Assembly: GCA_913043225.1 (NCBI GenBank)
Contig: CAJWLU010000015.1
Span: 1-64,000 of the forward strand
From: an uncultured Acidobacteriota bacterium
GTDB taxonomy: Bacteria > Acidobacteriota > Vicinamibacteria > Vicinamibacterales > UBA8438
Direction of reading: 5' to 3'
DNA length: 64,000 nt
Position numbers and translations under genes: made by a program. The stretch's first letter is position 1. Every line of letters begins with the position of its first letter. The notes beneath the pieces are model-generated. The model saw only the letters and a program-made list of their open reading frames with translations, did not search any database and was not told the DNA's origin. Below, piece by piece: positions 1-64,000 of the stretch.

Positions 1-1
1 G

Positions 2-187
2 ATGTACCGCGACGCCACGATCTCCGATTCAACATGGAACGACCTCAGTGAGCACTACGACACACACCAGCTGATGAGCATCGCTATGACCGTTGCGCGA
101 TCTAGAATGGTCTCGATGACGCTCAACGCGTTGGGCGTGCAGACTCTGCCAACAGACGAAGCGTTCCCGGTTCTCGAAGGGTATTAG
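2..187 (+). CDS. C-terminal part of a carboxymuconolactone decarboxylase/AhpD-like protein (runs off the window start)
   Basis: ISDSTWNDLSEHYDTHQLMSIAMTV...MVSMTLNALGV resembles the CMD-family C-terminus. Confidence 0.65.
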   Translation: MYRDATISDSTWNDLSEHYDTHQLMSIAMTVARSRMVSMTLNALGVQTLPTDEAFPVLEGY

Positions 188-247
188 CGCCTCGCGGTCA
201 TCTCGAGGCGGTCTGAGTGAAACAAGAGATGAAAGGACGAACGAGAT

Positions 248-646
248 ATGAGTGATGCGAACGTTCAGGTGGTGAAGGAGATCTACGAGCGATTCCGTGC
301 GGGCGATGGCGAAGGGTTTCTCGCGCTATTGTCCGATGACGTGGTCTGGGATCATCGAGGACCAGACGGGCCAGCGTTCAACAAGCTATATGAGGGAAAA
401 GCTGCGGTTGGAGAGTTTCTGGGTGAACTGGGCGCTGCTGAAGAAGCGCTTGTGCTCGAAGACAGAGAGTATTTCACCAGTGGTGACCGAGTCGTGGTCT
501 TGGGATTCATGCGGTTTCGGGCCTTAGCAACCGGGAAGGAATGGGAATCCGATTGGGCCATGGCGATGACCGTGCGCGATGGTCTGGTCACGCACTGGCG
601 AATCCTATTCGATATGGGACGTGAAGCGGACGCACTTCGCGGTTAG
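248..646 (+). CDS. SnoaL-like/NTF2-family protein
   Basis: N-terminal NVQVVKEIYERFRAGD, DDVVW, GDRVVV, RDGLV; purine-rich leader (AAGGA) upstream. Confidence 0.85.
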   Translation: MSDANVQVVKEIYERFRAGDGEGFLALLSDDVVWDHRGPDGPAFNKLYEGKAAVGEFLGELGAAEEALVLEDREYFTSGDRVVVLGFMRFRALATGKEWESDWAMAMTVRDGLVTHWRILFDMGREADALRG

Positions 647-828
647 TCCACATCCGGTGTCGTTCTTTCGTTCGGCGGAACACAACACCTACCTGCAACG
701 CCACGCCCTTTAGGCGTCGATGCCTTGCGTCCATCAGGAGCGCCCACAGGTTCTCCATAGGGGCTTGGCGTTGCACTGCTGGGATTCCTTTCTTTAGCGG
801 GCAGCGCTGGCGGTTATGATAGGCGGCT

Positions 829-3507
829 GTGTCACTCCGAATATTGGTGACTGGGTACACCTCGTTCGTTCTGGGCCACGCGTTGCTATCGGTTGCGACG
901 GCGCAGATCGTCACGCCGGCAGGGCGAACGGATCCAGCCCACGCTGCGCTCGACGTTAGGCCATTCGACAACCTTGGTGGGGATGTCCTCGACGACTGGA
1001 TCGGGCAGGGCATCGCAGAGACCATTGCCATAGATCTCAGCCACGCTACGCCTCCTGGCGTGCGGTGGCGGGTTACTGGCTCGTTTCAGCGGTCTGGGGA
1101 GGTTCTCAGCATTACCGCGCGGCTGGAACTGAGCGCCGACGGGGCCCCGCGTGTCGTCGAGGTCAACGGTGCTTTCAAGGACCTCTTCCCGCTGCAGGAC
1201 GAACTGGTCGCGCGTCTCGCGGAACTCCTGCGGGAGACGCCCGCGAGCCGTCCACCCTCTCCAGCGGGAGACGCCGGTCGCATGGCCGGGTTTGAGGGCA
1301 TTCTCGGTCCACCTCCTCCGGCGCCTCCCGCCGTGGTGGCCAGGGACGCCCAGGGGCGGGTGACGATGCGCGCCATCCGCCTCGACGAGCCGCTGCGACT
1401 CGACGGCCAGTTAGATGAGCGTCTCTACCGTGAGGTCGAGCCGGTGACTGAAATGATCCAGCAGGAGCCGGACGAGGGTGCTCCCGCGACCGATCAGACC
1501 GAGATCTGGGTGGCGTTCGACGCCGATACCCTGTATGTGTCGACACGCTGCTGGAGCGAGGAGCCCGGGCGCATCATCGCCGATGTGATGAATCGCGATG
1601 GCATGAACATGTGGGGCAACGAGACCATTACGGTGGTCCTCGATACGTTCTACGACCGGCGGAACGCGTTCGCTTTCGCCACCAACGCGGTCGGGGGACT
1701 GGTCGACTCCCTGATCACTGACGAGCGAAGCCAAAACGTCGACTGGAACACCGTGTGGGATGTCCGTGTCGGGCGCTTCGACCAGGGGTGGACCATGGAG
1801 ATGGCCATTCCGTTCAAGTCACTGCGTTACCGGGCCGGACAGATGCAGCCCTGGGGTCTTAACGTTCAGCGTCGTGTTGTGTCGAAGAACGAAGTTTCGT
1901 TCATTACCCCGATGCCGGCGTCGTTGGCCTGGGAAGGGCTCTACAAGATGTCGTCGGCGGCGACGCTCGCCGGGCTCGAGGTGCCGGACTCCGGGGCGCG
2001 CGTCGAGCTCAAGCCGTATGCGATCTCCGACCTCAGCTCAGATCTGAACGCGACCCCGATGGTTCGGAACGCTCTGGGCGGAGACGCAGGCTTCGACGCC
2101 AAGTTCGGGGTTACCGCCGGGCTCACGGCTGACGTCACCTACAACACTGATTTCGCGCAGGTTGAGGTGGATGAGCAGCAGGTGAACCTGACCCGGTTCA
2201 GCCTCTTTTTTCCCGAGAAGCGGGAGTTTTTCCTCGAAGGTAAGGGCATCTTCGATTTCGCCGGCGGGCAGCAGGGCGGTGACGCCGCCACGTTCTACTT
2301 TAGTGGCAGTGAGTTTGGAGGGACCACCGCCCCCATCATGTTCTTTAGCCGGCGCATCGGGCTGCAGAACGGCCGTACCGTCCCTATTCAGGCCGGCGGA
2401 CGCCTGACGGGGAAGGTGGGGCCCTACAGCCTCGGGTTGCTGAACGTGCAGACGGGCGACGAGGCAATCTCGGGCGCTCGGCCGACGAACTTCTCCGTGG
2501 TCCGGGCCAAGCGCGATGTGCTCCGCCGGAGCGCAGTCGGGGCACTGTTCACGGGTCGTTCGGTGTCGCTTGAGGGCAACGGGGCGAATCAGACCTTCGG
2601 TGTCGACGGGGTCTTCTCGTTCTACGACAACGTTCGCATCACTTCCTACCTAGCTCGCACCCAGACATTGGGCGTGAGCGGCGACGACACGAGTTATCAG
2701 GCGCAGTTCGAGTACGGGGGCGATCGCTGGGGGCTTACCCTGGATCGACTGGCAGTCGGCGCCAACTTCAACCCCGAGCTCGGCTTCGTGCCTCGTCGCG
2801 ACTTCCGACGCAATTTCGCCCAGTTTCGGTTCAGCCCGCGGCCGCGCTCGCTGCCGTCGATCCGGAAGTTCCTGTTCCAGGCAAGTCTCGACTATACGAC
2901 CGATGGTGCCAATCAACCGGAGACCCGCCTCCAGCAGGGGATCTTCGGAATCGAGTTCGAGAACGGCGACTATTTGTTCGCCGGCACCACCAGCAACTAC
3001 GAACGGCTCGCCCGTCCCTTCGACATCACATCGGACATCGGCATTCCGGTGGGCGGTTACAACTTCGTCAACACACGGGTGGTCTACGCGTTTGGACAGC
3101 AGCGGATGCTGTCTGGCGGCCTCAGCGTCGACCACGGTGGCTTCTTCGACGGTGATCGCGTCGGGGTGGGTTACACGTTCGGACGGCTTACGGTGTCACC
3201 GCGTCTGAGCGTCGAGCCCTCGGTGTCGTTGAATCGAATCACGTTGCCTCAGGGCGAGTTCGAGACCAGGCTCGTCTCGGCTCGTACGACTTATTCGATG
3301 ACGCCGCGGATGTTCGTCGCCGCGCTGGTGCAGTACAACTCCACCCTCGATTCGCTGGGGACGAACCTCCGGTTCCGCTGGGAATACCAGCCGGGGAGTG
3401 AACTGTTCGTGGTCTACACCGACGAGCGGAACACGCTCGATTTCCGCTCGCCAGTACTCGAGAATCGCGCCCTGGTGATCAAGTTAACTAGGCTCTTCCG
3501 CTTTTAG
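829..3507 (+). CDS. Exported DUF5916 / CBM9-like outer-membrane protein with an N-terminal TolB-like domain
   Basis: Signal peptide; LDGQLDE, EMAIPFKSLRY, NTDFAQVEVD, FPEKREFFLEG motifs; C-terminal beta-signal ending RLFRF. Confidence 0.85.
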   Translation: MSLRILVTGYTSFVLGHALLSVATAQIVTPAGRTDPAHAALDVRPFDNLGGDVLDDWIGQGIAETIAIDLSHATPPGVRWRVTGSFQRSGEVLSITARLELSADGAPRVVEVNGAFKDLFPLQDELVARLAELLRETPASRPPSPAGDAGRMAGFEGILGPPPPAPPAVVARDAQGRVTMRAIRLDEPLRLDGQLDERLYREVEPVTEMIQQEPDEGAPATDQTEIWVAFDADTLYVSTRCWSEEPGRIIADVMNRDGMNMWGNETITVVLDTFYDRRNAFAFATNAVGGLVDSLITDERSQNVDWNTVWDVRVGRFDQGWTMEMAIPFKSLRYRAGQMQPWGLNVQRRVVSKNEVSFITPMPASLAWEGLYKMSSAATLAGLEVPDSGARVELKPYAISDLSSDLNATPMVRNALGGDAGFDAKFGVTAGLTADVTYNTDFAQVEVDEQQVNLTRFSLFFPEKREFFLEGKGIFDFAGGQQGGDAATFYFSGSEFGGTTAPIMFFSRRIGLQNGRTVPIQAGGRLTGKVGPYSLGLLNVQTGDEAISGARPTNFSVVRAKRDVLRRSAVGALFTGRSVSLEGNGANQTFGVDGVFSFYDNVRITSYLARTQTLGVSGDDTSYQAQFEYGGDRWGLTLDRLAVGANFNPELGFVPRRDFRRNFAQFRFSPRPRSLPSIRKFLFQASLDYTTDGANQPETRLQQGIFGIEFENGDYLFAGTTSNYERLARPFDITSDIGIPVGGYNFVNTRVVYAFGQQRMLSGGLSVDHGGFFDGDRVGVGYTFGRLTVSPRLSVEPSVSLNRITLPQGEFETRLVSARTTYSMTPRMFVAALVQYNSTLDSLGTNLRFRWEYQPGSELFVVYTDERNTLDFRSPVLENRALVIKLTRLFRF

Positions 3508-3698
3508 GTCCGTGCCGGCCCTGTGTCCCGGGCTGCGGAGCTTCTGAGTTCAGCCGGCGGAGGCTTTGTAGCAGGAATTGGGCGGAAGCCCGGTGGGAGC
3601 TGGGCTGCCCCTGGCTCGTAGCCAGCCTATCGGCGTAACTTCCGTGCTACGGTAAGCGGCATCAAGAGTTCTGCGACCAGGTCGCAAGGGGAGAAGTC

Positions 3699-4868
3699 AT
3701 GTCATCGAAGCGAACTTTGCAGTTGTTGTCGTTCGGTTGTGCTGGAAGCCTCCTGGCCGGCTGCGGTGCGCCGTCCGAGTCGCCTGCCGCCATGGAAGAG
3801 CCGGCCTCGGCCTCGATGCCGGCCGGTAATCCCATCAGCGGTGAGGGGATGCCAAATCCAAATCCGGTCGTCACCCAGAACTGGGGCGATTTGCCCGAGG
3901 GGCGGGAGTGGGGCTCGACGGCCGGGGTCGACATCGACCCGAATGACGGGCATCTCTGGGCGTACGAACGATGCGGCGCCGGTACCTTTGGCGCGGGAGC
4001 GCCGGTCAACTGTGACAACAACCCGGTCGGCCCGATCTTCAAGTTCGATCGGAACACGGGTGAGGTGCTCGCCAACTTTGGGGGCGGCGTCATGGTCACC
4101 CCGCATGGGATCCATGCCGCGGAAGACGGCACCGTCTGGGTGACCGATTTCGCCGGGAACGCGGATGGTACCAAGGGACACCAGGTGCACCAGTTCAGCC
4201 CCGAGGGCGAACTGCTCATGAGTCTGGGAACTGCGGGCCAGCCTGGCAGCGGACCCAACCAACTCAACCAGCCCAACGACGTCATCGTCGGCCCCGACGG
4301 CAGCATTTACGTCTCGGACGGTCACCAGGGTCAGAACATGACCAGCAACCAGGCGATCGAGCAAGGGCTCGAGGCGGGCGCGACCGGTCGCATCCTTAAG
4401 TTCGCGCCCGATGGCACCTTCATCAAGGAATGGGGCCAGATCGGTGTCCGCCATGGCGAATTCCGCACGCCGCACGCGATGGAGTTCGACGCTGAGGGGC
4501 GCTTGTGGGTAGCCGACCGCGGCAACCACCGGATCGAGATCTTTGACCAGGAAGGCAACTACCTTGAGTCACGTTACGCCTATGGCCGGATCAGCGGTCT
4601 GTTCATCCAGGATGGGATGGTCTACGCGATTGACTCCGAGTCGAGCCCGATCAATCACCCGAACTGGCGGAATGGCGTCCGGATCGGACCGGTGGACGGC
4701 GACCACATCACCGCCATGATCCCGCCTTTCGAGCGGGAGAATCGGGTCTACCAGGGCACCGCGGGTGAGGGGGTTGCCGTGGATGCCGACGGAAACGTGT
4801 TTGCGGCCGAGGGGCCGAACTCGCTGGCGCAGGCCGGCGGCGCGTTCACGAAGTACTCGGTGCAGTAG
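3699..4868 (+). CDS. NHL-repeat lipoprotein, peptidyl-alpha-hydroxyglycine alpha-amidating lyase (PAL)-like
   Basis: Lipobox LLAGC; NHL repeats (PHGI, QPNDV, FRTPH, VADRGNHRI); SD GGGGAG. Confidence 0.8.
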   Translation: MSSKRTLQLLSFGCAGSLLAGCGAPSESPAAMEEPASASMPAGNPISGEGMPNPNPVVTQNWGDLPEGREWGSTAGVDIDPNDGHLWAYERCGAGTFGAGAPVNCDNNPVGPIFKFDRNTGEVLANFGGGVMVTPHGIHAAEDGTVWVTDFAGNADGTKGHQVHQFSPEGELLMSLGTAGQPGSGPNQLNQPNDVIVGPDGSIYVSDGHQGQNMTSNQAIEQGLEAGATGRILKFAPDGTFIKEWGQIGVRHGEFRTPHAMEFDAEGRLWVADRGNHRIEIFDQEGNYLESRYAYGRISGLFIQDGMVYAIDSESSPINHPNWRNGVRIGPVDGDHITAMIPPFERENRVYQGTAGEGVAVDADGNVFAAEGPNSLAQAGGAFTKYSVQ

Positions 4869-4889
4869 GCACGAATGGGTTGGGGGCCG

Positions 4890-5948
4890 CTACGGTTGGC
4901 CCTCGACCGCTTTCTCCAGTTCCCGTAGCCGTTTCAGCATCGACGGCAGCTTCCGGATCATCACCTGTTCGCGCTTCCACTGGGTAATGGGCCTGGCGGG
5001 ATATCCCGTATAGTCACCTTTCTCGTACTTCTGCGCGTGACCGGCCGCGGCGCGTCCGGTAAAGCGGGCGCCGTCGGCAATTTCCAGATGGTCAGCGAAG
5101 CTCGACGCGCCCGCAAGCACCGCGCCTTTGCCGATCTTGGTGCTGCCGCCGATGGCCACGTCTCCGCACACGATCGTGTCCTGGCCGATGCTGACGTTGT
5201 GGCCAATCTGGGCGAGGTTGTCGATCTTCACACCGCGCGAGATCGGGGTGGTGCCAAACGCGGCCCGGTCGATGCAGGTGTTGGCGCCGACGTCGACCTT
5301 GTCGTCGAGTGTGACCACGCCCACCTGGGGAATCGGTTGGTGTCCCTCTGGGGTGGGGTAGTAGCCGAACCCGTCCGATCCGATCACGGCCCCGTTCTGC
5401 ACCACCGAGTCACGGCCTACGACGCATCGTTCGCGTATCGTCGCGCCCGAGTGCAGGATCGAGCCCGAGCCGATCGCGGCGTGTGGGTAGATCACCACCC
5501 CCGGGTACAGCACCGCCTCGTCGGCGATGATGGCATGCGCGCCCACCGAGCAGAAGGCGCCGATATGGACGTCTCGGCCGACCTCGGCCGACGGGTGGAT
5601 GTCGGCCTTATCGCTGATCACCCGCTCTATCTCGATCTCCGCGTAGAAGAGCGGCACCAATGAGATCATCGCTGGTAGCGGTGCCTGGACGCGAATAAGC
5701 GGCGGGCCCGGGTCGGGGAACTCGTCGATCGTGTTGCTGACGACCAGCGCGCGAGCCTGGAGGCTGCCCAGCACCTCCGCCAGTGCGGCGGACGTGGTGG
5801 CGCTCGAGAAGGCGATGGCGTCTGGCGCCTGCTCGTCGAGCGAGCAGACGCCATGGATACTGACGTCGGCGTCGCCGACCAGGGTGCCATCTAGGTGTTC
5901 GGCCAGCGCGCCCAGAGGGAGCACCGTATCGCGAGGTACGAATATCAC
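4890..5948 (-). CDS. lpxD: UDP-3-O-acyl-glucosamine N-acyltransferase
   Basis: Hexapeptide repeats, IGSDGFGY, GANTCIDR, KIDNLAQIGHNV, C-terminal helical tail. Confidence 0.93.
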   Translation of the reverse strand: MIFVPRDTVLPLGALAEHLDGTLVGDADVSIHGVCSLDEQAPDAIAFSSATTSAALAEVLGSLQARALVVSNTIDEFPDPGPPLIRVQAPLPAMISLVPLFYAEIEIERVISDKADIHPSAEVGRDVHIGAFCSVGAHAIIADEAVLYPGVVIYPHAAIGSGSILHSGATIRERCVVGRDSVVQNGAVIGSDGFGYYPTPEGHQPIPQVGVVTLDDKVDVGANTCIDRAAFGTTPISRGVKIDNLAQIGHNVSIGQDTIVCGDVAIGGSTKIGKGAVLAGASSFADHLEIADGARFTGRAAAGHAQKYEKGDYTGYPARPITQWKREQVMIRKLPSMLKRLRELEKAVEGQP

Positions 5949-6145
5949 CCTTAGATTGTAGTGGCTCCCTCAGGCTCCCGGGCGCCTCACCTACCGCTAA
6001 GTCGCCACTCGCAGTAGTCGTCGAAGCGGTCCAGCCGCACCTCATCGCCCTCGATACTTCGGCGGCCCTGTAGCTGCTGAGCGTCGTACTGTTCACCGGT
6101 TTGTCCTCACCCCGGTTGACTGATGCGGTCATCATACGTGAGCCG

Positions 6146-7189
6146 ATGGCGCCTCCATCTGACCTCGTCGGACGGTACCAGCAGCATCTGGCCGAGACCC
6201 GGGCGCGTCTTGACCGCGTGCTCGGAGCGATGCTGCCGTCGCCAGACGTTGACCTGCGGCCCAGTCCGATCGACAGTGGTTTCCGGAGCCATGCGCGCTT
6301 CTCGGTCGAGCTTCTCGAGGGGCGCTGTGCGGTGCTCGGGACCGACCCGCTGAACGGCTCGGCGGACTGGCGGTCCACGGTCTGGATCCTGCCGAGCATC
6401 GGGCGTCGGCTGGTGGAGAGGGTCGTTGCGCATGTCGAGGAGACCTCCAGCCGGTTTCCCGTGCGCGGGTTCGATCTGTGCCTGGGGCAGGGCACTGAGC
6501 AGGCTCACCTCGTCGTGGCCGTCGATCGTGCCGAACCGGTGTCGTTCCTCCCCTGGGCGCAGGCGATGTTGGAGCGGGACCAGCGACTTACCGGGGTGTC
6601 GGTGCCGTCGCGGTTACTTACGGTAGGCGAGCCGTTCGTCCAGCATCGGGTGTGTGCGGTCGAACTACGGTCGCATCCGCTGGCGTTCTTCCAGACCAAC
6701 CACCGGCTGGCCGACCAGCTGTTCGCCGCTGTACGTGATGCCGCCGGTCGGGAGCCGGCGGACGACCTGCTGGACCTGTATTGCGGGGCTGGTGTTCATG
6801 GCCTGTTGGCTGGAGCTGGCCCGGTGCTTACCGGGATCGATTCGGACCCCCGCGTGGTCGATGTAGCACGGTTCAATGCTCGGCGACTTGGCCGCGCCGC
6901 TCGCTACATTCGTGCCGAAGCCGCGTCGTACCTCGCTCGACCCTGGCCGCGATCGCCTGCGCTTGTCATTGCGAATCCCCCGCGCGCCGGGTGTGGCGAG
7001 GCGGTGAACGCGGCGCTCGGAACGCTGCGACCTCCCCGCGTGTGCCTCGTGTGTTGCTCCGCGGAGTCTCATGCGAGAGACCTAGACCAGCTCGGCGCGG
7101 CGGGCTACGCGGTCGAGCGGTGCACCGCGTTCGACATGTTCCCGTTCAGCCTGCACGTTGAGTGTGTTACCGAGCTCCGGCTCCGTTGA
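6146..7189 (+). CDS. TrmA/RlmC/RlmD-family RNA m5U methyltransferase (no TRAM domain); start uncertain (6101 or 6146)
   Basis: FFQTN, DLYCGAG, NPPRAG, catalytic Cys region VCCS, DMFP..HVE. Confidence 0.85.
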   Translation: MAPPSDLVGRYQQHLAETRARLDRVLGAMLPSPDVDLRPSPIDSGFRSHARFSVELLEGRCAVLGTDPLNGSADWRSTVWILPSIGRRLVERVVAHVEETSSRFPVRGFDLCLGQGTEQAHLVVAVDRAEPVSFLPWAQAMLERDQRLTGVSVPSRLLTVGEPFVQHRVCAVELRSHPLAFFQTNHRLADQLFAAVRDAAGREPADDLLDLYCGAGVHGLLAGAGPVLTGIDSDPRVVDVARFNARRLGRAARYIRAEAASYLARPWPRSPALVIANPPRAGCGEAVNAALGTLRPPRVCLVCCSAESHARDLDQLGAAGYAVERCTAFDMFPFSLHVECVTELRLR

Positions 7190-7287
7190 GTTCTCCAGTG
7201 GCGCGGTTGCAATCGAAGTCCGTTCGGCTACACTTGCCCGACCGGGGTCGGGACGACGACACACGGGTACGTTCCAGGAGAGTGGAT

Positions 7288-8712
7288 ATGACGCGACGGG
7301 GATTGGATCGACCTCTCGGCGCCCAGGGCGCGAGCCGGCGGCAGCTCTTTAAGCTTTTGGCCGCCAGTCCATTCTTGGGCCTGGCGGCGGCCGGGCTGCC
7401 GGCGAGCTGGCAGCGGGCGCTGGCCAATGAGGCCGAGCGTCGCGCCGTGGCACCGGCCGCGACCTGTGCCAAGTGCGGGGTTGAGATGCCGCTCGCTACC
7501 TCTCGGCAGGAGTATCCCGGGTTGGGCCAGGCGCCAGAAGCGCAGCCGCCGGACGCGATCGACGGACAGTTCAACGGACAGCTGATCGAGTCGGTCGATG
7601 ACGCGATCAACGTGTGGGACTTCGAGCGGGTCTGCCACGCGAACAATCTGCCCCAGCATTGGGACTATCTGCACCTTGGGGTTGACGACTTCGAGACCCG
7701 GTGGGCCAATCGCGAAGGGTTCACGCGCCGGATCATCCGGCCGCGCCGTCTAGGGCCCTCGGCCAACAATCCGGATCTTTCGACCGAGCTCTACGGCCAG
7801 CAGTTCGAGTCGCCGCTGTTTCTCTGTCCGGTCGCAGCCAACGAGGGATATCACACCGAGGGCGAGGCGGGCGCGGCCCGCGCCGCCGGCACGCACGGCA
7901 TCCTCCAGATGCAGTCCCACTCGAGCTCCCAGTCTTACGACGAGATTATGGAGGCTCGTGGCGAGCCGCACTGGTTCCAGCTCTATACGGTGCCAGATTT
8001 CAATGTTAACCAGCGGGTTATCGACCGGGTCGAGTCGGCCGGCTGCCCGGTATTGGTCTGGACCGTCGACCTGATCGGCGGGAGCAACCGCGAACTCGTT
8101 CGCCGGACACTCCAGGGTGACGGGTACGAGGGAGCGCTCTGTCAGAATTGTCACAATCATCAGCCTGGTTACCAGCGGCCGATGCGTGCGGGGCTTGAGG
8201 GACCAGCCGGCGAGCGCTATCCCTACGACTGGGACTATGTGAAGCGGCTTCGAGACATCACCCAGATGAAGCTCGTGCTGAAGGGGATCGTGACGGCCGA
8301 GGAAGCCGAGCTGGCCGTGGACGCCGGCGCCGATGGCATCTTCGTGTCGAATCACGGCGGTCGCGCGGAATCGAGCGGTTGGGCTTCGATCGACTCGCTA
8401 CCCGAGGTGGTGCAGGCGGTCCGGGGGCGGGTGCCCGTGTTCATCGATAGCGGCGTGCGTCGAGGCACCGACATCTTTAAGGCGCTGGCGCTTGGCGCCG
8501 ATGCGGTCGGTATCGGCCGGCCGTACGTGTGGGGACTGGGTGGCTTTGGCGAGGACGGTGTGTCCAAGGTCATTGATCTGCTGCACGACGAGCTTCGGAT
8601 CGCGATGCGTCAGACCCGCACCGCCGCCATTGACCAGATCACCTCGCGCATGGTGATGGAGGGCAAGAATCCCATCATGATGCGCGAAAGCCGGATGGGC
8701 TTTGGACTCTGA
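7288..8712 (+). CDS. Tat-exported FMN-dependent alpha-hydroxy acid oxidase/dehydrogenase
   Basis: SD AGGAG; Tat motif SRRQLFK; WFQLY, LVLKGI, SNHGGR, DSGVRRGTDIFKALALGA. Confidence 0.9.
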   Translation: MTRRGLDRPLGAQGASRRQLFKLLAASPFLGLAAAGLPASWQRALANEAERRAVAPAATCAKCGVEMPLATSRQEYPGLGQAPEAQPPDAIDGQFNGQLIESVDDAINVWDFERVCHANNLPQHWDYLHLGVDDFETRWANREGFTRRIIRPRRLGPSANNPDLSTELYGQQFESPLFLCPVAANEGYHTEGEAGAARAAGTHGILQMQSHSSSQSYDEIMEARGEPHWFQLYTVPDFNVNQRVIDRVESAGCPVLVWTVDLIGGSNRELVRRTLQGDGYEGALCQNCHNHQPGYQRPMRAGLEGPAGERYPYDWDYVKRLRDITQMKLVLKGIVTAEEAELAVDAGADGIFVSNHGGRAESSGWASIDSLPEVVQAVRGRVPVFIDSGVRRGTDIFKALALGADAVGIGRPYVWGLGGFGEDGVSKVIDLLHDELRIAMRQTRTAAIDQITSRMVMEGKNPIMMRESRMGFGL

Positions 8713-8719
8713 GGAAGTT

Positions 8720-9268
8720 ATGGGAATCGTGACACGTGGGTTAGCGCTCTTCTGTGCCGTCCTCGGTGTGGCGGCGGTCACTTCGGCCCAGACGGTTGAT
8801 TTTGCTGTGTCTGGCAATTCGACGATCCGCGGATGGACCTGCGAGGTTAGCGGCACCGCGGAGGTCACCGCGGGCGGGGGTGCCGCCGCTGCCGGGTTCT
8901 CGTCAGGCGTGCAGGGTGTCACCCTCACGGTGCCCGTCGCCGAGTTCACCTGTCCCAACGAGGAGATGACCGAGCACCTCATGGAGGCCATGCGGCCCGA
9001 CGAGTTCGGCGAGATCACCTTCCAGATGGATGGCTACGAGGTCACGTCAAATGGGGCGACGGCCACCGGGTCGCTCACCATCCTAGAGACGACCGAGACC
9101 GTTGCGGTGCCGATGACGCTGACCGAGTCTGGAACTGGCGCGGCCATTGAGGGTGAAGTTCGCCTCGACATGACCGACTATGGGGTCGAGCCGCCTACCG
9201 TCATGCTAGGCATGCTCAGGGTGAGGCCTCAGATCACTATCGAATTCGGTGGTATCGTCGCTCCATAG
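8720..9268 (+). CDS. YceI-family lipid/polyisoprenoid-binding protein
   Basis: Signal peptide; ITF..., ATGSLTI, LDMTDYGVEPP. Confidence 0.8.
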   Translation: MGIVTRGLALFCAVLGVAAVTSAQTVDFAVSGNSTIRGWTCEVSGTAEVTAGGGAAAAGFSSGVQGVTLTVPVAEFTCPNEEMTEHLMEAMRPDEFGEITFQMDGYEVTSNGATATGSLTILETTETVAVPMTLTESGTGAAIEGEVRLDMTDYGVEPPTVMLGMLRVRPQITIEFGGIVAP

Positions 9269-9403
9269 TTAATAGGGCGACTAAAGTCCCTGATCAACAG
9301 TTTTTAGTTCGGATCCAGCGCTTCCTAGATCTGACCGCTTGGTCGATGTCGGTTGTTGTGCGACTTCCGGTGGCGGTCCTCGTGTGAAGAGACGGAGACG
9401 GTG

Positions 9404-10171
9404 ATGAGACGTAGAGAGATCGTGCGCGCGCTGGTGGTGGCACTGGCGAGTGGCGCGCTGACGGTAACTCCGGTCGTGGCACAACCCGACCCGGTTGAGA
9501 TCATGGAGCGCGTCGACCGATTGCTCCGCGGCGATTCGAGTCGGGGCGTTGCCACTATGGAGGTGGTCACCGAGAACTGGGAGCGCGAGATCACCATGGA
9601 GATGTGGTCGCTCGGTACCGAGTTCTCGCTGGTGCGGGTGCAGGCGCCGGCGCGGGAAGCGGGGACGGCGACGCTGATGGCCGAGGACAACATCTGGAAC
9701 TATCTGCCAAAGGTGGAACGTACCATCAAGATCCCATCATCAATGATGGGCGGCTCCTGGATGGGGTCTCACTTCACCAACGATGACCTGGTGCGGGAGA
9801 GTCAGCTCATAGAGGACTACGACATCGAGATCGCGTTCGCCGGCGACCGTGACGGCGACGACGTGTGGGAGTTCCGCCTGACCCCAAAATCAGAGGCGGC
9901 CGTCATCTGGGGGCATCTCGAGTTTCGGGTGCAGCAGCTTGACTACATGCCGCTATGGTCCCGTTTCTACAACGAGGACGGCGAGTTGGTGCGCACGATG
10001 GAGTACAGCGAGTTTACGGAATTCGCCGGCCGGTTGGTGCCTGCGGTGATGGACATGCAGCCGCACGACAAACCGGGTGAGCGTACGACGATTCGCTACG
10101 AGGAGCTAGAGTTCGACCTCGACATCGACGAGTCGTTCTTCTCGCTGCAGCGGCTGCAGCGGCGGCGCTGA
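9404..10171 (+). CDS. Outer-membrane lipoprotein-sorting (LolA-like) periplasmic protein
   Basis: Signal peptide; APAREAGTATL, WNYLP, SWMGSHFTNDD, FFSLQRL. Confidence 0.85.
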   Translation: MRRREIVRALVVALASGALTVTPVVAQPDPVEIMERVDRLLRGDSSRGVATMEVVTENWEREITMEMWSLGTEFSLVRVQAPAREAGTATLMAEDNIWNYLPKVERTIKIPSSMMGGSWMGSHFTNDDLVRESQLIEDYDIEIAFAGDRDGDDVWEFRLTPKSEAAVIWGHLEFRVQQLDYMPLWSRFYNEDGELVRTMEYSEFTEFAGRLVPAVMDMQPHDKPGERTTIRYEELEFDLDIDESFFSLQRLQRRR

Positions 10172-10186
10172 ACGGGTGCGCGACTG

Positions 10187-11446
10187 ATGGCCGAGTCTCC
10201 CTGGTCTCGTATCGGTTGGCGCAACCTCGGCCGGAACCGCAAGCGCACGGTCCTAACCGCGCTCGGGCTCGCCGTCGGCTTCTTCGCGGTGGTGTTCATC
10301 GTTGGCTGGTCGCAGGGCCTGATGGTGGCAATGGTCGAGAGTGCCACCTCGCTCGTCAGCGGCCAGATCGAGATCCACGACGCCGAGTTCCGGCCCGAAC
10401 GCAGCCTCTACGACACCATCGGCGGTCGGGATGGGACCGACGTAGATGCGATGCTGGCGGCGCTTGACGCTGACCCGGCGGTGGTGGCTGCTGCGCCGCG
10501 GGTCTATGCCGGCGGGCTGGTTAGCTCCGGCGACTCGACGTCGGCCGGGATGCTGATGGGCATCGACGTGGCGCGGGAACTCGGACTCACCCGGTTCCTC
10601 AACGAGTTGCGCGATGGTGCGCTCCCGGAGGCCGGTCGCAACGAGCTACTGGTGGGCGAGGAGATGGCTCGTCAGCTGTCGGTGGCGCCGGGCGATGAGC
10701 TGGTCGTGGTGGCCTCGGGCGCCGACGGCTCGATGGCCAACGACCTGTACACGGTGTCGGGCGTGTTCCGCTCCGGGCTGGTCGAGCTTGATCTGACCTT
10801 CGTGGTACTGCCGATGGGCGACTTGCAGGATCTGGTGGTACTCGACCGGGGACGCATCCACGAGGTGGCGGTGTCGACCGCCGACCCCTGGATTGCCGAG
10901 GCGACGGCCGAGCGGCTGGGCGGCGCGTTTCCCGCCACCGGCCGGCCGCTCGAGGTGGTGCCTTGGCAGGAGCTGAACCCGGCCATGGTCGAATACGTCG
11001 CGCTGGCCGACGCGATGTATTTCGTGATCGTGATCCTGGTGTTCTCCATCGCCATCTTTGGCGTTGCCAACACGATGCTCATGGCGACCTACGAGCGCCG
11101 GCGCGAGTTCGCGGTGATGCTGGCACTAGGCGCCACACCGCGGTCGGTGCGGAGCGTGGTGCTGTACGAGGGGTTGGCCCTAGGGACGCTGAGCCTCGCC
11201 TTGGGTGCGGTCCTGACCTTCCCGTTCATGATCTGGTTCCACGAGGCGCCGCCCGACTTGAGCTGGGCGATGTCAGACGTGACGCTGATGGGGGCGCTGT
11301 TGACCCCCAGCCTGCGGGTCGAGTACGACGTTCCCTTCTGGTGCGGCGCGGCCGCAGCGCTCTTCGTCACGGCACTCCTGGCGGCGCTCTATCCGTCGTG
11401 GCGGGCCTCGCGTGTCCCGCCGGCCGACACCCTGGCGGGGCTGTAG
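10187..11446 (+). CDS. ABC transporter permease (FtsX/MacB/LolC-E type)
   Basis: WRNLGRNRKRT, large periplasmic domain, ERRREFAVMLALG, LYPSWRA. Confidence 0.9.
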   Translation: MAESPWSRIGWRNLGRNRKRTVLTALGLAVGFFAVVFIVGWSQGLMVAMVESATSLVSGQIEIHDAEFRPERSLYDTIGGRDGTDVDAMLAALDADPAVVAAAPRVYAGGLVSSGDSTSAGMLMGIDVARELGLTRFLNELRDGALPEAGRNELLVGEEMARQLSVAPGDELVVVASGADGSMANDLYTVSGVFRSGLVELDLTFVVLPMGDLQDLVVLDRGRIHEVAVSTADPWIAEATAERLGGAFPATGRPLEVVPWQELNPAMVEYVALADAMYFVIVILVFSIAIFGVANTMLMATYERRREFAVMLALGATPRSVRSVVLYEGLALGTLSLALGAVLTFPFMIWFHEAPPDLSWAMSDVTLMGALLTPSLRVEYDVPFWCGAAAALFVTALLAALYPSWRASRVPPADTLAGL

Positions 11447-11447
11447 C

Positions 11448-12740
11448 ATGCCGACTCCACGCCGCGCGATGCACACCGGCGTCATCGTCCAACTGGCGAT
11501 GCGGAATCTTCGTCGGCACCTGCGACGCACCATCCTCACCGCCCTCGTGATGGTCCTCGGCGGGGGGCTGCTGATCTTCGCCTTCAGCCTCGGTGACGGG
11601 ACCCACGAGAACTGGATCGATTCAGGCGTGCGTACTTCCACCGGGCACGTCACCGTCCAGCAGCCGGAGTTCCAGACCAGCCGCAAGATTGAGCACCGGT
11701 TGCCGGCTGATATCCGGAAGCGAGCCGAGACCGTTCTCATCTCGGGGGAGCTCACTGATCAGGTGGTGGCTGTGTCGTCTCGGCTTAGCCTGAGCGCGCT
11801 GGCTAGCTCGGCGGCCGGCGCCCGCCCGGCCCAGATCCTGGCGGTGGATCCGGTGGCCGAGTCAGCGTTCAGCACGCTCGACGAGCAGGTCGTTGAGGGC
11901 CGCTATCTCGAACCAGATGACCGGCTGGCCGCCTACATCGGTGTGGGGCTGGCGGAGAGTCTTGAGCTGAATCTGGGGGCCCGGATGGTGGTGCAGGCGC
12001 AGGACGCCGACGGGGAGATCAGCGGGCAGCTGCTCCGCGTGGTCGGCATCTTCCGCAACGGTGTGCCTGAGGTCGATCAGGGCACCGTCCACATTCCGCT
12101 CGGTATCGCCGGCGAGTGGCTCGGCTCGGGCGAGGACGTCACGAATGTTGGTGTGGTGTTGGCCGACAGCGCGGCGGCGCCGGCCGTCACCGCCTCGGTG
12201 GAGCGGGCGTTGTCCGAGCCGATCGGCCGCGGCGAGGCTCGGGTGATCGGATGGCGCGAGGCGAACCCGGCACTAGCGGCGGCGGTGGCGATCGACGACT
12301 TCGGCAACTACGTCATCTTCGGCATTCTGTTTCTGATTATCGCCTTCGGCATCGTCAACACCGTGCTGATGTCGGTGCTGCACCGGCATCGTGAGTTCGG
12401 GGTGCTGCAGGCGCTTGGACTGACGCCGGGGCAGACCGGGGCCGTGGTGCTGATTGAGGGGCTGACGCTCACCGCGATGAGCGGTTTCATCGGGGTGACT
12501 CTCGGCGGGCTACTCACCTGGTACTTCTTCGGCGATGGGCTCGATTTCTCGGTGCTGATAGGAGAAGAGATGACCTTCTCTGGCGTGGTCATCGACCCGG
12601 TGATGGTGCCCCAGTTCCGCCCTGCCCGTCTGGCGCAGACTCTAGCGTTCATCCTGTTTATCGGCGCTGTCGCGTCGGTGTATCCCGCCCTCCGCGCGAT
12701 GAAACTCGACGTTGCCGAGGCGATGAAGTTCGACCGATGA
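11448..12740 (+). CDS. ABC transporter permease (FtsX/MacB/LolC-E type)
   Basis: MRNLRRHLRRT, NTVLMSV..R.REFGVLQALG, VYPALRA. Confidence 0.9.
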   Translation: MPTPRRAMHTGVIVQLAMRNLRRHLRRTILTALVMVLGGGLLIFAFSLGDGTHENWIDSGVRTSTGHVTVQQPEFQTSRKIEHRLPADIRKRAETVLISGELTDQVVAVSSRLSLSALASSAAGARPAQILAVDPVAESAFSTLDEQVVEGRYLEPDDRLAAYIGVGLAESLELNLGARMVVQAQDADGEISGQLLRVVGIFRNGVPEVDQGTVHIPLGIAGEWLGSGEDVTNVGVVLADSAAAPAVTASVERALSEPIGRGEARVIGWREANPALAAAVAIDDFGNYVIFGILFLIIAFGIVNTVLMSVLHRHREFGVLQALGLTPGQTGAVVLIEGLTLTAMSGFIGVTLGGLLTWYFFGDGLDFSVLIGEEMTFSGVVIDPVMVPQFRPARLAQTLAFILFIGAVASVYPALRAMKLDVAEAMKFDR

Positions 12741-13441
12741 CGACACCCGATACCCTTGCCGTCGAGACCGAACACCTCTGGAAGACCTACACGCAGGAGG
12801 CCGAGGAGGTGCACGCCGTGCACGACGTGTCACTGACCGTCGAGCGCGGTGAGTTTACTGCTTTGGCCGGTCCGTCTGGTTCGGGCAAGACCACGCTGCT
12901 GAACGTCATCGGCGGGCTGACCAGGCCCACCAGCGGCAAGATCCGGGTGGCCGGGCAAGAGCTCACCGACATGTCGAATCAGGAGCTGGCCGAGCTGCGG
13001 CTCGATCAGGTTGGGTTCGTCTTCCAGGCCTACAATTTGCTGCCGGTGCTCACCGCGATGGAGAACGCCGAGTTCCCGATGCTGCTGCAGGCCGTCGACG
13101 CTGCTGAGCGGCGCGCTCGGGTCCAGGCGCTCTTCGAGCGCACCGGCATGGTGGGGTTGGAAGACCGGCGACCAGGGAAGCTGTCGGGTGGGCAGCAGCA
13201 ACGGGTGGCGGTGGTGCGGGCGGTGGCGAGCAAGCCGGCGCTGGTGCTGGCCGACGAGCCGACCGCGAATCTCGATTCGGCCGCCAGCGCGGCGCTGCTC
13301 GACATGATGGTGGAGCTGAACAACGACCTGGGCGTGACGTTCGTTTTTGCCACCCACGACGCTCGGGTGATGGAGCGCTCGCGCCGGCTGGTGCAGATGG
13401 TCGACGGCCGGGTCGATTCAGACGAGATCTGCGCTGTATGA
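12737..13441 (+). CDS. ABC transporter ATP-binding protein (LolD/MacB-like)
   Basis: Walker A GPSGSGKT, LSGGQQQR, ADEPTANLD, ATHD; ATGA overlap with the upstream gene. Confidence 0.95.
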   Translation: MTTPDTLAVETEHLWKTYTQEAEEVHAVHDVSLTVERGEFTALAGPSGSGKTTLLNVIGGLTRPTSGKIRVAGQELTDMSNQELAELRLDQVGFVFQAYNLLPVLTAMENAEFPMLLQAVDAAERRARVQALFERTGMVGLEDRRPGKLSGGQQQRVAVVRAVASKPALVLADEPTANLDSAASAALLDMMVELNNDLGVTFVFATHDARVMERSRRLVQMVDGRVDSDEICAV

Positions 13442-14625
13442 CGAGCCGCGTCGTCCGCGGGCTGCTCCTCGCCGGCCTGGTGCTGGGCGGCGCGTTGCCA
13501 GCCGCGGCGCAGACGTCGTGGCTTTCGGGTTATCTCCAGACGGTTCCCTTCTTTAGCGCGTCCACCGAGATCTCGCCATCGAACGTGGCCGACTTCAGCA
13601 GGCTCCGGCTGTCGATGGAGCCGTCCCTGGGGCCGCTGTCGTTCGAGGTGGCCTATGAACATGCTGCCACGGCGCAGCAGCGAAACAGCCGCGCCGGGTT
13701 CGGTCTGGGTGCCGTCCCCAGCGGGGGCGAGTGGTTCGACCTGGACTGGACCATTACCGAAGGGGACCACGTGCGCTGGCGCCATCGGTTCGACCGGCTG
13801 GCGGTCGCGTGGCGACCGGTCGGGGCGGTTGAGGTGACCGTGGGTCGGCAGGCGGTCTCCTGGGGCACGACCCTTTTCTTGACACCGGCCGACCCGTTTC
13901 TGCCGTTCAACCCCGCCGATCCCTTTCGCCAGTTCCGCGGTGGGGTCGACGCGATGCGTGCGCGGATCTACCCCGGGCCACTCAGTCAGATCGATCTGGT
14001 GGTGCGGCCCAGCGACACCCTGCTCGGTGAGGAGGTTACCGCGCTGGGACGAGGACTGACGTCGATCGGGACCTGGGAGGTCTCCGGTTGGGCCGGCACG
14101 CTCTACGGTGACACGGCTGGCGCCGGGGCGTTCGCGGGCGGTATCGGCGCCTGGGCCGTGCGCGGCGAAGGCGTACTCCGCGAGGTCGACGGGCTGGTCG
14201 TGTTCCGTGGCACCCTTGGTATCGACCGGATCGTGCAGCTGGGCGGACGCGATCTGTTCCTGGTAGCTGAGTATCAGCGGGACAACCTAGCCGCCGCCGG
14301 GCCGGACGGCTATCTCGCGTTGGTACAGTCTGCCCCGTTCCGCCGTGGCGAGTTCCAGGTGCTAGGGCGTGACGAGACGGCGATCCAGGCGTCCTACCAG
14401 GTGCACCCCCTCTGGGCTGTCGCCGGGCTGTGGCTGGTGAACCTGAACGATGGGAGCGCCCTCATTTCGCCCAGTGTTTCCTATTCAGCGTCGAACGACG
14501 TCTCGGTGGGCGCCGGTCTGTACTTCGGTATGGGGAACGACGAGATTACGCCGCTCCGTCCCGTACCGTCCGAGTATGGCCTGGCGGGTCAGACCGGTTA
14601 CATTTCCCTCGCCTGGTTCTTCTAG
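13438..14625 (+). CDS. Exported, probable outer-membrane beta-barrel partner of the ABC system
   Basis: Signal peptide; VGRQAVSWG, GVDA; C-terminal aromatic (LAWFF); ATGA overlap. Confidence 0.7.
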   Translation: MTSRVVRGLLLAGLVLGGALPAAAQTSWLSGYLQTVPFFSASTEISPSNVADFSRLRLSMEPSLGPLSFEVAYEHAATAQQRNSRAGFGLGAVPSGGEWFDLDWTITEGDHVRWRHRFDRLAVAWRPVGAVEVTVGRQAVSWGTTLFLTPADPFLPFNPADPFRQFRGGVDAMRARIYPGPLSQIDLVVRPSDTLLGEEVTALGRGLTSIGTWEVSGWAGTLYGDTAGAGAFAGGIGAWAVRGEGVLREVDGLVVFRGTLGIDRIVQLGGRDLFLVAEYQRDNLAAAGPDGYLALVQSAPFRRGEFQVLGRDETAIQASYQVHPLWAVAGLWLVNLNDGSALISPSVSYSASNDVSVGAGLYFGMGNDEITPLRPVPSEYGLAGQTGYISLAWFF

Positions 14626-14722
14626 GTTTCCTGACAAGCCGTCCGTTTGGTCGGCGTTGCTTTGTTGGTCACAGGCTCCCGCGCCCTCGGCCGCCTACCG
14701 GTACTTGTATCCTGTTGGACCA

Positions 14723-15688
14723 ATGTCGTCCTTAGCGGGCCAGTCCTGGCGTGCCCGACTCCGCACCGAAGAGTTCCTGTTTCTGCTGCTCTTTATCCCT
14801 TCGAGCATCGTTACCGTCTGGGCGAACTATGACCTGTATGCGGGTGGGGTCGATTCTCGCCGTATCCAGGGGGGGCTCCTGCGCCTGGCGATCGTAGTGC
14901 TGCTCGCCATGATTGTCCCGACACTCGACCGCTGGCGGCATCGGCTGCCGTACGGGACCGGCCGCAGCACGGTCGATTTCTTTCGTACGTTTCTGCCCTT
15001 TGTGTTCTGTGTGGCCGTGTACACCAACCTCCATGACACGGTGCGATGGATCAACCCGAACGATATCCATGGGCAGTTGATGCAACTTGAGCAGTGGCTG
15101 TTCGGGTTCCAGCCGGTCGTGTGGGCGGAGCAGTTCATTACCCCGGCGCGCACCGAGTTCTTCAGCTTCTTCTACACGAATTTCTTCGCGCTGACGGTGG
15201 CGGTGTCGAGCGTGCTCTGGGCGCTAGGCCGGCGGCAGCAGTCCAGAGAGACGCTGCTGGGGATCGTGGTCTGCTTCTATTCGGGCTACATCCTCTATCT
15301 CATCTTTCCGGCTGCTCCGCCACGTCTCTACTACGAGGCGATGGGTATGTTCTCGGTCGACCTGGGCGGTGGCGCCATCGCCAGTTTCCAGAACGCCCTG
15401 ATCGCGTTGATGCCCAACGAGGCGTCGCGCGCCGCGTTCCCGAGTCTTCACACCGCCGTCAGTTTCGTGGTGCTCGGCTACGCCTGGAAGTTCTGCCGTT
15501 GGTTGTTCCCGATCCTGCTGGTGTTTGTGCTCGGCTTGCTGGTTTCGACGGTGTACCTCCGTCACCACTACGTTGTGGACCTAATTGCGGGTGCGATGAT
15601 GATTCCCTGGGTGTTCTGGGTGACCCCGCGCATTGACCGGTGGTGGAACCGCTCGGCTAGACCCTACGACCTCGGCGAGCGTCCCTAG
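14723..15688 (+). CDS. PAP2 superfamily membrane enzyme (PAP2_3 / AUR1 IPC-synthase-like)
   Basis: Multi-TM; PAAPPR, AAFPSLH, HHYVVD. Confidence 0.8.
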   Translation: MSSLAGQSWRARLRTEEFLFLLLFIPSSIVTVWANYDLYAGGVDSRRIQGGLLRLAIVVLLAMIVPTLDRWRHRLPYGTGRSTVDFFRTFLPFVFCVAVYTNLHDTVRWINPNDIHGQLMQLEQWLFGFQPVVWAEQFITPARTEFFSFFYTNFFALTVAVSSVLWALGRRQQSRETLLGIVVCFYSGYILYLIFPAAPPRLYYEAMGMFSVDLGGGAIASFQNALIALMPNEASRAAFPSLHTAVSFVVLGYAWKFCRWLFPILLVFVLGLLVSTVYLRHHYVVDLIAGAMMIPWVFWVTPRIDRWWNRSARPYDLGERP

Positions 15689-15752
15689 TGCGCCGGACCA
15701 GCCAAGACGTGGTACTGTCTGAGCGTCCTTTTCATGTAGAGGTACTGGCCCA

Positions 15753-16733
15753 ATGACCACTCGACTGACCGCGTTCGCCGCCGTGGCCGCGCTCGCGCTG
15801 CCCCTGTTTGCCGTTGCTCAAGAGCTCCGGACGCCCCACGGGCACCCGGACATCAGTGGGGTCTGGGACTTCCGGACCGTGACACCGCTCGAGCGGCCCG
15901 AGGAGTTTGCCGATCAGGAGTTCCTCTCGGCCGAGGAGGTGGCCCAGTACGCGGCTGAGCGTGTCCGGGCCAACAACGCCGACCTCGATCGCGAGGAGAA
16001 GAAGCAGATCACGACCGCCCGAGGAGAGGTGAATGGCACCACCGAGACCCGCGATCTTGCTCTGGCCTACAACGACTTCTGGTGGGATCGGGGCACCGAG
16101 GTGGTCGACACCCGCCGGACGTCACTTGTCATCGATCCGCCGAACGGCCGGATTCCGGAGTTGACCGCCGAGGGCGCAGCTCGCCGGGCCGAACGCACGC
16201 GGATCAACCAGCGTCCGACTGAGGGGCCGGAAGACCGTCCCCTGGGCGAGCGGTGCATCACCGGGTTCAACTCGGGTCCGCCGATGCTGCCCGCTGCCTA
16301 CAATATGAACGTGCAAATCTTCCAGACGCCAGACCACGTGGTGCTGCTGAACGAGATGGTGCATAACGCCCGGGTTATCCCGCTCGGTGGCGGCGATCAC
16401 GCCGGCGTGCCGCTCTGGACTGGCGAGTCGCGTGGCCGCTGGGAAGGTGACACCCTGGTGGTCGAGACCAAGAACTTCCTGCGCGAGACTAGCTTCCGCG
16501 ACTCGACCAAGAACCTCCACCTCGTCGAGCGGATTACACGGCAGGACGACGAGACCCTGATCTACGAGTTCACCGTGACCGATCCGTCGACGTGGACGGT
16601 GCCCTGGACGGTCGAGTTGCCTATGCGGAAAAGCGATCTGCCGATGTACGAGTACGCCTGCCATGAGGGTAACTACGGCATGGACGGGACGCTGACCGGC
16701 GCCCGCGCCATCGAAAAGAATCAGGGGCAGTAG
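15753..16733 (+). CDS. Exported conserved hypothetical protein ('PD(I/L)SG.W ... YEYACHEGN' family)
   Basis: Signal peptide; GHPDISGVW, ERC, GESRGRWEGDTLVVET, YEYACHEGN; paralog of 60873..61763. Confidence 0.75.
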   Translation: MTTRLTAFAAVAALALPLFAVAQELRTPHGHPDISGVWDFRTVTPLERPEEFADQEFLSAEEVAQYAAERVRANNADLDREEKKQITTARGEVNGTTETRDLALAYNDFWWDRGTEVVDTRRTSLVIDPPNGRIPELTAEGAARRAERTRINQRPTEGPEDRPLGERCITGFNSGPPMLPAAYNMNVQIFQTPDHVVLLNEMVHNARVIPLGGGDHAGVPLWTGESRGRWEGDTLVVETKNFLRETSFRDSTKNLHLVERITRQDDETLIYEFTVTDPSTWTVPWTVELPMRKSDLPMYEYACHEGNYGMDGTLTGARAIEKNQGQ

Positions 16734-16823
16734 CTGGCTCCGAAGTCCGGACGGCGTTCGCCGTCCAACCGTGCCGGGTCTTCCGACACAGTTGGGCGGC
16801 GGCCCGCCGTTATCACCTGGGGT

Positions 16824-17618
16824 GTGCCTCTCGTGGTCGGCGCCCTGCTGGTCGGCACGCTCTGGACCATCCGTTCATCTTCTCCCTCGCCCTCGGTCTC
16901 ATCAGAACAGCGCGTGGCGCCCGCTGTTGTCCGTAGCCTCCGGGTGAACGTCGAGCGGAAGATCCCCCACGACACCGAAGCCTTCACGCAGGGGTTAGTG
17001 TGGGAGAACGGCGTGCTCTTCGAGAGTACGGGACTCCGAGGAGAGTCCGACCTCCGGCGCGTCGATCCCGCCACTGGTGAGGTGCAGGCGCTCGTCACCA
17101 TCGAGGAGCGGTACTTTGCCGAGGGCCTCGCGCTGGTCGACGATCGCCTCATCATGATCACGCTCGACGAGGAGGAGGCGTTCGTCTTCGATCCGAACAC
17201 ACTCGAGCGGGTGAGTACGTTCAGTTACGAGGGCGCCGGGTGGGGGCTATGCTACGACGGCCAGCGCCTGGTGATGACCGATGGCGGCGACAGGCTGACG
17301 TTTCGCGATCCAGAGACGTTCGCGGACCTGGGCAGCGTGCAGGTCCGGCTGCGGGGACAACCGCTGCGTGAACTGAACGAACTCGAGTGCGTGGGCGGTG
17401 CCGTCTATGCCAATGTCTGGGGCGAGGAATATCTGGTCCGCGTGGATCCCGACACCGGTCGGGTGACCCACCAGATCGACGCCTCGGGGCTGCTTTCTCC
17501 AGAAGAGCGCTCCGGCGCGGACGTACTCAACGGGATTGCCTGGAATCCGGAGCGCGAGACCTTCTACATCACCGGCAAGTGGTGGCCGACGATGTTCGAG
17601 GTCACGTTCGAGGAATAG
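16824..17618 (+). CDS. Glutaminyl-peptide cyclotransferase (type I QC), N-terminally membrane-anchored; true start may be CTG 16734
   Basis: PHD..AFTQGL, ESTG, YFAEGL, EGAGWGL, LNELE, ANVW, DVLNGIA, ITGKWWP. Confidence 0.92.
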   Translation: MPLVVGALLVGTLWTIRSSSPSPSVSSEQRVAPAVVRSLRVNVERKIPHDTEAFTQGLVWENGVLFESTGLRGESDLRRVDPATGEVQALVTIEERYFAEGLALVDDRLIMITLDEEEAFVFDPNTLERVSTFSYEGAGWGLCYDGQRLVMTDGGDRLTFRDPETFADLGSVQVRLRGQPLRELNELECVGGAVYANVWGEEYLVRVDPDTGRVTHQIDASGLLSPEERSGADVLNGIAWNPERETFYITGKWWPTMFEVTFEE

Positions 17619-17623
17619 GGGGC

Positions 17624-18913
17624 CTATTGGCGCTCGGCCACTAGGCGCCGCATCAGCTCGATGGTGTGCGTCGGGGCCTCATATTCCGCTTCGCCGAGAG
17701 GGGTGCGCCCGTGATGGTCCAGCGCTTCGAGATCCGCGCCAGCTTGCACCAGGAACTCTACCGTCTCGTCCTCACCGAACCGGATGGAGATGTGCAGCGC
17801 GCTCGGTTGGCCGGCCGGAGTGACATTTACGTCCAGCCCGAGTTCGGTGACCGCGAGCACCACCGCCTCGTGCTCACGGCTGCGCGAGGCCAGCAGCACC
17901 GCCCCCGCGCCTTCGTTCGAGAGGGCCGAGGCCTCGGCGCCCAACTGGGCCAGCGTTCGCATCGTCTCGGTGTGACCCGCAAGCGCCGCCGTTAGGAACG
18001 GGGTCAGCCCGCTCGTGCGGCGAGCCGCGTTCCCGGTCGGTGCCCCGCTGGTTCTACTCTGGAGGTCAGCGCCTCGCGACACCAGTTCCTCGACAAGATC
18101 GGTTTTGCCTTGCCGTGCGGCGGCATGCAGCGGAGTCGCGCCCTGATCATCGCGGGTCTGCACGTCGGCACCCTGGTCGAGCATCAGGGTCACCACCTCG
18201 TCGTGGCCGCCCGCCAAGGCCAGCAGGAACGGCGTTTGTCCGTCGGGTGCCGCCACGTGCGGGTCGGCGCCGGCCGCGATTAGCGCGCGGGTCGCGGCGG
18301 CGTCGCCCTGCCGGGCCGCGAACAGGATGGGGAGGAACCCGCTGGTCGAACTGGCGTCCACCTGAGCGTCTCGGCGGATCAGGAGCGTTGCGACGTCGGA
18401 GTGTCCGCTTGCGATGGCCCACATCAGTGCGGTCTGGCCCATCCGCGTTTCGCGGGCGTTTACGTCGGCGCCGGCATCGACGAGAAGTTCCGTCAACTCG
18501 GCGTTGCCGCTCCTGGCGGCGGCGAGTAGCGGCGTGTCGCCGCTCCAGCGCGCCACGTCGATGCGCGCGCCGGCGTCGAGCAGTTGGCGGGCGATGGCGA
18601 GATTGCCACGGGCGCTGGCCAGCAGCAGTGGGGTTTCGCCATTCTCGTCCGCGGCGTTCGGATCGGCACCAGCTTCCAGCAGTGCGTTGGCGATCGCGAC
18701 GTCGTCGCGTAGCGACGCCCAGGCCAGAGGGGTGGAGCCGTCCGACCGAGTCACGTTGACGTCGACGCCGTCGGCCAGCAGCCGGCTCACCGCGGCGATG
18801 TCCCGGCGCTGCACCGCGTCGAAGAGCGGGTCGAGGGCCGTTTGTGCACGCAGGGCTCCGGCCGTCAGATGGGCGACCGCGCACGTCGCCAGGAGCGCGC
18901 TAAGGCGTCGCAT
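17624..18913 (-). CDS. Exported ankyrin-repeat protein
   Basis: Signal peptide MRRLSALL...LRA|Q; multiple G.TPL..A...G repeats. Confidence 0.92.
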   Translation of the reverse strand: MRRLSALLATCAVAHLTAGALRAQTALDPLFDAVQRRDIAAVSRLLADGVDVNVTRSDGSTPLAWASLRDDVAIANALLEAGADPNAADENGETPLLLASARGNLAIARQLLDAGARIDVARWSGDTPLLAAARSGNAELTELLVDAGADVNARETRMGQTALMWAIASGHSDVATLLIRRDAQVDASSTSGFLPILFAARQGDAAATRALIAAGADPHVAAPDGQTPFLLALAGGHDEVVTLMLDQGADVQTRDDQGATPLHAAARQGKTDLVEELVSRGADLQSRTSGAPTGNAARRTSGLTPFLTAALAGHTETMRTLAQLGAEASALSNEGAGAVLLASRSREHEAVVLAVTELGLDVNVTPAGQPSALHISIRFGEDETVEFLVQAGADLEALDHHGRTPLGEAEYEAPTHTIELMRRLVAERQ

Positions 18914-18938
18914 GGTGCAATGGTAAACTGTCCGTCCA

Positions 18939-21242
18939 GTGCGAGAACAGAGGTGGATCTGTCGCACGCTGCTGCTCGCCTGGCTCTGCCTCGCGGGTTG
19001 CTCGGTGCCGGCTTTGGCGCAGGGCGGAGGCGGTGCCGAATTGGTTGATGCCACCGTTTCGCGCTACTGCGTCGCCTGCCATAACGATCGCACTCTGGTT
19101 GCCGGACTGAGTCTGGCCGAAGCACCAGCGGCCGAGCTTGCTGGCCATACCGACGTCTTCGAAAAGGTGCTTCGCAAGCTACGGGCGGGCGAGATGCCTC
19201 CCGCCGGCCGACCGGCACCGGACGCCGGCACCCTCGACGCCATCGTGTCCTGGCTCGAGGATTCCCTCGACGGACTGGCCGCGGCTGCTCCGAATCCCGG
19301 GAGCCCCGCCATTCACCGGCTGAATCGAGCGGAGTATGCCAACGCCGTTCGGGATCTGCTGGCGCTTGATCTCGACCATGCCATGGATCTGCCGGCAGAC
19401 GACTCAGGCTATGGGTTCGACAACATCGGGGACGTACTTACCGTGTCGCCGCTACACGTCGAGAAGTACATCAGCGCCGCTCGCCGCATTAGCCAGCAGG
19501 CGGTCGGCACTCAGACGCCACGACCGGTCGTCGTCCGTCACGAAGCGCGTCGGGGCACGGCTGGCGAGGCGCTCGGTGCGCTGCCGCTCAACGTACGCGG
19601 GGGGCTCGTTACCACCCACTTTTTCCCGTTTGACGCCGACTACACGTTGACCGTACGTGTCCGTGGACGACGGTCGCTCGACCTGCCGGCGCCGAAGCTC
19701 GACGTAAGGCTCGATGGACATCGTGTCCAGCTGATCGATGCCGATTTCGACGTTGAGGAGGCGAATCAGGGTACCCGGAACTTCGAGATCCCGATCACGG
19801 TGACGGCGGGCGAATACGAGATCGGGGCTGGGTTCCTCACCGAGTACGCGCGATCGGAGGAGGGGGCCGGTCAGCAGACCGGACTCTACTCGGTCGACTA
19901 TGTCCTGGTCGGAGGTCCCTATGACGCGACCGGGCCCGGAGAGACGCCGAGTAGGCAGCGCATCTTCCGATGTCGCCCATCGGCGGGTGAGCCGGAGCAC
20001 CTCTGCGCTCGCGAGATCCTGTCGCCCCTGGCCAGGCTGGCCTACCGGCGAGGGGTCAACGACGCCGACCTGACGCTACTGCTTGAGCTGTTCGACATGG
20101 GGCGCGAGGACGGTGGGAGCTTTGAGGCGGGTATCGAGATGGCTCTCAGCGGAGTATTGATGTCACCGAGCTTCCTGTTCCGGAACGCGACCACGCCGGA
20201 CGGTGTCGCTGCGGGTGAGGTGTACCAGCTGACCGACTTCGAGCTGGCCTCGCGCCTGTCCTTCTTTCTGTGGAGCAGTATCCCCGATGAGCCACTGCTG
20301 CGACTGGCCGCGGCTGGCCGTCTGAGTGAGCCGGACGAACTCGACCGTCAGATCGTCCGGATGCTGGCAGATCCGCGGGCCTCGTCGCTGGTCGAGAACT
20401 TCGGTGGCCAGTGGCTCCACCTCCGCAATGTCGCCGACTGGACCCCTGATCCTGAGCGGTTCAGTGACTTCGACGAGCCGCTGCGTTACGCCTTCGAGCG
20501 CGAGACGACGCTGTTCCTCGAGCATCTGGTCCGTGACGACCGAAGCGTCCTCGAACTCCTGGACGCGGACTACACCTTCGTGAACGAGCGGTTAGCCGAA
20601 TTCTACGGGCTCGAGGACGTCGAGGGCGGCTACTTCCGGAGAGTGTCGCTGGCCGGGACCGACCGTGGCGGCATCCTGGGGCATGGGTCGGTGCTGATGG
20701 TGACCTCGTACCCAACCCGCTCTTCGCCGGTGCTCCGCGGGAAGTGGGTGCTCGAGAATCTCCTGGGCGCTCCGCCACCGGCACCGCCGCCCGACGTGCC
20801 GCCGCTCTCGGACACCGCCGAGCAGTCGGCGGGAAGTCTGCGAGAGGCGCTGGAGCAGCATCGGGCCAATCCGGCGTGCGCGGTCTGTCACGCCCGGCTC
20901 GACCCGCTCGGGTTTGCCCTCGAGACGTTCGACGCGGTTGGCAAGCGCCGCTCGGAGGAATCCGGATTGGTGGATGCTTCGGGCGCGCTCCCGAACGGTA
21001 CAGTGATTGACGGACCCGCCGGGTTGCGTGACGTGCTGCTGTCTCGCCGCCAAGAATTCGTGGAGACGCTGGCCGATCGGCTGTTGACCTACGCTGTGGG
21101 GCGAGGACTGGAAGCGTCCGATCAACCGGCGGTACGGGAGATCCGTCGGCGGGTCGAGGCTGGTGGCCACCAGTTTTCGGCGCTGGTCGCAGCCATCGTT
21201 GATAGCGTACCATTCAGGTTCAGAAGGGCTCCCGCGTCATGA
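18939..21242 (+). CDS. Planctomycete-type cytochrome c with DUF1587/1595/1592/1588/1585 domains
   Basis: CVACH and CAVCH heme motifs; RLNRAEY.N.VRDLL, GFDN, ELASRLSFFLW, SPVLRGKWV, DPLGFALE. Confidence 0.9.
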   Translation: MREQRWICRTLLLAWLCLAGCSVPALAQGGGGAELVDATVSRYCVACHNDRTLVAGLSLAEAPAAELAGHTDVFEKVLRKLRAGEMPPAGRPAPDAGTLDAIVSWLEDSLDGLAAAAPNPGSPAIHRLNRAEYANAVRDLLALDLDHAMDLPADDSGYGFDNIGDVLTVSPLHVEKYISAARRISQQAVGTQTPRPVVVRHEARRGTAGEALGALPLNVRGGLVTTHFFPFDADYTLTVRVRGRRSLDLPAPKLDVRLDGHRVQLIDADFDVEEANQGTRNFEIPITVTAGEYEIGAGFLTEYARSEEGAGQQTGLYSVDYVLVGGPYDATGPGETPSRQRIFRCRPSAGEPEHLCAREILSPLARLAYRRGVNDADLTLLLELFDMGREDGGSFEAGIEMALSGVLMSPSFLFRNATTPDGVAAGEVYQLTDFELASRLSFFLWSSIPDEPLLRLAAAGRLSEPDELDRQIVRMLADPRASSLVENFGGQWLHLRNVADWTPDPERFSDFDEPLRYAFERETTLFLEHLVRDDRSVLELLDADYTFVNERLAEFYGLEDVEGGYFRRVSLAGTDRGGILGHGSVLMVTSYPTRSSPVLRGKWVLENLLGAPPPAPPPDVPPLSDTAEQSAGSLREALEQHRANPACAVCHARLDPLGFALETFDAVGKRRSEESGLVDASGALPNGTVIDGPAGLRDVLLSRRQEFVETLADRLLTYAVGRGLEASDQPAVREIRRRVEAGGHQFSALVAAIVDSVPFRFRRAPAS

Positions 21243-22576
21243 TCACGCGCACTTCGCTTCCACGTCGTACCTTCTTGCAAGGGATGGGGACCGCTGTCGC
21301 GCTTCCGTTCCTTGAGGCGATGACGCCGGCGTTTGCCCGTGCCGCGACGCCGATCACGCGGGTGGCCTTCATCTACACCGCCAACGGCATCATCATGGGC
21401 GACTGGACCCCTGCCGACGAGGGTGGAGGTTTCACCATGTCGCCCACCCTGTTGCCTGTCGCTCCCTTCCAGCAGCAGTTGACCGTGTTGACCGGTCTCG
21501 CTCACCGCAACGGAGAGGCGCTTGGAGATGGACCAGGTGATCACGCCCGAGCTGGCGCTAGCTGGCTGACCGGGGTCCACCCGAAGAAGACTCAGGGCGC
21601 AGACATTCGCAACGGTATGTCGGTCGACCAGATGCTGGCCCAGGATATCGGGCGGTCGACGCCGCTGCCGTCGCTTGAACTGGGACTGCAGGACGTTCGG
21701 ATGGTCGGTGGCTGCGATTCTGGTTACAGCTGTGCCTACTCGAACACCGTGTCGTGGAGCTCGCCGACGACGCCGCTGCCGTACGAGAACAATCCCCGGC
21801 GCGTCTTCGAGCGTCTGTTCGGCGACGGTGAGACCACCGACCCGGCGGTACGCGCGGTCCGTTCACGGCAGAACCGCAGCCTGCTCGACTTCGTCATGGC
21901 CGACGCGGCGCGGCTGCGGCTCAGTCTCGGTGCGGGCGACCGGCGCAAGCTTGCGGACTATCTCGATTCGGTGCGCGAGGTGGAGCGGCGAATCGAGAAC
22001 GCTGAGCGCCGCGGGGCGGTCGAACTGCCCACCCTCGACCGGCCCGACGGCGTGCCGCCCACCTTCGCCGAGCACGTCCAGGTGATGTCCGACCTGATCG
22101 CCATTGCCTTCCAGGCGGATCTCACCCGCGTCGTGACGTTCATGTATAGCCGAGAGGGCGGTAACCGTACCTATCGCGAGATCGGCGTGCCCGATGCCCA
22201 CCATGGTCTTTCGCATCACCAAAACGATCCGGAGCGGATGGCGCGGCTGCAGCTGATCGACCGGCACCACGTGGCGCAGTTCGCCTATCTGCTGGGCAAG
22301 CTGGCCGAGGCTGACGACGAACAGGGCTCGGTGCTCGATGCGTCGATGATCATTTACGGGAGCAGCCTGAGCGATAGCAACGCCCATACCCACGATAATC
22401 TGCCGACGCTGCTCGCCGGCGGAGGGACTGGAACCCTTAAGGGCGGTCGGCACCTGCGCTTCGCCGACGGCACGCCGATGACCAACCTGCTCTTGACCAT
22501 GCTCGACAAGGTCGGCTCTTACCGTGAGCAGGTTGGCGATTCCACTGGTCGCATTGAGCATCTGAGCGATCTCTAG
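21239..22576 (+). CDS. DUF1552 (HXXSHH) Tat-exported protein
   Basis: PRRTFL, LPFLEAM, HHGLSHH, LLAGG; ATGA overlap with the cytochrome gene. Confidence 0.9.
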   Translation: MITRTSLPRRTFLQGMGTAVALPFLEAMTPAFARAATPITRVAFIYTANGIIMGDWTPADEGGGFTMSPTLLPVAPFQQQLTVLTGLAHRNGEALGDGPGDHARAGASWLTGVHPKKTQGADIRNGMSVDQMLAQDIGRSTPLPSLELGLQDVRMVGGCDSGYSCAYSNTVSWSSPTTPLPYENNPRRVFERLFGDGETTDPAVRAVRSRQNRSLLDFVMADAARLRLSLGAGDRRKLADYLDSVREVERRIENAERRGAVELPTLDRPDGVPPTFAEHVQVMSDLIAIAFQADLTRVVTFMYSREGGNRTYREIGVPDAHHGLSHHQNDPERMARLQLIDRHHVAQFAYLLGKLAEADDEQGSVLDASMIIYGSSLSDSNAHTHDNLPTLLAGGGTGTLKGGRHLRFADGTPMTNLLLTMLDKVGSYREQVGDSTGRIEHLSDL

Positions 22577-22647
22577 CGGCTCTGACCCAAGCGACAAGTT
22601 CCGCGTTCCGGCCCCTCACGGCGGCCGTCTATCTGCCGTCCGGCCTG

Positions 22648-23790
22648 ATGGCTATTGCCCAGGCGGTGCTCTTGGTCGTGGTGCCGCTGTACGTGCTGGA
22701 GCTCGGCGGCAGTCCGGCGCACGCCGCGCTCGTCTATGCCATGCGCGGGCTCGGCAGCGTCGCCGTGAACCTGCCCGCGAGCGTGGTGATCGATCGCTAC
22801 GGCCACCGGGCCGGCATGGTCAGCGCGATCGCGCTGATGGGCGGGGCGGCGGTGCTGATCGCCTTGACCGACGACAGCAGACTCGTTGCAGCTGCCACCT
22901 TGCTTTTTGGCGCAGGCATGGGTGGCTGGCTGTTGGCGCGGCTGGCGTTGATCACCCTGCATATCCCGAATCATCGTCGCGGTAACGCGCTGTCCGGTCT
23001 CGCCGGCTTGCAACGGCTCGGCATGCTGGTCGGGCCGCTGGCGGGCGGGATCGGCATCGAGATGCTGGGTTTCCGTCCAGTGCTGCTGCTGGTAACGACC
23101 GCGACCGTGATCGCGGTCGTACTGGTCTCGATGTTTGCTCCAGCCCCGCCAGAGCACTCGGAGCCAGAGATCGGCGGAATGTCGGCCGCTGCGCTACTCG
23201 TCTTGGTGCCGACACTGCTGCGCCGTTACCGGAAGGTGTTCCTGACCGCCGGTGCCTACGCTTTCGCTCTCCAGTTGCTCCGCGAACAGCGGGGACTCTT
23301 GTTCGTACTATGGGGGACCGGTCTCGGCATTGCGCCCGATGAGTTGGGCGGCATTATCAGCCTCGGCGCGACCCTCGACATGCTCATGTTTCCCCTTGGG
23401 GGCTGGGTGATAGACCACCGGGGCCGGAAACCGGCCGGGTTGATGTGCATCGGGCTGATGGCCCTGGCCCTTGCTCTGCTGCCGCTGACCGAGTCCGCTC
23501 TCACCTTGACGCTGGTGGCGCTGCTGGCGGCGGTGGGGAATGGGATGGGGAGCGGCATTGTGCTGACGATGGGGGCCGACTTGGCGCCGGTCAACGACAC
23601 CAGCCGGTTCCTCGGCGCCTGGCGTATGGTGGGCGACGTTGGTGCTCTCTCGGGGCCGTTGCTGACCTCGGCTCTCGGTTCGATCGTCGCGGCGCTCGGC
23701 GCCTCGGCCGCCATCGGACTGTTTGGCGCGGTCATGCTCTGGCGGTTCGTGGAAGAGACGTTGTCGCGGCCCGATGTGCCCGCCGCCTGA
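22648..23790 (+). CDS. MFS transporter (start probably about 22582)
   Basis: About 12 TM; DRYGHR and DHRGRK motif-A-like loops; in-frame VYLPS helix lies upstream of the first ATG. Confidence 0.85.
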   Translation: MAIAQAVLLVVVPLYVLELGGSPAHAALVYAMRGLGSVAVNLPASVVIDRYGHRAGMVSAIALMGGAAVLIALTDDSRLVAAATLLFGAGMGGWLLARLALITLHIPNHRRGNALSGLAGLQRLGMLVGPLAGGIGIEMLGFRPVLLLVTTATVIAVVLVSMFAPAPPEHSEPEIGGMSAAALLVLVPTLLRRYRKVFLTAGAYAFALQLLREQRGLLFVLWGTGLGIAPDELGGIISLGATLDMLMFPLGGWVIDHRGRKPAGLMCIGLMALALALLPLTESALTLTLVALLAAVGNGMGSGIVLTMGADLAPVNDTSRFLGAWRMVGDVGALSGPLLTSALGSIVAALGASAAIGLFGAVMLWRFVEETLSRPDVPAA

Positions 23791-23926
23791 CCATGCATCC
23801 GACCAGTCACCGTCCCGGTTCGACCACTCGCGTCCAATTCGTCATCGATGCTCGCGTTCCTGCCGTCCAGTGGACTAGAAGCCGAGCCGCGCGGGACATG
23901 ATAGGGTTTCGGCTGCATCCCACGTC

Positions 23927-24766
23927 ATGAAAAGTGCCCATCAACTCGTTGAATCTGACTCGCGGACAGATCGCCCGGTCGCCCGTCGTGTACGGCAATT
24001 CGCCGAGAGCTTTCTGCGGCCGTTCGGCTTCGGCGTGCGCCCGGTCGCTGAGCTTGAGACGTTGGATCGTGCGCTTCACTGGAGCTACTACTGGTACAAC
24101 GCGCAGAAGAAACCTGATCTTCGCGAGCGGGGAGGTTTCGGACAGATCGCGGCCGACACCATTGCGCAGAAACGGACCTACCTGAACTACGACCGGCTCT
24201 ACACTCTGTGGCAGGCGGTCAGCGGCCTGTCTTGCGATAACTTGGCGCTTGCCGAGGTTGGTGCCTATCGCGGCGGCTCGGCACGGTTTGTGGCCGAGAC
24301 GCTCCGCCACCACGGCTGGTCCAACCCGCTCTACGTGTTCGACACTTTCGAAGGCCACGCCGTTGTCGACCCGACGGTCGACGGCAAACACAAGGTCGGA
24401 AAACAGTTCAAGGCGACGTCGCTCGAGAAGGTCGAGCGCTATCTCCGTTATTACGACAACGTCCAGATCACCAAAGGCGACTTCTGTCAGACGGCCACAG
24501 TTCTGGATGAGGTGGGGGACTTCTGGTCGGTCCACGTGGACGTGGACGTCTATCCGGTGACCCTGTTCGCACTTCGCTACTTCGCGAATCGGATGGTGCC
24601 GGGCGGGATGATCGTGGTCGACGACTACGGCTTCAAGCGGACTCGCGGAGCGGAGAAGGCGGTCGAGGAGTTCGTTGGTTCCCGGGACGACTACGCTCGA
24701 CTGCACCTGCTGACCGGGCAGGCCGTGTTGATCAAGCTCGCTGCGGGTTCCTCCGACGCCGGCTGA
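23927..24766 (+). CDS. TylF/MycF-family O-methyltransferase
   Basis: AEVGAYRGGS, FDTFEG, HVDVDVY, GGMIVVDDY. Confidence 0.85.
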   Translation: MKSAHQLVESDSRTDRPVARRVRQFAESFLRPFGFGVRPVAELETLDRALHWSYYWYNAQKKPDLRERGGFGQIAADTIAQKRTYLNYDRLYTLWQAVSGLSCDNLALAEVGAYRGGSARFVAETLRHHGWSNPLYVFDTFEGHAVVDPTVDGKHKVGKQFKATSLEKVERYLRYYDNVQITKGDFCQTATVLDEVGDFWSVHVDVDVYPVTLFALRYFANRMVPGGMIVVDDYGFKRTRGAEKAVEEFVGSRDDYARLHLLTGQAVLIKLAAGSSDAG

Positions 24767-24790
24767 CCCTCCTGTGGGCGTCGGCGGATC

Positions 24791-27019
24791 CTACAGGCTG
24801 TCGATGATGGCGTTGAGCGTGGCGCTCGGTCGCATCGCCTGCTCCGCCCGCTCGGGATCCGGACGGAAGTAGCCACCGAGGTCCACCGGTACCCCTTGGA
24901 CGGCCAGCAGCTCGGCCGCGATGGCGTCCTCGGCCTCGGCCAGCTGGGCGGCCACCGGGCCGAACCGTACCTTCAGCTCGGCGTCATCGTCCTGCGCCGC
25001 TAGCGCCTGCGCCCAGTACAGTGCCAGGTAGAACGTGCTGCCGCGATTGTCGATCTCGTTCACCTTCCGCGACGGCGTGCGGCCCTTAGCCAGGTACTGG
25101 CCGATCGCCTCGTCGAGGGTCTTGGCGAGCAACGTCGCCTTCGGCTTGTCGGCCTGCTGGGCTGCGAGCTCGAGCGATGGGACGAGCGCACAGTACTCGC
25201 CGAGTGAATCCCACCGCAGGTGCCCCTCCTTGAGCATCTGTTGCACGTGCTTCGGCGCCGAGCCACCGGCGCCGGTCTCGAAGAGCCCCCCGCCATTGAG
25301 GAGCGGTACGATCGAGAGCATCCGGGCGCTGGTGCCGAGCTCGAGAATCGGGAACAGATCTGTCAGGTAGTCCCGGAGGACGTTGCCAGTGGCGGCGATA
25401 GTGCTCTCACCCTTGCGTATCCGCTTCAGCGAGAACCGCATGGCATCGACTGGGGCCATGATGTGGATCGCGAGGTCGCTGGTGTCGTGGTCCGGGAGGT
25501 ACGCCTCGAGCTTCTTGATGATCTCGGCGTCGTGGGCACGGTCGGCGTTCAGCCAGAAGACCACCGGCTGCCCCGAGGCGCGCGCGCGGGTCACGGCAAG
25601 TTTGACCCAGTCGCGGATCGGCTCGTCCTTGGTCTGGCACATCCGGAAGATGTCACCGGCGCCCACAGCCTGTTCGAGCACCGTCGCCCCGCTGCCGTCG
25701 ACCACCCGGATCACGCCGTCGCCGGGCGCCATGAACGTCTTGTCGTGCGAGCCGTACTCCTGCGCCTTGCGCGCCATCAGGCCCACGTTCGACACGCTGC
25801 CCATGGTGGCGGGGTCGAGCTGCCCATGCTGCTGACAGTCCTCGATGATCGCCTGGTACATCGTGGCGTAGCTGCGGTCCGGGATCATGGCGACCGTGTC
25901 CTGCAGCGCGTCACCGCTGTTCCACATCCGGCCCCCGTCCCGCACGACGTTCGGCATCGAGGCGTCGATGATCACGTCGTTCGGCACGTGCAGGTTGGTG
26001 ATGCCCCTCCGCGAGTCGACCATGGCGAGCGGCGGACGCTCGTTGTAGACCGCGGTGATGTCGGCTTCGATCGCGCGCCGCTGCTCGTCGGGCAGGCGGT
26101 CGAGCTTGTCGAGCACGCCGGCCAATCCGTGATTAACGTTCGCGCCCACCGAGGCCAGGGGGGCAGCGTGCTTTTCGAGTGCAGACTGGAAATAGACTGA
26201 GACGCAGTGCCCGAACATGACCGGATCGGACACCTTCATCATCGTGGCCTTAAGGTGGAGCGATAGCAGCGCGCCGTCCCGGTTGGCTTCGTCTATGGTG
26301 CGAGCGAAGAACGCCCTGAGCGCGGTGACGTTCATCGCCGCGGCGTCGACTACCTCGCCCGCCTCGATCGCGACGCGCTCCTTGAGTACTGTGGAGTCGC
26401 CGTCGCCGGCCACAAACTGAATCTGGACGTCGCCGGCCGCGGTCATAGTGGCTGACCGCTCGCTGCCGAAGAAGTCGTTGTCGTCCATATGGGCCACGCG
26501 GGTCTTGGACCCGGACTCCGGCCAGTTCTTCATCATCCTGTGCGGGTGCTGCTGGGCGTGCCGCTTGACCGCACCGGCTGCACGGCGGTCCGAGTTGCCC
26601 TCACGCAGGACCGGGTTCACGGCCGAGCCCAGCACCTTGGCGAACCGAGCCTGTAGCGCCTGCTCCTCGTCGGACCGTGGTTCTTCCGGGTAGTTGGGAA
26701 TGTCGTAGCCCTGGCCCTGGAGCTCGGCAATCGCGTCCTGCAGCTGCGGGACCGACGCGCTGATGTTCGGCAGCTTCACGATGTTGGCGGCTGGCGTCTT
26801 GGCCAGCTCGCCCAGCCAGCTCAATTCGTCCGGAATTTGCTGGTCGTCACTAAGACGCTCTGGGAACGCGGCGATGATCCGGCCGGCCAGCGAGATGTCG
26901 CGGGTTTCGACTTCGACACCGGTGCCCTTGGTGAAGGCATGAACGATCGGGAGCAGCGAATAGGTCGCGAGGGCAGGGGCCTCGTCAATCTTGGTCCAGA
27001 CGATATTGGCAGCAGACAT
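24791..27019 (-). CDS. icd: Monomeric NADP-dependent isocitrate dehydrogenase
   Basis: [58 protein letters not shown]; 742 aa. Confidence 0.97.
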
Positions 27020-27111
27020 GCAAGTCCTTCTATAGAGAGACGCCTCACAGAGCAGACAGAACCTGCTATCGTACCGCACTCGAGAGCGAGACGCGACCGG
27101 GTGGGGAGGCG

Positions 27112-28203
27112 ATGATGCGCGTATATGGGCGGAGACGGGCTGGCGTGGCGGCGGGACTCGTGGTCGGGATTGCGGCCACGGTGGCATGTGGAGGCTCTGC
27201 TCCGGTGTCAGGGGCGCCGGCCGCGGCCGCCACGGCCCAGGCGGGACCCGACTATGTACCGCCCGAGGTCACCCCGCCCTCGCGTGACCTTACCCAGGCG
27301 GATTTCGATCAGATGATGGCGGACCTCTCCAACTGGGGTCGGTGGGGTGACGACGACGAGCTGGGTGCGGCCAACCTCATCACGCCGGCCAAGCGGCTCG
27401 AGGCGGTGTCACTGGTCACCGAGGGGATCACGGTCTCGCTTGAACATCCGCTGATCACCGAGGAGGCGCCCGATGTACCGTTCCCGTTCCAGCGCCGGAT
27501 GCTTGGTGTGCCTGACCCCGACGCCGAGCCGTCCGACTACGGATCGGTGAGCGACAACTACACCATCAGCTATCACGGCTACTCGCATAGCCATATCGAC
27601 GCGCTCTGCCACATCTTCTACAAGGGGCAGATGTACAACGGTGTTTCACAGAACGCGGTTACGGAAGACGGGTGTCCGAACGCGTCTATCATCAACCTCC
27701 ATGGCGGCATTGTGACCCGCGGAGTGCTGATGGACATCCCACGCTTGAAGGGCGTGGACTATCTCGAGCCGGGGACCCCCATCTACCAGGAGGATCTGGA
27801 AGCGTTTGAGGAGATGGCGGGCGTGACGGTCCGGCCGGGCGATGCGGTCTTCATCCGTACGGGACGGTGGGCGCGTCGGGCCGAGCTCGGGCCGTGGGCG
27901 GTGTCGCAAGAGGCCGCAGGGCTGCACACGTCGACGATGCCGTGGGTGAGGGCCCGAGACATCGCCTTCCTGGGCAGCGACACAGCGCTGGACGTGGTGC
28001 CATCACAGATCGAGGGGGTTCGCCTCCCGGTGCACCAGGTGACGATCGTGGCGCTCGGTGTCGACCTGTTCGACAATCAGGATCTCGAAGCGCTGGCCGA
28101 GACCGCCGCGCGACTCAACCGGTGGGAGTTCATGCTGGTGGCTGGGCCACTCGCCGTTGAAACCGGCACCGGTTCTCCGGTGAACGCGATCGCGATCTTC
28201 TAG
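27112..28203 (+). CDS. Cyclase (kynurenine formamidase-like) family lipoprotein
   Basis: TVAC lipobox; [35 protein letters not shown]. Confidence 0.88.
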
Positions 28204-28207
28204 TGCC

Positions 28208-29074
28208 ATGCCGGGAAGTTCGAGCCGTCTCGCGGGCGGCGTGACGTTGGCGATCTTGCTACTCGGGAGCGCGGGCGCCGCAGCGCAGCAGATCCCGTTC
28301 TCGCAGCGACCGTTCAGCGAGACGACGATCCGGCCGAATGGCCAGCCAGTGATTCCGATCTACGACGGCTGGTACGCCAACGCCGACGGCACCTTCACCA
28401 TCTGCTTCGGCTACTTCAACCTCAATACGGAGCAGGCCTTCGACGTGCCGCTCGGTCCGGCAAACCGGATCGAGCCCGCGGAGTACGACGGGGCGCAGCC
28501 GACACGTTTCGACCCGGTGCCCGATCCGACGTTGACGAACAAGTACCGTCATCACTGGTGCGTGTTCACAGTCCAGGTTCCGGCCGACTTTGGCGACCGG
28601 CGGGTGGTGTGGGTGCTGAGTACGCAGGGCGAAGACCTCTCGGTGCCCGGACATCTGCTGCCAGCCTACGTGCTTGAAGAGCGTACGTCGCCAGGGCGGG
28701 GGGCCGAGGCGCCCCGTATTCGTCTGGCCGAAGCCGAACCGCAGGCCTATGGACGCAACGGGCTGACGGCTGCGCGGACCGTAGCGGTCGATGAGCCGCT
28801 CGAGCTGGCAGTCTGGGTAGAACATCCCGAGCCCGGTACATGGCTCGGCTGGACGAAGCATCAGGGCGATGGTGACGTGTCGTTCACGGCCACCGAGGTG
28901 ATCGTGGCGGACTCGATCGGACGGGGTATAACCACCGCACGGTTCGCGGCTCCCGGGAACTACCTGCTGCGGGTGCAGGCGATCAACGATCCTGGGCCAC
29001 GAAATCCCACCTACGGGTTCGAATTCCATTGCTGCTGGACGAACGCCTATGTCAGGGTTAGCGTCACTCCGTAG
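28208..29074 (+). CDS. Exported conserved hypothetical protein with a C-terminal Ig/PKD-like region
   Basis: Signal peptide; GQPVIPIYDGWY.NADG, FGYFNLN, APGNYLLRVQA, CCWTN. Confidence 0.7.
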   Translation: MPGSSSRLAGGVTLAILLLGSAGAAAQQIPFSQRPFSETTIRPNGQPVIPIYDGWYANADGTFTICFGYFNLNTEQAFDVPLGPANRIEPAEYDGAQPTRFDPVPDPTLTNKYRHHWCVFTVQVPADFGDRRVVWVLSTQGEDLSVPGHLLPAYVLEERTSPGRGAEAPRIRLAEAEPQAYGRNGLTAARTVAVDEPLELAVWVEHPEPGTWLGWTKHQGDGDVSFTATEVIVADSIGRGITTARFAAPGNYLLRVQAINDPGPRNPTYGFEFHCCWTNAYVRVSVTP

Positions 29075-29105
29075 GCATTGGCGTCGGCTGGGTCGGGTAT
29101 TCATC

Positions 29106-30440
29106 ATGAGGATGTTGACAGTTGCGGCGGGAGTGGCACTGGTGCTGCAGGCGGCGAACACAGGGGCGCAGACCGCGGCGGTGGCGCCGACGCCGACCTA
29201 CACCGAGCATGTCGCGCCCATCCTGCAGCAGCGGTGTGGGGGATGCCATCGTCCGGACGGGATCGGGCCGATGGCGTTACATACCTACCAGGACGCCCGT
29301 CGACATGCCTTCATCATTAAGAGCCGCGTCGAGCAGCGGGTCATGCCACCCTGGCATCTCGACCGGACGGTCGGGATTCAGGAGTACAAGAACGACATTT
29401 CGCTGACCGACGACCAGATCGCCACCATTACTCGATGGGTCGACGCCGGCGCGCCCGAGGGCGATCCGGCGCTCGCGCCCGCGCCGGTCGAGTGGTCGGT
29501 CGGTGGCGAATGGACGCTCGCCGAGCAACTGGGGCGTCCGCCCGATTTCGTCGTCCGTTCGGCGCCCTACACGGTCAAACCGAATGCGCAGGATCAGTGG
29601 TGGACGCCGAGTCTGCCGTTCGAAGGGCTGGATGGGCCACGCTGGGTCAGGGCCTCCGAGTTCAAACCCGCTTATCCCCAAGGCACGAAGGTGGTGCACC
29701 ACGGACACGCCCAGTTGGTGCAAGAGCTGCCGGATGGCAGCCGGCGTCTCCGGGCGCTGGGACGCTACGGCGTGGGCAAGCCGGGCGATATTTTCCCCGA
29801 CGATGTGGGGATGAAGATCGAGCCGGGCGGCACCGTCAGTTGGAACTTGCACTACTACCCGATTGACGTCGAGGTGCCTAACGACGTCGTCGAGGTGGGC
29901 CTGTGGTTCTATCCGAAGGGTGACGAGCCGCAGCTTGAGACCCAGGGTGAGGTGCGGTTCACCGTCGACCAGGGTGGGAACATGCCCTGGGCCGGCGACA
30001 TCGTGATTCCACCCCATTCGTTAAAGGCGCAGCAGGGTATCCACGTGCTCGACCGTGCTGCGCTGGTGCACAGTTTCCGCCCGCACATGCACATGCGAGG
30101 CAAGGAACAGTCGGTCGAGGCGATCTATCCGGATGGTCGTCGCGAGATGTTGGCCAAGGTGGACCGCTACAGCCACATCTGGCAGATCTCGTATCTCTTT
30201 GCGGACCATGTGAAGCCGTTACTTCCGGTCGGTACGACGCTGCTGTTCACGTCGTTGTGGGACAACACCGCTGCCAATCCGTTGAACCCGGATCCGGATC
30301 AGTGGGTGGTCTTCGGCCAGCGCGGCGTTGACGAGATGTCCCATGTCTGGCTCGGGATGACCTACCTGACCGAGGAGCAGTACGACGAGCAGGTGTTTGC
30401 ACGCGGGCGTCCAGAGCGCACCGAGGGTGGTGGAGAGTAG
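29106..30440 (+). CDS. Cytochrome c fused to a copper type II monooxygenase (PHM/DBH)-like domain
   Basis: Signal peptide; VAPILQQRCGGCH...MPPW; VHH, LHY, PHMHMRG, DEM. Confidence 0.8.
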   Translation: MRMLTVAAGVALVLQAANTGAQTAAVAPTPTYTEHVAPILQQRCGGCHRPDGIGPMALHTYQDARRHAFIIKSRVEQRVMPPWHLDRTVGIQEYKNDISLTDDQIATITRWVDAGAPEGDPALAPAPVEWSVGGEWTLAEQLGRPPDFVVRSAPYTVKPNAQDQWWTPSLPFEGLDGPRWVRASEFKPAYPQGTKVVHHGHAQLVQELPDGSRRLRALGRYGVGKPGDIFPDDVGMKIEPGGTVSWNLHYYPIDVEVPNDVVEVGLWFYPKGDEPQLETQGEVRFTVDQGGNMPWAGDIVIPPHSLKAQQGIHVLDRAALVHSFRPHMHMRGKEQSVEAIYPDGRREMLAKVDRYSHIWQISYLFADHVKPLLPVGTTLLFTSLWDNTAANPLNPDPDQWVVFGQRGVDEMSHVWLGMTYLTEEQYDEQVFARGRPERTEGGGE

Positions 30441-31182
30441 CGCCACGGCGTCGACGACAGCCGAGCCGGCCCCGCCCCGGACCCGGCGCTGGGTAGCCCT
30501 CCACGGTTACAACGTCCGGATCTGTCACTGGATTAACGTCATCGCCGGCGGCTACCTGCTACTGAGCGGCATCCACATCTTCCTCGACTTTCCAGAGCTT
30601 TACTGGGGCCACACCGGCTACCAGGGCTATCCGGCCATCTTCCGTCTGTCGGATTGGGGGCTGTCCTGGGACGAGGCGGGTGAATTGGGTAACCGGATGT
30701 GGGGACGGAACTACCATTTCACCTTTGCCTGGGTCTTTTTGATCAACGGGGTGATCTACGCCGTTTGGAGTGCCTGGACCGGCCATTTTCGGGCGCGGCT
30801 CTGGCCTGCGCGTGAAGACCTGCGCGCCTCGGCGCTCTCGGGCGAGCTGCGGGAGCATCTCCGCTGGTCGTCACCGGCCCGCACCGCAGCCACCCGCTAC
30901 GGGACGCTGCAGAAGTTGTCCTACAGCTTCATGGTGTTCGTATTCGTGCCGCTCATGCTATTGACCGGTCTGGCCCAGGCGCCGGCCTTTGCCGCAGCGT
31001 GGCCGTGGCTGCTCGATCTCTTTGGCGGGCGACAGACGGCGCGGACGCTGCACACGATCGGTACGGTTGTCTTTGTGCTGTTTGTCGTCGTGCACGTGCT
31101 GGAGGTGCTGTTGTCCGGCGCCGTGAACCGGATACGGGCCATGGTGACTGGACGCTTTCGTCTTCCGGAGGAAGCCCAATGA
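30430..31182 (+). CDS. Cytochrome b (Ni-hydrogenase CytB/YdhU-like) membrane subunit
   Basis: 4 TM with His ligands (RICHW, YHF, LHT, VHV); YGTLQKLSY. Confidence 0.85.
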   Translation: MESSATASTTAEPAPPRTRRWVALHGYNVRICHWINVIAGGYLLLSGIHIFLDFPELYWGHTGYQGYPAIFRLSDWGLSWDEAGELGNRMWGRNYHFTFAWVFLINGVIYAVWSAWTGHFRARLWPAREDLRASALSGELREHLRWSSPARTAATRYGTLQKLSYSFMVFVFVPLMLLTGLAQAPAFAAAWPWLLDLFGGRQTARTLHTIGTVVFVLFVVVHVLEVLLSGAVNRIRAMVTGRFRLPEEAQ

Positions 31183-31937
31183 GTGAGAGACGCGCAGGCA
31201 TCACCCGTCGTCGCATGTTGGTCAGTGTGCCGGCTCTTGGTGGCTTGCTGGTGACCGGGTGTTCCGACACCTTCCGCCCCCCGGTGGTGCGCAGCGGGCT
31301 CATCGGCGCCGCCGACGTCCTCACCATGAGCACTAGTCGCTGGCTGCAGGCGGATCAGCCGCTGGCGCGCGAGTACGGCCGGGAGCACATCGCCCCGGAG
31401 TTTCCGACCTGGGGACAGACTAATCCCGACGACGAGCGCTATCAGCAGCACGTCAGCGAGCAGTTCCGCCACTGGGCGCTACCGGTCGGTGGGCTGGTCG
31501 AGCAGCCACGTTCCTTCTCGCTTGCTGACATCAAGGCGCTGCCGGTACGGACACAGATCACGGCCCATGTGTGTGAACAGGGCTGGTCGGCGATCGCCGA
31601 GTGGGTCGGAGCGCCGCTCTCGCTGCTTCTTGAGGCGGCCGGCGGTGTTAAGCCGGAAGCCCGGTACGTGGTCTTCCATGCCGTCGACGGTTGGTACGAG
31701 AGCATCGACATGTTCGAGGTGGTGCATCCCCAGACCATCCTGGCTTACGGGCTCAACGGCGAGGAGCTTCCGGTCGGGAACGGCGCTCCGCTCCGGCTGC
31801 GGGTAGAACGCCAGTGCGGCTACAAGAACATCAAGTTCATCCAGTCGATCGAGGTGGTCGACTCGCTGGCCGGCATTCGCCGCGGTACCGGCGGGCTCAG
31901 CTCCGACTTTGGCTTCCACTGGTTCGGTGGCGTATGA
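31179..31937 (+). CDS. Tat-exported sulfite-oxidase-family molybdoenzyme (MsrP-like)
   Basis: TRRRML; HVCEQGWS (Mo-ligand Cys), GAPLRL, GYKNIK. Confidence 0.88.
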   Translation: MSERRAGITRRRMLVSVPALGGLLVTGCSDTFRPPVVRSGLIGAADVLTMSTSRWLQADQPLAREYGREHIAPEFPTWGQTNPDDERYQQHVSEQFRHWALPVGGLVEQPRSFSLADIKALPVRTQITAHVCEQGWSAIAEWVGAPLSLLLEAAGGVKPEARYVVFHAVDGWYESIDMFEVVHPQTILAYGLNGEELPVGNGAPLRLRVERQCGYKNIKFIQSIEVVDSLAGIRRGTGGLSSDFGFHWFGGV

Positions 31938-32818
31938 GGAGTTGCAGACTTGCCGTTGTGTCGGTGGTGCTTCTCTCGGCGTCGACCGCTGCGGCGCAGG
32001 CTGAGGGGACGATTCAGACGGCGGTCGCGTTGCAGTGGTCGAACCCGGACGGGTACGAGCGTCTGAGCTATGGGAACCATCCGTTGCAGTTTGGCGACCT
32101 GCGGGTGCCGGCTGGCGAGGGACCGCATCCGGTGCTGGTGGTCGTACACGGCGGGTGCTGGCGGTCGGACATTCCGCTGGACTACATCGGCCGGTTCTCC
32201 GAGGCGCTGACGGCCGAAGGGGTCGCTACCTGGACCATTGAGTATCGGCGAGTCGGTGACGAGGGCGGGGGCTGGCCGGGGACGTTTAACGATGTTGGCG
32301 CGGCGGTCGATCATCTTCGAGTCCTCGCGGATGTGCACCGGTTGGATCTGGCGCGGGTCGTCGTGGCGGGACACTCGGCTGGTGGCCATCTGGCTCTCTG
32401 GCTCGGCGAGCGGCATCGGCTGGACGACGTCTCCCTCGCGGGCCGGGATCCGCTAAAGGTCGCTGGCGCGGTCTCTCTCGCCGGTGTCGACGACCTCCGG
32501 CGAGCGCTCGCTGACGGCGTGTGCGGCGATGTGGCGGCGCGGCTCGTCGGGGGCACGCCCGGCGAGCGTCCCGATCGCTACGCCCTGGTCTCGCCCGCCG
32601 AACTGCTGCCGGCCACGGTGCCGCAACACCTGGTGAATGGCAGCCTCGATACCATCGTGCCCGACACGTTCGGCCGTGCCTATGCGGATAGAGCCTCGAG
32701 TGTTGGCACACCGGCCGGCTTGACCCTGCTTCCTGATGCGGGGCACTTTGAAGTGGTCGCTCCCGACGCGGACGAATGGGCGACGGTGCGGGACATCGTG
32801 CTTAGACTGCTGCCGTGA
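31934..32818 (+). CDS. Exported alpha/beta hydrolase (esterase)
   Basis: HGGCW, EYRR, GHSAGG, D..VP, GHF; ATGA overlap. Confidence 0.88.
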   Translation: MRSCRLAVVSVVLLSASTAAAQAEGTIQTAVALQWSNPDGYERLSYGNHPLQFGDLRVPAGEGPHPVLVVVHGGCWRSDIPLDYIGRFSEALTAEGVATWTIEYRRVGDEGGGWPGTFNDVGAAVDHLRVLADVHRLDLARVVVAGHSAGGHLALWLGERHRLDDVSLAGRDPLKVAGAVSLAGVDDLRRALADGVCGDVAARLVGGTPGERPDRYALVSPAELLPATVPQHLVNGSLDTIVPDTFGRAYADRASSVGTPAGLTLLPDAGHFEVVAPDADEWATVRDIVLRLLP

Positions 32819-33666
32819 GCTGGCGGCCAGCCCTCGCGCTCATGGGCACCCTGGCCACTCTCGGGCTGTTCGTGGGAGCGATGCTCCTGCTGGTCTGGGT
32901 TTTTCAGCGATCGCTGATCTACTTCCCGTTCGATGAGGTGCCGCCACCCGATCGCCTCGGGTTGAGCGGAGTGGACCCGGTCTGTCTGTCGACCGCCGAC
33001 GGTCTCACGTTGGGGGGATGGTTCTTTCCGCAGCCGGCGGGCGCCTCGACCTGGACCGTGGTGGTCTTCAACGGGAACGCTGGTAATCGGTCGCATCGTG
33101 TTGGCCTGGCCGAGGCGCTACGTGCTCGTGGCTACCAAGTTTTGCTGCTCGACTATCGCGGCTTCGGAGGGAACCCTGGGCGTCCGAGTGAGACGGCGCT
33201 GATCGAGGATGCTCAGGCCGCGTTTGCCTTCCTGACTGACCGGGACGGCGTGGGGCCTGGCCGGCTCGTCTACTTTGGCGAGTCGCTCGGATCCGCGGTG
33301 GCCGTGCAGCTGGCGGCCTTACATCCGCCCGCGGCTATGGTGCTGCGGTCGCCGTTCACGTCGCTGGTGGATGTCGGTCGGGTGCACTATCCGTTTTTGC
33401 CCGTTGGATGGTTACTCGAGGACCGTTTCTCCTCTATCGACCTGGTGGGCGAGATGACGGTGCCGACGCTCGTTGTGGCCGGGGACCGCGATCGGGTCGT
33501 GCCTGCCAAGCAGAGCCGCCGGCTCTTCGAGCGCATCGCGGGATCGAAGAAATTGGTGCTGCTGACCGGACTAGACCACAACGACCCTGCCCTGACCGAC
33601 GGCCCGCCGCTTATCAACGCGGTCGATGCCTTCCTGGCCACGTTTGGGGACGACGACCGTCGATAG
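32815..33666 (+). CDS. Membrane-anchored alpha/beta hydrolase (BEM46/ABHD13-like)
   Basis: QRSLIYFP, GNAGN, DYRGFG, GESLG, DHND. Confidence 0.88.
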   Translation: MSWRPALALMGTLATLGLFVGAMLLLVWVFQRSLIYFPFDEVPPPDRLGLSGVDPVCLSTADGLTLGGWFFPQPAGASTWTVVVFNGNAGNRSHRVGLAEALRARGYQVLLLDYRGFGGNPGRPSETALIEDAQAAFAFLTDRDGVGPGRLVYFGESLGSAVAVQLAALHPPAAMVLRSPFTSLVDVGRVHYPFLPVGWLLEDRFSSIDLVGEMTVPTLVVAGDRDRVVPAKQSRRLFERIAGSKKLVLLTGLDHNDPALTDGPPLINAVDAFLATFGDDDRR

Positions 33667-33701
33667 GTGTTGGTTTAGCCTGGTGATAGGCTCGGCCCAT
33701 T

Positions 33702-34331
33702 GTGCGTGTCCTGCTGGCCTCGCTCCTGGCATCGACCGTCGTTGTCCCGCTCTCGGCCACCGAGCGTGCTGTCGTCGTGCTTGTGCCCACCGCCTCCGAC
33801 GACCGCTTGGTGCCCGTCAGGGAAGCGATCCAGTTCTGGAACGACCGGTTGACCGAACTGGGCTTGGACCTGCGCATCGGGTTCCCCGAGGTTCGTGTCG
33901 CCGATCCGTTGGCCCGGAGTCTCGAGACCTACGCACGCGCGGTCGCTACCCGAGCCATTCAGCAGCTGCCGACCGGCGTCTTTGAGCCTGACCCGCCTGA
34001 GGCATTCACTCGCTTGGGCGGCGACATTATCCTACTCTTGTCTGGTCAGGACATCATGTCCTATGCCTGGCCGTTGCCCCGGGTCGAGCCGCGGCGCCAC
34101 TTTGTCGTGATCCGCATGGCGCGCGGACCTTATCGGTCAGATTCCATGGTCTCGAGTCACGTCGTAGCGCACGAGATTGGACACACACTAGGCCTGACCC
34201 ACAACGACGAGGTGCATACGTTGATGTGCGGTCCCTGCCAGCCCTTGACGGCCGAAACCGATGAGACCGGCTTCCTGCCGCTCACCGAGACCGAGCGGGC
34301 CCGGCTCGTGGACTTGCACGGCACACGCTGA
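33702..34331 (+). CDS. Exported matrixin-like zinc metallopeptidase
   Basis: HEIGHTLGLTH plus Met-turn (TLM). Confidence 0.8.
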   Translation: MRVLLASLLASTVVVPLSATERAVVVLVPTASDDRLVPVREAIQFWNDRLTELGLDLRIGFPEVRVADPLARSLETYARAVATRAIQQLPTGVFEPDPPEAFTRLGGDIILLLSGQDIMSYAWPLPRVEPRRHFVVIRMARGPYRSDSMVSSHVVAHEIGHTLGLTHNDEVHTLMCGPCQPLTAETDETGFLPLTETERARLVDLHGTR

Positions 34332-34362
34332 GGGCGGGAGACGCACTCTGAGGAGAAGCACC

Positions 34363-35226
34363 ATGCGAATGATGGCGATGACGTGGGTGGGATGGCTGTC
34401 GGTCGCGGCCTTGGCGGCGGCGCAGACACCTTCGGAGGTGCTCGCCCCGGACGGTCTGCGCGCGAATCGGATCACGTTTTCTCCGATCATGGATGTACTT
34501 GGTCGTCCGGAGAGTACAGTGACCGATGCCCAGCTCGAGCAACTCGCCGACCTGCCGCTCGAGTCGATCTGGAGCACGCTCGGCGAGTATCGCGTGAACT
34601 ACGTGCGCGGCTTCACTAGTACCCAACCAGGCGCCAGGGTCGCCGGTCGTGCGCTGACAATGCGGTTCCTGCCTCCCCGTCCAGACTTGGTCGAAGCCAT
34701 CGACACGCTCGCGGCCGAGGGTGACTGGGATCGGCGCTACTACGCGAGAGCGGCCGAGGAGGCTCGTCCTGGTGACATCGTGGTGGCGGAATTGGGCGGC
34801 GCCGACGGCCACAATCTGTTCGGCGCGATGGGCGCGCTCGGCATCAAGCTGCGGGGTGTCCGCGGCGTGATCATCGACGGAGGTAGCCGCGACCTGATCG
34901 AGCTTCAGGACGAAATGTTTGCCGGGTTCCCCGTCTTTGCCCGCTTCTTCGATGTACACACGACCAGCTGGCTCGGGGTGGAATGGAACGCCCCGGTCCG
35001 GATTGGCAGGACCACCGTACTGCCCGGCGATGTGGTCGTGGCTGATGACGGCGGTGCGCTGTTTTTTCCGGAGAGGCTCGTGGCGCAAGTGCTCGAAGCG
35101 GCGAGTGCGCGCGACGCCCTCGAGGAGTACGAGCGCGAGCTGCTCCGTTCGCGGATGTATCGGTTCCGAGACGTTTATCCGTTGTCGGAGGAGCTTCGCG
35201 AGGAGTACGAGAGACAGCGCCGCTAG
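34363..35226 (+). CDS. Exported RraA/HMG-aldolase-family protein
   Basis: SD AGGAG; signal peptide; GRALTMRF.P.RPD, IDGGSRD, PGDVVVADDGG. Confidence 0.82.
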   Translation: MRMMAMTWVGWLSVAALAAAQTPSEVLAPDGLRANRITFSPIMDVLGRPESTVTDAQLEQLADLPLESIWSTLGEYRVNYVRGFTSTQPGARVAGRALTMRFLPPRPDLVEAIDTLAAEGDWDRRYYARAAEEARPGDIVVAELGGADGHNLFGAMGALGIKLRGVRGVIIDGGSRDLIELQDEMFAGFPVFARFFDVHTTSWLGVEWNAPVRIGRTTVLPGDVVVADDGGALFFPERLVAQVLEAASARDALEEYERELLRSRMYRFRDVYPLSEELREEYERQRR

Positions 35227-35341
35227 GCGTCGTCGTCAGGAGAGCGAACAACCAGGCCACCCCGAGGGCCGACTAGAACCGATCGTTATCCATCTGGTTG
35301 CTCCTCGGCCGCCCGACCCGCCGTCCGGCTTCGCTTGCGGT

Positions 35342-35369
35342 CTGACTTGGGACACTGGACTCGTATAAT
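35342..35369 (+). promoter_or_regulatory. Putative sigma70 promoter for 35443
   Basis: CTGACT-N16-TATAAT. Confidence 0.5.
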
Positions 35370-35442
35370 CATCCCAGTTTCTGACAGCGACCTCCCGGAA
35401 CGAGCTGACGTGCACTCCCGCGCAGAGGGGGTGGAGGACAAG

Positions 35443-36405
35443 ATGCGAAGCAAGCTGGTACTCGTGCTGCTGGTCGGAGTCGTGGGTCTTGGTGTGTCGG
35501 TCGTTGGTGGGCAGGAGGGAAGCAACGGCGTCGACGGCTATGCGCCGAAGCGGATCAACAAGGCGATAGAACTCCTTGAGGCCGACCAGCCGATCTACTA
35601 CACACAGGTCAACGGCGGCGGCTATGAGGAAGGGCAGGCGCTGGCTCAGACCTGGGCCGACTACATCACCTACAACCTCGAGCACAGTCCGTTCGACATG
35701 AGTGAACTGCGGGCGTTTATGCAAGGTCTGGTCGATGGTGGGCCGACCAAGAGCGGTCATCGTACCCCGACTGTGATCGCTGTGCTTCCGTTCGGCGGCA
35801 TCAACGAGACGGTGATGTGGGCTAACTATTGGATGGTCGAGCACCTGCTCGGATCGGGCGTCCATGGGGTGTTGCTGGCCCATGCCAACTCGCCCGAAGT
35901 GGCCAGGATCATGGTGCAGGCCGCGCGCTATCCGCACGTGCCGGCGGCAGAGGGCATCGGAGAGGGGCTGCGCGGGAATGGTGGACAGGGTTTCGCCGCC
36001 CGTATCTGGGGTGTATCGAACACCGAGTATCAGCGGATGGCCGACGTTTGGCCGTTTAATCCGGACGGTGAGATCTTACTGGGACTGAAGATTGAGAACC
36101 GTCACGCCCTCGAGAACGCCGAGGCCAGCGTGGCGGTGCCCGGGATCGGGTTTGCCGAGTGGGGGCCGGGCGACATGAGCCTGTCCTACAACGTCAGCCG
36201 CGGCGGCACGACCCCGCAGGTGCTGCAGGACGCGCGGGACCGGGTCTTTACCGCGACCAAGGCGGCAGGGATTCCGTTCCTCAACAGCATGAATGCCGAT
36301 ACGGTCATTCCGATGATCGACGAAGGGGTGCGGATTGGGTCGAACCCGGGGCCGGAGGTCGCCGATATGGGTCGTCGCCACACCGACCGGCAGATGCCTT
36401 GGTAG
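35443..36405 (+). CDS. Exported HpcH/HpaI aldolase/citrate lyase family protein
   Basis: SD GGAGG; signal peptide; LEHSP, GVHGVLL, KIEN, WGPGDM. Confidence 0.82.
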   Translation: MRSKLVLVLLVGVVGLGVSVVGGQEGSNGVDGYAPKRINKAIELLEADQPIYYTQVNGGGYEEGQALAQTWADYITYNLEHSPFDMSELRAFMQGLVDGGPTKSGHRTPTVIAVLPFGGINETVMWANYWMVEHLLGSGVHGVLLAHANSPEVARIMVQAARYPHVPAAEGIGEGLRGNGGQGFAARIWGVSNTEYQRMADVWPFNPDGEILLGLKIENRHALENAEASVAVPGIGFAEWGPGDMSLSYNVSRGGTTPQVLQDARDRVFTATKAAGIPFLNSMNADTVIPMIDEGVRIGSNPGPEVADMGRRHTDRQMPW

Positions 36406-36638
36406 CTTGCCTTTCACCTGTCACATGTCTCACACTCTGAGGAGCCTGCCGCCTCCCCAGGGGGTGAGCATTTGTTTGGTCTCAATCGTTGCGGTGTCTC
36501 CCAGCTGATCGTCCCGCTGAGCGTCTTTGGTGCTCTGGCCGTGGCTCGCGCCGCGGTCCGTCGGCTTGAAGGGATGTAGGGATAGTGTCGTCTCCGTGCC
36601 ACTGAGGTGCTCTAGGCGTTCCGCTTCCGAAGGCCGGG

Positions 36639-37286
36639 CTATTCGACGAGTGAGAAGGTGACCGACGCCATCGTGTCAGCCCAGAACATCGCGAGCCGTC
36701 CCCCGGTCTCAGTCACGTCCAGAAACTGCCAGGAGAGCTGATCGAACGCCCAGGGAGGCGTCTCGACGTCCATCGGTATCCTGAGGACGTCCCGGTCGTC
36801 GGTATACCCATAGGCGCCATACAACGCCTCCGAAAAGTCCTCGTCGAAGGTTACTTGGGCTGGCCACGACGACACAATGAACTCCCATGGCGACGCGGCT
36901 AGATCGATGAACAGGGTGTAGGTGCCTGCCTCCAGCCGGGTATCGTCGAGCATCAGCGGGACGTCGGTGATGAGCTGCGTGGTGTGGTTAGCACCGGCTC
37001 GCCACACTTCGGCTCCGTCATTCAGCGCCTCGCGGTAGTCATCCAGTCCGAAGATATTCCGTCCTCGGGTTAAGGGGCGCCCGTAACGCACTTCGATCCA
37101 TTTGTCGTTCACGAAGCCCCGGACCGGATCGAAGGGGCTGCCGCCCACCTGGGTGGCCGAGCGGCCGGCCGGACTCATGATCCGGCGCTCCTGGGCGGTC
37201 GCGGAGAACTCGGTGAAGGTCGAGATCAGCAGGCAGAGTGGGAGCAGTGCGGCTAGACCGAAGGTGAGGTGTCGAGAGGTCATCAT
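36639..37286 (-). CDS. DUF2911-domain exported protein
   Basis: SP, YGRP..RGR.IFG, VWRAGAN..T, AGTYTLF. Confidence 0.82.
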   Translation of the reverse strand: MMTSRHLTFGLAALLPLCLLISTFTEFSATAQERRIMSPAGRSATQVGGSPFDPVRGFVNDKWIEVRYGRPLTRGRNIFGLDDYREALNDGAEVWRAGANHTTQLITDVPLMLDDTRLEAGTYTLFIDLAASPWEFIVSSWPAQVTFDEDFSEALYGAYGYTDDRDVLRIPMDVETPPWAFDQLSWQFLDVTETGGRLAMFWADTMASVTFSLVE

Positions 37287-37466
37287 CGGCGCAGTGTAGC
37301 GCGTCGTTAGCAGATTCATGGCCACAACTTGGCCGCATCTCGCGCTGTTTCGCTACGTCCCGTGACTGAGCCCGTCATCGACGGGTTCCTCTACCGCCGA
37401 CAGGCGACGGTGGCGCCGTTGAGTTGCTGTCTCGCTCGATGACGGCGATGCGGCCTCCAGTCCGTC

Positions 37467-37494
37467 TTGACACCGGCGGTCCCGGCGCCATAAT
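37467..37494 (+). promoter_or_regulatory. Putative sigma70 promoter for the PQQ dehydrogenase
   Basis: TTGACA-N16-CATAAT. Confidence 0.6.
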
Positions 37495-37581
37495 CAGACG
37501 AATACGCGAATCAGGAGGTGCGGCGACGCTGTTTCGGTCCGTTGGATGGGCGGGGCGCCGGACGCCACCGGAGGTTACAAG

Positions 37582-39639
37582 ATGACATCGAACGCGCAAC
37601 ATCGGTGGCAGACGGGACTGCTCGTCGCTCTGGCCCTGATCGTGGCGGCGCCGTTGGCTTCGGCGCAGCAGCCGGGCACCGAGAACGGCGAGTGGCGCTA
37701 TCAGAGCGCTGACGCCGGAGGCACCAGATACTCGCCTGCGGACCAGATCACGGCCGAGAACTTCGGCGATCTGGAAACGGCTTGGATCTTTCGCGGCGAC
37801 AACTTCAGCCCCCACGAGAACTACACGTTCAAGTCGACGCCTAGTTACATAGACGGCATCCTCTACACGGTGGCCGGCTATCGCCGCACTATCGTGGCCA
37901 TGGACCCGGCGACGGGTGAGCAGCTCTGGAGCTACCGCGAGCCACACACTGTGCGCTGGGAGCAGTCGATGCGTGCCGCCTACGGTAAGGGGGTGGGGCA
38001 CAGCTATATCGACGGGCGCCTGGTGATCTACGTCATCACGCCGGCCTTCTTCCTGCATGCGATCGACGGCGAGACTGGCGAGCACCTTGAGGGCTTCGGC
38101 GGGCAGATTCCGCTCGACGGATTTCCCGAGACCGGCGTGATCGACCTGCTGGCCGACCTAGGGTATCCGTGGGACCCAGACACCGGACTCGACCCCTTGG
38201 TCGGTTACATCACCAGTTCGTCGCCCCCCATCGTGGTCAACGACACGGTGGTGATCGGTAACTCGCACGAGCAGGGCTACAGCCAGACCAGGCTCGAGAA
38301 TGTGCCCGGGCACATCCTGGCCTACGACAAGCGGACAGGTGAGCACCAGTGGAAGTTCAATGTTATCCCGCAGTCGGAGAGCGAGTTCGGGTTCGACACT
38401 TGGGAGAACGAGGCCTGGCGGTGGACCGGCGACGTGTCGTCGTGGGCGCCGCTGGCGGCCGATATGGAAAGGGGCATCGTTTACATCCCGACCAACGCGC
38501 CAACGATCGACTACTACGGGGGATTTAGGCCGGGGGACAACTTATTCGGCACGAGCATCATCGCGCTCGATGTCGAAACGGGTGAGCGGCTCTGGCACTT
38601 CCAGACGGTGCATCACCCGATCTGGAACTATGACCTGCCGAACGTGCCGATCCTGTACGACGCGACTGTCAATGGCAGGGAAGTGCCGATGGTGATCCAG
38701 ACCACCAAGCAGGGGTTGACCTTCGCCTTCGACCGCGTGACAGGTGAGCCGGTCTGGCCGATCGAGGAACGCGAAGTGGAGCAGTCGATCGTCCCGGGCG
38801 AGCAGCTGTCGCTAACCCAGCCGTTCCCGACCCGCCCGGCCCCACTCGAACTGCTGCTGCTGACCGAGGACGACGTCATCGATTTCACGCCTGAGCTGAA
38901 GACCGAGGCGCTCGAGATCATGAGCGAGTACCGGATCGGTGGCCCGTACATGCCGCCGCTGCCCGAAGGGCATGCGGAACCGGTGAAGGGGTGGGTTGGC
39001 TGCTCGGGCGGTCTCAATATCACCAATCCGGCCTCCTTCGATCCCACCACCGGATACCTGTACCAGCCGTCGGGGCCATCTTGCTCGGGGCGTACGGTGC
39101 AGCGGGGCCAGAAAGCCGATGGCGACACCCATTCCTGCACCTCTTCCGAGGGTGACTGCTGGACCACCGGTACCACGGTGTCCGAGTGGGTTGCTGGCGG
39201 ACCGGGTATCGGCTGGGGGGGGCCGCAGGGGTTGCCGATCTTCAAGCCGCCCTACAACCGGATCACGGCGATCGACATGGACACTGGCGAACATGTGTTC
39301 TGGGCTCCGGTGGGTGAGGCTTCCGACCGCATGAAGCGCCATCCGGCGCTGCAGGGTGTCGATCTGAGTAACGTTGGAGGCGGACGGCGCGCGGTCTCGA
39401 TGGTGGCCGGTGACCTCTTGTTGACCACCCGCGGCATGAACGGACCCGCACTACTGGATGCCCGGAACAAGCTGACCGGCGAATTGGTCGGCACCGTCGA
39501 TCTGCCTGCGCCCGGCCAGTACGGCATGATGACCTACATGCACGAGGGTGAGCAGTACATCGTCGTGCAGGTGGGGCGTGCCGGAATGATGCAGGGCGGG
39601 CTGGCGGCGCTCAAGCTGCAGGGTGGCGACGGCCACTGA
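37582..39639 (+). CDS. Exported PQQ-dependent dehydrogenase (glucose/quinate DH-like, no TM anchor)
   Basis: RYSPADQIT, W..FQTVHH.IWNYD, KQG..F.FDR.TGEP.WP, TQPFP, MTY...G.QYIVV. Confidence 0.88.
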   Translation: MTSNAQHRWQTGLLVALALIVAAPLASAQQPGTENGEWRYQSADAGGTRYSPADQITAENFGDLETAWIFRGDNFSPHENYTFKSTPSYIDGILYTVAGYRRTIVAMDPATGEQLWSYREPHTVRWEQSMRAAYGKGVGHSYIDGRLVIYVITPAFFLHAIDGETGEHLEGFGGQIPLDGFPETGVIDLLADLGYPWDPDTGLDPLVGYITSSSPPIVVNDTVVIGNSHEQGYSQTRLENVPGHILAYDKRTGEHQWKFNVIPQSESEFGFDTWENEAWRWTGDVSSWAPLAADMERGIVYIPTNAPTIDYYGGFRPGDNLFGTSIIALDVETGERLWHFQTVHHPIWNYDLPNVPILYDATVNGREVPMVIQTTKQGLTFAFDRVTGEPVWPIEEREVEQSIVPGEQLSLTQPFPTRPAPLELLLLTEDDVIDFTPELKTEALEIMSEYRIGGPYMPPLPEGHAEPVKGWVGCSGGLNITNPASFDPTTGYLYQPSGPSCSGRTVQRGQKADGDTHSCTSSEGDCWTTGTTVSEWVAGGPGIGWGGPQGLPIFKPPYNRITAIDMDTGEHVFWAPVGEASDRMKRHPALQGVDLSNVGGGRRAVSMVAGDLLLTTRGMNGPALLDARNKLTGELVGTVDLPAPGQYGMMTYMHEGEQYIVVQVGRAGMMQGGLAALKLQGGDGH

Positions 39640-39660
39640 GCTCATCCGGTTGAATCCGAC

Positions 39661-39691
39661 GTGGGTGCTGGGAAGCCAGCGCCCGCCTCTT
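39661..39691 (+). terminator. GC-rich hairpin after the PQQ DH (possible terminator, weak U-tract)
   Basis: GTGGGTGCTGG-GAAG-CCAGCGCCCGC followed by CTCTT. Confidence 0.45.
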
Positions 39692-40001
39692 CCCGTAACT
39701 GGAGCCGCCGCCAGTCGCGTGCCCCTGTCATGCAACGGTGCATCCCAGGGGACCGTCGTGGCGTCTTAACTTTGCAGGCGCCGCGCCAGTCAACGACGGC
39801 TTCCGCTATTGCAGCGCTAACCAGGGCGGAGCCATCTACACGGTTCGGGTGCCGGTCTCAGTGACGCACTTTGGGGTGCTATTGAGAATCGAATCGGTGC
39901 GATAGTGCCCGTCGTCACGGCCTTCTGATATTCTGCCTTCACGCGCTCGGTCCGCCCACGCGGCGGGAGCGTGCCCTCCTTGTGTCCCGGATGGAGTCCT
40001 G

Positions 40002-41027
40002 ATGGCGTCGTTGGAAGTCACAGAGTTGCTCGGAGACGGAATCGGTCCCGAGCTCAGGGGGAGCGTGCACGCGGTCTCCGCGGTGCTGCCACTGGACGTA
40101 CACTTCGTCCCGGTGGACCTGTCGCTCGAGAGTCGCAGCTCCCGCGGGGCGGCGCTATTCGACCAAGCGGTCGCCCAGATGAGCGGTTCCCGGTTGGCTC
40201 TCAAGTACCCGACCGTGACCGAAACGGAGTCGCCGAACGCGGTGCTGCGGCGCCGGCTGGAGTTCAGCGTCATCCACCGTCCGGTGATCTCCATTGACGG
40301 CATCAAATCCAACTTCAGCGAAGAGGTCTTCCTCCACGTCGTCCGGGTGGCGACCGGCGGCACCTATGAGGACCCGGGGCGGCGCATTGGTCGCGATGCG
40401 GCTGTGTCGCTCCGGATCGTGGAGCGCATCCCGTGCGAGCAGGCAGCGCGTTTTGCGTTCGAACTGGCCCGCAAGAAAGCGCTTTCGGTGACTTCCTCGT
40501 CTAAGCACACGATCCAGCGGGTGACTGACGGGTTCTTCGAAGAGGTCGCACGGGAGGTCGGGCAGCGGTATCCAGACATCGAGCATCGGGTCGAGTTGTT
40601 CGACGCCCTGCTGGCTAAGATCATCCTCAAGCCGAGCGACTTCGGCATCGTGTTGTGCCTAAATGAGTACGGAGACTTCCTCTCCGACATGGCGTGCGGT
40701 CTCGTGGGGAGCCTGGGCATCGGCGCCAGTGGGTCCTACAGTTTCGAGGATGACGGTCGGACGCGGGTGGCCATGTTCGACCCGGCTGGCGGCACGGCGC
40801 CGGACATCGCCGGGCAGGGGCGGTGCAACCCGTCGGCCGCCCTGCTGGCGTTCGGCATGTTGCTGGATCATGTGGGTCGCTACGACTTGGGGTACGCGCT
40901 CCGTTTGTCCCTCTTGGCCTGCATTGCCGAAGGCGTGAGCACTGCGGATATCGGCGGCAGGCTGGGCACGGCCGACTTCACCGCTGAGGTGGTGAGCCGC
41001 CTGCGGGCGCGGCTGGTGACGGAGTGA
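40002..41027 (+). CDS. Divergent isocitrate/isopropylmalate dehydrogenase family protein
   Basis: GDGIGPE, NEYGDFLSD, GTAPDIAG, NPSA, TADIGG. Confidence 0.85.
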   Translation: MASLEVTELLGDGIGPELRGSVHAVSAVLPLDVHFVPVDLSLESRSSRGAALFDQAVAQMSGSRLALKYPTVTETESPNAVLRRRLEFSVIHRPVISIDGIKSNFSEEVFLHVVRVATGGTYEDPGRRIGRDAAVSLRIVERIPCEQAARFAFELARKKALSVTSSSKHTIQRVTDGFFEEVAREVGQRYPDIEHRVELFDALLAKIILKPSDFGIVLCLNEYGDFLSDMACGLVGSLGIGASGSYSFEDDGRTRVAMFDPAGGTAPDIAGQGRCNPSAALLAFGMLLDHVGRYDLGYALRLSLLACIAEGVSTADIGGRLGTADFTAEVVSRLRARLVTE

Positions 41028-41072
41028 TGCTGGTAGTCAGACGGTGTGCGGAACAGACAAGGAGATGATTTG

Positions 41073-41888
41073 ATGAACGGTGACGGCAACCTCGCCGTGT
41101 TCTGTGATTTCGAGAACATCGCCCTCGGGGTACGTGACGCCAAGCTGACCACCTTCGAGATCGGGCCGGTGGTCGAGCGCCTCCTGCTTAAAGGCAGCAT
41201 CGTGGCCAAGAAGGCCTACTGTGACTGGGAGCGGTACAAGCAGTTCAAGAAGACGATGCACGAGGCGGCGTTCGAGTTGATCGAGATTCCACACGCGCGA
41301 CAGTCAGGTAAGAACTCGGCCGACATCCGGATGGTTGTCGATGCCCTAGACCTTTGCTATACCAAGGAGCACATCGACACGTTTGTCATCGTCTCGGGAG
41401 ATTCCGACTTCTCGCCACTTGTTAGCAAACTCCGCGAGAACGCGAAGTCGGTCATCGGCGTGGGCGTTAAGCAGTCGACGTCGGATCTGCTGGTCAGCAA
41501 CTGTGACGAGTTTATCTTCTACGACGATCTCGTGGCCGAGCGGCAGCCCGCCCGCCGCCGTCAGCGGAGTCGTGGACGCGGTAAGGCTAAGGGTGAGCAG
41601 AAGGCGCCTATGGCCGAGGAGCCGGCGACAGAAGACCGCGCCCAGGAAGCGATCGACCTGATCGTGCAGACCGCGGAAGGGTTGTATGCCGAGCGCGGTG
41701 ACCGGGCCAAGCTGTGGGGGTCGATGATTAAGCAGACGCTGAAGCGCCGTCGCCCCGGCTTTAGCGAGGCGGCCTACGGGTTTGGTTCCTTCAATGAACT
41801 GCTCGAAGAGGCCCAGAGTCGCGGGCTGATCGAACTCGACCTCGACGAACGCTCTGGCGGTTACGTGATCGGCTCGATCTCCAGCTGA
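41073..41888 (+). CDS. NYN (LabA/DUF88) domain plus OST-HTH/LOTUS protein
   Basis: DFENI, GKNSADIRMVVDA, SGDSDF, C-terminal YGFGSF..LL; SD AAGGAG. Confidence 0.92.
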   Translation: MNGDGNLAVFCDFENIALGVRDAKLTTFEIGPVVERLLLKGSIVAKKAYCDWERYKQFKKTMHEAAFELIEIPHARQSGKNSADIRMVVDALDLCYTKEHIDTFVIVSGDSDFSPLVSKLRENAKSVIGVGVKQSTSDLLVSNCDEFIFYDDLVAERQPARRRQRSRGRGKAKGEQKAPMAEEPATEDRAQEAIDLIVQTAEGLYAERGDRAKLWGSMIKQTLKRRRPGFSEAAYGFGSFNELLEEAQSRGLIELDLDERSGGYVIGSISS

Positions 41889-41889
41889 G

Positions 41890-43353
41890 TTAGCCGGCGA
41901 CAGCCAGCACTGGCCCCGCCACCAGGTACAGCACGACTGTTCCCGCCGCTGCGAGCAGGGCGTAGGGGAGCTGCGTCTGGATGTGGTCGATGTGGTCGCA
42001 CCCGGCCGCCACGGACGAGATGAGCGAGGTGTCGCTGATGGGAGAGCAATGGTCACCGAACACACCGCCTCCCAGAACCGCGCTCACCATGAGCGGCACG
42101 GAAACGGGGTCTCCCGCCGCGGTCATCGTCAATGCGAGCGGGACCGCCAGCGGGATCATGATGGCGAACGTGCCCCAACTCGTGCCGATGGAAAAGGCGA
42201 TGAGACCGGTGGTTAGGAAGGCCACCGGCGCCGCCACGCTCGCTGTCAGATGAGGCGCGGCCTGTGCGGCCAGAAACTCGCCGGTGCCGAGAATGTCGCA
42301 CACGTCCCCGATCGCGAACGCCAGGACGAGAAGCGTGGCGATCGGGAGCATGGTCCCTGCGCCCGCGAACGCGAGGTCGAGCAGACGAGGCGGCTGGCCG
42401 CGTTCCGCGATGAGGGCGAGGATCCCGGCCAGGGTCAGCGCCACTAACACGCCCCACAGTACCGCTGTCGAGCCGGAGGCGCCGTTCAGATAGTCAAGGA
42501 GCCGTGGGGCGTCGAGATTTGCCTCACGTACGCTGGCACGCCCCGTGACGGTAAGGCCGGCGAACACGGTCCCGACCATCGCGGCAAGCGGTAACACTAG
42601 GAGGCGCGCCTGGCCTGTGGGGGAGGCCGGGCCGAAGCGGCTCTCGTCGTCCCCGGGTGTTTCTATGGCTCCGGTCTGTCGCCGGGCACGCGCCGCGGCA
42701 CCTTTCATGGGGCCCAGGTCACGCCCAGTGACCGCCACTGCAAAGACCAGCAGTACTGTGAGTAATACGTAGAAGTTCAGCGGGACGGCAGCAAGAAAGA
42801 GCCCCATCGGCTGTGTACCCGGGATCGACTGAGCTGTGAGAAGTCCTAGGATGAGGGCCCCCCAGCTGTTGAACGGGATCAGCATGCAGACCGGCGCCGA
42901 GGTGGAGTCGCAGATGTAGGCTAGCTTTTCCCGGGGGATTCCGAGGCGATCGAAGACCGGTCGGCCAACCGACCCGACCACCAGACAGGTGACGGTCGAT
43001 TCCACGAACACGCCCAATCCCAGTCCCGCCGCCAGCAACTCGGCGCCACGTCGCGTTCCTGTCCACGGCCATCGCTGGAGCCAGACGAGGAAGCCGGCGA
43101 TGCCGCCGCAGCGCTTGACAATCTCGAGAAAGCTGCCCATCAGTAGGGTGAACAGCACCACGCTGGTTTGCCCCGGGTCGCCGAACACGGCGACCAGTTG
43201 ACTTACAGCGGCGCCGGTGCCACCCGCTAGTTCGCCGGTGGCGATGATCCAGCCGACCCAGACGCCGACCAGTAGTGCGCTGATGGCGTGGCGGGTGACT
43301 ACCGCGAGACCGATCGCCAGGGCGGGGGGAAAGATGACGAGCCAGCTGTCCAC
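41890..43353 (-). CDS. NhaC-family Na+/H+ antiporter
   Basis: EKLAYICDSTSAP, GTSWGTFAIM, GGVFGDHCSPISDT, HI.TQLPY. Confidence 0.92.
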   Translation of the reverse strand: MDSWLVIFPPALAIGLAVVTRHAISALLVGVWVGWIIATGELAGGTGAAVSQLVAVFGDPGQTSVVLFTLLMGSFLEIVKRCGGIAGFLVWLQRWPWTGTRRGAELLAAGLGLGVFVESTVTCLVVGSVGRPVFDRLGIPREKLAYICDSTSAPVCMLIPFNSWGALILGLLTAQSIPGTQPMGLFLAAVPLNFYVLLTVLLVFAVAVTGRDLGPMKGAAARARRQTGAIETPGDDESRFGPASPTGQARLLVLPLAAMVGTVFAGLTVTGRASVREANLDAPRLLDYLNGASGSTAVLWGVLVALTLAGILALIAERGQPPRLLDLAFAGAGTMLPIATLLVLAFAIGDVCDILGTGEFLAAQAAPHLTASVAAPVAFLTTGLIAFSIGTSWGTFAIMIPLAVPLALTMTAAGDPVSVPLMVSAVLGGGVFGDHCSPISDTSLISSVAAGCDHIDHIQTQLPYALLAAAGTVVLYLVAGPVLAVAG

Positions 43354-43420
43354 GACGGGTCGATCCTACTGTCCCCGGCGCAGGCCGAGTTCTGTAGAAT
43401 TACCGAGGCTTCTCGGTTCT

Positions 43421-43445
43421 GCGAATTCTTGACTTGGGACACTAG
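43421..43445. repeat. Short dispersed repeat arm; core TGACTTGGGACACT also at 35343-35356
   Basis: Exact 14-nt match at 43430-43443 and 35343-35356, both intergenic. Confidence 0.55.
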
Positions 43446-43457
43446 CCGGAGGTGGTT

Positions 43458-44693
43458 ATGAGCCGGATTCCAGTGACGTCACGTCGAGCCGTGTTCTTGA
43501 TGGCGTTGGTAGCTTCGGTGGTCCTCGCGCCCGTCCTCGTCTCCCAACAGCGCCAGGAAGAGGAGGCCAGGCCGCCCGGGTTGCCTCGCGATCCGGTGCC
43601 GGACGAAGTGGTCATCAATACCCACGAGATTGCCGAGGTGCGCGTGGTGACCCTCGCCCGAGGGCTGACCCATCCCTGGGGCATGGCGTTTCTCCCGGGC
43701 GGAGACATGCTGATCACGGAGCGCGCCGGGCGTCTGCGGATGCTTCGTGACGGGGTGCTCGATCCTGAGCCGGTGGCCGGTGTGCCGACCGTGCTGTCGC
43801 GAGGTCTGGCCGGCTTGATGGACGTGACCCTCCATCCAGACTTTGACCAGAACCGTCTCGTGTATCTGTCCTACACCCGACCTGTGACTGAGCGAGAGGG
43901 TACCGTCGCGCTTGTCCGAGGACGTCTCGAGGGTATGTCGCTGCGCGACGTCGAGGACGTCTTTGTCGCCGAGGCGTGGGGTGGGTCGACGGCCGCTGCC
44001 AGAATCGCGTTCGCCCCGGACGGCCTGCTGTACATGACCGTCGGCGGGGCGTTCGGGACCAATCCTGACGAGTCGCGGGCCCAGGACCCGAGTAGTCATG
44101 CGGGCAAGATTCTCCGGTTGCGCGATGACGGGTCGGTGCCGCCTGACAACCCGTTCGTGGGGCGTGACGGCTATCAGCCAGAGATTTTCTCGTTGGGCCA
44201 TCGAAATCAACAGGGGCTCGCGTTCCATCCGGCCACCGCAACGCCGTTGGCGACCGAGCATGCGGTGCAGGGCGGCGACGAGCTGAACGTCATCCAGCCG
44301 GGAGGGAACTACGGCTGGCCCGTGGTCTCCTACGGACGGCAGTACACGGGCGAGCGGGTGACTGGTCGCTTCTGGGCCGACGGGATGGTGGAGCCGCTAG
44401 TGTTCTGGGTGCCCTCGATTGCACCCTCGGGCCTGGCGTTTTACACCGGCGATCGTTTCCCGGAATGGCAGGGCAATCTCTTTGTTGGGTCGATGATGAC
44501 CGGTCGCATCGGCCGCACCGGCCATATCGAGCGGATCGTGTTCAACGAGAACGGTGAAGAGCTAGCCCGTGAGTGGCTCCTCACGGAGTTGCGTCAGCGT
44601 ATTCGCGACGTCGGGCAGGGGCCGGATGGGCTGCTCTACGTCCTGACCGAGGAGGACGACGCGACGCTGCTTCGGCTCGAGCCGATGCGCTGA
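43458..44693 (+). CDS. PQQ-dependent soluble aldose sugar dehydrogenase (GSDH/YliI-like)
   Basis: HPWGMAFLP, ITER.GRLR, GKILR, GHRNQQG, GGDELN, NYGWP, IAPSG, RIRDV. Confidence 0.92.
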   Translation: MSRIPVTSRRAVFLMALVASVVLAPVLVSQQRQEEEARPPGLPRDPVPDEVVINTHEIAEVRVVTLARGLTHPWGMAFLPGGDMLITERAGRLRMLRDGVLDPEPVAGVPTVLSRGLAGLMDVTLHPDFDQNRLVYLSYTRPVTEREGTVALVRGRLEGMSLRDVEDVFVAEAWGGSTAAARIAFAPDGLLYMTVGGAFGTNPDESRAQDPSSHAGKILRLRDDGSVPPDNPFVGRDGYQPEIFSLGHRNQQGLAFHPATATPLATEHAVQGGDELNVIQPGGNYGWPVVSYGRQYTGERVTGRFWADGMVEPLVFWVPSIAPSGLAFYTGDRFPEWQGNLFVGSMMTGRIGRTGHIERIVFNENGEELAREWLLTELRQRIRDVGQGPDGLLYVLTEEDDATLLRLEPMR

Positions 44694-44714
44694 AACGTCT
44701 CGTCCCGATCCTGC

Positions 44715-45724
44715 GTGCGTACGCTCGCTCTGCATGGAATGCCCGCTCACTGGCGTGGGCCGGAGCTCTTCGACCGGACCGACTGGGGTCGGCGGTTGGG
44801 GGAAACGGAACTCGGTGGCCTCAGGACAGTTGCCAGACAGGCCGATCCGGAGCGGTTGGCCGAGCACGGTCTCGAGGCGCTGCCAGGTCTCGAGCCCCTG
44901 ATTATAGGACTGCAAACCGAGTTGGAGGAGGGCGCTGGCGCCATCCTGCTGCGCGGTGTTCCCGTGGCGGCGTGGGGCGAGGCGATCAGCACCAGCGCCT
45001 TCTGGGCACTTGCCAGCCATCTGGGTACGCCGCTCTCTCAGAGTGTGTCCGGGGAGCGGCTGTTCCATGTCCGAGACCACGGCTATGCGCCCAACGATCC
45101 GCGCTACCGGGGCCCCTCGTCCAGCGCAGGCTGAGTTTTCATACCGATCGTTGCGATGTCATTGCGTTCTGCTGTCTCCGGGCCGCCGATAGCGGTGGCG
45201 AGAACTACGTGGTGAGTTCGGTCGCGCTCTACGAGGCACTGCGCCGTGAGCAGCCTGACGTGCTCACTGTGCTGTGCGAGCCCTTTCCGTATCTGCGCCA
45301 CACGGTGGATCAGGGCAACGCCCTGCCGTTTTGCGGACTCCCGGTGTTCTCGGAGCGGGACGGGTGGTTCGGTGCCCACTTCTTGCGGGTGCTCATCGAC
45401 CGCGCCGACCGGGCGCCGGAGGCGCCGAGTCTCACCGCGCGACAGCGGGAAGCCCTCGATGCGCTCGAGACACTGGCCGAGGACCCGGCGTTGCACGTGC
45501 GGTTTCGGCTCGAAGCCGGCGATATCCTGCTGCTCAATAACTGGATCACATTCCACCGCCGCAGCGCATTTATTGACCAGGGCGTACCGAACGCTCGACG
45601 TCATCTCCTGAGGATCTGGTTGTCGATGGCCAACAGTCGACCGATCGCCGAGTGTTTCGGCGACCATTTCGGCGCGACGGCGGCCGGCGCGCTTCGGGGT
45701 GGGATGAGACCTCGCACGGGCTGA
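44715..45724 (+). pseudogene. TauD/TfdA-family dioxygenase split by a single frameshift near 45120-45130 (pseudogene or sequence error)
   Basis: One frame encodes PAHWRG...GTPLSQ...HVRD...RYRGPSS; the -1 frame continues RLSFHTDRCD...GDILLLNN...HRR...RHLLRIWL. Confidence 0.8.
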
Positions 45725-45829
45725 TCGTGGGGCACCACCATCATCACCGAGGCGATGCTCCCGCCGGCGCGGGCACCGTGAGCGGCCGACCGCCACCTGG
45801 CACACCCAATGTCGTGATCCCAGAGCGCT

Positions 45830-45846
45830 GTTACAGAAGTATTACA
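45830..45846. promoter_or_regulatory. OmpR-family direct-repeat box upstream of the desaturase
   Basis: TTACAG repeated at 11-bp spacing; minus strand reads TGTAAT-N5-TGTAAC. Confidence 0.55.
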
Positions 45847-45892
45847 GTCCGTCCGTGGTTGCCGTTGGTAGGCTGAGGCCGAAGGAGTTACC

Positions 45893-46765
45893 GTGCAGAC
45901 CGACATCCAAGTCAACGATCGCACCCGGATCAGCTGGGTCACGACGATCGCGCTCATCGTATTTCACGTTCTTGCAGTGGTCGCGCTCTTCAACGCCACC
46001 TGGGGAGCCGTGATCCTTGCCTTCGCGCTGCACTGGATCTGCATCGGCTGGGGGATCGGGCTTGGCTACCACCGGCTGCACACGCATCGCTCCTACAAGA
46101 CGTACAAGCCGATCGAGTATTTCTTTGCCATCTGCGGGACCCTCACCCTCGAAGGTGGGCCGGTGTTTTGGACTGCTTTGCACCGTATTCACCATCAGCA
46201 CTCGGACAAAGAGGGCGACCCCCATACTCCCCGCGACGGTAAGTGGTGGTCGCACATTCTCTGGACGATCTTCGGTGAGGAGATGCACTCGAACACCGAG
46301 GTTATGGGCAAGTACGCGCCTGATCTCATGAAGGACCGCTTCTACCGGGTGCTGACCAGGTGGCACTGGGTGCCGATGGTCGTGTTGGGACTGGTGCTGT
46401 TGGCGATTGGTGGCTGGACCTGGGCCCTGTGGGGTATCTTCCTGCGGGTCGTGGTCGGCCTGCACTGTACTTGGCTGGTGAATTCCGCTACGCATCTCTG
46501 GGGTAACCGGCGGTTCGATACCAGCGATGATTCCCGGAATCTCGGATGGGTGGCCCTCATTACCTTCGGTGAAGGATGGCACAACAATCACCACGCCCAT
46601 CCCACGTCGGCTCGCCACGGCATGATCTGGCGGGAGATCGACCTCAGTTGGATGCAGATCCGGCTGATGGAGTGGCTGGGGCTGGCCTGGGACGTGCAAG
46701 TGCCCACCGCCGCCCAGATCGCGAACAAGACCATTACGGTCGACGCCGAACCTGAAGTCGCTTAG
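45893..46765 (+). CDS. Delta-9-type acyl-CoA/acyl-lipid desaturase
   Basis: His boxes HRLHTH, HRIHH, HNNHH; GDPHTP, VNSATH; SD AAGGAG. Confidence 0.95.
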   Translation: MQTDIQVNDRTRISWVTTIALIVFHVLAVVALFNATWGAVILAFALHWICIGWGIGLGYHRLHTHRSYKTYKPIEYFFAICGTLTLEGGPVFWTALHRIHHQHSDKEGDPHTPRDGKWWSHILWTIFGEEMHSNTEVMGKYAPDLMKDRFYRVLTRWHWVPMVVLGLVLLAIGGWTWALWGIFLRVVVGLHCTWLVNSATHLWGNRRFDTSDDSRNLGWVALITFGEGWHNNHHAHPTSARHGMIWREIDLSWMQIRLMEWLGLAWDVQVPTAAQIANKTITVDAEPEVA

Positions 46766-46805
46766 CTTTCCTCGCTGGACAGCCCGCACCGGAGACGCGA
46801 CACTA

Positions 46806-47717
46806 GTGCGCATGGACCGGTCTGGTGGCACGCGGCGGCGTGCGGTCGTCCTGGTGTGGTTGCTGGGCGCCGGGTTGATCGCGGTCGCGGTTGCCCTGAA
46901 CATCAGCTTCATCGTCGTCAACTGGCGAGCCGGTTTGCTGTTGCTCGTCGGCGTGGTCAGCTTCGTGGTGCTGATCGGGGGGCTGGCTCTCAATACCGCC
47001 TTTCTGGTGCGTGAGATCCGCAAGAGTGAACAACACGATGCGTTCATCCATGCGGTGACACACGAGCTAAAGACGCCGCTCGCCTCGATCAAGCTCTACC
47101 TGCAGACCCTCCAGCAACGCGAGCTCGATAGCGCCCGTCGAGGCGAACTAATCGACACCATGCTGGAGGATTCCGAGCGCCTGCAGCAGACCATCGACCA
47201 GATACTCCTGGCTGGGAAGACCGGCGATGCTCGCAGAGTGGACAACCCTACCGACGTGGACGTAGCGGAGGTCGTGGGTGAGTGTGTACATCTGGTCGGG
47301 AAGCGGCATCATTTGACGAACGGAGAGGTCAGTCTGGTGGACCGGTTGCCGTGCGGCACGCGAGTGCTTGGCGACCGCGACGAACTCGTCGCCGCGGTCA
47401 CTAACCTGGTCGACAACGCCATCAAGTATTCGGGCGATCGCGTCAAGGTGGTGGTCGAAGTGGCCAGCGCCGGTGCGCGGCGGGTGGCGATCAGCGTGCG
47501 TGACCAGGGAATTGGGATCACCAGCGTCGAGCTGAAGCGGGTATTTCGCCGCTTCTATCGGCTGCCTGACGCGCTCCAGTCGAGGGTGCGTGGTACCGGG
47601 GTCGGGCTTTCGATCGTGCGAGCTGTGGCCAGACGCCATGGCGGACGGGCCTACGCCGAGAGCCGTGGCGCCGGCCAAGGGAGCACCTTCACCCTTGAGT
47701 TGCCGTTGAAGACGTGA
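46806..47717 (+). CDS. Sensor histidine kinase, 2 TM with almost no periplasmic loop
   Basis: THELKTPL, NLVDNAIKYS, DQGIG, GTGVGL. Confidence 0.93.
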   Translation: MRMDRSGGTRRRAVVLVWLLGAGLIAVAVALNISFIVVNWRAGLLLLVGVVSFVVLIGGLALNTAFLVREIRKSEQHDAFIHAVTHELKTPLASIKLYLQTLQQRELDSARRGELIDTMLEDSERLQQTIDQILLAGKTGDARRVDNPTDVDVAEVVGECVHLVGKRHHLTNGEVSLVDRLPCGTRVLGDRDELVAAVTNLVDNAIKYSGDRVKVVVEVASAGARRVAISVRDQGIGITSVELKRVFRRFYRLPDALQSRVRGTGVGLSIVRAVARRHGGRAYAESRGAGQGSTFTLELPLKT

Positions 47718-48436
47718 TGAGCCGAGTGCTGATAGTTGAGGACGAGGACCACCTCGCGGCTGGGCTCAAGCTGAACCTCGAGGCGGAAGGATACGACGCC
47801 GAGGTCGAAGAAGACGGCCAGGTGGCGTTCGACCGGCTCGTGGCCAGCGGGGGCTTGTTCGACGCGGTGCTACTGGATGTGATGTTGCCCGGGCTCGACG
47901 GATTCGAGGTGGTGCGTCGCTTGCGCGCCGCCGGCCAGTTCGTGCCGGTCATGCTGCTGACTGCCCGTTCGGAGCGGGATGACGTCCTCCGCGGGTTCGA
48001 GGCGGGGGCCGACGACTATCTCCCTAAGCCGTTCGACCTGTCGATTCTACTTGCCCGGCTGCAGGGGCTGCTCAGACGACACACTTGGCTGCGCGGTACC
48101 CACCAGGAAGATGACGGACCGGACCAGTTTGCCTTCGCCGGCAAACTGCTCGACTTTCGTGCCCAGGTGCTGCGCTGGGATGGTGCAGAGCAGCCGCTGA
48201 CTTTGATGGAGGCCACGCTTTTGCGCTATCTGGTGCGGCGGGAGGGCCAGGCGGTGTCGCGGAAGGCGTTGCTCGAAGAAGTGTGGGGGGTACGGGAAGA
48301 CACTGACACCAGGACCGTTGACAATTTCATCGCTCGGCTGCGTCGTTATCTCGAGGCCGAGCCCTCCCACCCTCGGCATCTGCTCACGGTCCGTGGCGTG
48401 GGGTATCGGTTTCTGGCCGAGCCGGACGAGCAGTAG
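47714..48436 (+). CDS. OmpR-family response regulator
   Basis: VEDE, LDVMLP, GADDYLPKPF, winged helix TVRGVGY. Confidence 0.95.
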   Translation: MMSRVLIVEDEDHLAAGLKLNLEAEGYDAEVEEDGQVAFDRLVASGGLFDAVLLDVMLPGLDGFEVVRRLRAAGQFVPVMLLTARSERDDVLRGFEAGADDYLPKPFDLSILLARLQGLLRRHTWLRGTHQEDDGPDQFAFAGKLLDFRAQVLRWDGAEQPLTLMEATLLRYLVRREGQAVSRKALLEEVWGVREDTDTRTVDNFIARLRRYLEAEPSHPRHLLTVRGVGYRFLAEPDEQ

Positions 48437-48439
48437 TAC

Positions 48440-49072
48440 ATGGCGATTGTGAAGAAGCTCCTCGTGGCCGCGCTGGCCCTCGGCATTCTTGGCTACCTGT
48501 TTATCAGCAGCCTCGAAGACACCATCTCCGAGCCGTACTCGCTGGACGGGGCGTCGCTCAGTGGGTGGACACTCGAGGTTGGGGAACCGAGCATGCGGGG
48601 GCTTTCTGTGCTCGGTTTGCGCCCTCCATCGTTACTTCGGGCCAATCTGTTCGATCAGCTGTTCAACCGGACGATGGAGTCGATGACCGGTCCTCCCGAT
48701 GACCTAGTCCCGATCGTGTTGCGGGAGGAGTATCAGCTAGGTCTGGCCGGTCTGTTGAGCCCGAGCGAGCTCCTGCAGCGGGCGCGCACGGCTGGCCTTG
48801 ATCGGCTGACCTTATCGCCCGTCTGCATGGCAGTGAAGAGAGAGCCGTATCAGGGCACGACCCGCCAGTTCTATTTCGTCCTCTTCGAGACGCCAGAGAT
48901 TCAGGGGTTCCGGGCGGAATTGACCGCCCTGGCTGCCGAGCGGGGCGCCTCGGCCGGACTCCTCGACCCTTTCGAGGTGGTGCTGCCGATCGCCGGCTCC
49001 GATCCCGCCTTTACCACCTGGTGGCCGCTGATGGTGGACCGCCAGAACGATTGCCGAGCTGAGATCGGGTGA
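48440..49072 (+). CDS. Membrane-anchored hypothetical protein
   Basis: Long ORF 3 nt after the regulator; N-terminal TM; two Cys. Confidence 0.65.
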   Translation: MAIVKKLLVAALALGILGYLFISSLEDTISEPYSLDGASLSGWTLEVGEPSMRGLSVLGLRPPSLLRANLFDQLFNRTMESMTGPPDDLVPIVLREEYQLGLAGLLSPSELLQRARTAGLDRLTLSPVCMAVKREPYQGTTRQFYFVLFETPEIQGFRAELTALAAERGASAGLLDPFEVVLPIAGSDPAFTTWWPLMVDRQNDCRAEIG

Positions 49073-49193
49073 TGGCTTCGCCGATCCACGGTCAGAAGTT
49101 ATGGACCGCCGACTAACGGGCATAGGTCTTTGAGTCCTCTGCGGCCAATGCCTGGGCGGAGATGCTATTCCTGAAGCCCAAAGCCTGAAGCCG

Positions 49194-49793
49194 ATGTCCA
49201 CAGTACTCCGCGTCTACACCGACTTCGTTTGACCCTGGTGCTACCTCAGTACCGGGCGTATTGAGCGACTGCGGCGGGACCTCGGGCTCGAAGTGGAGTG
49301 GGTGTACTTTCCACTACATCCCGAGACGCCTGAGGAAGGACGTTCGCTCGAATCGCTGTTCGCGGGGCGAGGCTATGACCTCGAAGTGATGCACGAGCGC
49401 ATGGCGACGCTCATGGCAGAGGAAGAGCTGCCCTACGGTCGGCGCACGCATACCTACAACAGCCGCCTGGCTCAGGAGCTGGCGGCTTGGGCGGACGGGG
49501 AGCCTGGTGGCGACGCGTTGCGCGGAGCGCTGTATCGAGCCTACTTTGTTGACGGGCGGAACCTGTCCGACATTGATGTGCTGGTGTCTCTGGCCGAAGC
49601 GGTTGGTCTGCTCGGAAGCCAAGTGCGTCAGATACTGGAGCGCCGGACCATGCGCGAGCTCGTTGACAAGCACTGGTCAACTTCGACCCGCGCTGGCATC
49701 ACCGGTGTGCCGACGTTCGAAGTCGGCGGCTACCGCGCCGTAGGAGCTCAACAAGAGGAAGTGTTGCGTCACTTGGCTTCGATCGCTCCATAG
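49194..49793 (+). CDS. DsbA/FrnE-family oxidoreductase, selenoprotein (Sec13, UPWC)
   Basis: ATG 49194 is in frame with ORF 49293; reads YTDFV-TGA-PWCY; later FPLHP, YNS, GITGVPTF, VGAQ; SECIS-like hairpin. Confidence 0.88.
49245..49265 (+). promoter_or_regulatory. Bacterial SECIS-like hairpin
   Basis: CTCAGTAC-CGGGC-GTATTGAG, an 8-bp stem with a G-rich loop starting 20 nt after TGA 49230-49232. Confidence 0.7.
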
Positions 49794-51019
49794 ACCAACG
49801 TTTTCCACTCTTCGCGGAAGCCGCCACCTCGAGACGGTGAGACGGCAGCCATGATCACGGTCACGATGCCGTGCTCCGGGTCGATCGAGAATCTGGTGCC
49901 GGACGAGCCGTCCCACCAGTACTCGCCCGCTCCGACCGGCCAGCCGTAGGCGCCGGCGTCCAGAATCACGTTGAAGCCGAGTCCCCAGCCCGACCCGGCC
50001 ATGTAGCCGCCGCCGATCGGCATGGCGCGGGCGGGAACGTGGTTCTCGAGCATTAAGGCTACCGTGTTCTCTGAGAGTAGGCGCGTGCCAGCCAGCGAGC
50101 CATGGTTGAGGAACATCTGCGAGAACCGGAGGTAGTCGGTCACCGACGATAGAAGACCAACGCCCCCCTCGATGAGAGACGGACGCTCGGTGAAGGGCAC
50201 CTGCTCGATCGCGTACGGACGTAACTCGCCGGTCTCGCGATCGGGGCGGTAGACCGCGGCCAGTCTGTTCGCGCGTTCCCCGTCCGCCCAGAACACGGTG
50301 TCGGTCATTCCCAGCGGTTCGAAGATGCGCTGCTGGAGAAATTCATCGAAGGGTTGTCCCGACCACACCTCGACGAGGCGTCCCAGTATCGTGGTGGAGA
50401 CGCCATAGCGGAATCGGGTGCCCGGGTCTTCGAACAGTGGCATCGCGGCGACGTTGTTCACCATCGCCTCTAGGTCGATCGAACGCAGCCGCACGTCGTG
50501 GGCCCGGTAGATCGGGCTGCTCCGACTGCCGATGCCGGACGTGTGGGTCAGGAGGTGGCGCACGGTGATATCACTTTGACGAGGCCTGGTCTGTTCGAGG
50601 TTCGGCGAGGAGGCGTCGAGGAACACCCGCTGTTCGGCAAACTGGGGGAGGTAGTCCGAGATGGGGTCGTCCAGCTGGAATGTGCCGTCCTCCCACAGAA
50701 GCATTACCGCCGTACTCGTGATGGAACGGGTCATCGAGTACAGCCGGAAGATTGCGTCCTCGGGCATTGGATCGCCAACTTGCAGGTCGCGCCGGCCCAG
50801 CGCTTCGAAGTAGACCAACTTACCGTGGCGGGCCACCGCGGCCACGACCCCCGCGACGTCGCCCGCGTCGATGTGTTCCTGGAGCGCGGCGGTGGCTGCC
50901 TGAAGTCCTGTCGAGGACATGCCGACCGACTCCGGAGCCGCGCGATCCAGATCCTGCGCGGCGGCCGGTGTCCACCAAACGAGCGCGCTGACGAGCCATG
51001 CCATCTTTCGAAGCTGCAT
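49769..51019 (-). CDS. Exported serine hydrolase (beta-lactamase/EstB family)
   Basis: IFRLYSMTR, LLTHTSG, PG.RFRYG, GG.GL.S, WWDG; converges on and overlaps the DsbA gene. Confidence 0.9.
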   Translation of the reverse strand: MQLRKMAWLVSALVWWTPAAAQDLDRAAPESVGMSSTGLQAATAALQEHIDAGDVAGVVAAVARHGKLVYFEALGRRDLQVGDPMPEDAIFRLYSMTRSITSTAVMLLWEDGTFQLDDPISDYLPQFAEQRVFLDASSPNLEQTRPRQSDITVRHLLTHTSGIGSRSSPIYRAHDVRLRSIDLEAMVNNVAAMPLFEDPGTRFRYGVSTTILGRLVEVWSGQPFDEFLQQRIFEPLGMTDTVFWADGERANRLAAVYRPDRETGELRPYAIEQVPFTERPSLIEGGVGLLSSVTDYLRFSQMFLNHGSLAGTRLLSENTVALMLENHVPARAMPIGGGYMAGSGWGLGFNVILDAGAYGWPVGAGEYWWDGSSGTRFSIDPEHGIVTVIMAAVSPSRGGGFREEWKTLVYGAIEAK

Positions 51020-51084
51020 CGGGGGCTCCTTCCCTCCGGAATATAATCACCTTTTGCGCCATCGTCGAGCGCGGGAGGAGAGCG

Positions 51085-52311
51085 GTGAAACAGGCCTGTA
51101 TGCGATTCGCATGTGCTCTGGTGGTACTCGGTTTACCAGTGTCGGCCGCAGCCCAGGACTGGACCCAGTGGCGGGGCGTCAATCGGGACGGGGCGGTGCA
51201 GAGCTTCGAGGTGCCAGCAACATGGCCTACCGCGCTTGCCGAGCAGTGGACCGTAGACGTGGGTGAAGGCTATGCCTCGCCAATTCTCATCGGTGAAAGT
51301 CTGTACATGTTCAGCCGCCAGGGCGAAGAGGAAGTGATGCAGGCGCTCAACGCCGCCACCGGCCAGACCCGCTGGCGTAGCAGCTATCCCGCCAGCTTTG
51401 AGATGATCGCCGCCACCCGTCGCCACGGTCCAGGCCCGAAGGCGACGCCCGCCTATGCTGACGGTCGTCTGTTTACGTTGGGCATCAGCGGCATCGTGAC
51501 GGCGTTCGACGCCGAGAACGGCGACCAGTTATGGCAGCGGCCGGCCGACGCGGTCGAGCCGCTCTATCACACGGGGCAGTCGCCCATTGTCGACGGCGGT
51601 CAGGTGATCCTGCACGTAGGTGGCCACGATTCGGGGGCGCTTACCTCGTTCGACGTCGAGACGGGCGAGGAAGTCTGGCGCTGGGATGGTGATGGCCCCG
51701 CCTACGGGTCTCCGATCGTGGTCGAGGTCGAAGGCAGCCGCCAGGTCATAACCTTCACCCAGGAGAACTTTGTGGGTGTTTCGGTCGACAGCGGCACCTT
51801 GCTCTGGAGCCGGCCTTATACGACGCAGTCGACGACCACGTCGCAGACCCCTCGGTTGTATCAGGGCGATGTGATCGAGAGCGGCCGTGGCAACGGGATC
51901 ACCAGGTTCCGGGTGGTGCGTGAAGGTAACGCCTGGATCACCGAGGATGTGTGGCACAACGACGAGGTGTCGATGCACATGTCCAACGGCGTGGTGGTAG
52001 ACGGGGTTCTGTTCGGACTGTCCCACCTCAACAGCGGACAGTACTTCGCGCTCGACCTCGACAGCGGCACGCTGCTCTGGACCAGCGACCCCCGGCAGGC
52101 AGACCACGCGTCCATCCTCAATGTGGGCACTACGATCCTGTCGCTCGAGGAGGACGGCGAGCTGCTGGTCGTACCCCACAGCCGGACCGAGTTCGCGCCC
52201 GTTCAACGCTACGAGCTGGCCGATAGCGCCACCTGGACGCTGCCGACGCTCTCTGGCAATCGGTTGTTCGTCAAGGATATTGAGTCGCTGACGCTCTGGA
52301 CTGTCGAGTAG
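51085..52311 (+). CDS. Exported PQQ-like/BamB-like beta-propeller protein
   Basis: SD GGAGGAG; DWTQWRG.NRDG, GYASP, GPKATP, YGSP. Confidence 0.85.
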   Translation: MKQACMRFACALVVLGLPVSAAAQDWTQWRGVNRDGAVQSFEVPATWPTALAEQWTVDVGEGYASPILIGESLYMFSRQGEEEVMQALNAATGQTRWRSSYPASFEMIAATRRHGPGPKATPAYADGRLFTLGISGIVTAFDAENGDQLWQRPADAVEPLYHTGQSPIVDGGQVILHVGGHDSGALTSFDVETGEEVWRWDGDGPAYGSPIVVEVEGSRQVITFTQENFVGVSVDSGTLLWSRPYTTQSTTTSQTPRLYQGDVIESGRGNGITRFRVVREGNAWITEDVWHNDEVSMHMSNGVVVDGVLFGLSHLNSGQYFALDLDSGTLLWTSDPRQADHASILNVGTTILSLEEDGELLVVPHSRTEFAPVQRYELADSATWTLPTLSGNRLFVKDIESLTLWTVE

Positions 52312-52398
52312 AGGATGTCGCCGGGAACATCAGGCCGAGGGCCGGCGTCCTATAGACCATCAATTGCTCCGGCCCACGCAAGGGAGAGAGAACTCAGC

Positions 52399-53058
52399 AT
52401 GTCACTCAGAATCAATAGCACCGCACCAGACTTCATCGCCGAGACCACCCAGGGCACCATCAACTTCCATGAGTGGATCGGAGACGGCTGGGCCATCCTC
52501 TGTTCGCACCCCAAGGATTTCACCCCGGTGTGCACCACCGAACTGGGCACGATGGCCGGCTTGAACGACGAGTTCACCAAGCGCAACTGCAAGATCCTCG
52601 GCATCAGCGTCGACCCGGTCACCAATCACGAGAAGTGGTCGAAGGACATCGAGGCGTCGCAGGGGCACGCGGTGACCTATCCGCTGGTGGGCGACCCAAC
52701 CCTGGCGATCGTCAAGCAGTACGACATGCTGCCCGCTGATGCCGGCGTCACGAGCGAAGGGCGCACCCCTGCCGACAACGCTACCTCCAGGTCTGTCTTC
52801 GTCATCGGACCAGACAAGAAAATCAAGGCGACCATCACCTACCCGATGAGCACCGGGCGGAACTTCGAGGAGATTCTTCGCCTTCTCGACTCCTGCCAGC
52901 TCACCGCGCAGAAGAAGGTAGCCACTCCCGCCAACTGGAAGCAGGGCGAGGATGTGATCATCCTACCGGCCGTTTCGGATGAGGCCGCCAAAGAGGCCTA
53001 CCCGGATGGCTGGAAGTCGCCGCTGCCGTACATCCGCATCGTTCCGCAGCCGAAGTAG
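52399..53058 (+). CDS. 1-Cys peroxiredoxin (Prx6)
   Basis: SHPKDFTPVCTTE, YPMSTGRNF.EILR, ATPANWK. Confidence 0.95.
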   Translation: MSLRINSTAPDFIAETTQGTINFHEWIGDGWAILCSHPKDFTPVCTTELGTMAGLNDEFTKRNCKILGISVDPVTNHEKWSKDIEASQGHAVTYPLVGDPTLAIVKQYDMLPADAGVTSEGRTPADNATSRSVFVIGPDKKIKATITYPMSTGRNFEEILRLLDSCQLTAQKKVATPANWKQGEDVIILPAVSDEAAKEAYPDGWKSPLPYIRIVPQPK

Positions 53059-53154
53059 CGCTGCGACTGGTTGGTGCTGCACCCGGGGGGCGCGAGGCGG
53101 TTGCTTTCTAGGCGTTGTGTCGTTCTGGCCGCCATATACTTGGCGAATAGCGAC

Positions 53155-53270
53155 ATGCTTCTGACTGCTGGACAGCGTCTGGGGTCCTGTGAGGTTGTCG
53201 AGTGCGGTGAGGGAGTGTGGGGCAGGTGTGTTGCGCTCGCGAGACCCTCCGTCGACTGTGACTTTGTCTT
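53155..53270 (+). pseudogene. Degenerate remnant of a Ser/Thr kinase N-terminus
   Basis: MLLTAGQRLGSCEVVE.GEG then, shifted, VGQVCCARETL; resembles the typical M.L..GTRLG.YEI...GAGGMG.VYRARD. Confidence 0.45.
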
Positions 53271-53334
53271 CGCCAATCTGGACCCAGCCCCTGAGACGTG
53301 CTTCGCCCCTTCCTCGACGTAAGCTACAAATCCA

Positions 53335-53817
53335 ATGCCTTCGTTCGACGTCGTCTCTCAGGTTGACCTACAAGAGGTTGGCAACGCCCTGAACCAGGCC
53401 ACGCGCGAGATCGATACGCGCTTTGATTTCAAGGGGAAGAACGCCAAGTTTGAGTTGCTGGATTCGACCATCACGATGCGGGCCCCCGATAAGTTTCAGC
53501 TGGGCCAGATGTACGACATCCTCACCGCCAAACTGGCCGCCCGGAAGGTCAACGTGCTTTGCCTTAAGCGGGACGATCCGCAGGAAAACGTCAGCGACGC
53601 CTGGCAGGTGGTACACGTGCGCCAAGGTATCGAGACCGAACTCGCCAGGCGCCTGGTCAAGGTAGTCAAGCAGGCCAAGCTCAAGGTGCAGGTGGCGATC
53701 CAGGGCGACCAGCTTCGGGTGTCTGGCAAGAAGCGCGACGTTCTGCAAGAGGCGATCACGCTCCTCAAGGAAGAGAAGGTCGACCTGCCCCTCCAGTTCA
53801 TCAACTATCGCGACTAG
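53335..53817 (+). CDS. yajQ: YajQ-family nucleotide/c-di-GMP-binding protein
   Basis: MPSFDVVS.VD.QEV.NA, RFDFKG, QGI, KLKVQ..IQGDQLRVSGKKRD.LQ, LQF.NYRD. Confidence 0.96.
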   Translation: MPSFDVVSQVDLQEVGNALNQATREIDTRFDFKGKNAKFELLDSTITMRAPDKFQLGQMYDILTAKLAARKVNVLCLKRDDPQENVSDAWQVVHVRQGIETELARRLVKVVKQAKLKVQVAIQGDQLRVSGKKRDVLQEAITLLKEEKVDLPLQFINYRD

Positions 53818-53832
53818 CCAGGCGGCGACGTC

Positions 53833-54231
53833 ATGATACAGAGAATAGCCTTGCAGTCCACAAGGGACGAGCGTCTGCTCCCGGATCACGCCGTGGCCTC
53901 GGCCGTCGAGCGCCTCAACAAGAAGGGGCTGGGCGAGGGAGCGCGTCAGGATCTGTTGGCCATCGCGGGGCTCGGCGAGCTGCCGCCCAATCTCAAGCCG
54001 GACGTAATCGTGGCGGATATCCCGGGCCGTATCGCGCAGGTGCTGCGAGTTCTGTGTGTGATCGCCAGCGTTGGCAGCCATTTTTCGAACGCCGAGGTGG
54101 CGGTGATCAAGGAGATTGTCGCTGAGAGGGAGGTGGATTGGAGTCTGGTGACCTGCGCCTTCGACCGCACGTCGTCGGAGTGCGTGGAGGAGCCGCCGGC
54201 TCGATCCCTGTTGCATCCGTTCCTGGTTTGA
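53833..54231 (+). CDS. Hypothetical protein (possibly degenerate)
   Basis: 132-codon ORF filling the gap between yajQ and the NHL gene; no motif recognised. Confidence 0.4.
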   Translation: MIQRIALQSTRDERLLPDHAVASAVERLNKKGLGEGARQDLLAIAGLGELPPNLKPDVIVADIPGRIAQVLRVLCVIASVGSHFSNAEVAVIKEIVAEREVDWSLVTCAFDRTSSECVEEPPARSLLHPFLV

Positions 54232-54266
54232 CAGAGGATCTGGCTCGTTGAGGGGAGAAGCACCGT

Positions 54267-55502
54267 ATGCAGACACGAAGAGAACGCCATGCCGTAGCCG
54301 CGGTGATCTGCCTGGCCCTGGTCGGAGTCGTTGGCTTTGGCGACGCCGTCGTCGACCGGATCCAGGCTGCACAAGGCTCGATGGTCCACGGCCCGATCTT
54401 CGAGGTCGACCCGCTGTGGCCACAGCCGTTGCCTAATCACTGGCTGCTCGGGACGACGATCGGTGTCTCGGTGGATGCGCGTGACCACATTTGGATCATC
54501 CACCGGGGCGATGCGCTGTCTGCGGGCGAGGTGCCGGCCGCGCAGGATCCTCCCGTCGCGGCGGAGTGCTGCTTCCCCGCGCCACCCGTACTCGAGTTCG
54601 ACCAGGATGGTCTCCTGGTCGGTCACTGGGGTGGTCCGGGTGAGGGCTACGAGTGGCCGGTCTCGAACCACGGCATCTTTGTCGACCACATGGACAACGT
54701 GTGGATAGGTGGGAACGGCGGTTTAGACTCGCACCTATTGAAGTTTGACCGGTACGGCAACTTCCTCATGCAGGTCGGGCAGGCCGGCGCCAGGATGACT
54801 GGTCCGGTCAGCGATGTCACCGGTCAGCCGACAGCGGTCGCCGACAGCAACGACACCGAGAGCTTCGGACGCGTGGCTAAGATCTTTGTCGATCCGAAGG
54901 AAAACGAGGCCTACGTCGCCGACGGCTATTTCAACAAGCGGGTCGCCGTGCTCGACGCCGAGACGGGTGCCTTCAAGCGCTTCTGGGGCGCCTATGGCAA
55001 CACGCCCGACGATGCTCCGCTGCCGCGCTACGACCCGAACGCCGAACCGCCGCAGCAGTTCCGAACGCCCGTGCACTGCGCCGACCTGTCAAACGACGGG
55101 CTTGTGTATGTGTGTGACCGGGTGGGCAACCGGATCCAGGTGTTCCAGCGGGACGGGACCTACGTCGAAGAGCTGTTCCTGGCTAAGGATACCCTGGGTG
55201 CTGGGGCGGTCTGGGACGTTGCCTTCTCACGCGACGCCGACCAGAAGTACATATACGTGGCCGATGGCGTGAACGAGAAGGTCTACATCATCGACCGCAA
55301 GGAGATGGAACTCATCTCGAGCTTCGGTGATGGCGGTAGGCAGCCCGGTCAGTTCTACGGTGCCCACAGCATCATGACCGACTCGCACGGCAACATCTAC
55401 GTGACCGAGACCTTCGAAGGAAAGCGGCTGCAGAAGTTCGTCTACAAGGGTGAAGGTTCTATCCGAGCTGGCGACCAGGGCGTGGTGTGGCCGTCGCGGT
55501 AG
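54267..55502 (+). CDS. Exported NHL-repeat (PAL-like) beta-propeller protein
   Basis: FEVDPLWP.PLP..W, SNHGIFVD, VADGYFNKRV, VHC, CDR..NRIQVF; SD GAGGGGAG. Confidence 0.85.
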   Translation: MQTRRERHAVAAVICLALVGVVGFGDAVVDRIQAAQGSMVHGPIFEVDPLWPQPLPNHWLLGTTIGVSVDARDHIWIIHRGDALSAGEVPAAQDPPVAAECCFPAPPVLEFDQDGLLVGHWGGPGEGYEWPVSNHGIFVDHMDNVWIGGNGGLDSHLLKFDRYGNFLMQVGQAGARMTGPVSDVTGQPTAVADSNDTESFGRVAKIFVDPKENEAYVADGYFNKRVAVLDAETGAFKRFWGAYGNTPDDAPLPRYDPNAEPPQQFRTPVHCADLSNDGLVYVCDRVGNRIQVFQRDGTYVEELFLAKDTLGAGAVWDVAFSRDADQKYIYVADGVNEKVYIIDRKEMELISSFGDGGRQPGQFYGAHSIMTDSHGNIYVTETFEGKRLQKFVYKGEGSIRAGDQGVVWPSR

Positions 55503-55557
55503 TGACTGAGCCGCGATGGTGGCGCTGGGCTTCAGCCTATAGGCTTTAGACCGGTTC

Positions 55558-55587
55558 GGGGCCGCGCCGTTGGCGCGGCCCCTTTTT
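55558..55587 (+). terminator. Intrinsic terminator
   Basis: GGGGCCGCGCC-GTT-GGCGCGGCCCC-TTTTT. Confidence 0.85.
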
Positions 55588-55716
55588 CCGTACACGTCCT
55601 GTTACTGGTCGGGACGCAATCGACCAGCAATCTTGGCAATTGGGATTCTCACGTTCCCGACAGCTGCGCTTCCCAAAGCCCTTGGGGCTCGATGTTCTGA
55701 GCTTGAGTGTCCGAGT

Positions 55717-56712
55717 TCAGAACATCGCGATCGGATTCACCGGCGACCCTGTGCCATTCGGGATAGGGAGCGGGGCGATCGTCATCATGAACTCGTAGCG
55801 TTCCCGCTCGGCCGCGGCCGCGGCCAGCGCCTGGAAGTCCGCCCGGTCCAGCACCTGGATGCCCAGGATGGTGAGGGCGAAGTTGTGCAAGGCGAGGCGC
55901 GAGATGTCGCCCTCGGGTTGCGGCATGTAGCCCGGCGTTTCCCACCCCGCGATGGCCACGTCACGCTCCTTAAGCCAAGGGATGACGTGATTGTCCAGGC
56001 CGGCCGCCTCCTGTCCGGTATCGAACGGGCCGAGGGCGTCCTCACGGGCCCATCGTCCCCACCGGACCAGGAACGCGTCGCCGGAGCCCACCCTGACACC
56101 GGTCCGAGCTTCCCAGGCTTCCAGGTCGGCCACGGTGATTCGCGTGCCAGGCTCCAGATAGGCGACGTCCTTCAACCGAGGGATGTCGTAGAGGACCGCG
56201 CGCGTAACCAGGCCGTCCTTGACCGTCATGATGGAGTTCTTGGTCGCCCCTTCCTCCATCGTAACCAGGCCGTCGATATCGTAGCCGTTCCACATCTTGC
56301 CATCGAAGAAGATATGCGCGAATGCGTCGAGGTGCGTTGTGCCCGGCCCGTGGATACAGGGGTAGGCGACCGTGTCGCTCGCGGCCGTCCGAGTAGCTCG
56401 TACCATCGACCACTCGATCGGGCACGGGTTGGCGATGGTAGCGACCTTCTCCGCGTCAGAGGCGAGCGAGACGGTGAAGCCGTCCTCGACCAGCGCTGCT
56501 GCTTCCGCTCGCTTGGTCGGCGTGATCAGGTTAGCCGCGCCGAGCTCATCATCGGGGCCCCAGCGTCCCCAGTTCGACAGCTCTGTTTGCCACTGGTTGT
56601 ACTGGGTCTGGGTGACCAGCGGCGGCATGTTAGCCCGCTGGCCGTGGAGCGAGACGGTAAGCACGCCGGTCAGGGCCGCGACCCAGATCGCCGCGTCGCG
56701 TTGTGTCGTCAT
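55717..56712 (-). CDS. Exported cyclase-family protein (paralog of 27112)
   Basis: [37 protein letters not shown]. Confidence 0.88.
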   Translation of the reverse strand: MTTQRDAAIWVAALTGVLTVSLHGQRANMPPLVTQTQYNQWQTELSNWGRWGPDDELGAANLITPTKRAEAAALVEDGFTVSLASDAEKVATIANPCPIEWSMVRATRTAASDTVAYPCIHGPGTTHLDAFAHIFFDGKMWNGYDIDGLVTMEEGATKNSIMTVKDGLVTRAVLYDIPRLKDVAYLEPGTRITVADLEAWEARTGVRVGSGDAFLVRWGRWAREDALGPFDTGQEAAGLDNHVIPWLKERDVAIAGWETPGYMPQPEGDISRLALHNFALTILGIQVLDRADFQALAAAAAERERYEFMMTIAPLPIPNGTGSPVNPIAMF

Positions 56713-57243
56713 GGTGCCTCTCTACTCTGGTTTGCTTGAAGGGCTGTAGCGCGTGATTTTCGGGATCGACGTCCGAGGCGCCAGGGTGTCCCAGCGCATC
56801 GAATACCACCAGACCGGGGTCACCATAGCCATCGCGGATCTCAGTCATGGCTTAGCGTTCGGTGCTGCTAACCAGGAGGGGATGCACGACCATGGAGCTC
56901 TCGTCGAGTATGCCGACATGCGGATCGCCAACGGCGGTGTAGACGGGCGCGACAGTTGCCTGGAGGGTGCGAATTCGCTCGGCGGAGCCGTGGCGGGCCA
57001 GTTTCCCCCTTGGCTTCAGCTGAAGCCTGGAGCGTCCCCAGTCGCAGGAACACGGCGAAGGCGTGCAAACCTCGCACCCGTGGGCTCCTCATCAGAGGCA
57101 TCATACTCTCGGGTGGCGGCGGAGACGGCCTCACCAGAGGCTATAATCATCATCCGTCTCGCGGAAGTATTAGCCGCCCCAGTACGAGCCGGACGTGTAT
57201 CCGCCTAACCAGTCGGCGGTGGGGTTGCGGCAAGGAGAGCAGG

Positions 57244-57729
57244 ATGCGAACGAGAGTGGTCTGTGTCGTGTTGACCGCGGTCATCGCCGTCGGATGCGGC
57301 GGGACGGAGGCGCCTGCTGGGCCGCCGTTCAGCACGGATCGGAGCGTGCAGATGTTGATGGCCAACATGCTGGACCCGGCGGCGGATCTGCTTTGGGACG
57401 CCGTCGGTACCGTCGTCGACGAGAACGGTGAGAACCACTGGCAGCCGGAGACCGAGGAGGACTGGTTGCAGGTCCGGCTCGGAGCGATTGCGCTCGCTGA
57501 GGCTGCGAACCTGCTCATCATGGAGGGGCGCGCCCGGGATCAAGGCCAGTGGGTCGAGCTATCCCAGGCCATGGCCGACGCCGCGATGGAGGCTTTTGCC
57601 GCCGCCGAGGCGGAGGACCCACAGCTGGTCTTCGATCTTGGTGAGTCCGTTTATGAGACCTGCAACAACTGTCACAGCGTCTACTGGGTGGATGACGCTG
57701 ACCGGGGTCGCGCCATCGGCAGCGACTAA
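57244..57729 (+). CDS. Cytochrome c'-like lipoprotein
   Basis: SD AAGGAG; AVGC lipobox; helical body with C-terminal CNNCH. Confidence 0.75.
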   Translation: MRTRVVCVVLTAVIAVGCGGTEAPAGPPFSTDRSVQMLMANMLDPAADLLWDAVGTVVDENGENHWQPETEEDWLQVRLGAIALAEAANLLIMEGRARDQGQWVELSQAMADAAMEAFAAAEAEDPQLVFDLGESVYETCNNCHSVYWVDDADRGRAIGSD

Positions 57730-58034
57730 CGGCCCGGCCGGTTACGGGGTCTTTCGCATCCTTTGCTAAGCCAAGCCCTCGGTTTGTCGGCACTGCCGGG
57801 CGTGACGGTCTGCGCCGCCGACATGCGGCCCGGTTGGTGGGATGTGGTACTGACCGCGCTGGCGCTCTCCACGATCGCCGTCTGGCGGCCGACGAAACCG
57901 TTGGTCGCTGGGTTGACTGTTACGGCCACCCACCGTTCGCTACTGGCTTGTAACAACGAGGATCTCATCGCCGGGCGGAGGGACCATGCCAGCAGCGGGT
58001 GGTCCCACAGTGCGTCGGTGGTGGTGGACTGACC

Positions 58035-59579
58035 GTGGCCAGCCCTGGCTCGATCTGGCGTCGCGCGCTCATCTTCTGTCACCGTTGGCTTGGTATCGTC
58101 GGGAGCCTACTCCTTCTTACCTGGTTCGTCTCGGGCATCGTCCTGGTATATGCCGGGATGCCGGCTCTCGATCCGGCGGATCGACTGGCGCGGTTGTCGC
58201 CGCTCGATCTCAGCACCGCCACGGTGGGTGTCGGCGAGGTCGCCGTCACGGTCGGGTTCACGCCGCGTCGCATTCTGGTCGGGATGCTGGGCGAGCGACC
58301 CGTGTATCGCTTGGCGGGATCGGGCGGCTGGACCACCGTCTTTGCCGATACCGGTGAACAGCTGGACGGTTTGAGCCGAGAGGGAGCGCTGGGGGTGGCA
58401 CGGCAGTTCGCGCCCGAGCACGCCGACACGGCTACCTACGACCGTCGTATGGTCGAGCCCGACCAGTGGACGTTGCAGAGCCTGGCGTTCTTCCCGCTCC
58501 ACCGGATCACTCTGAACGATCCAGCCGGGACCGTACTGTATGTGTCTGAGCCGACGGCCGAGCCGGTGATGCGGACCACCAGCGCGGCTCGCCGCTGGGC
58601 CTACGCCGGCGCGGTGCTGCACTGGTTGTACTTCACACCGCTCCGGGCGAACGTGGGGCTCTGGAGCAACGTTGTCATCTGGCTCTCGATCTTCGGGTGT
58701 CTTCTCTGTCTGTCGGGAGTGGTGATCGGTTTACTGACTCTGGGAACGCGCGGGCACCGCTTCGCTAGTCCGTACTCCGGTCTGATGCGCTGGCATCACT
58801 ATGCCGGTCTCGTGTTTGGTCTGGTTACCTTCACCTGGACCTTCAGCGGTGCGCTGTCGATGGAGCCCTGGAGCTGGCATCCAGGCACCGAGCCGCGGCG
58901 GAGTCAGGCCGAGGTCGTCGCGGGGGGGCTCCCCCGGCTCGGTGTGCTGACACCGCCCCACCTGCGGGCAGGCCTCGAGGTGTTAGCGGACGGCTTTCGT
59001 GCTCGTGAGATCGACGTGCTTCACTTTTTGGGGGTGCCCTACGGACTGGCGCTCGACCCGACGCCGCTCGGCGAGATGTCCGGCCTGCCGAACACCCTCG
59101 CGCCGCTCGGGCAACATGGGCCCCGTCAGCGGTTGGTGGCGTTGGATGGGCGCGCGCCGGCCGCGTTCGAACGTTTCGAGGCCGACGCCTTCTCGGCGCT
59201 CCCCGAGGCGGTCATGCCCGGGGTGCGTGTCCTTGACCAGACCTGGCTACGGACCTACGACAACTACTACTACGATCGCGGTGGGCGGCGGCGGTTACCC
59301 GTCCTGCGGGTGCGCTACGACGATCCCCAGCAGACCTGGCTTTACTTCGACCCGTATCGAGGATCGATTGTAAGGAAAGAAGAGCGCTCGACCCGGATCA
59401 ATCGCTGGCTCTACCACGGTCTGCACAGCCTGGACTTCCCGTTCCTTTATGGCCACCGGCCGCTCTGGGACATTGTGGTTGTCGTGCTGAGCCTCGGCGG
59501 CATCGCGGTGAGCGTCACCCCGATCCGGCAAGGGTGGCGGCGGGTCCTGAGGCACGCGGTTCGATTGGTCGGGCGATGA
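58035..59579 (+). CDS. PepSY-associated TM protein
   Basis: HRWLG...WFVSG, LHWLYF, RWHHYAGL...WTFSG, WLYHGLHSLDF. Confidence 0.85.
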   Translation: MASPGSIWRRALIFCHRWLGIVGSLLLLTWFVSGIVLVYAGMPALDPADRLARLSPLDLSTATVGVGEVAVTVGFTPRRILVGMLGERPVYRLAGSGGWTTVFADTGEQLDGLSREGALGVARQFAPEHADTATYDRRMVEPDQWTLQSLAFFPLHRITLNDPAGTVLYVSEPTAEPVMRTTSAARRWAYAGAVLHWLYFTPLRANVGLWSNVVIWLSIFGCLLCLSGVVIGLLTLGTRGHRFASPYSGLMRWHHYAGLVFGLVTFTWTFSGALSMEPWSWHPGTEPRRSQAEVVAGGLPRLGVLTPPHLRAGLEVLADGFRAREIDVLHFLGVPYGLALDPTPLGEMSGLPNTLAPLGQHGPRQRLVALDGRAPAAFERFEADAFSALPEAVMPGVRVLDQTWLRTYDNYYYDRGGRRRLPVLRVRYDDPQQTWLYFDPYRGSIVRKEERSTRINRWLYHGLHSLDFPFLYGHRPLWDIVVVVLSLGGIAVSVTPIRQGWRRVLRHAVRLVGR

Positions 59580-59603
59580 CGCGGCGTTCGAACAGGCTCT
59601 TCC

Positions 59604-59632
59604 TTGACCAGTGCGAGCCGGCGAGGTAGACT
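59604..59632 (+). promoter_or_regulatory. Putative sigma70 promoter for the DUF6644 operon
   Basis: TTGACC-N17-TAGACT. Confidence 0.6.
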
Positions 59633-59771
59633 CCGCGTCACCGTTTCGAACGGTGCACCCCGGCCAGTGAGTCCTTGGGCTCTCCCGGGTGATGTATGCC
59701 GGTGGGCGGTTTCGGTTCAGCTGGCCACGTAGGCTGAACCCGCTTGGGTTGACTAGGGAGAAAGCTAGCGG

Positions 59772-60299
59772 ATGCTACGGGAGTTGTTTGAGTGGGTCGA
59801 GGCGTTTCCCAGCAGTTTGTCGCTGCGCGAGTCGCTCAACGGTTACGTCTACTGCTTGACGGCCCACGTCGCCAGCATGGGGCTGGTGGCCGGTCTCATT
59901 GGCTTCTGGGATATGCGGCTGGCTGGGCTGGCGCTACGCGGAATCCGGGTCACGAAGGTGCAGTCTGGCCTGTTTCCCTTGATGTTCGTGGGACTGGGAA
60001 TCAACGCCATTACCGGAATCCTGATGGTGTACGCGCAGCCGATGCGCTACTATCCTAACTTCTGGTTTTGGATGAAGATGGGGATGTTGGTGGTTGTGGC
60101 CGTGAATGCAGCCTACTTCCACATGAATATCGAGAAGAGCGTCGACAAGTGGGACAGCGATCCGATCGCACCGCTCCAGGCTCGTGTGGCGGGTTACGTG
60201 TCGCTCGCCTTCTGGTTCGGGATCATCGCCACCGGTCGCATGGTCGCCTACAGCGGGTTAGTCCCGCAGTGGTGGCTCGACCTGGGGCTGGGGTCGTAG
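59772..60299 (+). CDS. DUF6644-like 4-TM membrane protein
   Basis: LRES..Y...TAHV, DMRLAG, ITG, Y.N..FWMKM, S..W......GR. Confidence 0.75.
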   Translation: MLRELFEWVEAFPSSLSLRESLNGYVYCLTAHVASMGLVAGLIGFWDMRLAGLALRGIRVTKVQSGLFPLMFVGLGINAITGILMVYAQPMRYYPNFWFWMKMGMLVVVAVNAAYFHMNIEKSVDKWDSDPIAPLQARVAGYVSLAFWFGIIATGRMVAYSGLVPQWWLDLGLGS

Positions 60300-60303
60300 T
60301 CTG

Positions 60304-60780
60304 ATGTTGCAACCGTTCTTCGAGTGGATGCAGGGGCTCAGATTTAGTGCCTTCTTCCTGGAGTCTGTCTGGCCCACCCCGATCGTTCAGGTGATCCATC
60401 TGAGCACCGTTGCACTCTTCATCGGCTCGGTGCTAGTCGTGGATCTTCGGCTGCTGGGGCGAGGGCTGATTGACCAATCAATTTCGGAGCTCACCAGGAA
60501 GGTGCAGCCGTTCCTGCTCTGGAGCTTTGTGGTGCTCGTGCTCACCGGTATCCCCCAGATGTCGTCCACGGCGCTGAAGCAGTACTACAGCCCGTTCTTC
60601 TGGTGGAAGATGGGGATGGTGTTCTTCGGACTGATCGTCACGTTCGGGGTGCGCCGATACATTGCGTCGAAGGAGGAAGGGTACTTCGGTCTTGTGTGGC
60701 CGAAAGTGATTGGTCTGACGTCGATAGCGCTCTGGACGAGTGTGACCATCGGCGCCCGGCTGATCGGATTGTTGTCATAG
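60304..60780 (+). CDS. DUF6644-like 4-TM membrane protein (tandem paralog)
   Basis: QVIHL, DLRLLG, LTG, YY...FWWKM, SIALW...GARLIG. Confidence 0.75.
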   Translation: MLQPFFEWMQGLRFSAFFLESVWPTPIVQVIHLSTVALFIGSVLVVDLRLLGRGLIDQSISELTRKVQPFLLWSFVVLVLTGIPQMSSTALKQYYSPFFWWKMGMVFFGLIVTFGVRRYIASKEEGYFGLVWPKVIGLTSIALWTSVTIGARLIGLLS

Positions 60781-60872
60781 GAGCAAGGTGACGTCGGTGG
60801 TCCGGGCCGTTTCGCTGTGAGACGGGCGGGCCAGTTAAGGACACGCGCGTGGCGTGAGGGAGACATAGCACA

Positions 60873-61763
60873 ATGCGAAATCGGCTCAAGACCACGATGA
60901 TTGCTGGCGCGACGGCGGCCGTGCTGGCCGTCGGCTTCACGCTGGCGCCCCAGACAGTGGAGGGGCAGGATGGCTATCGCGCCCCCCGCACCGCCGATGG
61001 CCAGCCTGACCTGAACGGGATCTGGCAGGCACTCGGCGCCCAACACTACGATATCGAACCGCATGCCGCGCGCTTCGGTCCCGTGGTGGAGATGGCGGCC
61101 CACGGGGCGATCCCCGCCGGGCTCGGCATCGTCGAGGGCGGCGAGATTCCGTATCGTCCGGAAGCTCGGGCCCAGCAGCAGGAGAACCTCAATTTCTGGC
61201 TGGAGCGTGACCCGGCCACCAAGTGCTACATGCCCGGGATTCCGCGGGCGAACTACATGCCCTATCCGTTCCAGTTGGTGCAGACGCCCGAGTACGTGCT
61301 CTTCGCGTACGAGTTCGCGAGCGCGAGCCGGATCGTCTACATGGACCGCCCCGACTTCGAGGCGCCGGTCGATTCCTGGATGGGTCACAATATCGGTCGA
61401 TGGGAGGGTGAAAGCCTGGTCATCGACGTGACTGCCCAGATGCCGGACACCTGGTTCGATATGTCAGGCAACCACCACAGCGTGAACATGGCTGTGGAGG
61501 AGCGCTGGACTGCTCTCAGCGAAAACCACCTGATGTATGAGGCGACCATCACCGACGATGAGATCTTCACGCGGCCTTGGACGATCCGGATGCCGATGTA
61601 TCGCCGCATCGACGAGAACATGCAGCTGCTCGAGTACAAGTGCGTCGAGTTCGCCGAGGAGCTGATGTACGGCCATCTGCGGAAGGATCCGGACCTGACC
61701 CCCGTCTTCCGGGCCAGCGGATATGGCTCCGATCGCGAGATCGTGCTCGAGCCGCCGCAGTAG
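60873..61763 (+). CDS. Exported conserved hypothetical protein ('PDLNGIW' family, paralog of 15753)
   Basis: PRTADGQPDLNGIWQ, DPATKC.MPG.PR, WMG...GRWEG.SLV, LLEYKC. Confidence 0.78.
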   Translation: MRNRLKTTMIAGATAAVLAVGFTLAPQTVEGQDGYRAPRTADGQPDLNGIWQALGAQHYDIEPHAARFGPVVEMAAHGAIPAGLGIVEGGEIPYRPEARAQQQENLNFWLERDPATKCYMPGIPRANYMPYPFQLVQTPEYVLFAYEFASASRIVYMDRPDFEAPVDSWMGHNIGRWEGESLVIDVTAQMPDTWFDMSGNHHSVNMAVEERWTALSENHLMYEATITDDEIFTRPWTIRMPMYRRIDENMQLLEYKCVEFAEELMYGHLRKDPDLTPVFRASGYGSDREIVLEPPQ

Positions 61764-61780
61764 TTGTAGTAGTCAGTTTG

Positions 61781-61817
61781 CACCGGGCCATGGTACCCAT
61801 ACTGCCGTGGCCCGGTG
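61781..61817 (+). other. 15-bp hairpin after 61763, abutting the next -35
   Basis: CACCGGGCCATGGTA / TGCCGTGGCCCGGTG (two G-U pairs). Confidence 0.55.
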
Positions 61818-61846
61818 TTGACGAATCCACCGCAATGGGTGATAAT
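61818..61846 (+). promoter_or_regulatory. Putative sigma70 promoter for the DUF6152 gene
   Basis: TTGACG-N17-GATAAT. Confidence 0.55.
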
Positions 61847-61884
61847 GCTGGAAAAGTTTGCTCACACCGAGGAGGCATAGCCGA

Positions 61885-62301
61885 ATGCGAAGAAATATAG
61901 CCGTTGTCGTGGCCGGAGTTGTCATGGCGCTGGCCACTGTACCGGTGGTCGCGCATCATGCATTTTCGGCAGAGTTCGATGCCAATCGCCCCATCCACCT
62001 TGAAGGCACCGTGGTGAAGATGGAGTGGATCAACCCCCACGCTTGGGTGCATCTGGAGCTTGAAGATGGGACCGTGTGGATGGTCGAGGGCGGCACGCCC
62101 AACACCCTTCTGCGCCGCGGTTTCACCAAGAACTCGCTGCTGCCAGGCACTAAGATCATCGTCGACGGTTACCAGGCGAAGGACGGGTCGGAAAAGGGTA
62201 ATGGCCGTGACCTGACCTTCGAAGATGGTCGGAAACTGTTCATGGGGTCATCCGGCACCGGCGCGCCGAGAGACGGTCGCGACGCCACCGAGCCGAATTA
62301 A
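61885..62301 (+). CDS. DUF6152-like exported protein
   Basis: SD GAGGAGG; signal VVA|HHAFSAEFD, G.V..EW.NPHAW, W.VEG..PN.L.RRG. Confidence 0.8.
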   Translation: MRRNIAVVVAGVVMALATVPVVAHHAFSAEFDANRPIHLEGTVVKMEWINPHAWVHLELEDGTVWMVEGGTPNTLLRRGFTKNSLLPGTKIIVDGYQAKDGSEKGNGRDLTFEDGRKLFMGSSGTGAPRDGRDATEPN

Positions 62302-62323
62302 GCCCCGCTCGGCGTAACGTATC

Positions 62324-62363
62324 GAAGAGCCCGGATGCATCTGCGTCCGGGCTTTTCTTTTTT
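62324..62363 (+). terminator. Intrinsic terminator
   Basis: GAAGAGCCCGGATGC-ATCT-GCGTCCGGGCTTTTC-TTTTTT. Confidence 0.88.
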
Positions 62364-62499
62364 GGAGCGACCTTCCACCTGACTGGCCAGGCAGGTGACC
62401 GGTCGGGGAGCTCTGAGACGTTTCGAGGTATGCACGCAGCCCTCAGCGCCCCGTTGCAGGGCCGCGCCTGCCGTGTCAGAGTCTTGGGGGAGATTCAGA

Positions 62500-63996
62500 A
62501 TGGCATTAAAGACGCCTGCGGAGTACGTCGACAGCTTGCGCGATCTAAGCATCCGTGCCTACGTGAACGGAGAGCGGATCGAGAGCGTCGCCGATCACCC
62601 GTCCATCGCGCCGCACATCAACACCGTGGCGAAGACCTACGAGCTGGCCCATGACCCGGAGCACCGGGACGTGATGACCGCAGAGAGTCACCTCACGGGT
62701 GAGCGCATCCATAGGTATACCCACATCTTCCACAGTGCCGACGATCTCGTGAAGAAGATCCAGATGCTGCGGCTGCTGGGGCAGGTCACGGGCACCTGCT
62801 TTCAGCGGTGTGTCGGTCTCGATGCCCTCAATGCGCTCTACGCCATCACCTACGAGATCGATGAGAAGGAGGGCACTACCTACCACCGGCGCTTCTGCGA
62901 TTATCTGACCGGCGTGCAGCGCGCCGACCTGATGCTGGCCGGCGCCATGACCGATCCCAAGGGGCACCGGGCCAAGCGGCCTAGCCAGCAGGATGATCCA
63001 GACCAGTTCGTTCGGGTGGTCGAACGTCGGGACGACGGGGTGGTTATCCGGGGAGCGAAGCTGCATAACACCGGAGGCATCAACTCCCACGAGGTTCTTG
63101 TCATGCCGGGCACTGGGCTATCGGACGAAGAGTCCGACTATGCCGTGGCGTGCGCGGTGCCGGCCAATGCCGACGGCGTGCTCTTCATCTTCGGTCGGCA
63201 GTCGAACGACAACCGGAAGCTGGAGGGGGGCTGTGACATCGGCAACCCCCGGTTCGGGGTGGTGGGCGGCGAAGCCATGGTGGTATTTGACGACGTGTTC
63301 GTGCCGAACGAGCGCGTGTTTATGAACGGCGAGGCCAAGTACGCCGGCACCATGGTGAATTACTTCGCCACGTGGCACCGTGCCAACTATGGCGGGTGCA
63401 AGGGAGGCAACGCCGACGTCCTGATCGGCGCGACCGCCAAGATGACCAAGGTGTTGGGCACCGAACGGAACTCGGTGGTGCGCGACAAGCTGACCGAGAT
63501 GATCCACATGAACGAGACCACCTATGCCTCGGCCATTGGGGCCAGCGCCATGGGTTACGCACTACCTTGCGGCGCCTACATGGTCGACCCGATGATGGCC
63601 AATACTGTGAAGCAGAACATCACCCGGAACGTCTACCAGATCGGCCGATTGAGTCACGACCTTGCGGGCGGGTTCCTCGCCACCATGCCAGGCGAGCAGT
63701 CGTTTGATAATCCCGAGATTGCGCGATTCGTTGAGAAGTATCATCAGGCCAATCCGGAGTACCAGACCCGCGAGCGGGTTAAGCTCGGGCGGTACATCGA
63801 GAATATGACCAGCGTGACCACGATGGTCGAAGCGATGCATGGCGCGGGTTCACCACAGGCCCAGCGGATTGTCATGCTGGGGCAGGCGGATATCGACAAG
63901 AAGATCGAGATGGCTGAGCAGGTCATCGACGGCGACGACGATGTGAATGGGCTTCCCTTGCCAGGAAAGCGCCAGCCAGCGGAGGTGGAGGGATAG
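62500..63996 (+). CDS. abfD: 4-hydroxybutyryl-CoA dehydratase-like (HpaB/AbfD family, FAD and [4Fe-4S])
   Basis: TGTCFQRCVG and HR.NYGGCK retain the 3Cys+His cluster ligands; AMTDPKG, GAK.H.TG, MHGAGSPQAQR. Confidence 0.82.
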   Translation: MALKTPAEYVDSLRDLSIRAYVNGERIESVADHPSIAPHINTVAKTYELAHDPEHRDVMTAESHLTGERIHRYTHIFHSADDLVKKIQMLRLLGQVTGTCFQRCVGLDALNALYAITYEIDEKEGTTYHRRFCDYLTGVQRADLMLAGAMTDPKGHRAKRPSQQDDPDQFVRVVERRDDGVVIRGAKLHNTGGINSHEVLVMPGTGLSDEESDYAVACAVPANADGVLFIFGRQSNDNRKLEGGCDIGNPRFGVVGGEAMVVFDDVFVPNERVFMNGEAKYAGTMVNYFATWHRANYGGCKGGNADVLIGATAKMTKVLGTERNSVVRDKLTEMIHMNETTYASAIGASAMGYALPCGAYMVDPMMANTVKQNITRNVYQIGRLSHDLAGGFLATMPGEQSFDNPEIARFVEKYHQANPEYQTRERVKLGRYIENMTSVTTMVEAMHGAGSPQAQRIVMLGQADIDKKIEMAEQVIDGDDDVNGLPLPGKRQPAEVEG

Positions 63997-64000
63997 ACGG

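Follow-up and report, generated by a model that had tools for sequence, protein, structure and literature searches.

A probable Q-rule of the Bacteroidetes kind in a marine acidobacterium with two type I glutaminyl cyclases

A marine acidobacterium of the order Vicinamibacterales appears, in our favored reading, to follow a Q-rule of the Bacteroidetes kind, in which the glutamine exposed by signal peptidase I (SPase I) would be capped by one or more anchored glutaminyl cyclases (QCs). The underlying bias toward Gln at position +1 is real, proteome-wide, specific to SPase I sites, and absent from lipoproteins. The predicted Gln-first share of the Sec/SPase I substrates is above half, and probably about three quarters. 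Since the exported proteins are mostly predicted to begin with Gln and the genome encodes two QCs with a hydrophobic N-terminal segment, pyroglutamate capping probably operates here too. The DNA from which the study started is a stretch of 64,000 nucleotides (the window), which a first-pass annotation had assigned to a probably acidobacterial lineage. The assignment proved correct and could be narrowed to the order Vicinamibacterales; a search of the assembly with three primer motifs found no rRNA.

Glutamine at predicted SPase I sites

Genes (n = 3,002 in the genome of the studied acidobacterium, self-called) and signal peptides were predicted with simple tools of our own rather than with Prodigal and SignalP; the resulting sets retain false positives, and the Q value is only bracketed. 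As the main measure, we scored the residue following the site picked by a cross-validated profile, at three rising stringencies. This replaced an earlier measure, any legal site followed by Gln, whose baseline was high (Vibrio, 8/48; Azospirillum, 12/43). Training the profile on the minus side alone was dropped, as it drifted into the hydrophobic core.

With rising stringency, Gln was found at +1 in 290/519 (56%), 244/373 (65%), and 155/200 (78%) of the predicted SPase I sites. Gln is thus the majority residue at these sites, as in the Q-rule of Bacteroidetes, for which the published Gln(+1) share among SPase I substrates is above 48%, with a mean of 71%. At legal sites behind N-terminal hydrophobic cores, Gln came next in 495 of 3,276 cases, versus 209 of 6,345 for the other positions of the same N-terminal stretch (Fisher odds ratio 5.2, p = 1.5e-92). 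The same cleavage motif within protein interiors was followed by Gln in 4,707 of 157,570 cases (3.0%), and the proteome-wide share of Gln is 3.2%. This odds ratio and interior background bear out, genome-wide, the proteome-wide bias that the first-pass annotation had proposed. AXA sites chosen blindly gave 182/358 (51%), versus 365/11,825 (3.1%) for interior AXA. The self-consistent profile placed Gln at +1 in 334 of 532 signal peptides, with Ala at −1 (80%) and Ala or Val at −3 (74%), while Gln made up just 1.4% of the residues within those signal peptides. After the lipobox Cys, Gln followed in only 2 of 66 lipoprotein candidates, G, A, L, and S being the most frequent residues.

The comparison between genomes used the same code, with the loose threshold for all. 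Gln(+1) amounted to 17/23 (74%) in a replicon of Persicobacter (Bacteroidota), 1/31 (3%) in Vibrio, 3/21 (14%) in a Ralstonia pickettii plasmid (62% G+C), and 8/23 (35%) in an Azospirillum plasmid, a replicon with no QC match. The studied genome differed from the three pooled proteobacterial controls (p = 3e-11) and showed no significant difference from Persicobacter (p = 0.13). These values bear on whether the pattern could arise from sites chosen by eye, from G+C-driven composition, or from the predictor itself. The sites are predictions only, and the predictor is permissive, passing 756 of the 3,002 genes. However, it is blind to the residues after the site, the interior motif stays at its low background, identical code separates Vibrio and the G+C-rich Ralstonia plasmid from the Bacteroidota replicon, and the cross-validated estimate climbs with stringency. 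An artefact is already contradicted by these controls, and we consider it highly improbable.

In the window, the first-pass annotation had listed 20 N-termini with Gln at +1, its coordinates being gene starts rather than cleavage positions. All 20 translate as written from those starts. The blind predictor, which scores only the hydrophobic core and the −3/−1 residues and ignores everything past the site, selected the claimed site as its top choice in 15 of the 20, and the claimed site is −3/−1-legal in 18, the two non-passing genes being those at 54267 and 56712. The claim of Gln at +1 of the SPase I substrates of the window therefore stands.

The predicted signal peptides lie on the plus strand unless marked minus. 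The blind top choice fell on the claimed site for the DUF5916 protein (..VATA↓Q, 829..903), the LolA-like protein (..PVVA↓Q, 9404..9481), a protein without a Pfam family (..PAAA↓Q, 13438..13509), the product of the gene adjoining the window cyclase upstream, for which no Pfam family was found (..FAVA↓Q, 15753..15818), a further protein at 29106..29168 (..NTGA↓Q), the esterase (BD-FAE/alpha-beta hydrolase; ..TAAA↓Q, 31934..31996), the RraA-like protein (..LAAA↓Q, 34363..34422), the DUF2911 protein (..SATA↓Q, 37194..37286, minus), the PQQ dehydrogenase (..LASA↓QQ, 37582..37665), the glucose/sorbosone dehydrogenase (..VLVS↓QQ, 43458..43544), the beta-lactamase-family protein (..PAAA↓Q, 50957..51019, minus), and the PQQ_2 (BamB-like) propeller (..SAAA↓Q, 51085..51153). 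The site was legal, with the blind choice a few residues earlier, in the YceI-like protein (..VTSA↓Q, 8720..8788; four residues), the ankyrin-repeat protein (..ALRA↓Q, 18845..18913, minus; three), a protein at 28208..28285 (..GAAA↓QQ; two), the HpcH/HpaI-like protein (..VVGG↓Q, 35443..35511; one), and a protein at 60873..60965 (..TVEG↓Q; six, at FTLA↓P). The DUF1592/DUF1588-type (PSD/PSCyt) protein (..PALA↓Q, 18939..19019) carries an internal LAGC as an alternative lipobox. Two cases are weak: the NHL-repeat protein (..IQAA↓Q, 54267..54371), in which the site has Gln at −3, lies 35 residues from the start, and is illegal in the scan, and the cyclase-family (PF04199) protein (..SLHG↓Q, 56641..56712, minus), which the filter rejected and whose n-region has no net positive charge.

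Our own set of signal-peptide-like, non-lipobox N-termini in the window (n = 22) contained a legal site followed by Gln in 16. The six others were two of twin-arginine type (7162 and 21239), the matrixin (33702, PF00413), an anchor-like N-terminus (48440), the NHL-repeat protein at 54267, and the DUF6152 protein (61858).

Two type I glutaminyl cyclases

The window encodes QC1, a glutaminyl cyclase of type I (the plant type, with a five-bladed propeller), at 16824..17618 on the plus strand (264 aa from GTG 16824; PF05096, E = 9e-90), as the first-pass annotation had proposed. It scored 300.9 bits against PF05096 (cut-off 22.3), spanning profile positions 15–249 of 249. Its PDB matches were 3nol (5.4e-59), 3nok (1.4e-50), 3mbr (8e-50), and 2faw (1.8e-44). 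The solved type I cyclases (3nol/3nom, 3nok, 3mbr, and 2faw/2iwa), which we take to come from Zymomonas, Myxococcus, Xanthomonas, and papaya, are homologous to QC1 across the whole catalytic domain (E = 5e-59 to 2e-44) and have all four catalytic residues in common with it. QC1 differs from them in being encoded in a genome with a Gln-first secretome; to our knowledge, none of the solved bacterial type I cyclases has been connected with substrates across a whole proteome. In the 2faw alignment, Q56, E100, N185, and K252 of QC1 correspond to Q24, E69, N155, and K225 of papaya QC, which are the catalytic residues according to the available text of PMC5837995.

The membrane anchor that had been attributed to QC1 is uncertain. 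The N-terminus consists of a hydrophobic segment, PLVVGALLVGTLWTI, followed by a Ser/Pro-rich linker, with the catalytic domain beginning at about residue 41. Translation from GTG 16824, the sole canonical start, yields a 15-residue hydrophobic stretch with Arg after it and neither Lys nor Arg before it, so that the hydrophobic part of the proposed anchor is present but a positive n-region is not. Directly after the TAG stop of the preceding gene (16731–16733), and in the same frame, an Arg/Ser-rich open frame (..GRRPAVITWG; 16734..16823, plus strand) runs into QC1. With this frame included, QC1 would have a positively charged tail and a membrane helix of 22 residues, but no ATG, GTG, or TTG occurs within the 90 bases. 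Both the ortholog of QC1 in a related genome (G002) and the paralogue QC2 have an Arg-rich tail and a helix of about 19 residues. Since the upstream frame encodes an Arg-rich tail like that of the G002 ortholog, a non-canonical start of QC1 is suggested.

The second PF05096 gene of the genome, QC2, lies on contig C29. It has the same four catalytic residues (Q, E, N, and K), and its N-terminus, an Arg-rich tail followed by the single helix HWLALALLTLLVAGGAFLL, is consistent with a signal anchor.

These features raise the possibility that QC1 is 5′-defective or wrongly oriented and is not a working periplasmic enzyme, with QC2 performing the capping. The sole canonical start, with its short stretch preceded by no Lys or Arg, would fit this explanation, as would the open but start-less frame behind the TAG and the textbook signal anchor predicted for QC2. 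However, QC1 has kept all four catalytic residues, its counterpart in a genome of the same genus is 86% identical and pairs with it in the tree (support 100/100), and the Arg-rich tail in its upstream frame points to a non-canonical start. In four marine RNA libraries, contigs at 95–99% likeness span 15745–16957 and 17402–17698 piecewise, which shows neither transcription nor a start site; the part over 16325–16957 speaks against a defect only weakly, because DNA can occur in such libraries. On balance we find a defective QC1 somewhat unlikely, and prefer to regard QC1 and QC2 as the candidate capping enzymes.

A PF05096 match was present in all 24 other genomes searched from the same family, several of which have two copies, and in 5 of 16 other Vicinamibacterales families. 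The QC in these other families is tethered by a lipobox (G029 and G027) or has a cleavable signal peptide (G030).

Gln(+1) and cyclases across relatives

A comparison of QC-bearing and QC-lacking relatives, which the first-pass annotation had proposed as a check, pointed both ways on the association. Within the Vicinamibacterales, Gln(+1) was higher in the QC-bearing genomes (307/548) than in the QC-lacking ones (34/81; p = 0.023), although these are small sets of related genomes and not independent samples. The QC-lacking genomes, with no PF05096 match and 97–100% completeness, still reached 16/34 (G034), 9/20 (G038), and 9/27 (G031), a pooled 42%, which is well above Vibrio and Ralstonia together (4/52; p = 1.1e-5) and falls short of the studied genome by a modest margin (p = 0.023). 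The link to the PF05096 enzyme is therefore loose. A family relative of the studied organism (G003) showed 12/20. QC-bearing outgroups gave 6/21, several of them with only 22–33% in tiny samples, and the QC-bearing genomes of other acidobacterial classes gave 14/44. The presence of PF05096 is not sufficient for a Q-rule. A rule spanning the whole Acidobacteria phylum was considered and rejected, the six other-class genomes pooled (14/44) giving p = 0.065 versus the controls (12/75).

A cyclase of the other class was sought among the M28 family. PF04389 (M28) matches are present in the studied genome, where there are nine, and in G003, G034, G038, and G031. For two M28 proteins of the studied genome, all PDB matches were to aminopeptidases, keratinase, and glutamate carboxypeptidases, and no type II QC was found; nor was one found among the M28-family proteins of G034, G038, and G031. 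In NCBIfam, all matches of 19 proteins from M28 loci (G038 and G031) were to aminopeptidases or amidohydrolases. NCBIfam also misses QC1, so it cannot settle the cyclase identity of M28 proteins. Three weak M28 matches exclusive to the QC-lacking genomes were discarded, their translations looking, on inspection, like a cytoplasmic protein and M42/M20-like peptidases.

The bias could accordingly be real and independent of the cyclases. It would then stem from a preference of the signal peptidase or of export, or the exposed Gln would cyclize spontaneously or through an unrecognised enzyme, and QC1 and QC2 would serve narrower substrates. The Gln(+1) counts of the three QC-lacking genomes fit this explanation, as do the lack of a type II QC among their M28-family proteins, the baseline-to-intermediate values of the QC-bearing outgroups and other acidobacterial classes, and the Azospirillum replicon, which has 8/23 with no QC match. 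Against it, the difference within the order runs in the direction expected of a cyclase link, with the stated caveat of relatedness, the gene is retained in every other genome searched from the family, in several of them as two copies, and the text available from PMC5837995 and PMC10653852 describes experiments in Bacteroidetes that tie the cyclase causally to the Q-rule. We judge cyclase independence to be unlikely, and capping of the SPase I-exposed Gln by QC1, QC2, or both remains our preferred reading.

Equally tentatively, the Q-rule may come in degrees and have evolved more than once among the diderm phyla, instead of being peculiar to Bacteroidetes, and in the Vicinamibacterales it may be partly uncoupled from both known classes of cyclase; this, too, we hold to be improbable. 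If true, a Gln-first share of about 40–50% in genomes with neither a PF05096 match nor a recognisable type II cyclase would imply a third, unrecognised glutaminyl cyclase or a value of N-terminal Gln that needs no enzyme.

Relation to known systems and implications

A 2023 mBio paper places the Q-rule "exclusively in the Bacteroidetes phylum", and in its available text this exclusivity underlies the argument for a special proteolytic pressure and for cyclase inhibitors as narrow-spectrum drugs (PMC10653852). Our literature search found no publication on a Q-rule or pyroglutamate capping in Acidobacteria, in agreement with the first-pass annotation, which knew of no prior description. Two of its other statements did not hold. 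It had Bacteroidetes using a non-type-I QC, and had proposed a convergent capping system in the acidobacterial lineage; according to the accessible portion of Bochtler et al. 2018, plant-type (type I) QCs, mostly lipoproteins, are typical of Flavobacteriia (PMC5837995). Since Flavobacteriia already have type I cyclases, the enzyme class is not new but shared with the studied lineage.

The Flavobacteriia system, as far as it is described in PMC5837995, is the closest in kind. Common to both are the majority of Gln(+1) among SPase I substrates, a cyclase of the five-bladed propeller class with conserved E69, N155, and K225, and a membrane tether, which in the acidobacterium is predicted. The tether is mostly a lipobox in Flavobacteriia, whereas the family of the acidobacterium has an N-terminal helix of signal-anchor type; the former belong to the Bacteroidota, whereas here an Acidobacteriota genome carries two paralogues and the system is predicted from genes. 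PgQC (PG2157) of Porphyromonas gingivalis is a type II (animal-type, M28-like) lipoprotein with a fold unrelated to that of QC1 and QC2, and both essentiality and pyroglutamate have been shown experimentally in that organism, whereas the acidobacterium is known from sequence alone (excerpts of PMC5837995 and PMC10653852).

By analogy, SPase I cleavage would expose an N-terminal Gln on the exported proteins, and the anchored cyclase or cyclases, facing the periplasm, would convert it to pyroglutamate as the proteins emerge. The cap may shield the exported proteins from the cell's own exported aminopeptidases, as proposed for P. gingivalis. On the aminopeptidase side, the studied genome has the nine PF04389 (M28) matches, and of nine of its proteins that were inspected, seven had, by eye, a signal peptide ending of the ..A↓Q type.

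Pyroglutamate capping, described as a Bacteroidetes-only process, thus probably works in an acidobacterium, judging from its genes. A free-living marine acidobacterium with a predicted Gln(+1) share at the Bacteroidota level and cyclases of its own would make the trait wider than Bacteroidetes and would open another, unrelated lineage to the question of why bacteria cap their exported proteins. The identity of the mature N-terminus matters for signal-peptide predictors and for the heterologous expression of acidobacterial enzymes; N-terminal proteomics searches also depend on it and should allow for pyroglutamate. The QC-lacking relatives with their intermediate bias provide a natural experiment on the cyclase as a possible driver of that bias.

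Signal peptides in the window and across the genome

The first-pass annotation had placed Gln directly after the signal peptidase I (SPase I) site, hereafter Gln(+1), in 20 exported proteins of the window, and translation recovered all 20 N-termini. Signal peptides were scored with a crude custom scan requiring an n-region of net positive charge, a Kyte-Doolittle value of 1.9 or more over an 8-residue core, and a −3/−1-legal site 1–13 residues past the core, without regard to plus-side residues. The claimed Gln site was the best such blind pick in 15/20 proteins and legal in 18/20, but not at 54267, where Gln falls at −3, or at 56712, whose n-region carries no net positive charge. In our own window set of 22 signal-peptide-like, non-lipobox N-termini, 16 show a legal site followed by Gln. 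No Gln site was found in an FMN dehydrogenase (7162) and a DUF1552 protein (21239), both with twin-arginine-type leaders, a matrixin-like protein (33702), an anchor-like N-terminus (48440), and a DUF6152 protein (61858), and no legal one at 54267. The Gln-first proteins include ordinary exported families, namely PQQ dehydrogenases, a glucose/sorbosone dehydrogenase, and LolA-like, YceI, beta-lactamase-family, and esterase proteins; a few belong to usually cytoplasmic families.

Two adjoining genes encode proteins of such usually cytoplasmic families, RraA-like (34363-35226, PF03737) and HpcH/HpaI aldolase-like (35443-36405, PF03328), yet each here has a clear signal peptide whose end reads A|Q or G|Q. 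At 18939-22576, a DUF1592/DUF1588/DUF1587/DUF1585/DUF1595 gene is followed by a DUF1552 gene, a pair type named for planctomycetes; the latter has a twin-arginine-like leader and lacks a Gln site, and several other DUF1552 genes outside the window share this leader (MIITKM.LPRRT.LRG.G).

The window spans C15:1-64000 of the source assembly, G000, a Vicinamibacterales acidobacterium genome of 3.85 Mb, 64% G+C, and 55 contigs. Its genes were called with a self-trained codon log-odds model (n = 3,002, 88% of the DNA). Proteins were excluded if they carried a lipobox, had a strongly hydrophobic 19-residue window further on or a hydrophobic run longer than 19 residues, started over 40 codons into the ORF, or had a mature part below 60 residues; 756 remained. 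Gln followed the best blind site in 289/756 (289/755 in one tally), while it makes up 3.2% of the proteome and 1.4% of residues within predicted signal peptides. Blind AXA sites were followed by Gln in 182/358 cases, compared with 365/11,825 for AXA and 4,707/157,570 for any legal motif in protein interiors. Within the same N-terminal stretch, Gln occurred after 495/3,276 legal sites versus 209/6,345 other positions (odds ratio 5.2, p = 1.5e-92).

Since many blind "non-Gln" picks had another legal site 2–5 residues downstream with Gln behind it, a profile of positions −12 to −1 was trained on half of the contigs and applied to the other half, with the plus side unseen. At rising score thresholds, cross-validated Gln(+1) reached 290/519 (56%), 244/373 (65%), and 155/200 (78%), confirming the suspected genome-wide enrichment over background; such a rise is expected if the leftover non-Gln picks are largely false positives. 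Only 2/66 candidate lipobox Cys residues were followed by Gln, and the bias is specific to SPase I-type sites.

Blind and loose-threshold profile counts in control replicons were 33/61 and 17/23 for a Persicobacter plasmid (Bacteroidota, 400 kb), 2/48 and 1/31 for a Vibrio campbellii replicon (300 kb), 3/29 and 3/21 for a Ralstonia pickettii plasmid (200 kb, 62% G+C), and 7/43 and 8/23 for an Azospirillum brasilense plasmid (600 kb). G000 differed from the three proteobacterial controls pooled (12/75, p = 3e-11) and not significantly from Persicobacter (p = 0.13); thus, the bias is neither a code artefact nor a G+C artefact. The Azospirillum figure shows that intermediate values do exist; this plasmid, p2 (NZ_CP032347.1, L199-L228), has no PF05096 match on the replicon.

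Two type I glutaminyl cyclases

The proposed type I cyclase at 16824-17618 (+), QC1, was borne out by matches to PF05096, the type I family (E = 9e-90), and to solved type I cyclases (E = 5e-59 to 2e-44). Its Q56, E100, N185, and K252 align onto Q24, E69, N155, and K225 of papaya QC, the residues named in PMC5837995. A paralogue on contig C29, QC2, is 56% identical and keeps the same four residues, and the alignments show two predicted cyclase genes with a full catalytic set in G000.

An N-terminal anchor is predicted for QC2, which begins MGRTNRAKTVARRRS...RHWLALALLTLLVAGGAFLL, combining an Arg-rich tail with a single helix, so that at least one cyclase of G000 shows a predicted anchor-like N-terminus. 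The anchor proposed for QC1 is less clear: from GTG 16824, the sole in-frame ATG/GTG/TTG, there are just 15 hydrophobic residues with no Lys or Arg ahead. The QC1 frame is that of the preceding gene (15753-16733) and stays open straight past its TAG (region 16731-16826). The intervening 90 bases (30 codons) code for a tail rich in Arg and Ser that resembles the one in QC2; they contain no canonical start codon and would add ..GRRPAVITWG to give a tail and a 22-residue helix, the layout of QC2 and of the ortholog in G002, from the same family. Possible explanations are initiation at a non-canonical codon (CTG 16734 or ATC 16812), read-through of the stop codon, or an error in the assembly, and we favour neither non-canonical initiation nor a 5' defect. 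Other families of the order have a lipoprotein cyclase (G029, G027) or one with a cleavable signal peptide that ends in ..VSG|QG (G030).

Immediately 3' of QC1 on the opposite strand lies a gene (17624-19054, −) for an ankyrin-repeat protein of 476 aa (Ank_2, E = 5.5e-62), whose signal peptide ends ..ALRA|Q.

A tree of 40 cyclases, none from Bacteroidota and with L006, L032, L034, L035, L038, L042, L043, and L046-L051 left out, groups QC1 and its copy from the same genus (G001) with QC2 and the G002 copy (support 96/92). Cyclases of three other Vicinamibacterales families and Bathyarchaeia sequences form a separate 100/100 clade, and the backbone is not resolved. Members of this clade include L001-L003 (G029, G027, G030) with L025, L030, and L031 from contigs labelled Bathyarchaeia, a grouping that suggests inter-domain transfer or mis-binned contigs. 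The topology fits a gene that duplicated inside the family and is patchily distributed and prone to transfer.

Cyclase and Gln(+1) among relatives

PF05096 was present in 30/41 genomes of the relatives search (G000 counted), 24/24 other genomes of the same family, 5/16 other families of the order, and 62/201 genomes sampled across the phylum. For Gln(+1), relatives were sampled at 100–400 kb each, and the counts, taken at the loose threshold, are small. Among PF05096 carriers, Gln(+1) was 12/20 in G003 (same family), 3/5 and 2/4 in G040 and G164 (same order), 14/44 in six genomes of other classes, and 6/21 in four outgroups from other phyla. Three genomes of 97–100% completeness without a PF05096 match gave 16/34 (G034), 9/20 (G038), and 9/27 (G031), pooled 34/81 (42%); for the latter two, 200 of ~300 kb was picked around M28 peptidase genes and is a non-random sample. 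G044, also without a match, gave 1/4. Among the control genomes of the PF05096 search, Caulobacter, Deinococcus, and Corynebacterium carry the family.

The presumed tie between cyclase and Q-rule (Gln(+1) in the majority of SPase I substrates) is loose. Because related genomes are not independent, the following p-values overstate the evidence: the cyclase-lacking trio lies somewhat below cyclase-bearing Vicinamibacterales (307/548, p = 0.023) and far exceeds Vibrio and Ralstonia combined (4/52, p = 1.1e-5), and the six other-class genomes do not separate from controls (p = 0.065). In our reading, the strong Q-rule belongs to this family and probably to the order, it is weaker yet persists where PF05096 is absent, and having a cyclase is not enough for it.

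Comparison with the Bacteroidetes Q-rule

G000 has nine M28 matches (contigs C2, C5, C10, C12, and C29), mostly proteins of ~500–600 aa with signal peptides or lipoboxes and themselves Gln-first, a large exported aminopeptidase set for 3.85 Mb; 7/9 G000 proteins inspected by eye were Gln-first. The cyclases would face the periplasm, exposed N-terminal Gln would be cyclised, and the cap would shield exported proteins from exported aminopeptidases.

The Q-rule was defined by Bochtler et al. (2018), with values above 48% in 332/334 Bacteroidetes; the text also notes that Ignavibacterium and small numbers of Chlorobi and of cyanobacteria score high and that some non-Bacteroidetes have intermediate values, and does not mention Acidobacteria (PMC5837995). 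Plant-type cyclases occur in Flavobacteriia according to the same text, contrary to the first-pass annotation, which had taken the Bacteroidetes enzyme as non-type-I only. A 2023 mBio paper describes the Q-rule as confined exclusively to Bacteroidetes and proposes that it protects against aminopeptidases (PMC10653852). A full-text search of non-subscription literature found no description of the rule in Acidobacteria. We rate G000 as probably carrying the same type of system as Bacteroidetes, with a Flavobacteriia-type enzyme, although its phylum is a distant one and the tether is a predicted helix anchor where the Flavobacteriia-type system has a lipid anchor.

Follow-up and report, generated by a model that had tools for sequence, protein, structure and literature searches.

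The gene at positions 49194-49793 on the forward strand of the window (the whole 64,000-nucleotide stretch of DNA that was analysed) is, with high confidence, a coding sequence for a predicted cytoplasmic thiol-disulfide oxidoreductase of the FrnE type with the DsbA fold, in which selenocysteine (Sec) is the attacking residue of a U13-P-W-C16 motif. The in-frame TGA at 49230-49232, the codon of the first residue of this motif, almost certainly encodes Sec, as judged from the conservation of its alignment column and from the features of the sequence described below, all of which lie on the forward strand.

If TGA is read as U, the frame MSTVLRVYTDFV-U-PWCYLSTGRIERL... is open and complete over 199 residues, with a single in-frame TGA and no other stop before the TAG at 49791-49793, which agrees with the claim of the preliminary description that the frame continues through the TGA into the ORF beginning at 49293. 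The frame is opened by ATG 49194, and the in-frame upstream stop is the TGA at 49131-49133. Direct reading of the sequence finds no ATG, GTG or TTG between these two positions, and ATG 49194 is thus the first canonical start. Under translation table 11 only a truncated ORF of 166 amino acids is listed for the gene (49293-49793, GTG start), which is devoid of the active site. Cys16 (codon TGC, 49239-49241), the resolving residue of the UxxC motif, is the sole cysteine of the 199-residue protein, and U13 and C16 are its only Sec/Cys residues; 68 of the 96 family members likewise contain only two such residues. A scan of positions 48900-49950 for promoters and terminators returned 0 sites of either kind. 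Among the 96 loci no conserved neighbour hinting at a partner or function was found, and nothing is common across phyla; the most frequent cluster of neighbours, which encodes a serine hydrolase (PF00144) in convergent orientation, is present at 13 of the 96 loci.

In Pfam the protein matches PF01323 (DSBA-like thioredoxin domain; 100.2 bits, cut-off 25.6), and since the match covers residues 5-193 of 199 it spans the TGA. In an alignment of 48 rows D10, U/C13, P14 and C16 are invariant, and protein-level conservation extends over residues 1-33 of every orthologue. The AlphaFold model of the 199-residue protein (pLDDT 96.2, pTM 0.92) contains a helix beginning at residue 14, immediately after U13. 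Pro173 (49710-49712) within GVPTF, also invariant in the 48 rows, is placed by the model just before the strand E174-177, in the predicted position of the cis-proline loop of the thioredoxin fold. The five best Foldseek matches are all FrnE entries (5cp1, 5cnw, 5co3, 5coh and 5xwh) with TM scores of 0.90-0.92, rmsd values of 1.9-2.1 Å and 30-31% sequence identity, and in the alignment with Deinococcus radiodurans FrnE (E = 1.6e-20) the CPWC motif falls on U13-C16, with Cys22 on U13. Together with the alignments of Cys homologues, these matches confirm the earlier identification as a DsbA/FrnE-like protein with the TGA at the first Cys of CPWC. FrnE and SCO1869 are the best solved relatives, and by proxy of these the protein would probably fall into COG2761, the FrnE group. 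No NCBIfam model reaches its cut-off; the best candidate, the Rcas_1661 seleno-lipoprotein family, scores 29.7 bits against 190 and matches the C-terminal part only, and the protein is therefore not a member of that family.

The same data bear on the possibility that the real product is the 166-residue ORF from GTG 49293, or a protein from a later start, with the 12 codons and the TGA in front of it forming an untranslated leader. Such a product would match what gene calling gives in the public records of the closest relatives, but strand 1 and helix 1 of the thioredoxin fold would be missing from it together with the redox motif, its missing part comprises the conserved residues 1-33 with the invariant positions given above, and the Cys-form homologues are full length; the probability of this reading is close to nil.

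D. radiodurans FrnE (DR_0659) belongs to the FrnE subfamily (cd03024) within the DsbA family and is a disulfide oxidoreductase of the cytoplasm. The subfamily has a CP(W/F)C active site close to the N-terminus, to which U-P-W-C at residues 13-16 corresponds. The protein described here has the same fold, a related sequence, an x-P-W-C motif near the N-terminus and likewise no signal peptide, while it differs by Sec in place of Cys22, by its length (199 versus 260 residues) and by the absence of the C-terminal 239-CxxxxC-244 tail, as no Cys is found beyond C16. In the review PMC8945050, FrnE is described as a disulfide isomerase which reduces insulin and whose mutant is sensitive to cadmium and diamide, a function as cytoplasmic reductase is proposed, and the tail is proposed to regenerate the active site. 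The tail occurs in many members of the subfamily but not in all. As the FrnE proteins of S. roseofulvus and D. maricopensis also lack it according to the same text (PMC8945050), its absence does not exclude membership of the FrnE group.

Only 12 residues precede U13, and with the active site at residue 13 and no upstream start a signal peptide is not possible; the start codons accordingly give neither an export signal nor the N-terminal signal peptide or lipobox of a periplasmic DsbA oxidase. At the 95 other loci, starts were picked at most 25 codons upstream of the motif, and for this reason the short N-termini of the orthologues provide no independent test of a cytoplasmic location. Periplasmic DsbA of the E. 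coli type is a disulfide oxidase with a CPHC motif that is reoxidised by DsbB. It has in common with the present protein the thioredoxin fold with a helical insertion and PF01323, whereas the motif is UPWC here and the structural similarity of periplasmic DsbAs to the model is much lower (TM 0.55-0.65). The expected direction of the reaction is reduction or isomerisation, and not oxidation as in E. coli DsbA. By analogy with FrnE, the product would most likely reduce or isomerise disulfides of cytoplasmic proteins under oxidative or thiol stress.

In a search of 41 related genomes all 13 matches of at least 51% identity contain exactly one TGA, each in the same column; these TGA orthologues are 51-99% identical and come from more than 11 genera. 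Altogether, TGA-bearing homologues were found in 12 related genomes and at 75 public loci, the closest named relatives being MAGs of Acidobacteriota/Vicinamibacterales. The best 80 of 383 public relatives carry TGA (75), TGC (3) or TGT (2) at this position, the 75 TGA loci belonging to at least seven phyla, although 75 of 80 is not an unbiased Sec fraction because these loci are those most similar to the Sec-form query. The preliminary description had named a nonsense mutation as the alternative in case the Sec machinery were missing and all close homologues carried TGC or TGT. TGA is indeed one base away from TGC and TGT, the gene is split by table-11 ORF calling, and Cys forms of the family exist, all of which would suit a pseudogene that arose by recent mutation of an ordinary CPWC DsbA/FrnE gene. 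Against this, the same TGA occurs in the 13 orthologues and the 75 of the best 80 public loci, further stops or frameshifts are absent, the protein model is of high confidence, the codons flanking the TGA are conserved, and covariation is seen in the RNA hairpin that follows. With close homologues carrying TGA and the machinery present (see below), the pseudogene has a vanishingly small probability and can be considered refuted by the conservation of the TGA.

Full-length Cys forms at 52-62% identity are numerous in the public protein collection, and C-P-W-C stands opposite U-P-W-C in the full-length proteins P0007, P0008, P0016, P0054 and P0067 as well as at 5 of the 80 loci. In a quick, midpoint-rooted tree two groups of Cys forms (L086/L087/L091 and L109/L114) are nested among the Sec forms, which suggests a direction of the Sec/Cys change. 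A distant Sec homologue, L037, carries U-P-Y-C at 31% identity. The related-genome search also gave a weak match of 45 residues at locus L038 (E = 1.2e-4).

The prediction that the organism decodes Sec was followed up by a search of its 96%-complete genome, and it holds: tRNA-Sec (69.9 bits, gathering score 47; called tRNA-SeC with anticodon tca by ARAGORN), SelA (534.6 bits, cut-off 267.9), SelB (346.1 bits, cut-off 242.25) and SelD (292.1 bits, cut-off 125) all exceed their curated Rfam or NCBIfam cut-offs. One in-frame TGA is also found in 5 of the 14 Redoxin matches and in 1 of the 5 molybdopterin-oxidoreductase matches of this genome. In three of these genes, which were inspected, the TGA lies at ARI-U-HSPTV, FTGG-U-TAQC and W-U-PYC; the other genes of the genome with TGA at canonical Sec sites include FdhA. 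SelA is above cut-off in all 14 related genomes bearing the TGA form, but the phylogenetic profile of selA is uninformative because almost every genome of the sampled order has the gene (39 of 41 searched).

UGA read-through by Trp-tRNA is known in bacteria, and since Sec insertion is itself predicted from the sequence, decoding of UGA outside the Sec system is conceivable, either by near-cognate read-through with Trp or Cys or by genome-wide reassignment of TGA. This is very improbable in view of the complete Sec machinery of the genome, of the restriction to exactly one TGA per orthologue, always at the position of the redox Cys, and of a covarying hairpin at SECIS distance that is absent from the Cys forms. 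Also against it stands the ORF immediately upstream (48440-49072), which terminates with TGA at 49070-49072.

The hairpin in question, denoted (b), has its core at 49246-49264 and consists of the 5′ arm UCAGUAC (49246-49252), the loop CGGGC (49253-49257) and the 3′ arm GUAUUGA (49258-49264), which form 7 base pairs. In the sequence CTCAGTAC (49245-49252)-CGGGC-GTATTGAG (49258-49265) the pair C49245-G49265 extends the stem to 8 bp in this genome but is not conserved. Within the alignment 88% of the cells of hairpin (b) are paired, versus 19-51% in slid controls, and double-sided changes at 4 pairs (26 cells) were reached by 0 of 500 shuffles, which ignore kinship. The pair counts are AU 58, GC 10 and UA 4 for columns 25-39, UA 73 and CG 6 for 27-37, AU 76 and GC 4 for 28-36, and GU 52 and GC 25 for 26-38. 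Codons 18-23 have an entropy of 0.04-0.44, compared with 0.80 as the mean over the gene, and synonymous choice is frozen over the hairpin only, with Leu18 as CTC in 80 of 81, Ser19 as AGT in 63 of 67 and Arg22 as CGT in 81 of 85 cases. The second loop base, G49254 (column 31), is invariant in 88 of 88 rows and is followed by G or T in all listed rows except L034, which has C. Taken alone, the hairpin is of modest stability (-8.2 kcal/mol, z = -1.96; 8 of 200 shuffles are equally stable). It is not folded by the 5 Cys forms, and the distant homologue L037 contains an unrelated 9-bp hairpin (z = -4.1) with its loop at the same distance from the UGA. Covariation and synonymous-site constraint thus support the assignment of 49246-49264 as a putative SECIS, in line with the SECIS-like hairpin with a CGGGC loop that had been noted before.

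In the bacterial SECIS model of bSECISearch, as given in PMC13188914 (Fig. 2 legend), the loop comprises 3-9 nt and the stem 4-16 bp, a G occupies loop position 1 or 2 and is usually followed by G or U, the UGA-loop spacing is 16-37 nt and the MFE is -7.5 kcal/mol or lower. Hairpin (b) agrees with all four constraints, with a loop of 5 nt on a stem of 7-8 bp, G at position 2, a spacing of 20 nt (49233-49252) and an MFE of -8.2 kcal/mol, the margin being small for the last value. It deviates from the loop sub-pattern that is most common in the model, where the first and last loop bases pair, as the C/C of CGGGC cannot do so. Like the SECIS of E. coli fdhF it is a stem-loop that closely follows the UGA within the coding region; its sequence is unrelated to that element, and no bulged U is evident. 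A search of positions 49150-49350 against Rfam at a permissive E-value gave no relevant family, the only two matches being chance ones (E = 0.32 and 7.4).

Hairpin (b) overlaps with an alternative stem (a) at 49234-49256, in which CCUGGUGCU (49234-49242) is paired with AGUACCGGG (49248-49256). The competing stem was described previously, and its letters (CCTGGTGCT/AGTACCGGG) and the overlap are indeed present, while evolutionary support for it is found neither in covariation nor at synonymous sites. In favour of a functional element, be it the SECIS itself or a regulatory partner alternating with hairpin (b), stem (a) is the fold of lowest energy when the RNA is free (MFE -14.8 kcal/mol for a 41-nt fragment) and can pair in 89% of the cells of 81 distinct sequences from several phyla. 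Its covariation is 0.122, however, compared with 0.141 in shuffles, the observed value being reached by 500 of 500 shuffles, and 55 of 81 rows do not form its pair 12-32. Furthermore, the 5′ arm consists of the codons for Pro, Trp and Cys, codons 14-17 are synonymously free (entropy 0.65-0.99), and the loop ACCUC contains no G. The ribosome footprint covers the nucleotides just downstream of the A-site codon. Since stem (a) begins 1 nt past the UGA, its stretch would lie inside the ribosome when the UGA occupies the A site. A role of stem (a) as SECIS or regulator is most unlikely, and it was rejected on the covariation and synonymous-site data.

The two structures exclude each other and might be combined into a ribosome-actuated switch, in which stem (a) would mask the SECIS loop together with the 5′ arm until melting of 49234-49242 by the ribosome frees hairpin (b) for SelB. 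Such a switch would couple presentation of the SECIS to decoding, and SelB would not be titrated by idle mRNA. With no sign of selection on stem (a), neither as covariation nor in its 5′ arm, which varies freely at synonymous sites, the switch is quite improbable.

With hairpin (b) as the SECIS, UGA 49230-49232 would enter the A site while the 19-nt hairpin located 14 nt downstream (49246-49264) binds the complex of SelB, GTP and Sec-tRNA(Sec). SelB would then supply Sec instead of termination taking place, and translation would continue to the TAG at 49791. In the resulting product U13 and C16 may form a reversible selenenylsulfide.

The gene belongs to the already known DsbA-like selenoprotein form 1, and its novelty is low. 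The family (COG2761, UxxC) was described in 2005 by Zhang, Fomenko and Gladyshev (PMC1088965), which bears out the earlier statement that Sec-containing DsbA-like proteins are known; 'DsbA-like protein form 1' corresponds to PF01323, and the family appears also in a genome survey (PMC1794560) and in a 2026 review (PMC13188914). The examples given there come from marine metagenome reads and from deltaproteobacterial or clostridial genomes (PMC1088965, PMC1794560, PMC13188914). As far as the text and tables of these sources go, the present gene shares with them PF01323, Sec for the first Cys in a UxxC motif, the existence of Cys homologues and a bacterial SECIS that follows the UGA directly and has a G in its small apical loop, and no difference of substance is seen apart from the host lineage, Acidobacteriota/Vicinamibacterales. 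A fused form of PF01323 with a DxxUP motif, which also contains Sec and differs in Sec position, motif and architecture, was considered and excluded by the UxxC motif and the unfused architecture of the present protein.

As these selenoproteins were already described in 2005, the result is a sound annotation fix and not a discovery; its value is mainly practical, and it opens no new question. The alignment of 88 sequences provides unusually clean support, by covariation and synonymous constraint, for one class of bacterial SECIS and might be of use for training or benchmarking. Standard annotation was expected to drop the active site, and the seven short public records inspected do begin after it, the closest of them (P0002 and P0004) being 166 amino acids long and starting with MEWVYFPLHP... 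and MEGVYFPLHP..., respectively. Because gene callers cut the first 33 residues, the public records lack the catalytic Sec and the entire redox motif. A corrected annotation restores a predicted functional oxidoreductase for this gene and its closest relatives, and enlarges by one entry the selenoproteome of a lineage where 39 of the 41 genomes searched have selA.

With TGA 49230-32 read as selenocysteine (U13), an open frame on the forward strand extends from ATG 49194 to TAG 49791-93 and encodes a FrnE/DsbA-like selenoprotein of 199 residues with the N-terminus MSTVLRVYTDFV-U-PWCYLSTGR, the codons CCC TGG TGC (Pro-Trp-Cys) following directly after the TGA. An ORF listing with table 11 yields at this locus only a GTG ORF of 166 aa (49293-49793). 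The nearest upstream in-frame stop is TGA 49131-33, and sequence inspection revealed no ATG, GTG or TTG between this codon and 49194, which is thus the first canonical start and leaves only 12 residues before the Sec codon. The in-frame TGA, the frame open beyond it and both stems named in the preliminary description are borne out by the window sequence. The stretch 49194-49793 is a genuine selenoprotein gene whose SECIS is well supported.

Upstream are located the genes of a histidine kinase (46806-47717, +) and an OmpR-type response regulator (47714-48436, +) as well as, between this two-component system and the selenoprotein gene, an ORF for a 210-aa protein (48440-49072, +) with a hydrophobic N-terminus, which has no match in Pfam or NCBIfam and is retained as an upstream neighbour at 6 of the 96 loci. 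Downstream, a convergent PF00144 serine-hydrolase gene (49769-51019, -), whose 3′ end overlaps that of the selenoprotein gene by 25 nt (49769-49793), is followed by genes for a PQQ-like beta-propeller protein (50998-52311) and an AhpC/TSA peroxiredoxin in its Cys form (52414-52872). No neighbour is conserved family-wide, the commonest being the convergent PF00144 serine hydrolase (13 of 96 loci), and neither a sigma-70-like promoter nor an intrinsic terminator was found near the selenoprotein gene.

The read-through protein matches PF01323 (Pfam DSBA) with 100.2 bits over residues 5-193, and the match therefore crosses the TGA. The closest solved relative by sequence is Deinococcus radiodurans FrnE (5cnw and others, E = 1.6e-20), with U13-P-W-C16 aligned to the FrnE CPWC. 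An AlphaFold2 model calculated from an alignment of 48 rows, taken from the 96 family members assembled, has a mean pLDDT of 96.2 and a pTM of 0.92, helix 1 beginning at residue 14 immediately past U13. The top five Foldseek hits in the PDB are FrnE entries (TM 0.90-0.92, rmsd 1.9-2.1 Å, 30-31% identity) with SCO1869 next in rank, whereas the structural match to periplasmic DsbAs is far lower (TM 0.55-0.65). D10, U/C13, P14, C16, P173 (in GVPTF) and a few other residues are invariant in the 48-row alignment; beyond U13 and C16 the read-through protein contains no Sec or Cys.

Of the genome of the window (G000) and 40 related ones from the same order, 17 contain a match. The 13 matches that reach 51% identity or more (G000 and 12 genomes) come from over 11 genera in three families of this order, and all of them possess exactly one in-frame TGA, in an identical column (xV-U-PWCY). 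Close homologues that all carry TGC or TGT, named in the preliminary description, together with a lack of Sec machinery, as the case against selenocysteine, are hence not what is observed. Three distant homologues (29-32% identity) show CPWC (two) or U-P-Y-C (one); the remaining match, the weak locus L038, stands outside these motif counts. A public scan with one genome per species gave 383 relatives; of the best 80, which are 43-68% identical, 75 have TGA at the Sec position, three TGC and two TGT, although 75 of 80 is not an unbiased Sec fraction, these being the loci most similar to the Sec-form query. Their titles name Acidobacteriota/Vicinamibacterales, Alpha- and Gammaproteobacteria, Gemmatimonadota, Planctomycetota, Myxococcota, Desulfuromonadales/Geobacter and SAR324. 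Many full-length Cys forms (52-62% identity) are found in the protein collection. By the criteria given in PMC1088965 and PMC13188914, a redox site with Sec/Cys pairs, combined with TGA-bearing homologues across many organisms, is the classical signature of true selenoproteins.

Cys-form orthologues occur in Terriglobia/Acidobacteriota (loci L086, L087, L091) and in Gammaproteobacteria (L109, L114). In a quick midpoint-rooted tree these five form two groups among the Sec forms, as would be expected if Sec had been replaced by Cys twice independently, the direction being beyond the quality of such a tree.

The hairpin originally described as SECIS-like, here termed hairpin (b) (49245-65, +; CTCAGTAC-CGGGC-GTATTGAG), was analysed in an RNA alignment of 60 nt around the UGA comprising 88 Sec forms (81 distinct), in which pairs were counted for both stems. 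In hairpin (b) 88% of the cells are paired, falling to 19-51% when the partner is slid by 1-3 columns. Double-sided changes are present at four pairs (26 cells), which is equalled in 0 of 500 shuffles, and the covariation score is 0.190 vs 0.111 in the shuffles, a control that takes the sequences as unrelated and ignores kinship. Pair 25-39 is found as AU (58), GC (10) and UA (4), pair 26-38 as GU (52) and GC (25), pair 27-37 as UA (73) and CG (6), and pair 28-36 as AU (76) and GC (4). As C49245-G49265, the outermost pair, does not form in 64 of the 81 rows, the conserved element consists of 7 bp (49246-52 with 49258-64) and a 5-nt loop (49253-57), wherein G49254 is invariant. Synonymous-site variation provides an independent test: over codons 18-23 the normalised codon entropy lies at 0.04-0.44, with a gene-wide mean of 0.80 and a minimum elsewhere of 0.38, and the codons favoured over the hairpin are Leu CTC (80/81), Ser AGT (63/67), Thr ACC (73/81) and Arg CGT (81/85). 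Covariation and synonymous-site constraint together uphold hairpin (b) as the SECIS. The hairpin is small and of marginal stability (5-nt loop, 7-8 bp stem, G at loop position 2, 20 nt from the UGA, MFE -8.2 kcal/mol); it agrees with all four constraints of the bacterial SECIS model in the legend to Fig. 2 of PMC13188914. In the five Cys forms it is not folded (z -0.76 to +1.60).

A distant DsbA-like homologue with U-P-Y-C (31% identity, 229 aa as delimited) is encoded at L037:1345-2031 (-) in G038, a genome of the same order. At the same UGA-loop distance it carries a strong, unrelated 9-bp hairpin with the loop GCCGA (-32 kcal/mol over 61 nt; z = -4.1), and it appears to represent another Sec-containing DsbA-like lineage, whose SECIS is unrelated in sequence.

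The second stem, stem (a) (49234-42/49248-56, +; CCTGGTGCT/AGTACCGGG), had been taken for a competitor of hairpin (b), the sole part of the preliminary description that was misread. No covariation is detected for it in the 81 distinct sequences (0.122 vs 0.141 in shuffles, the observed score being equalled in all 500), one pair fails to form in 55 of the 81 rows, and codons 14-17, which form its 5′ arm, vary freely at synonymous sites (entropy 0.65-0.99). In the free RNA, stem (a) is the MFE structure (-14.8 kcal/mol). It starts one base past the UGA; with the UGA in the A site its start should, by the established footprint of the ribosome on mRNA, lie inside the ribosome, which would leave 49248-56 free to form the SECIS.

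That the organism decodes Sec, as had been proposed, is well supported by G000 (3.85 Mb, 55 contigs, of which the window is C15; 96% complete), where tRNA-Sec (Rfam RF01852, 69.9 bits vs a gathering score of 47; ARAGORN tRNA-SeC, anticodon tca), selA (534.6 bits, cut-off 267.9), selB (346.1 vs 242.25, the match taking in the C-terminal part) and selD (292.1 vs 125) are all present. A single in-frame TGA is also found in 5 of 14 Redoxin-family and 1 of 5 molybdopterin-oxidoreductase matches of this genome. These six candidate selenoprotein genes are situated at C11:65295-65687(-), C50:671-1102(-), C6:60983-61288(+), C1:184843-185154(+), C3:137835-138140(+) and C23:51499-52536(+); the three that were read have the TGA at recognised Sec sites, namely ARI-U-HSPTV (FdhA-like), FTGG-U-TAQC and W-U-PYC. 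TGA serves as an ordinary stop too, as in the ORF just upstream of the selenoprotein gene (TGA 49070-72).

The selD of G000 is fused within a 757-aa ORF (C10:20025-22298, +; L018:271-2544) harboring an N-terminal pyridine nucleotide-disulphide oxidoreductase (PF07992, residues 11-307) and SelD/AIRS (residues 451-745) in its Cys form (…MRCGGCGSKVG…); bcp-like peroxiredoxin and thioredoxin-like ORFs follow directly. NADH-oxidoreductase-SelD fusions have been reported before. Within the order, 39 of the 41 genomes (G000 and the 40 relatives) have selA above its curated cut-off, so that Sec use is seen in nearly all genomes sampled. The exceptions are G030 (weak match only) and G029 (no match), the latter with a distant Cys-form DsbA homologue (L036).

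In the relatives examined, standard annotation does lose the active site, as had been expected: the closest public records P0002-P0006 (80-93% identity, 163-182 aa, 82-87% of the query covered) and the shorter P0018 and P0098 all begin past it, e.g. with MEWVYFPLHP... or MRRELGLE..., and all five full-length public records inspected have Cys at the Sec position (DF/YV-C-PWCY). A full-text search for Vicinamibacter and selenocysteine found no paper with either term in title or abstract, and a search for selenoprotein and FrnE gave nothing on bacteria among the matches listed. A 'DsbA-like protein' (COG2761, UxxC, nine sequences) appears among the Sargasso Sea selenoprotein families of 2005 (PMC1088965), the family is present in four genomes in the tables of PMC1794560, and a 2026 review has the entry 'DsbA-like protein form 1, PF01323, UxxC' (PMC13188914). 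Compared with these texts and tables, the predicted window protein shows all defining features examined; 49194-49793 is a new member of a selenoprotein family known since 2005.

Decoding of UGA 49230-32 as Sec is well supported and highly probable. SelB with Sec-tRNA(Sec) would bind the hairpin 49246-64 and deliver Sec at this codon, and the protein would cycle between a selenol/thiol state and a U13-C16 selenenylsulfide. An export signal is not possible for this product, and its action is therefore predicted to be cytoplasmic. In contrast to D. radiodurans FrnE the window protein possesses no C-terminal CxxxxC tail, the element proposed to regenerate the FrnE active site. For D. radiodurans FrnE, PMC8945050 gives activity as a disulfide isomerase and in reducing insulin, a cadmium- and diamide-sensitive mutant, and a proposed role as cytoplasmic disulfide reductase. 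By analogy to FrnE, the window protein would probably serve in disulfide reduction or isomerisation, likely under oxidative or thiol stress.
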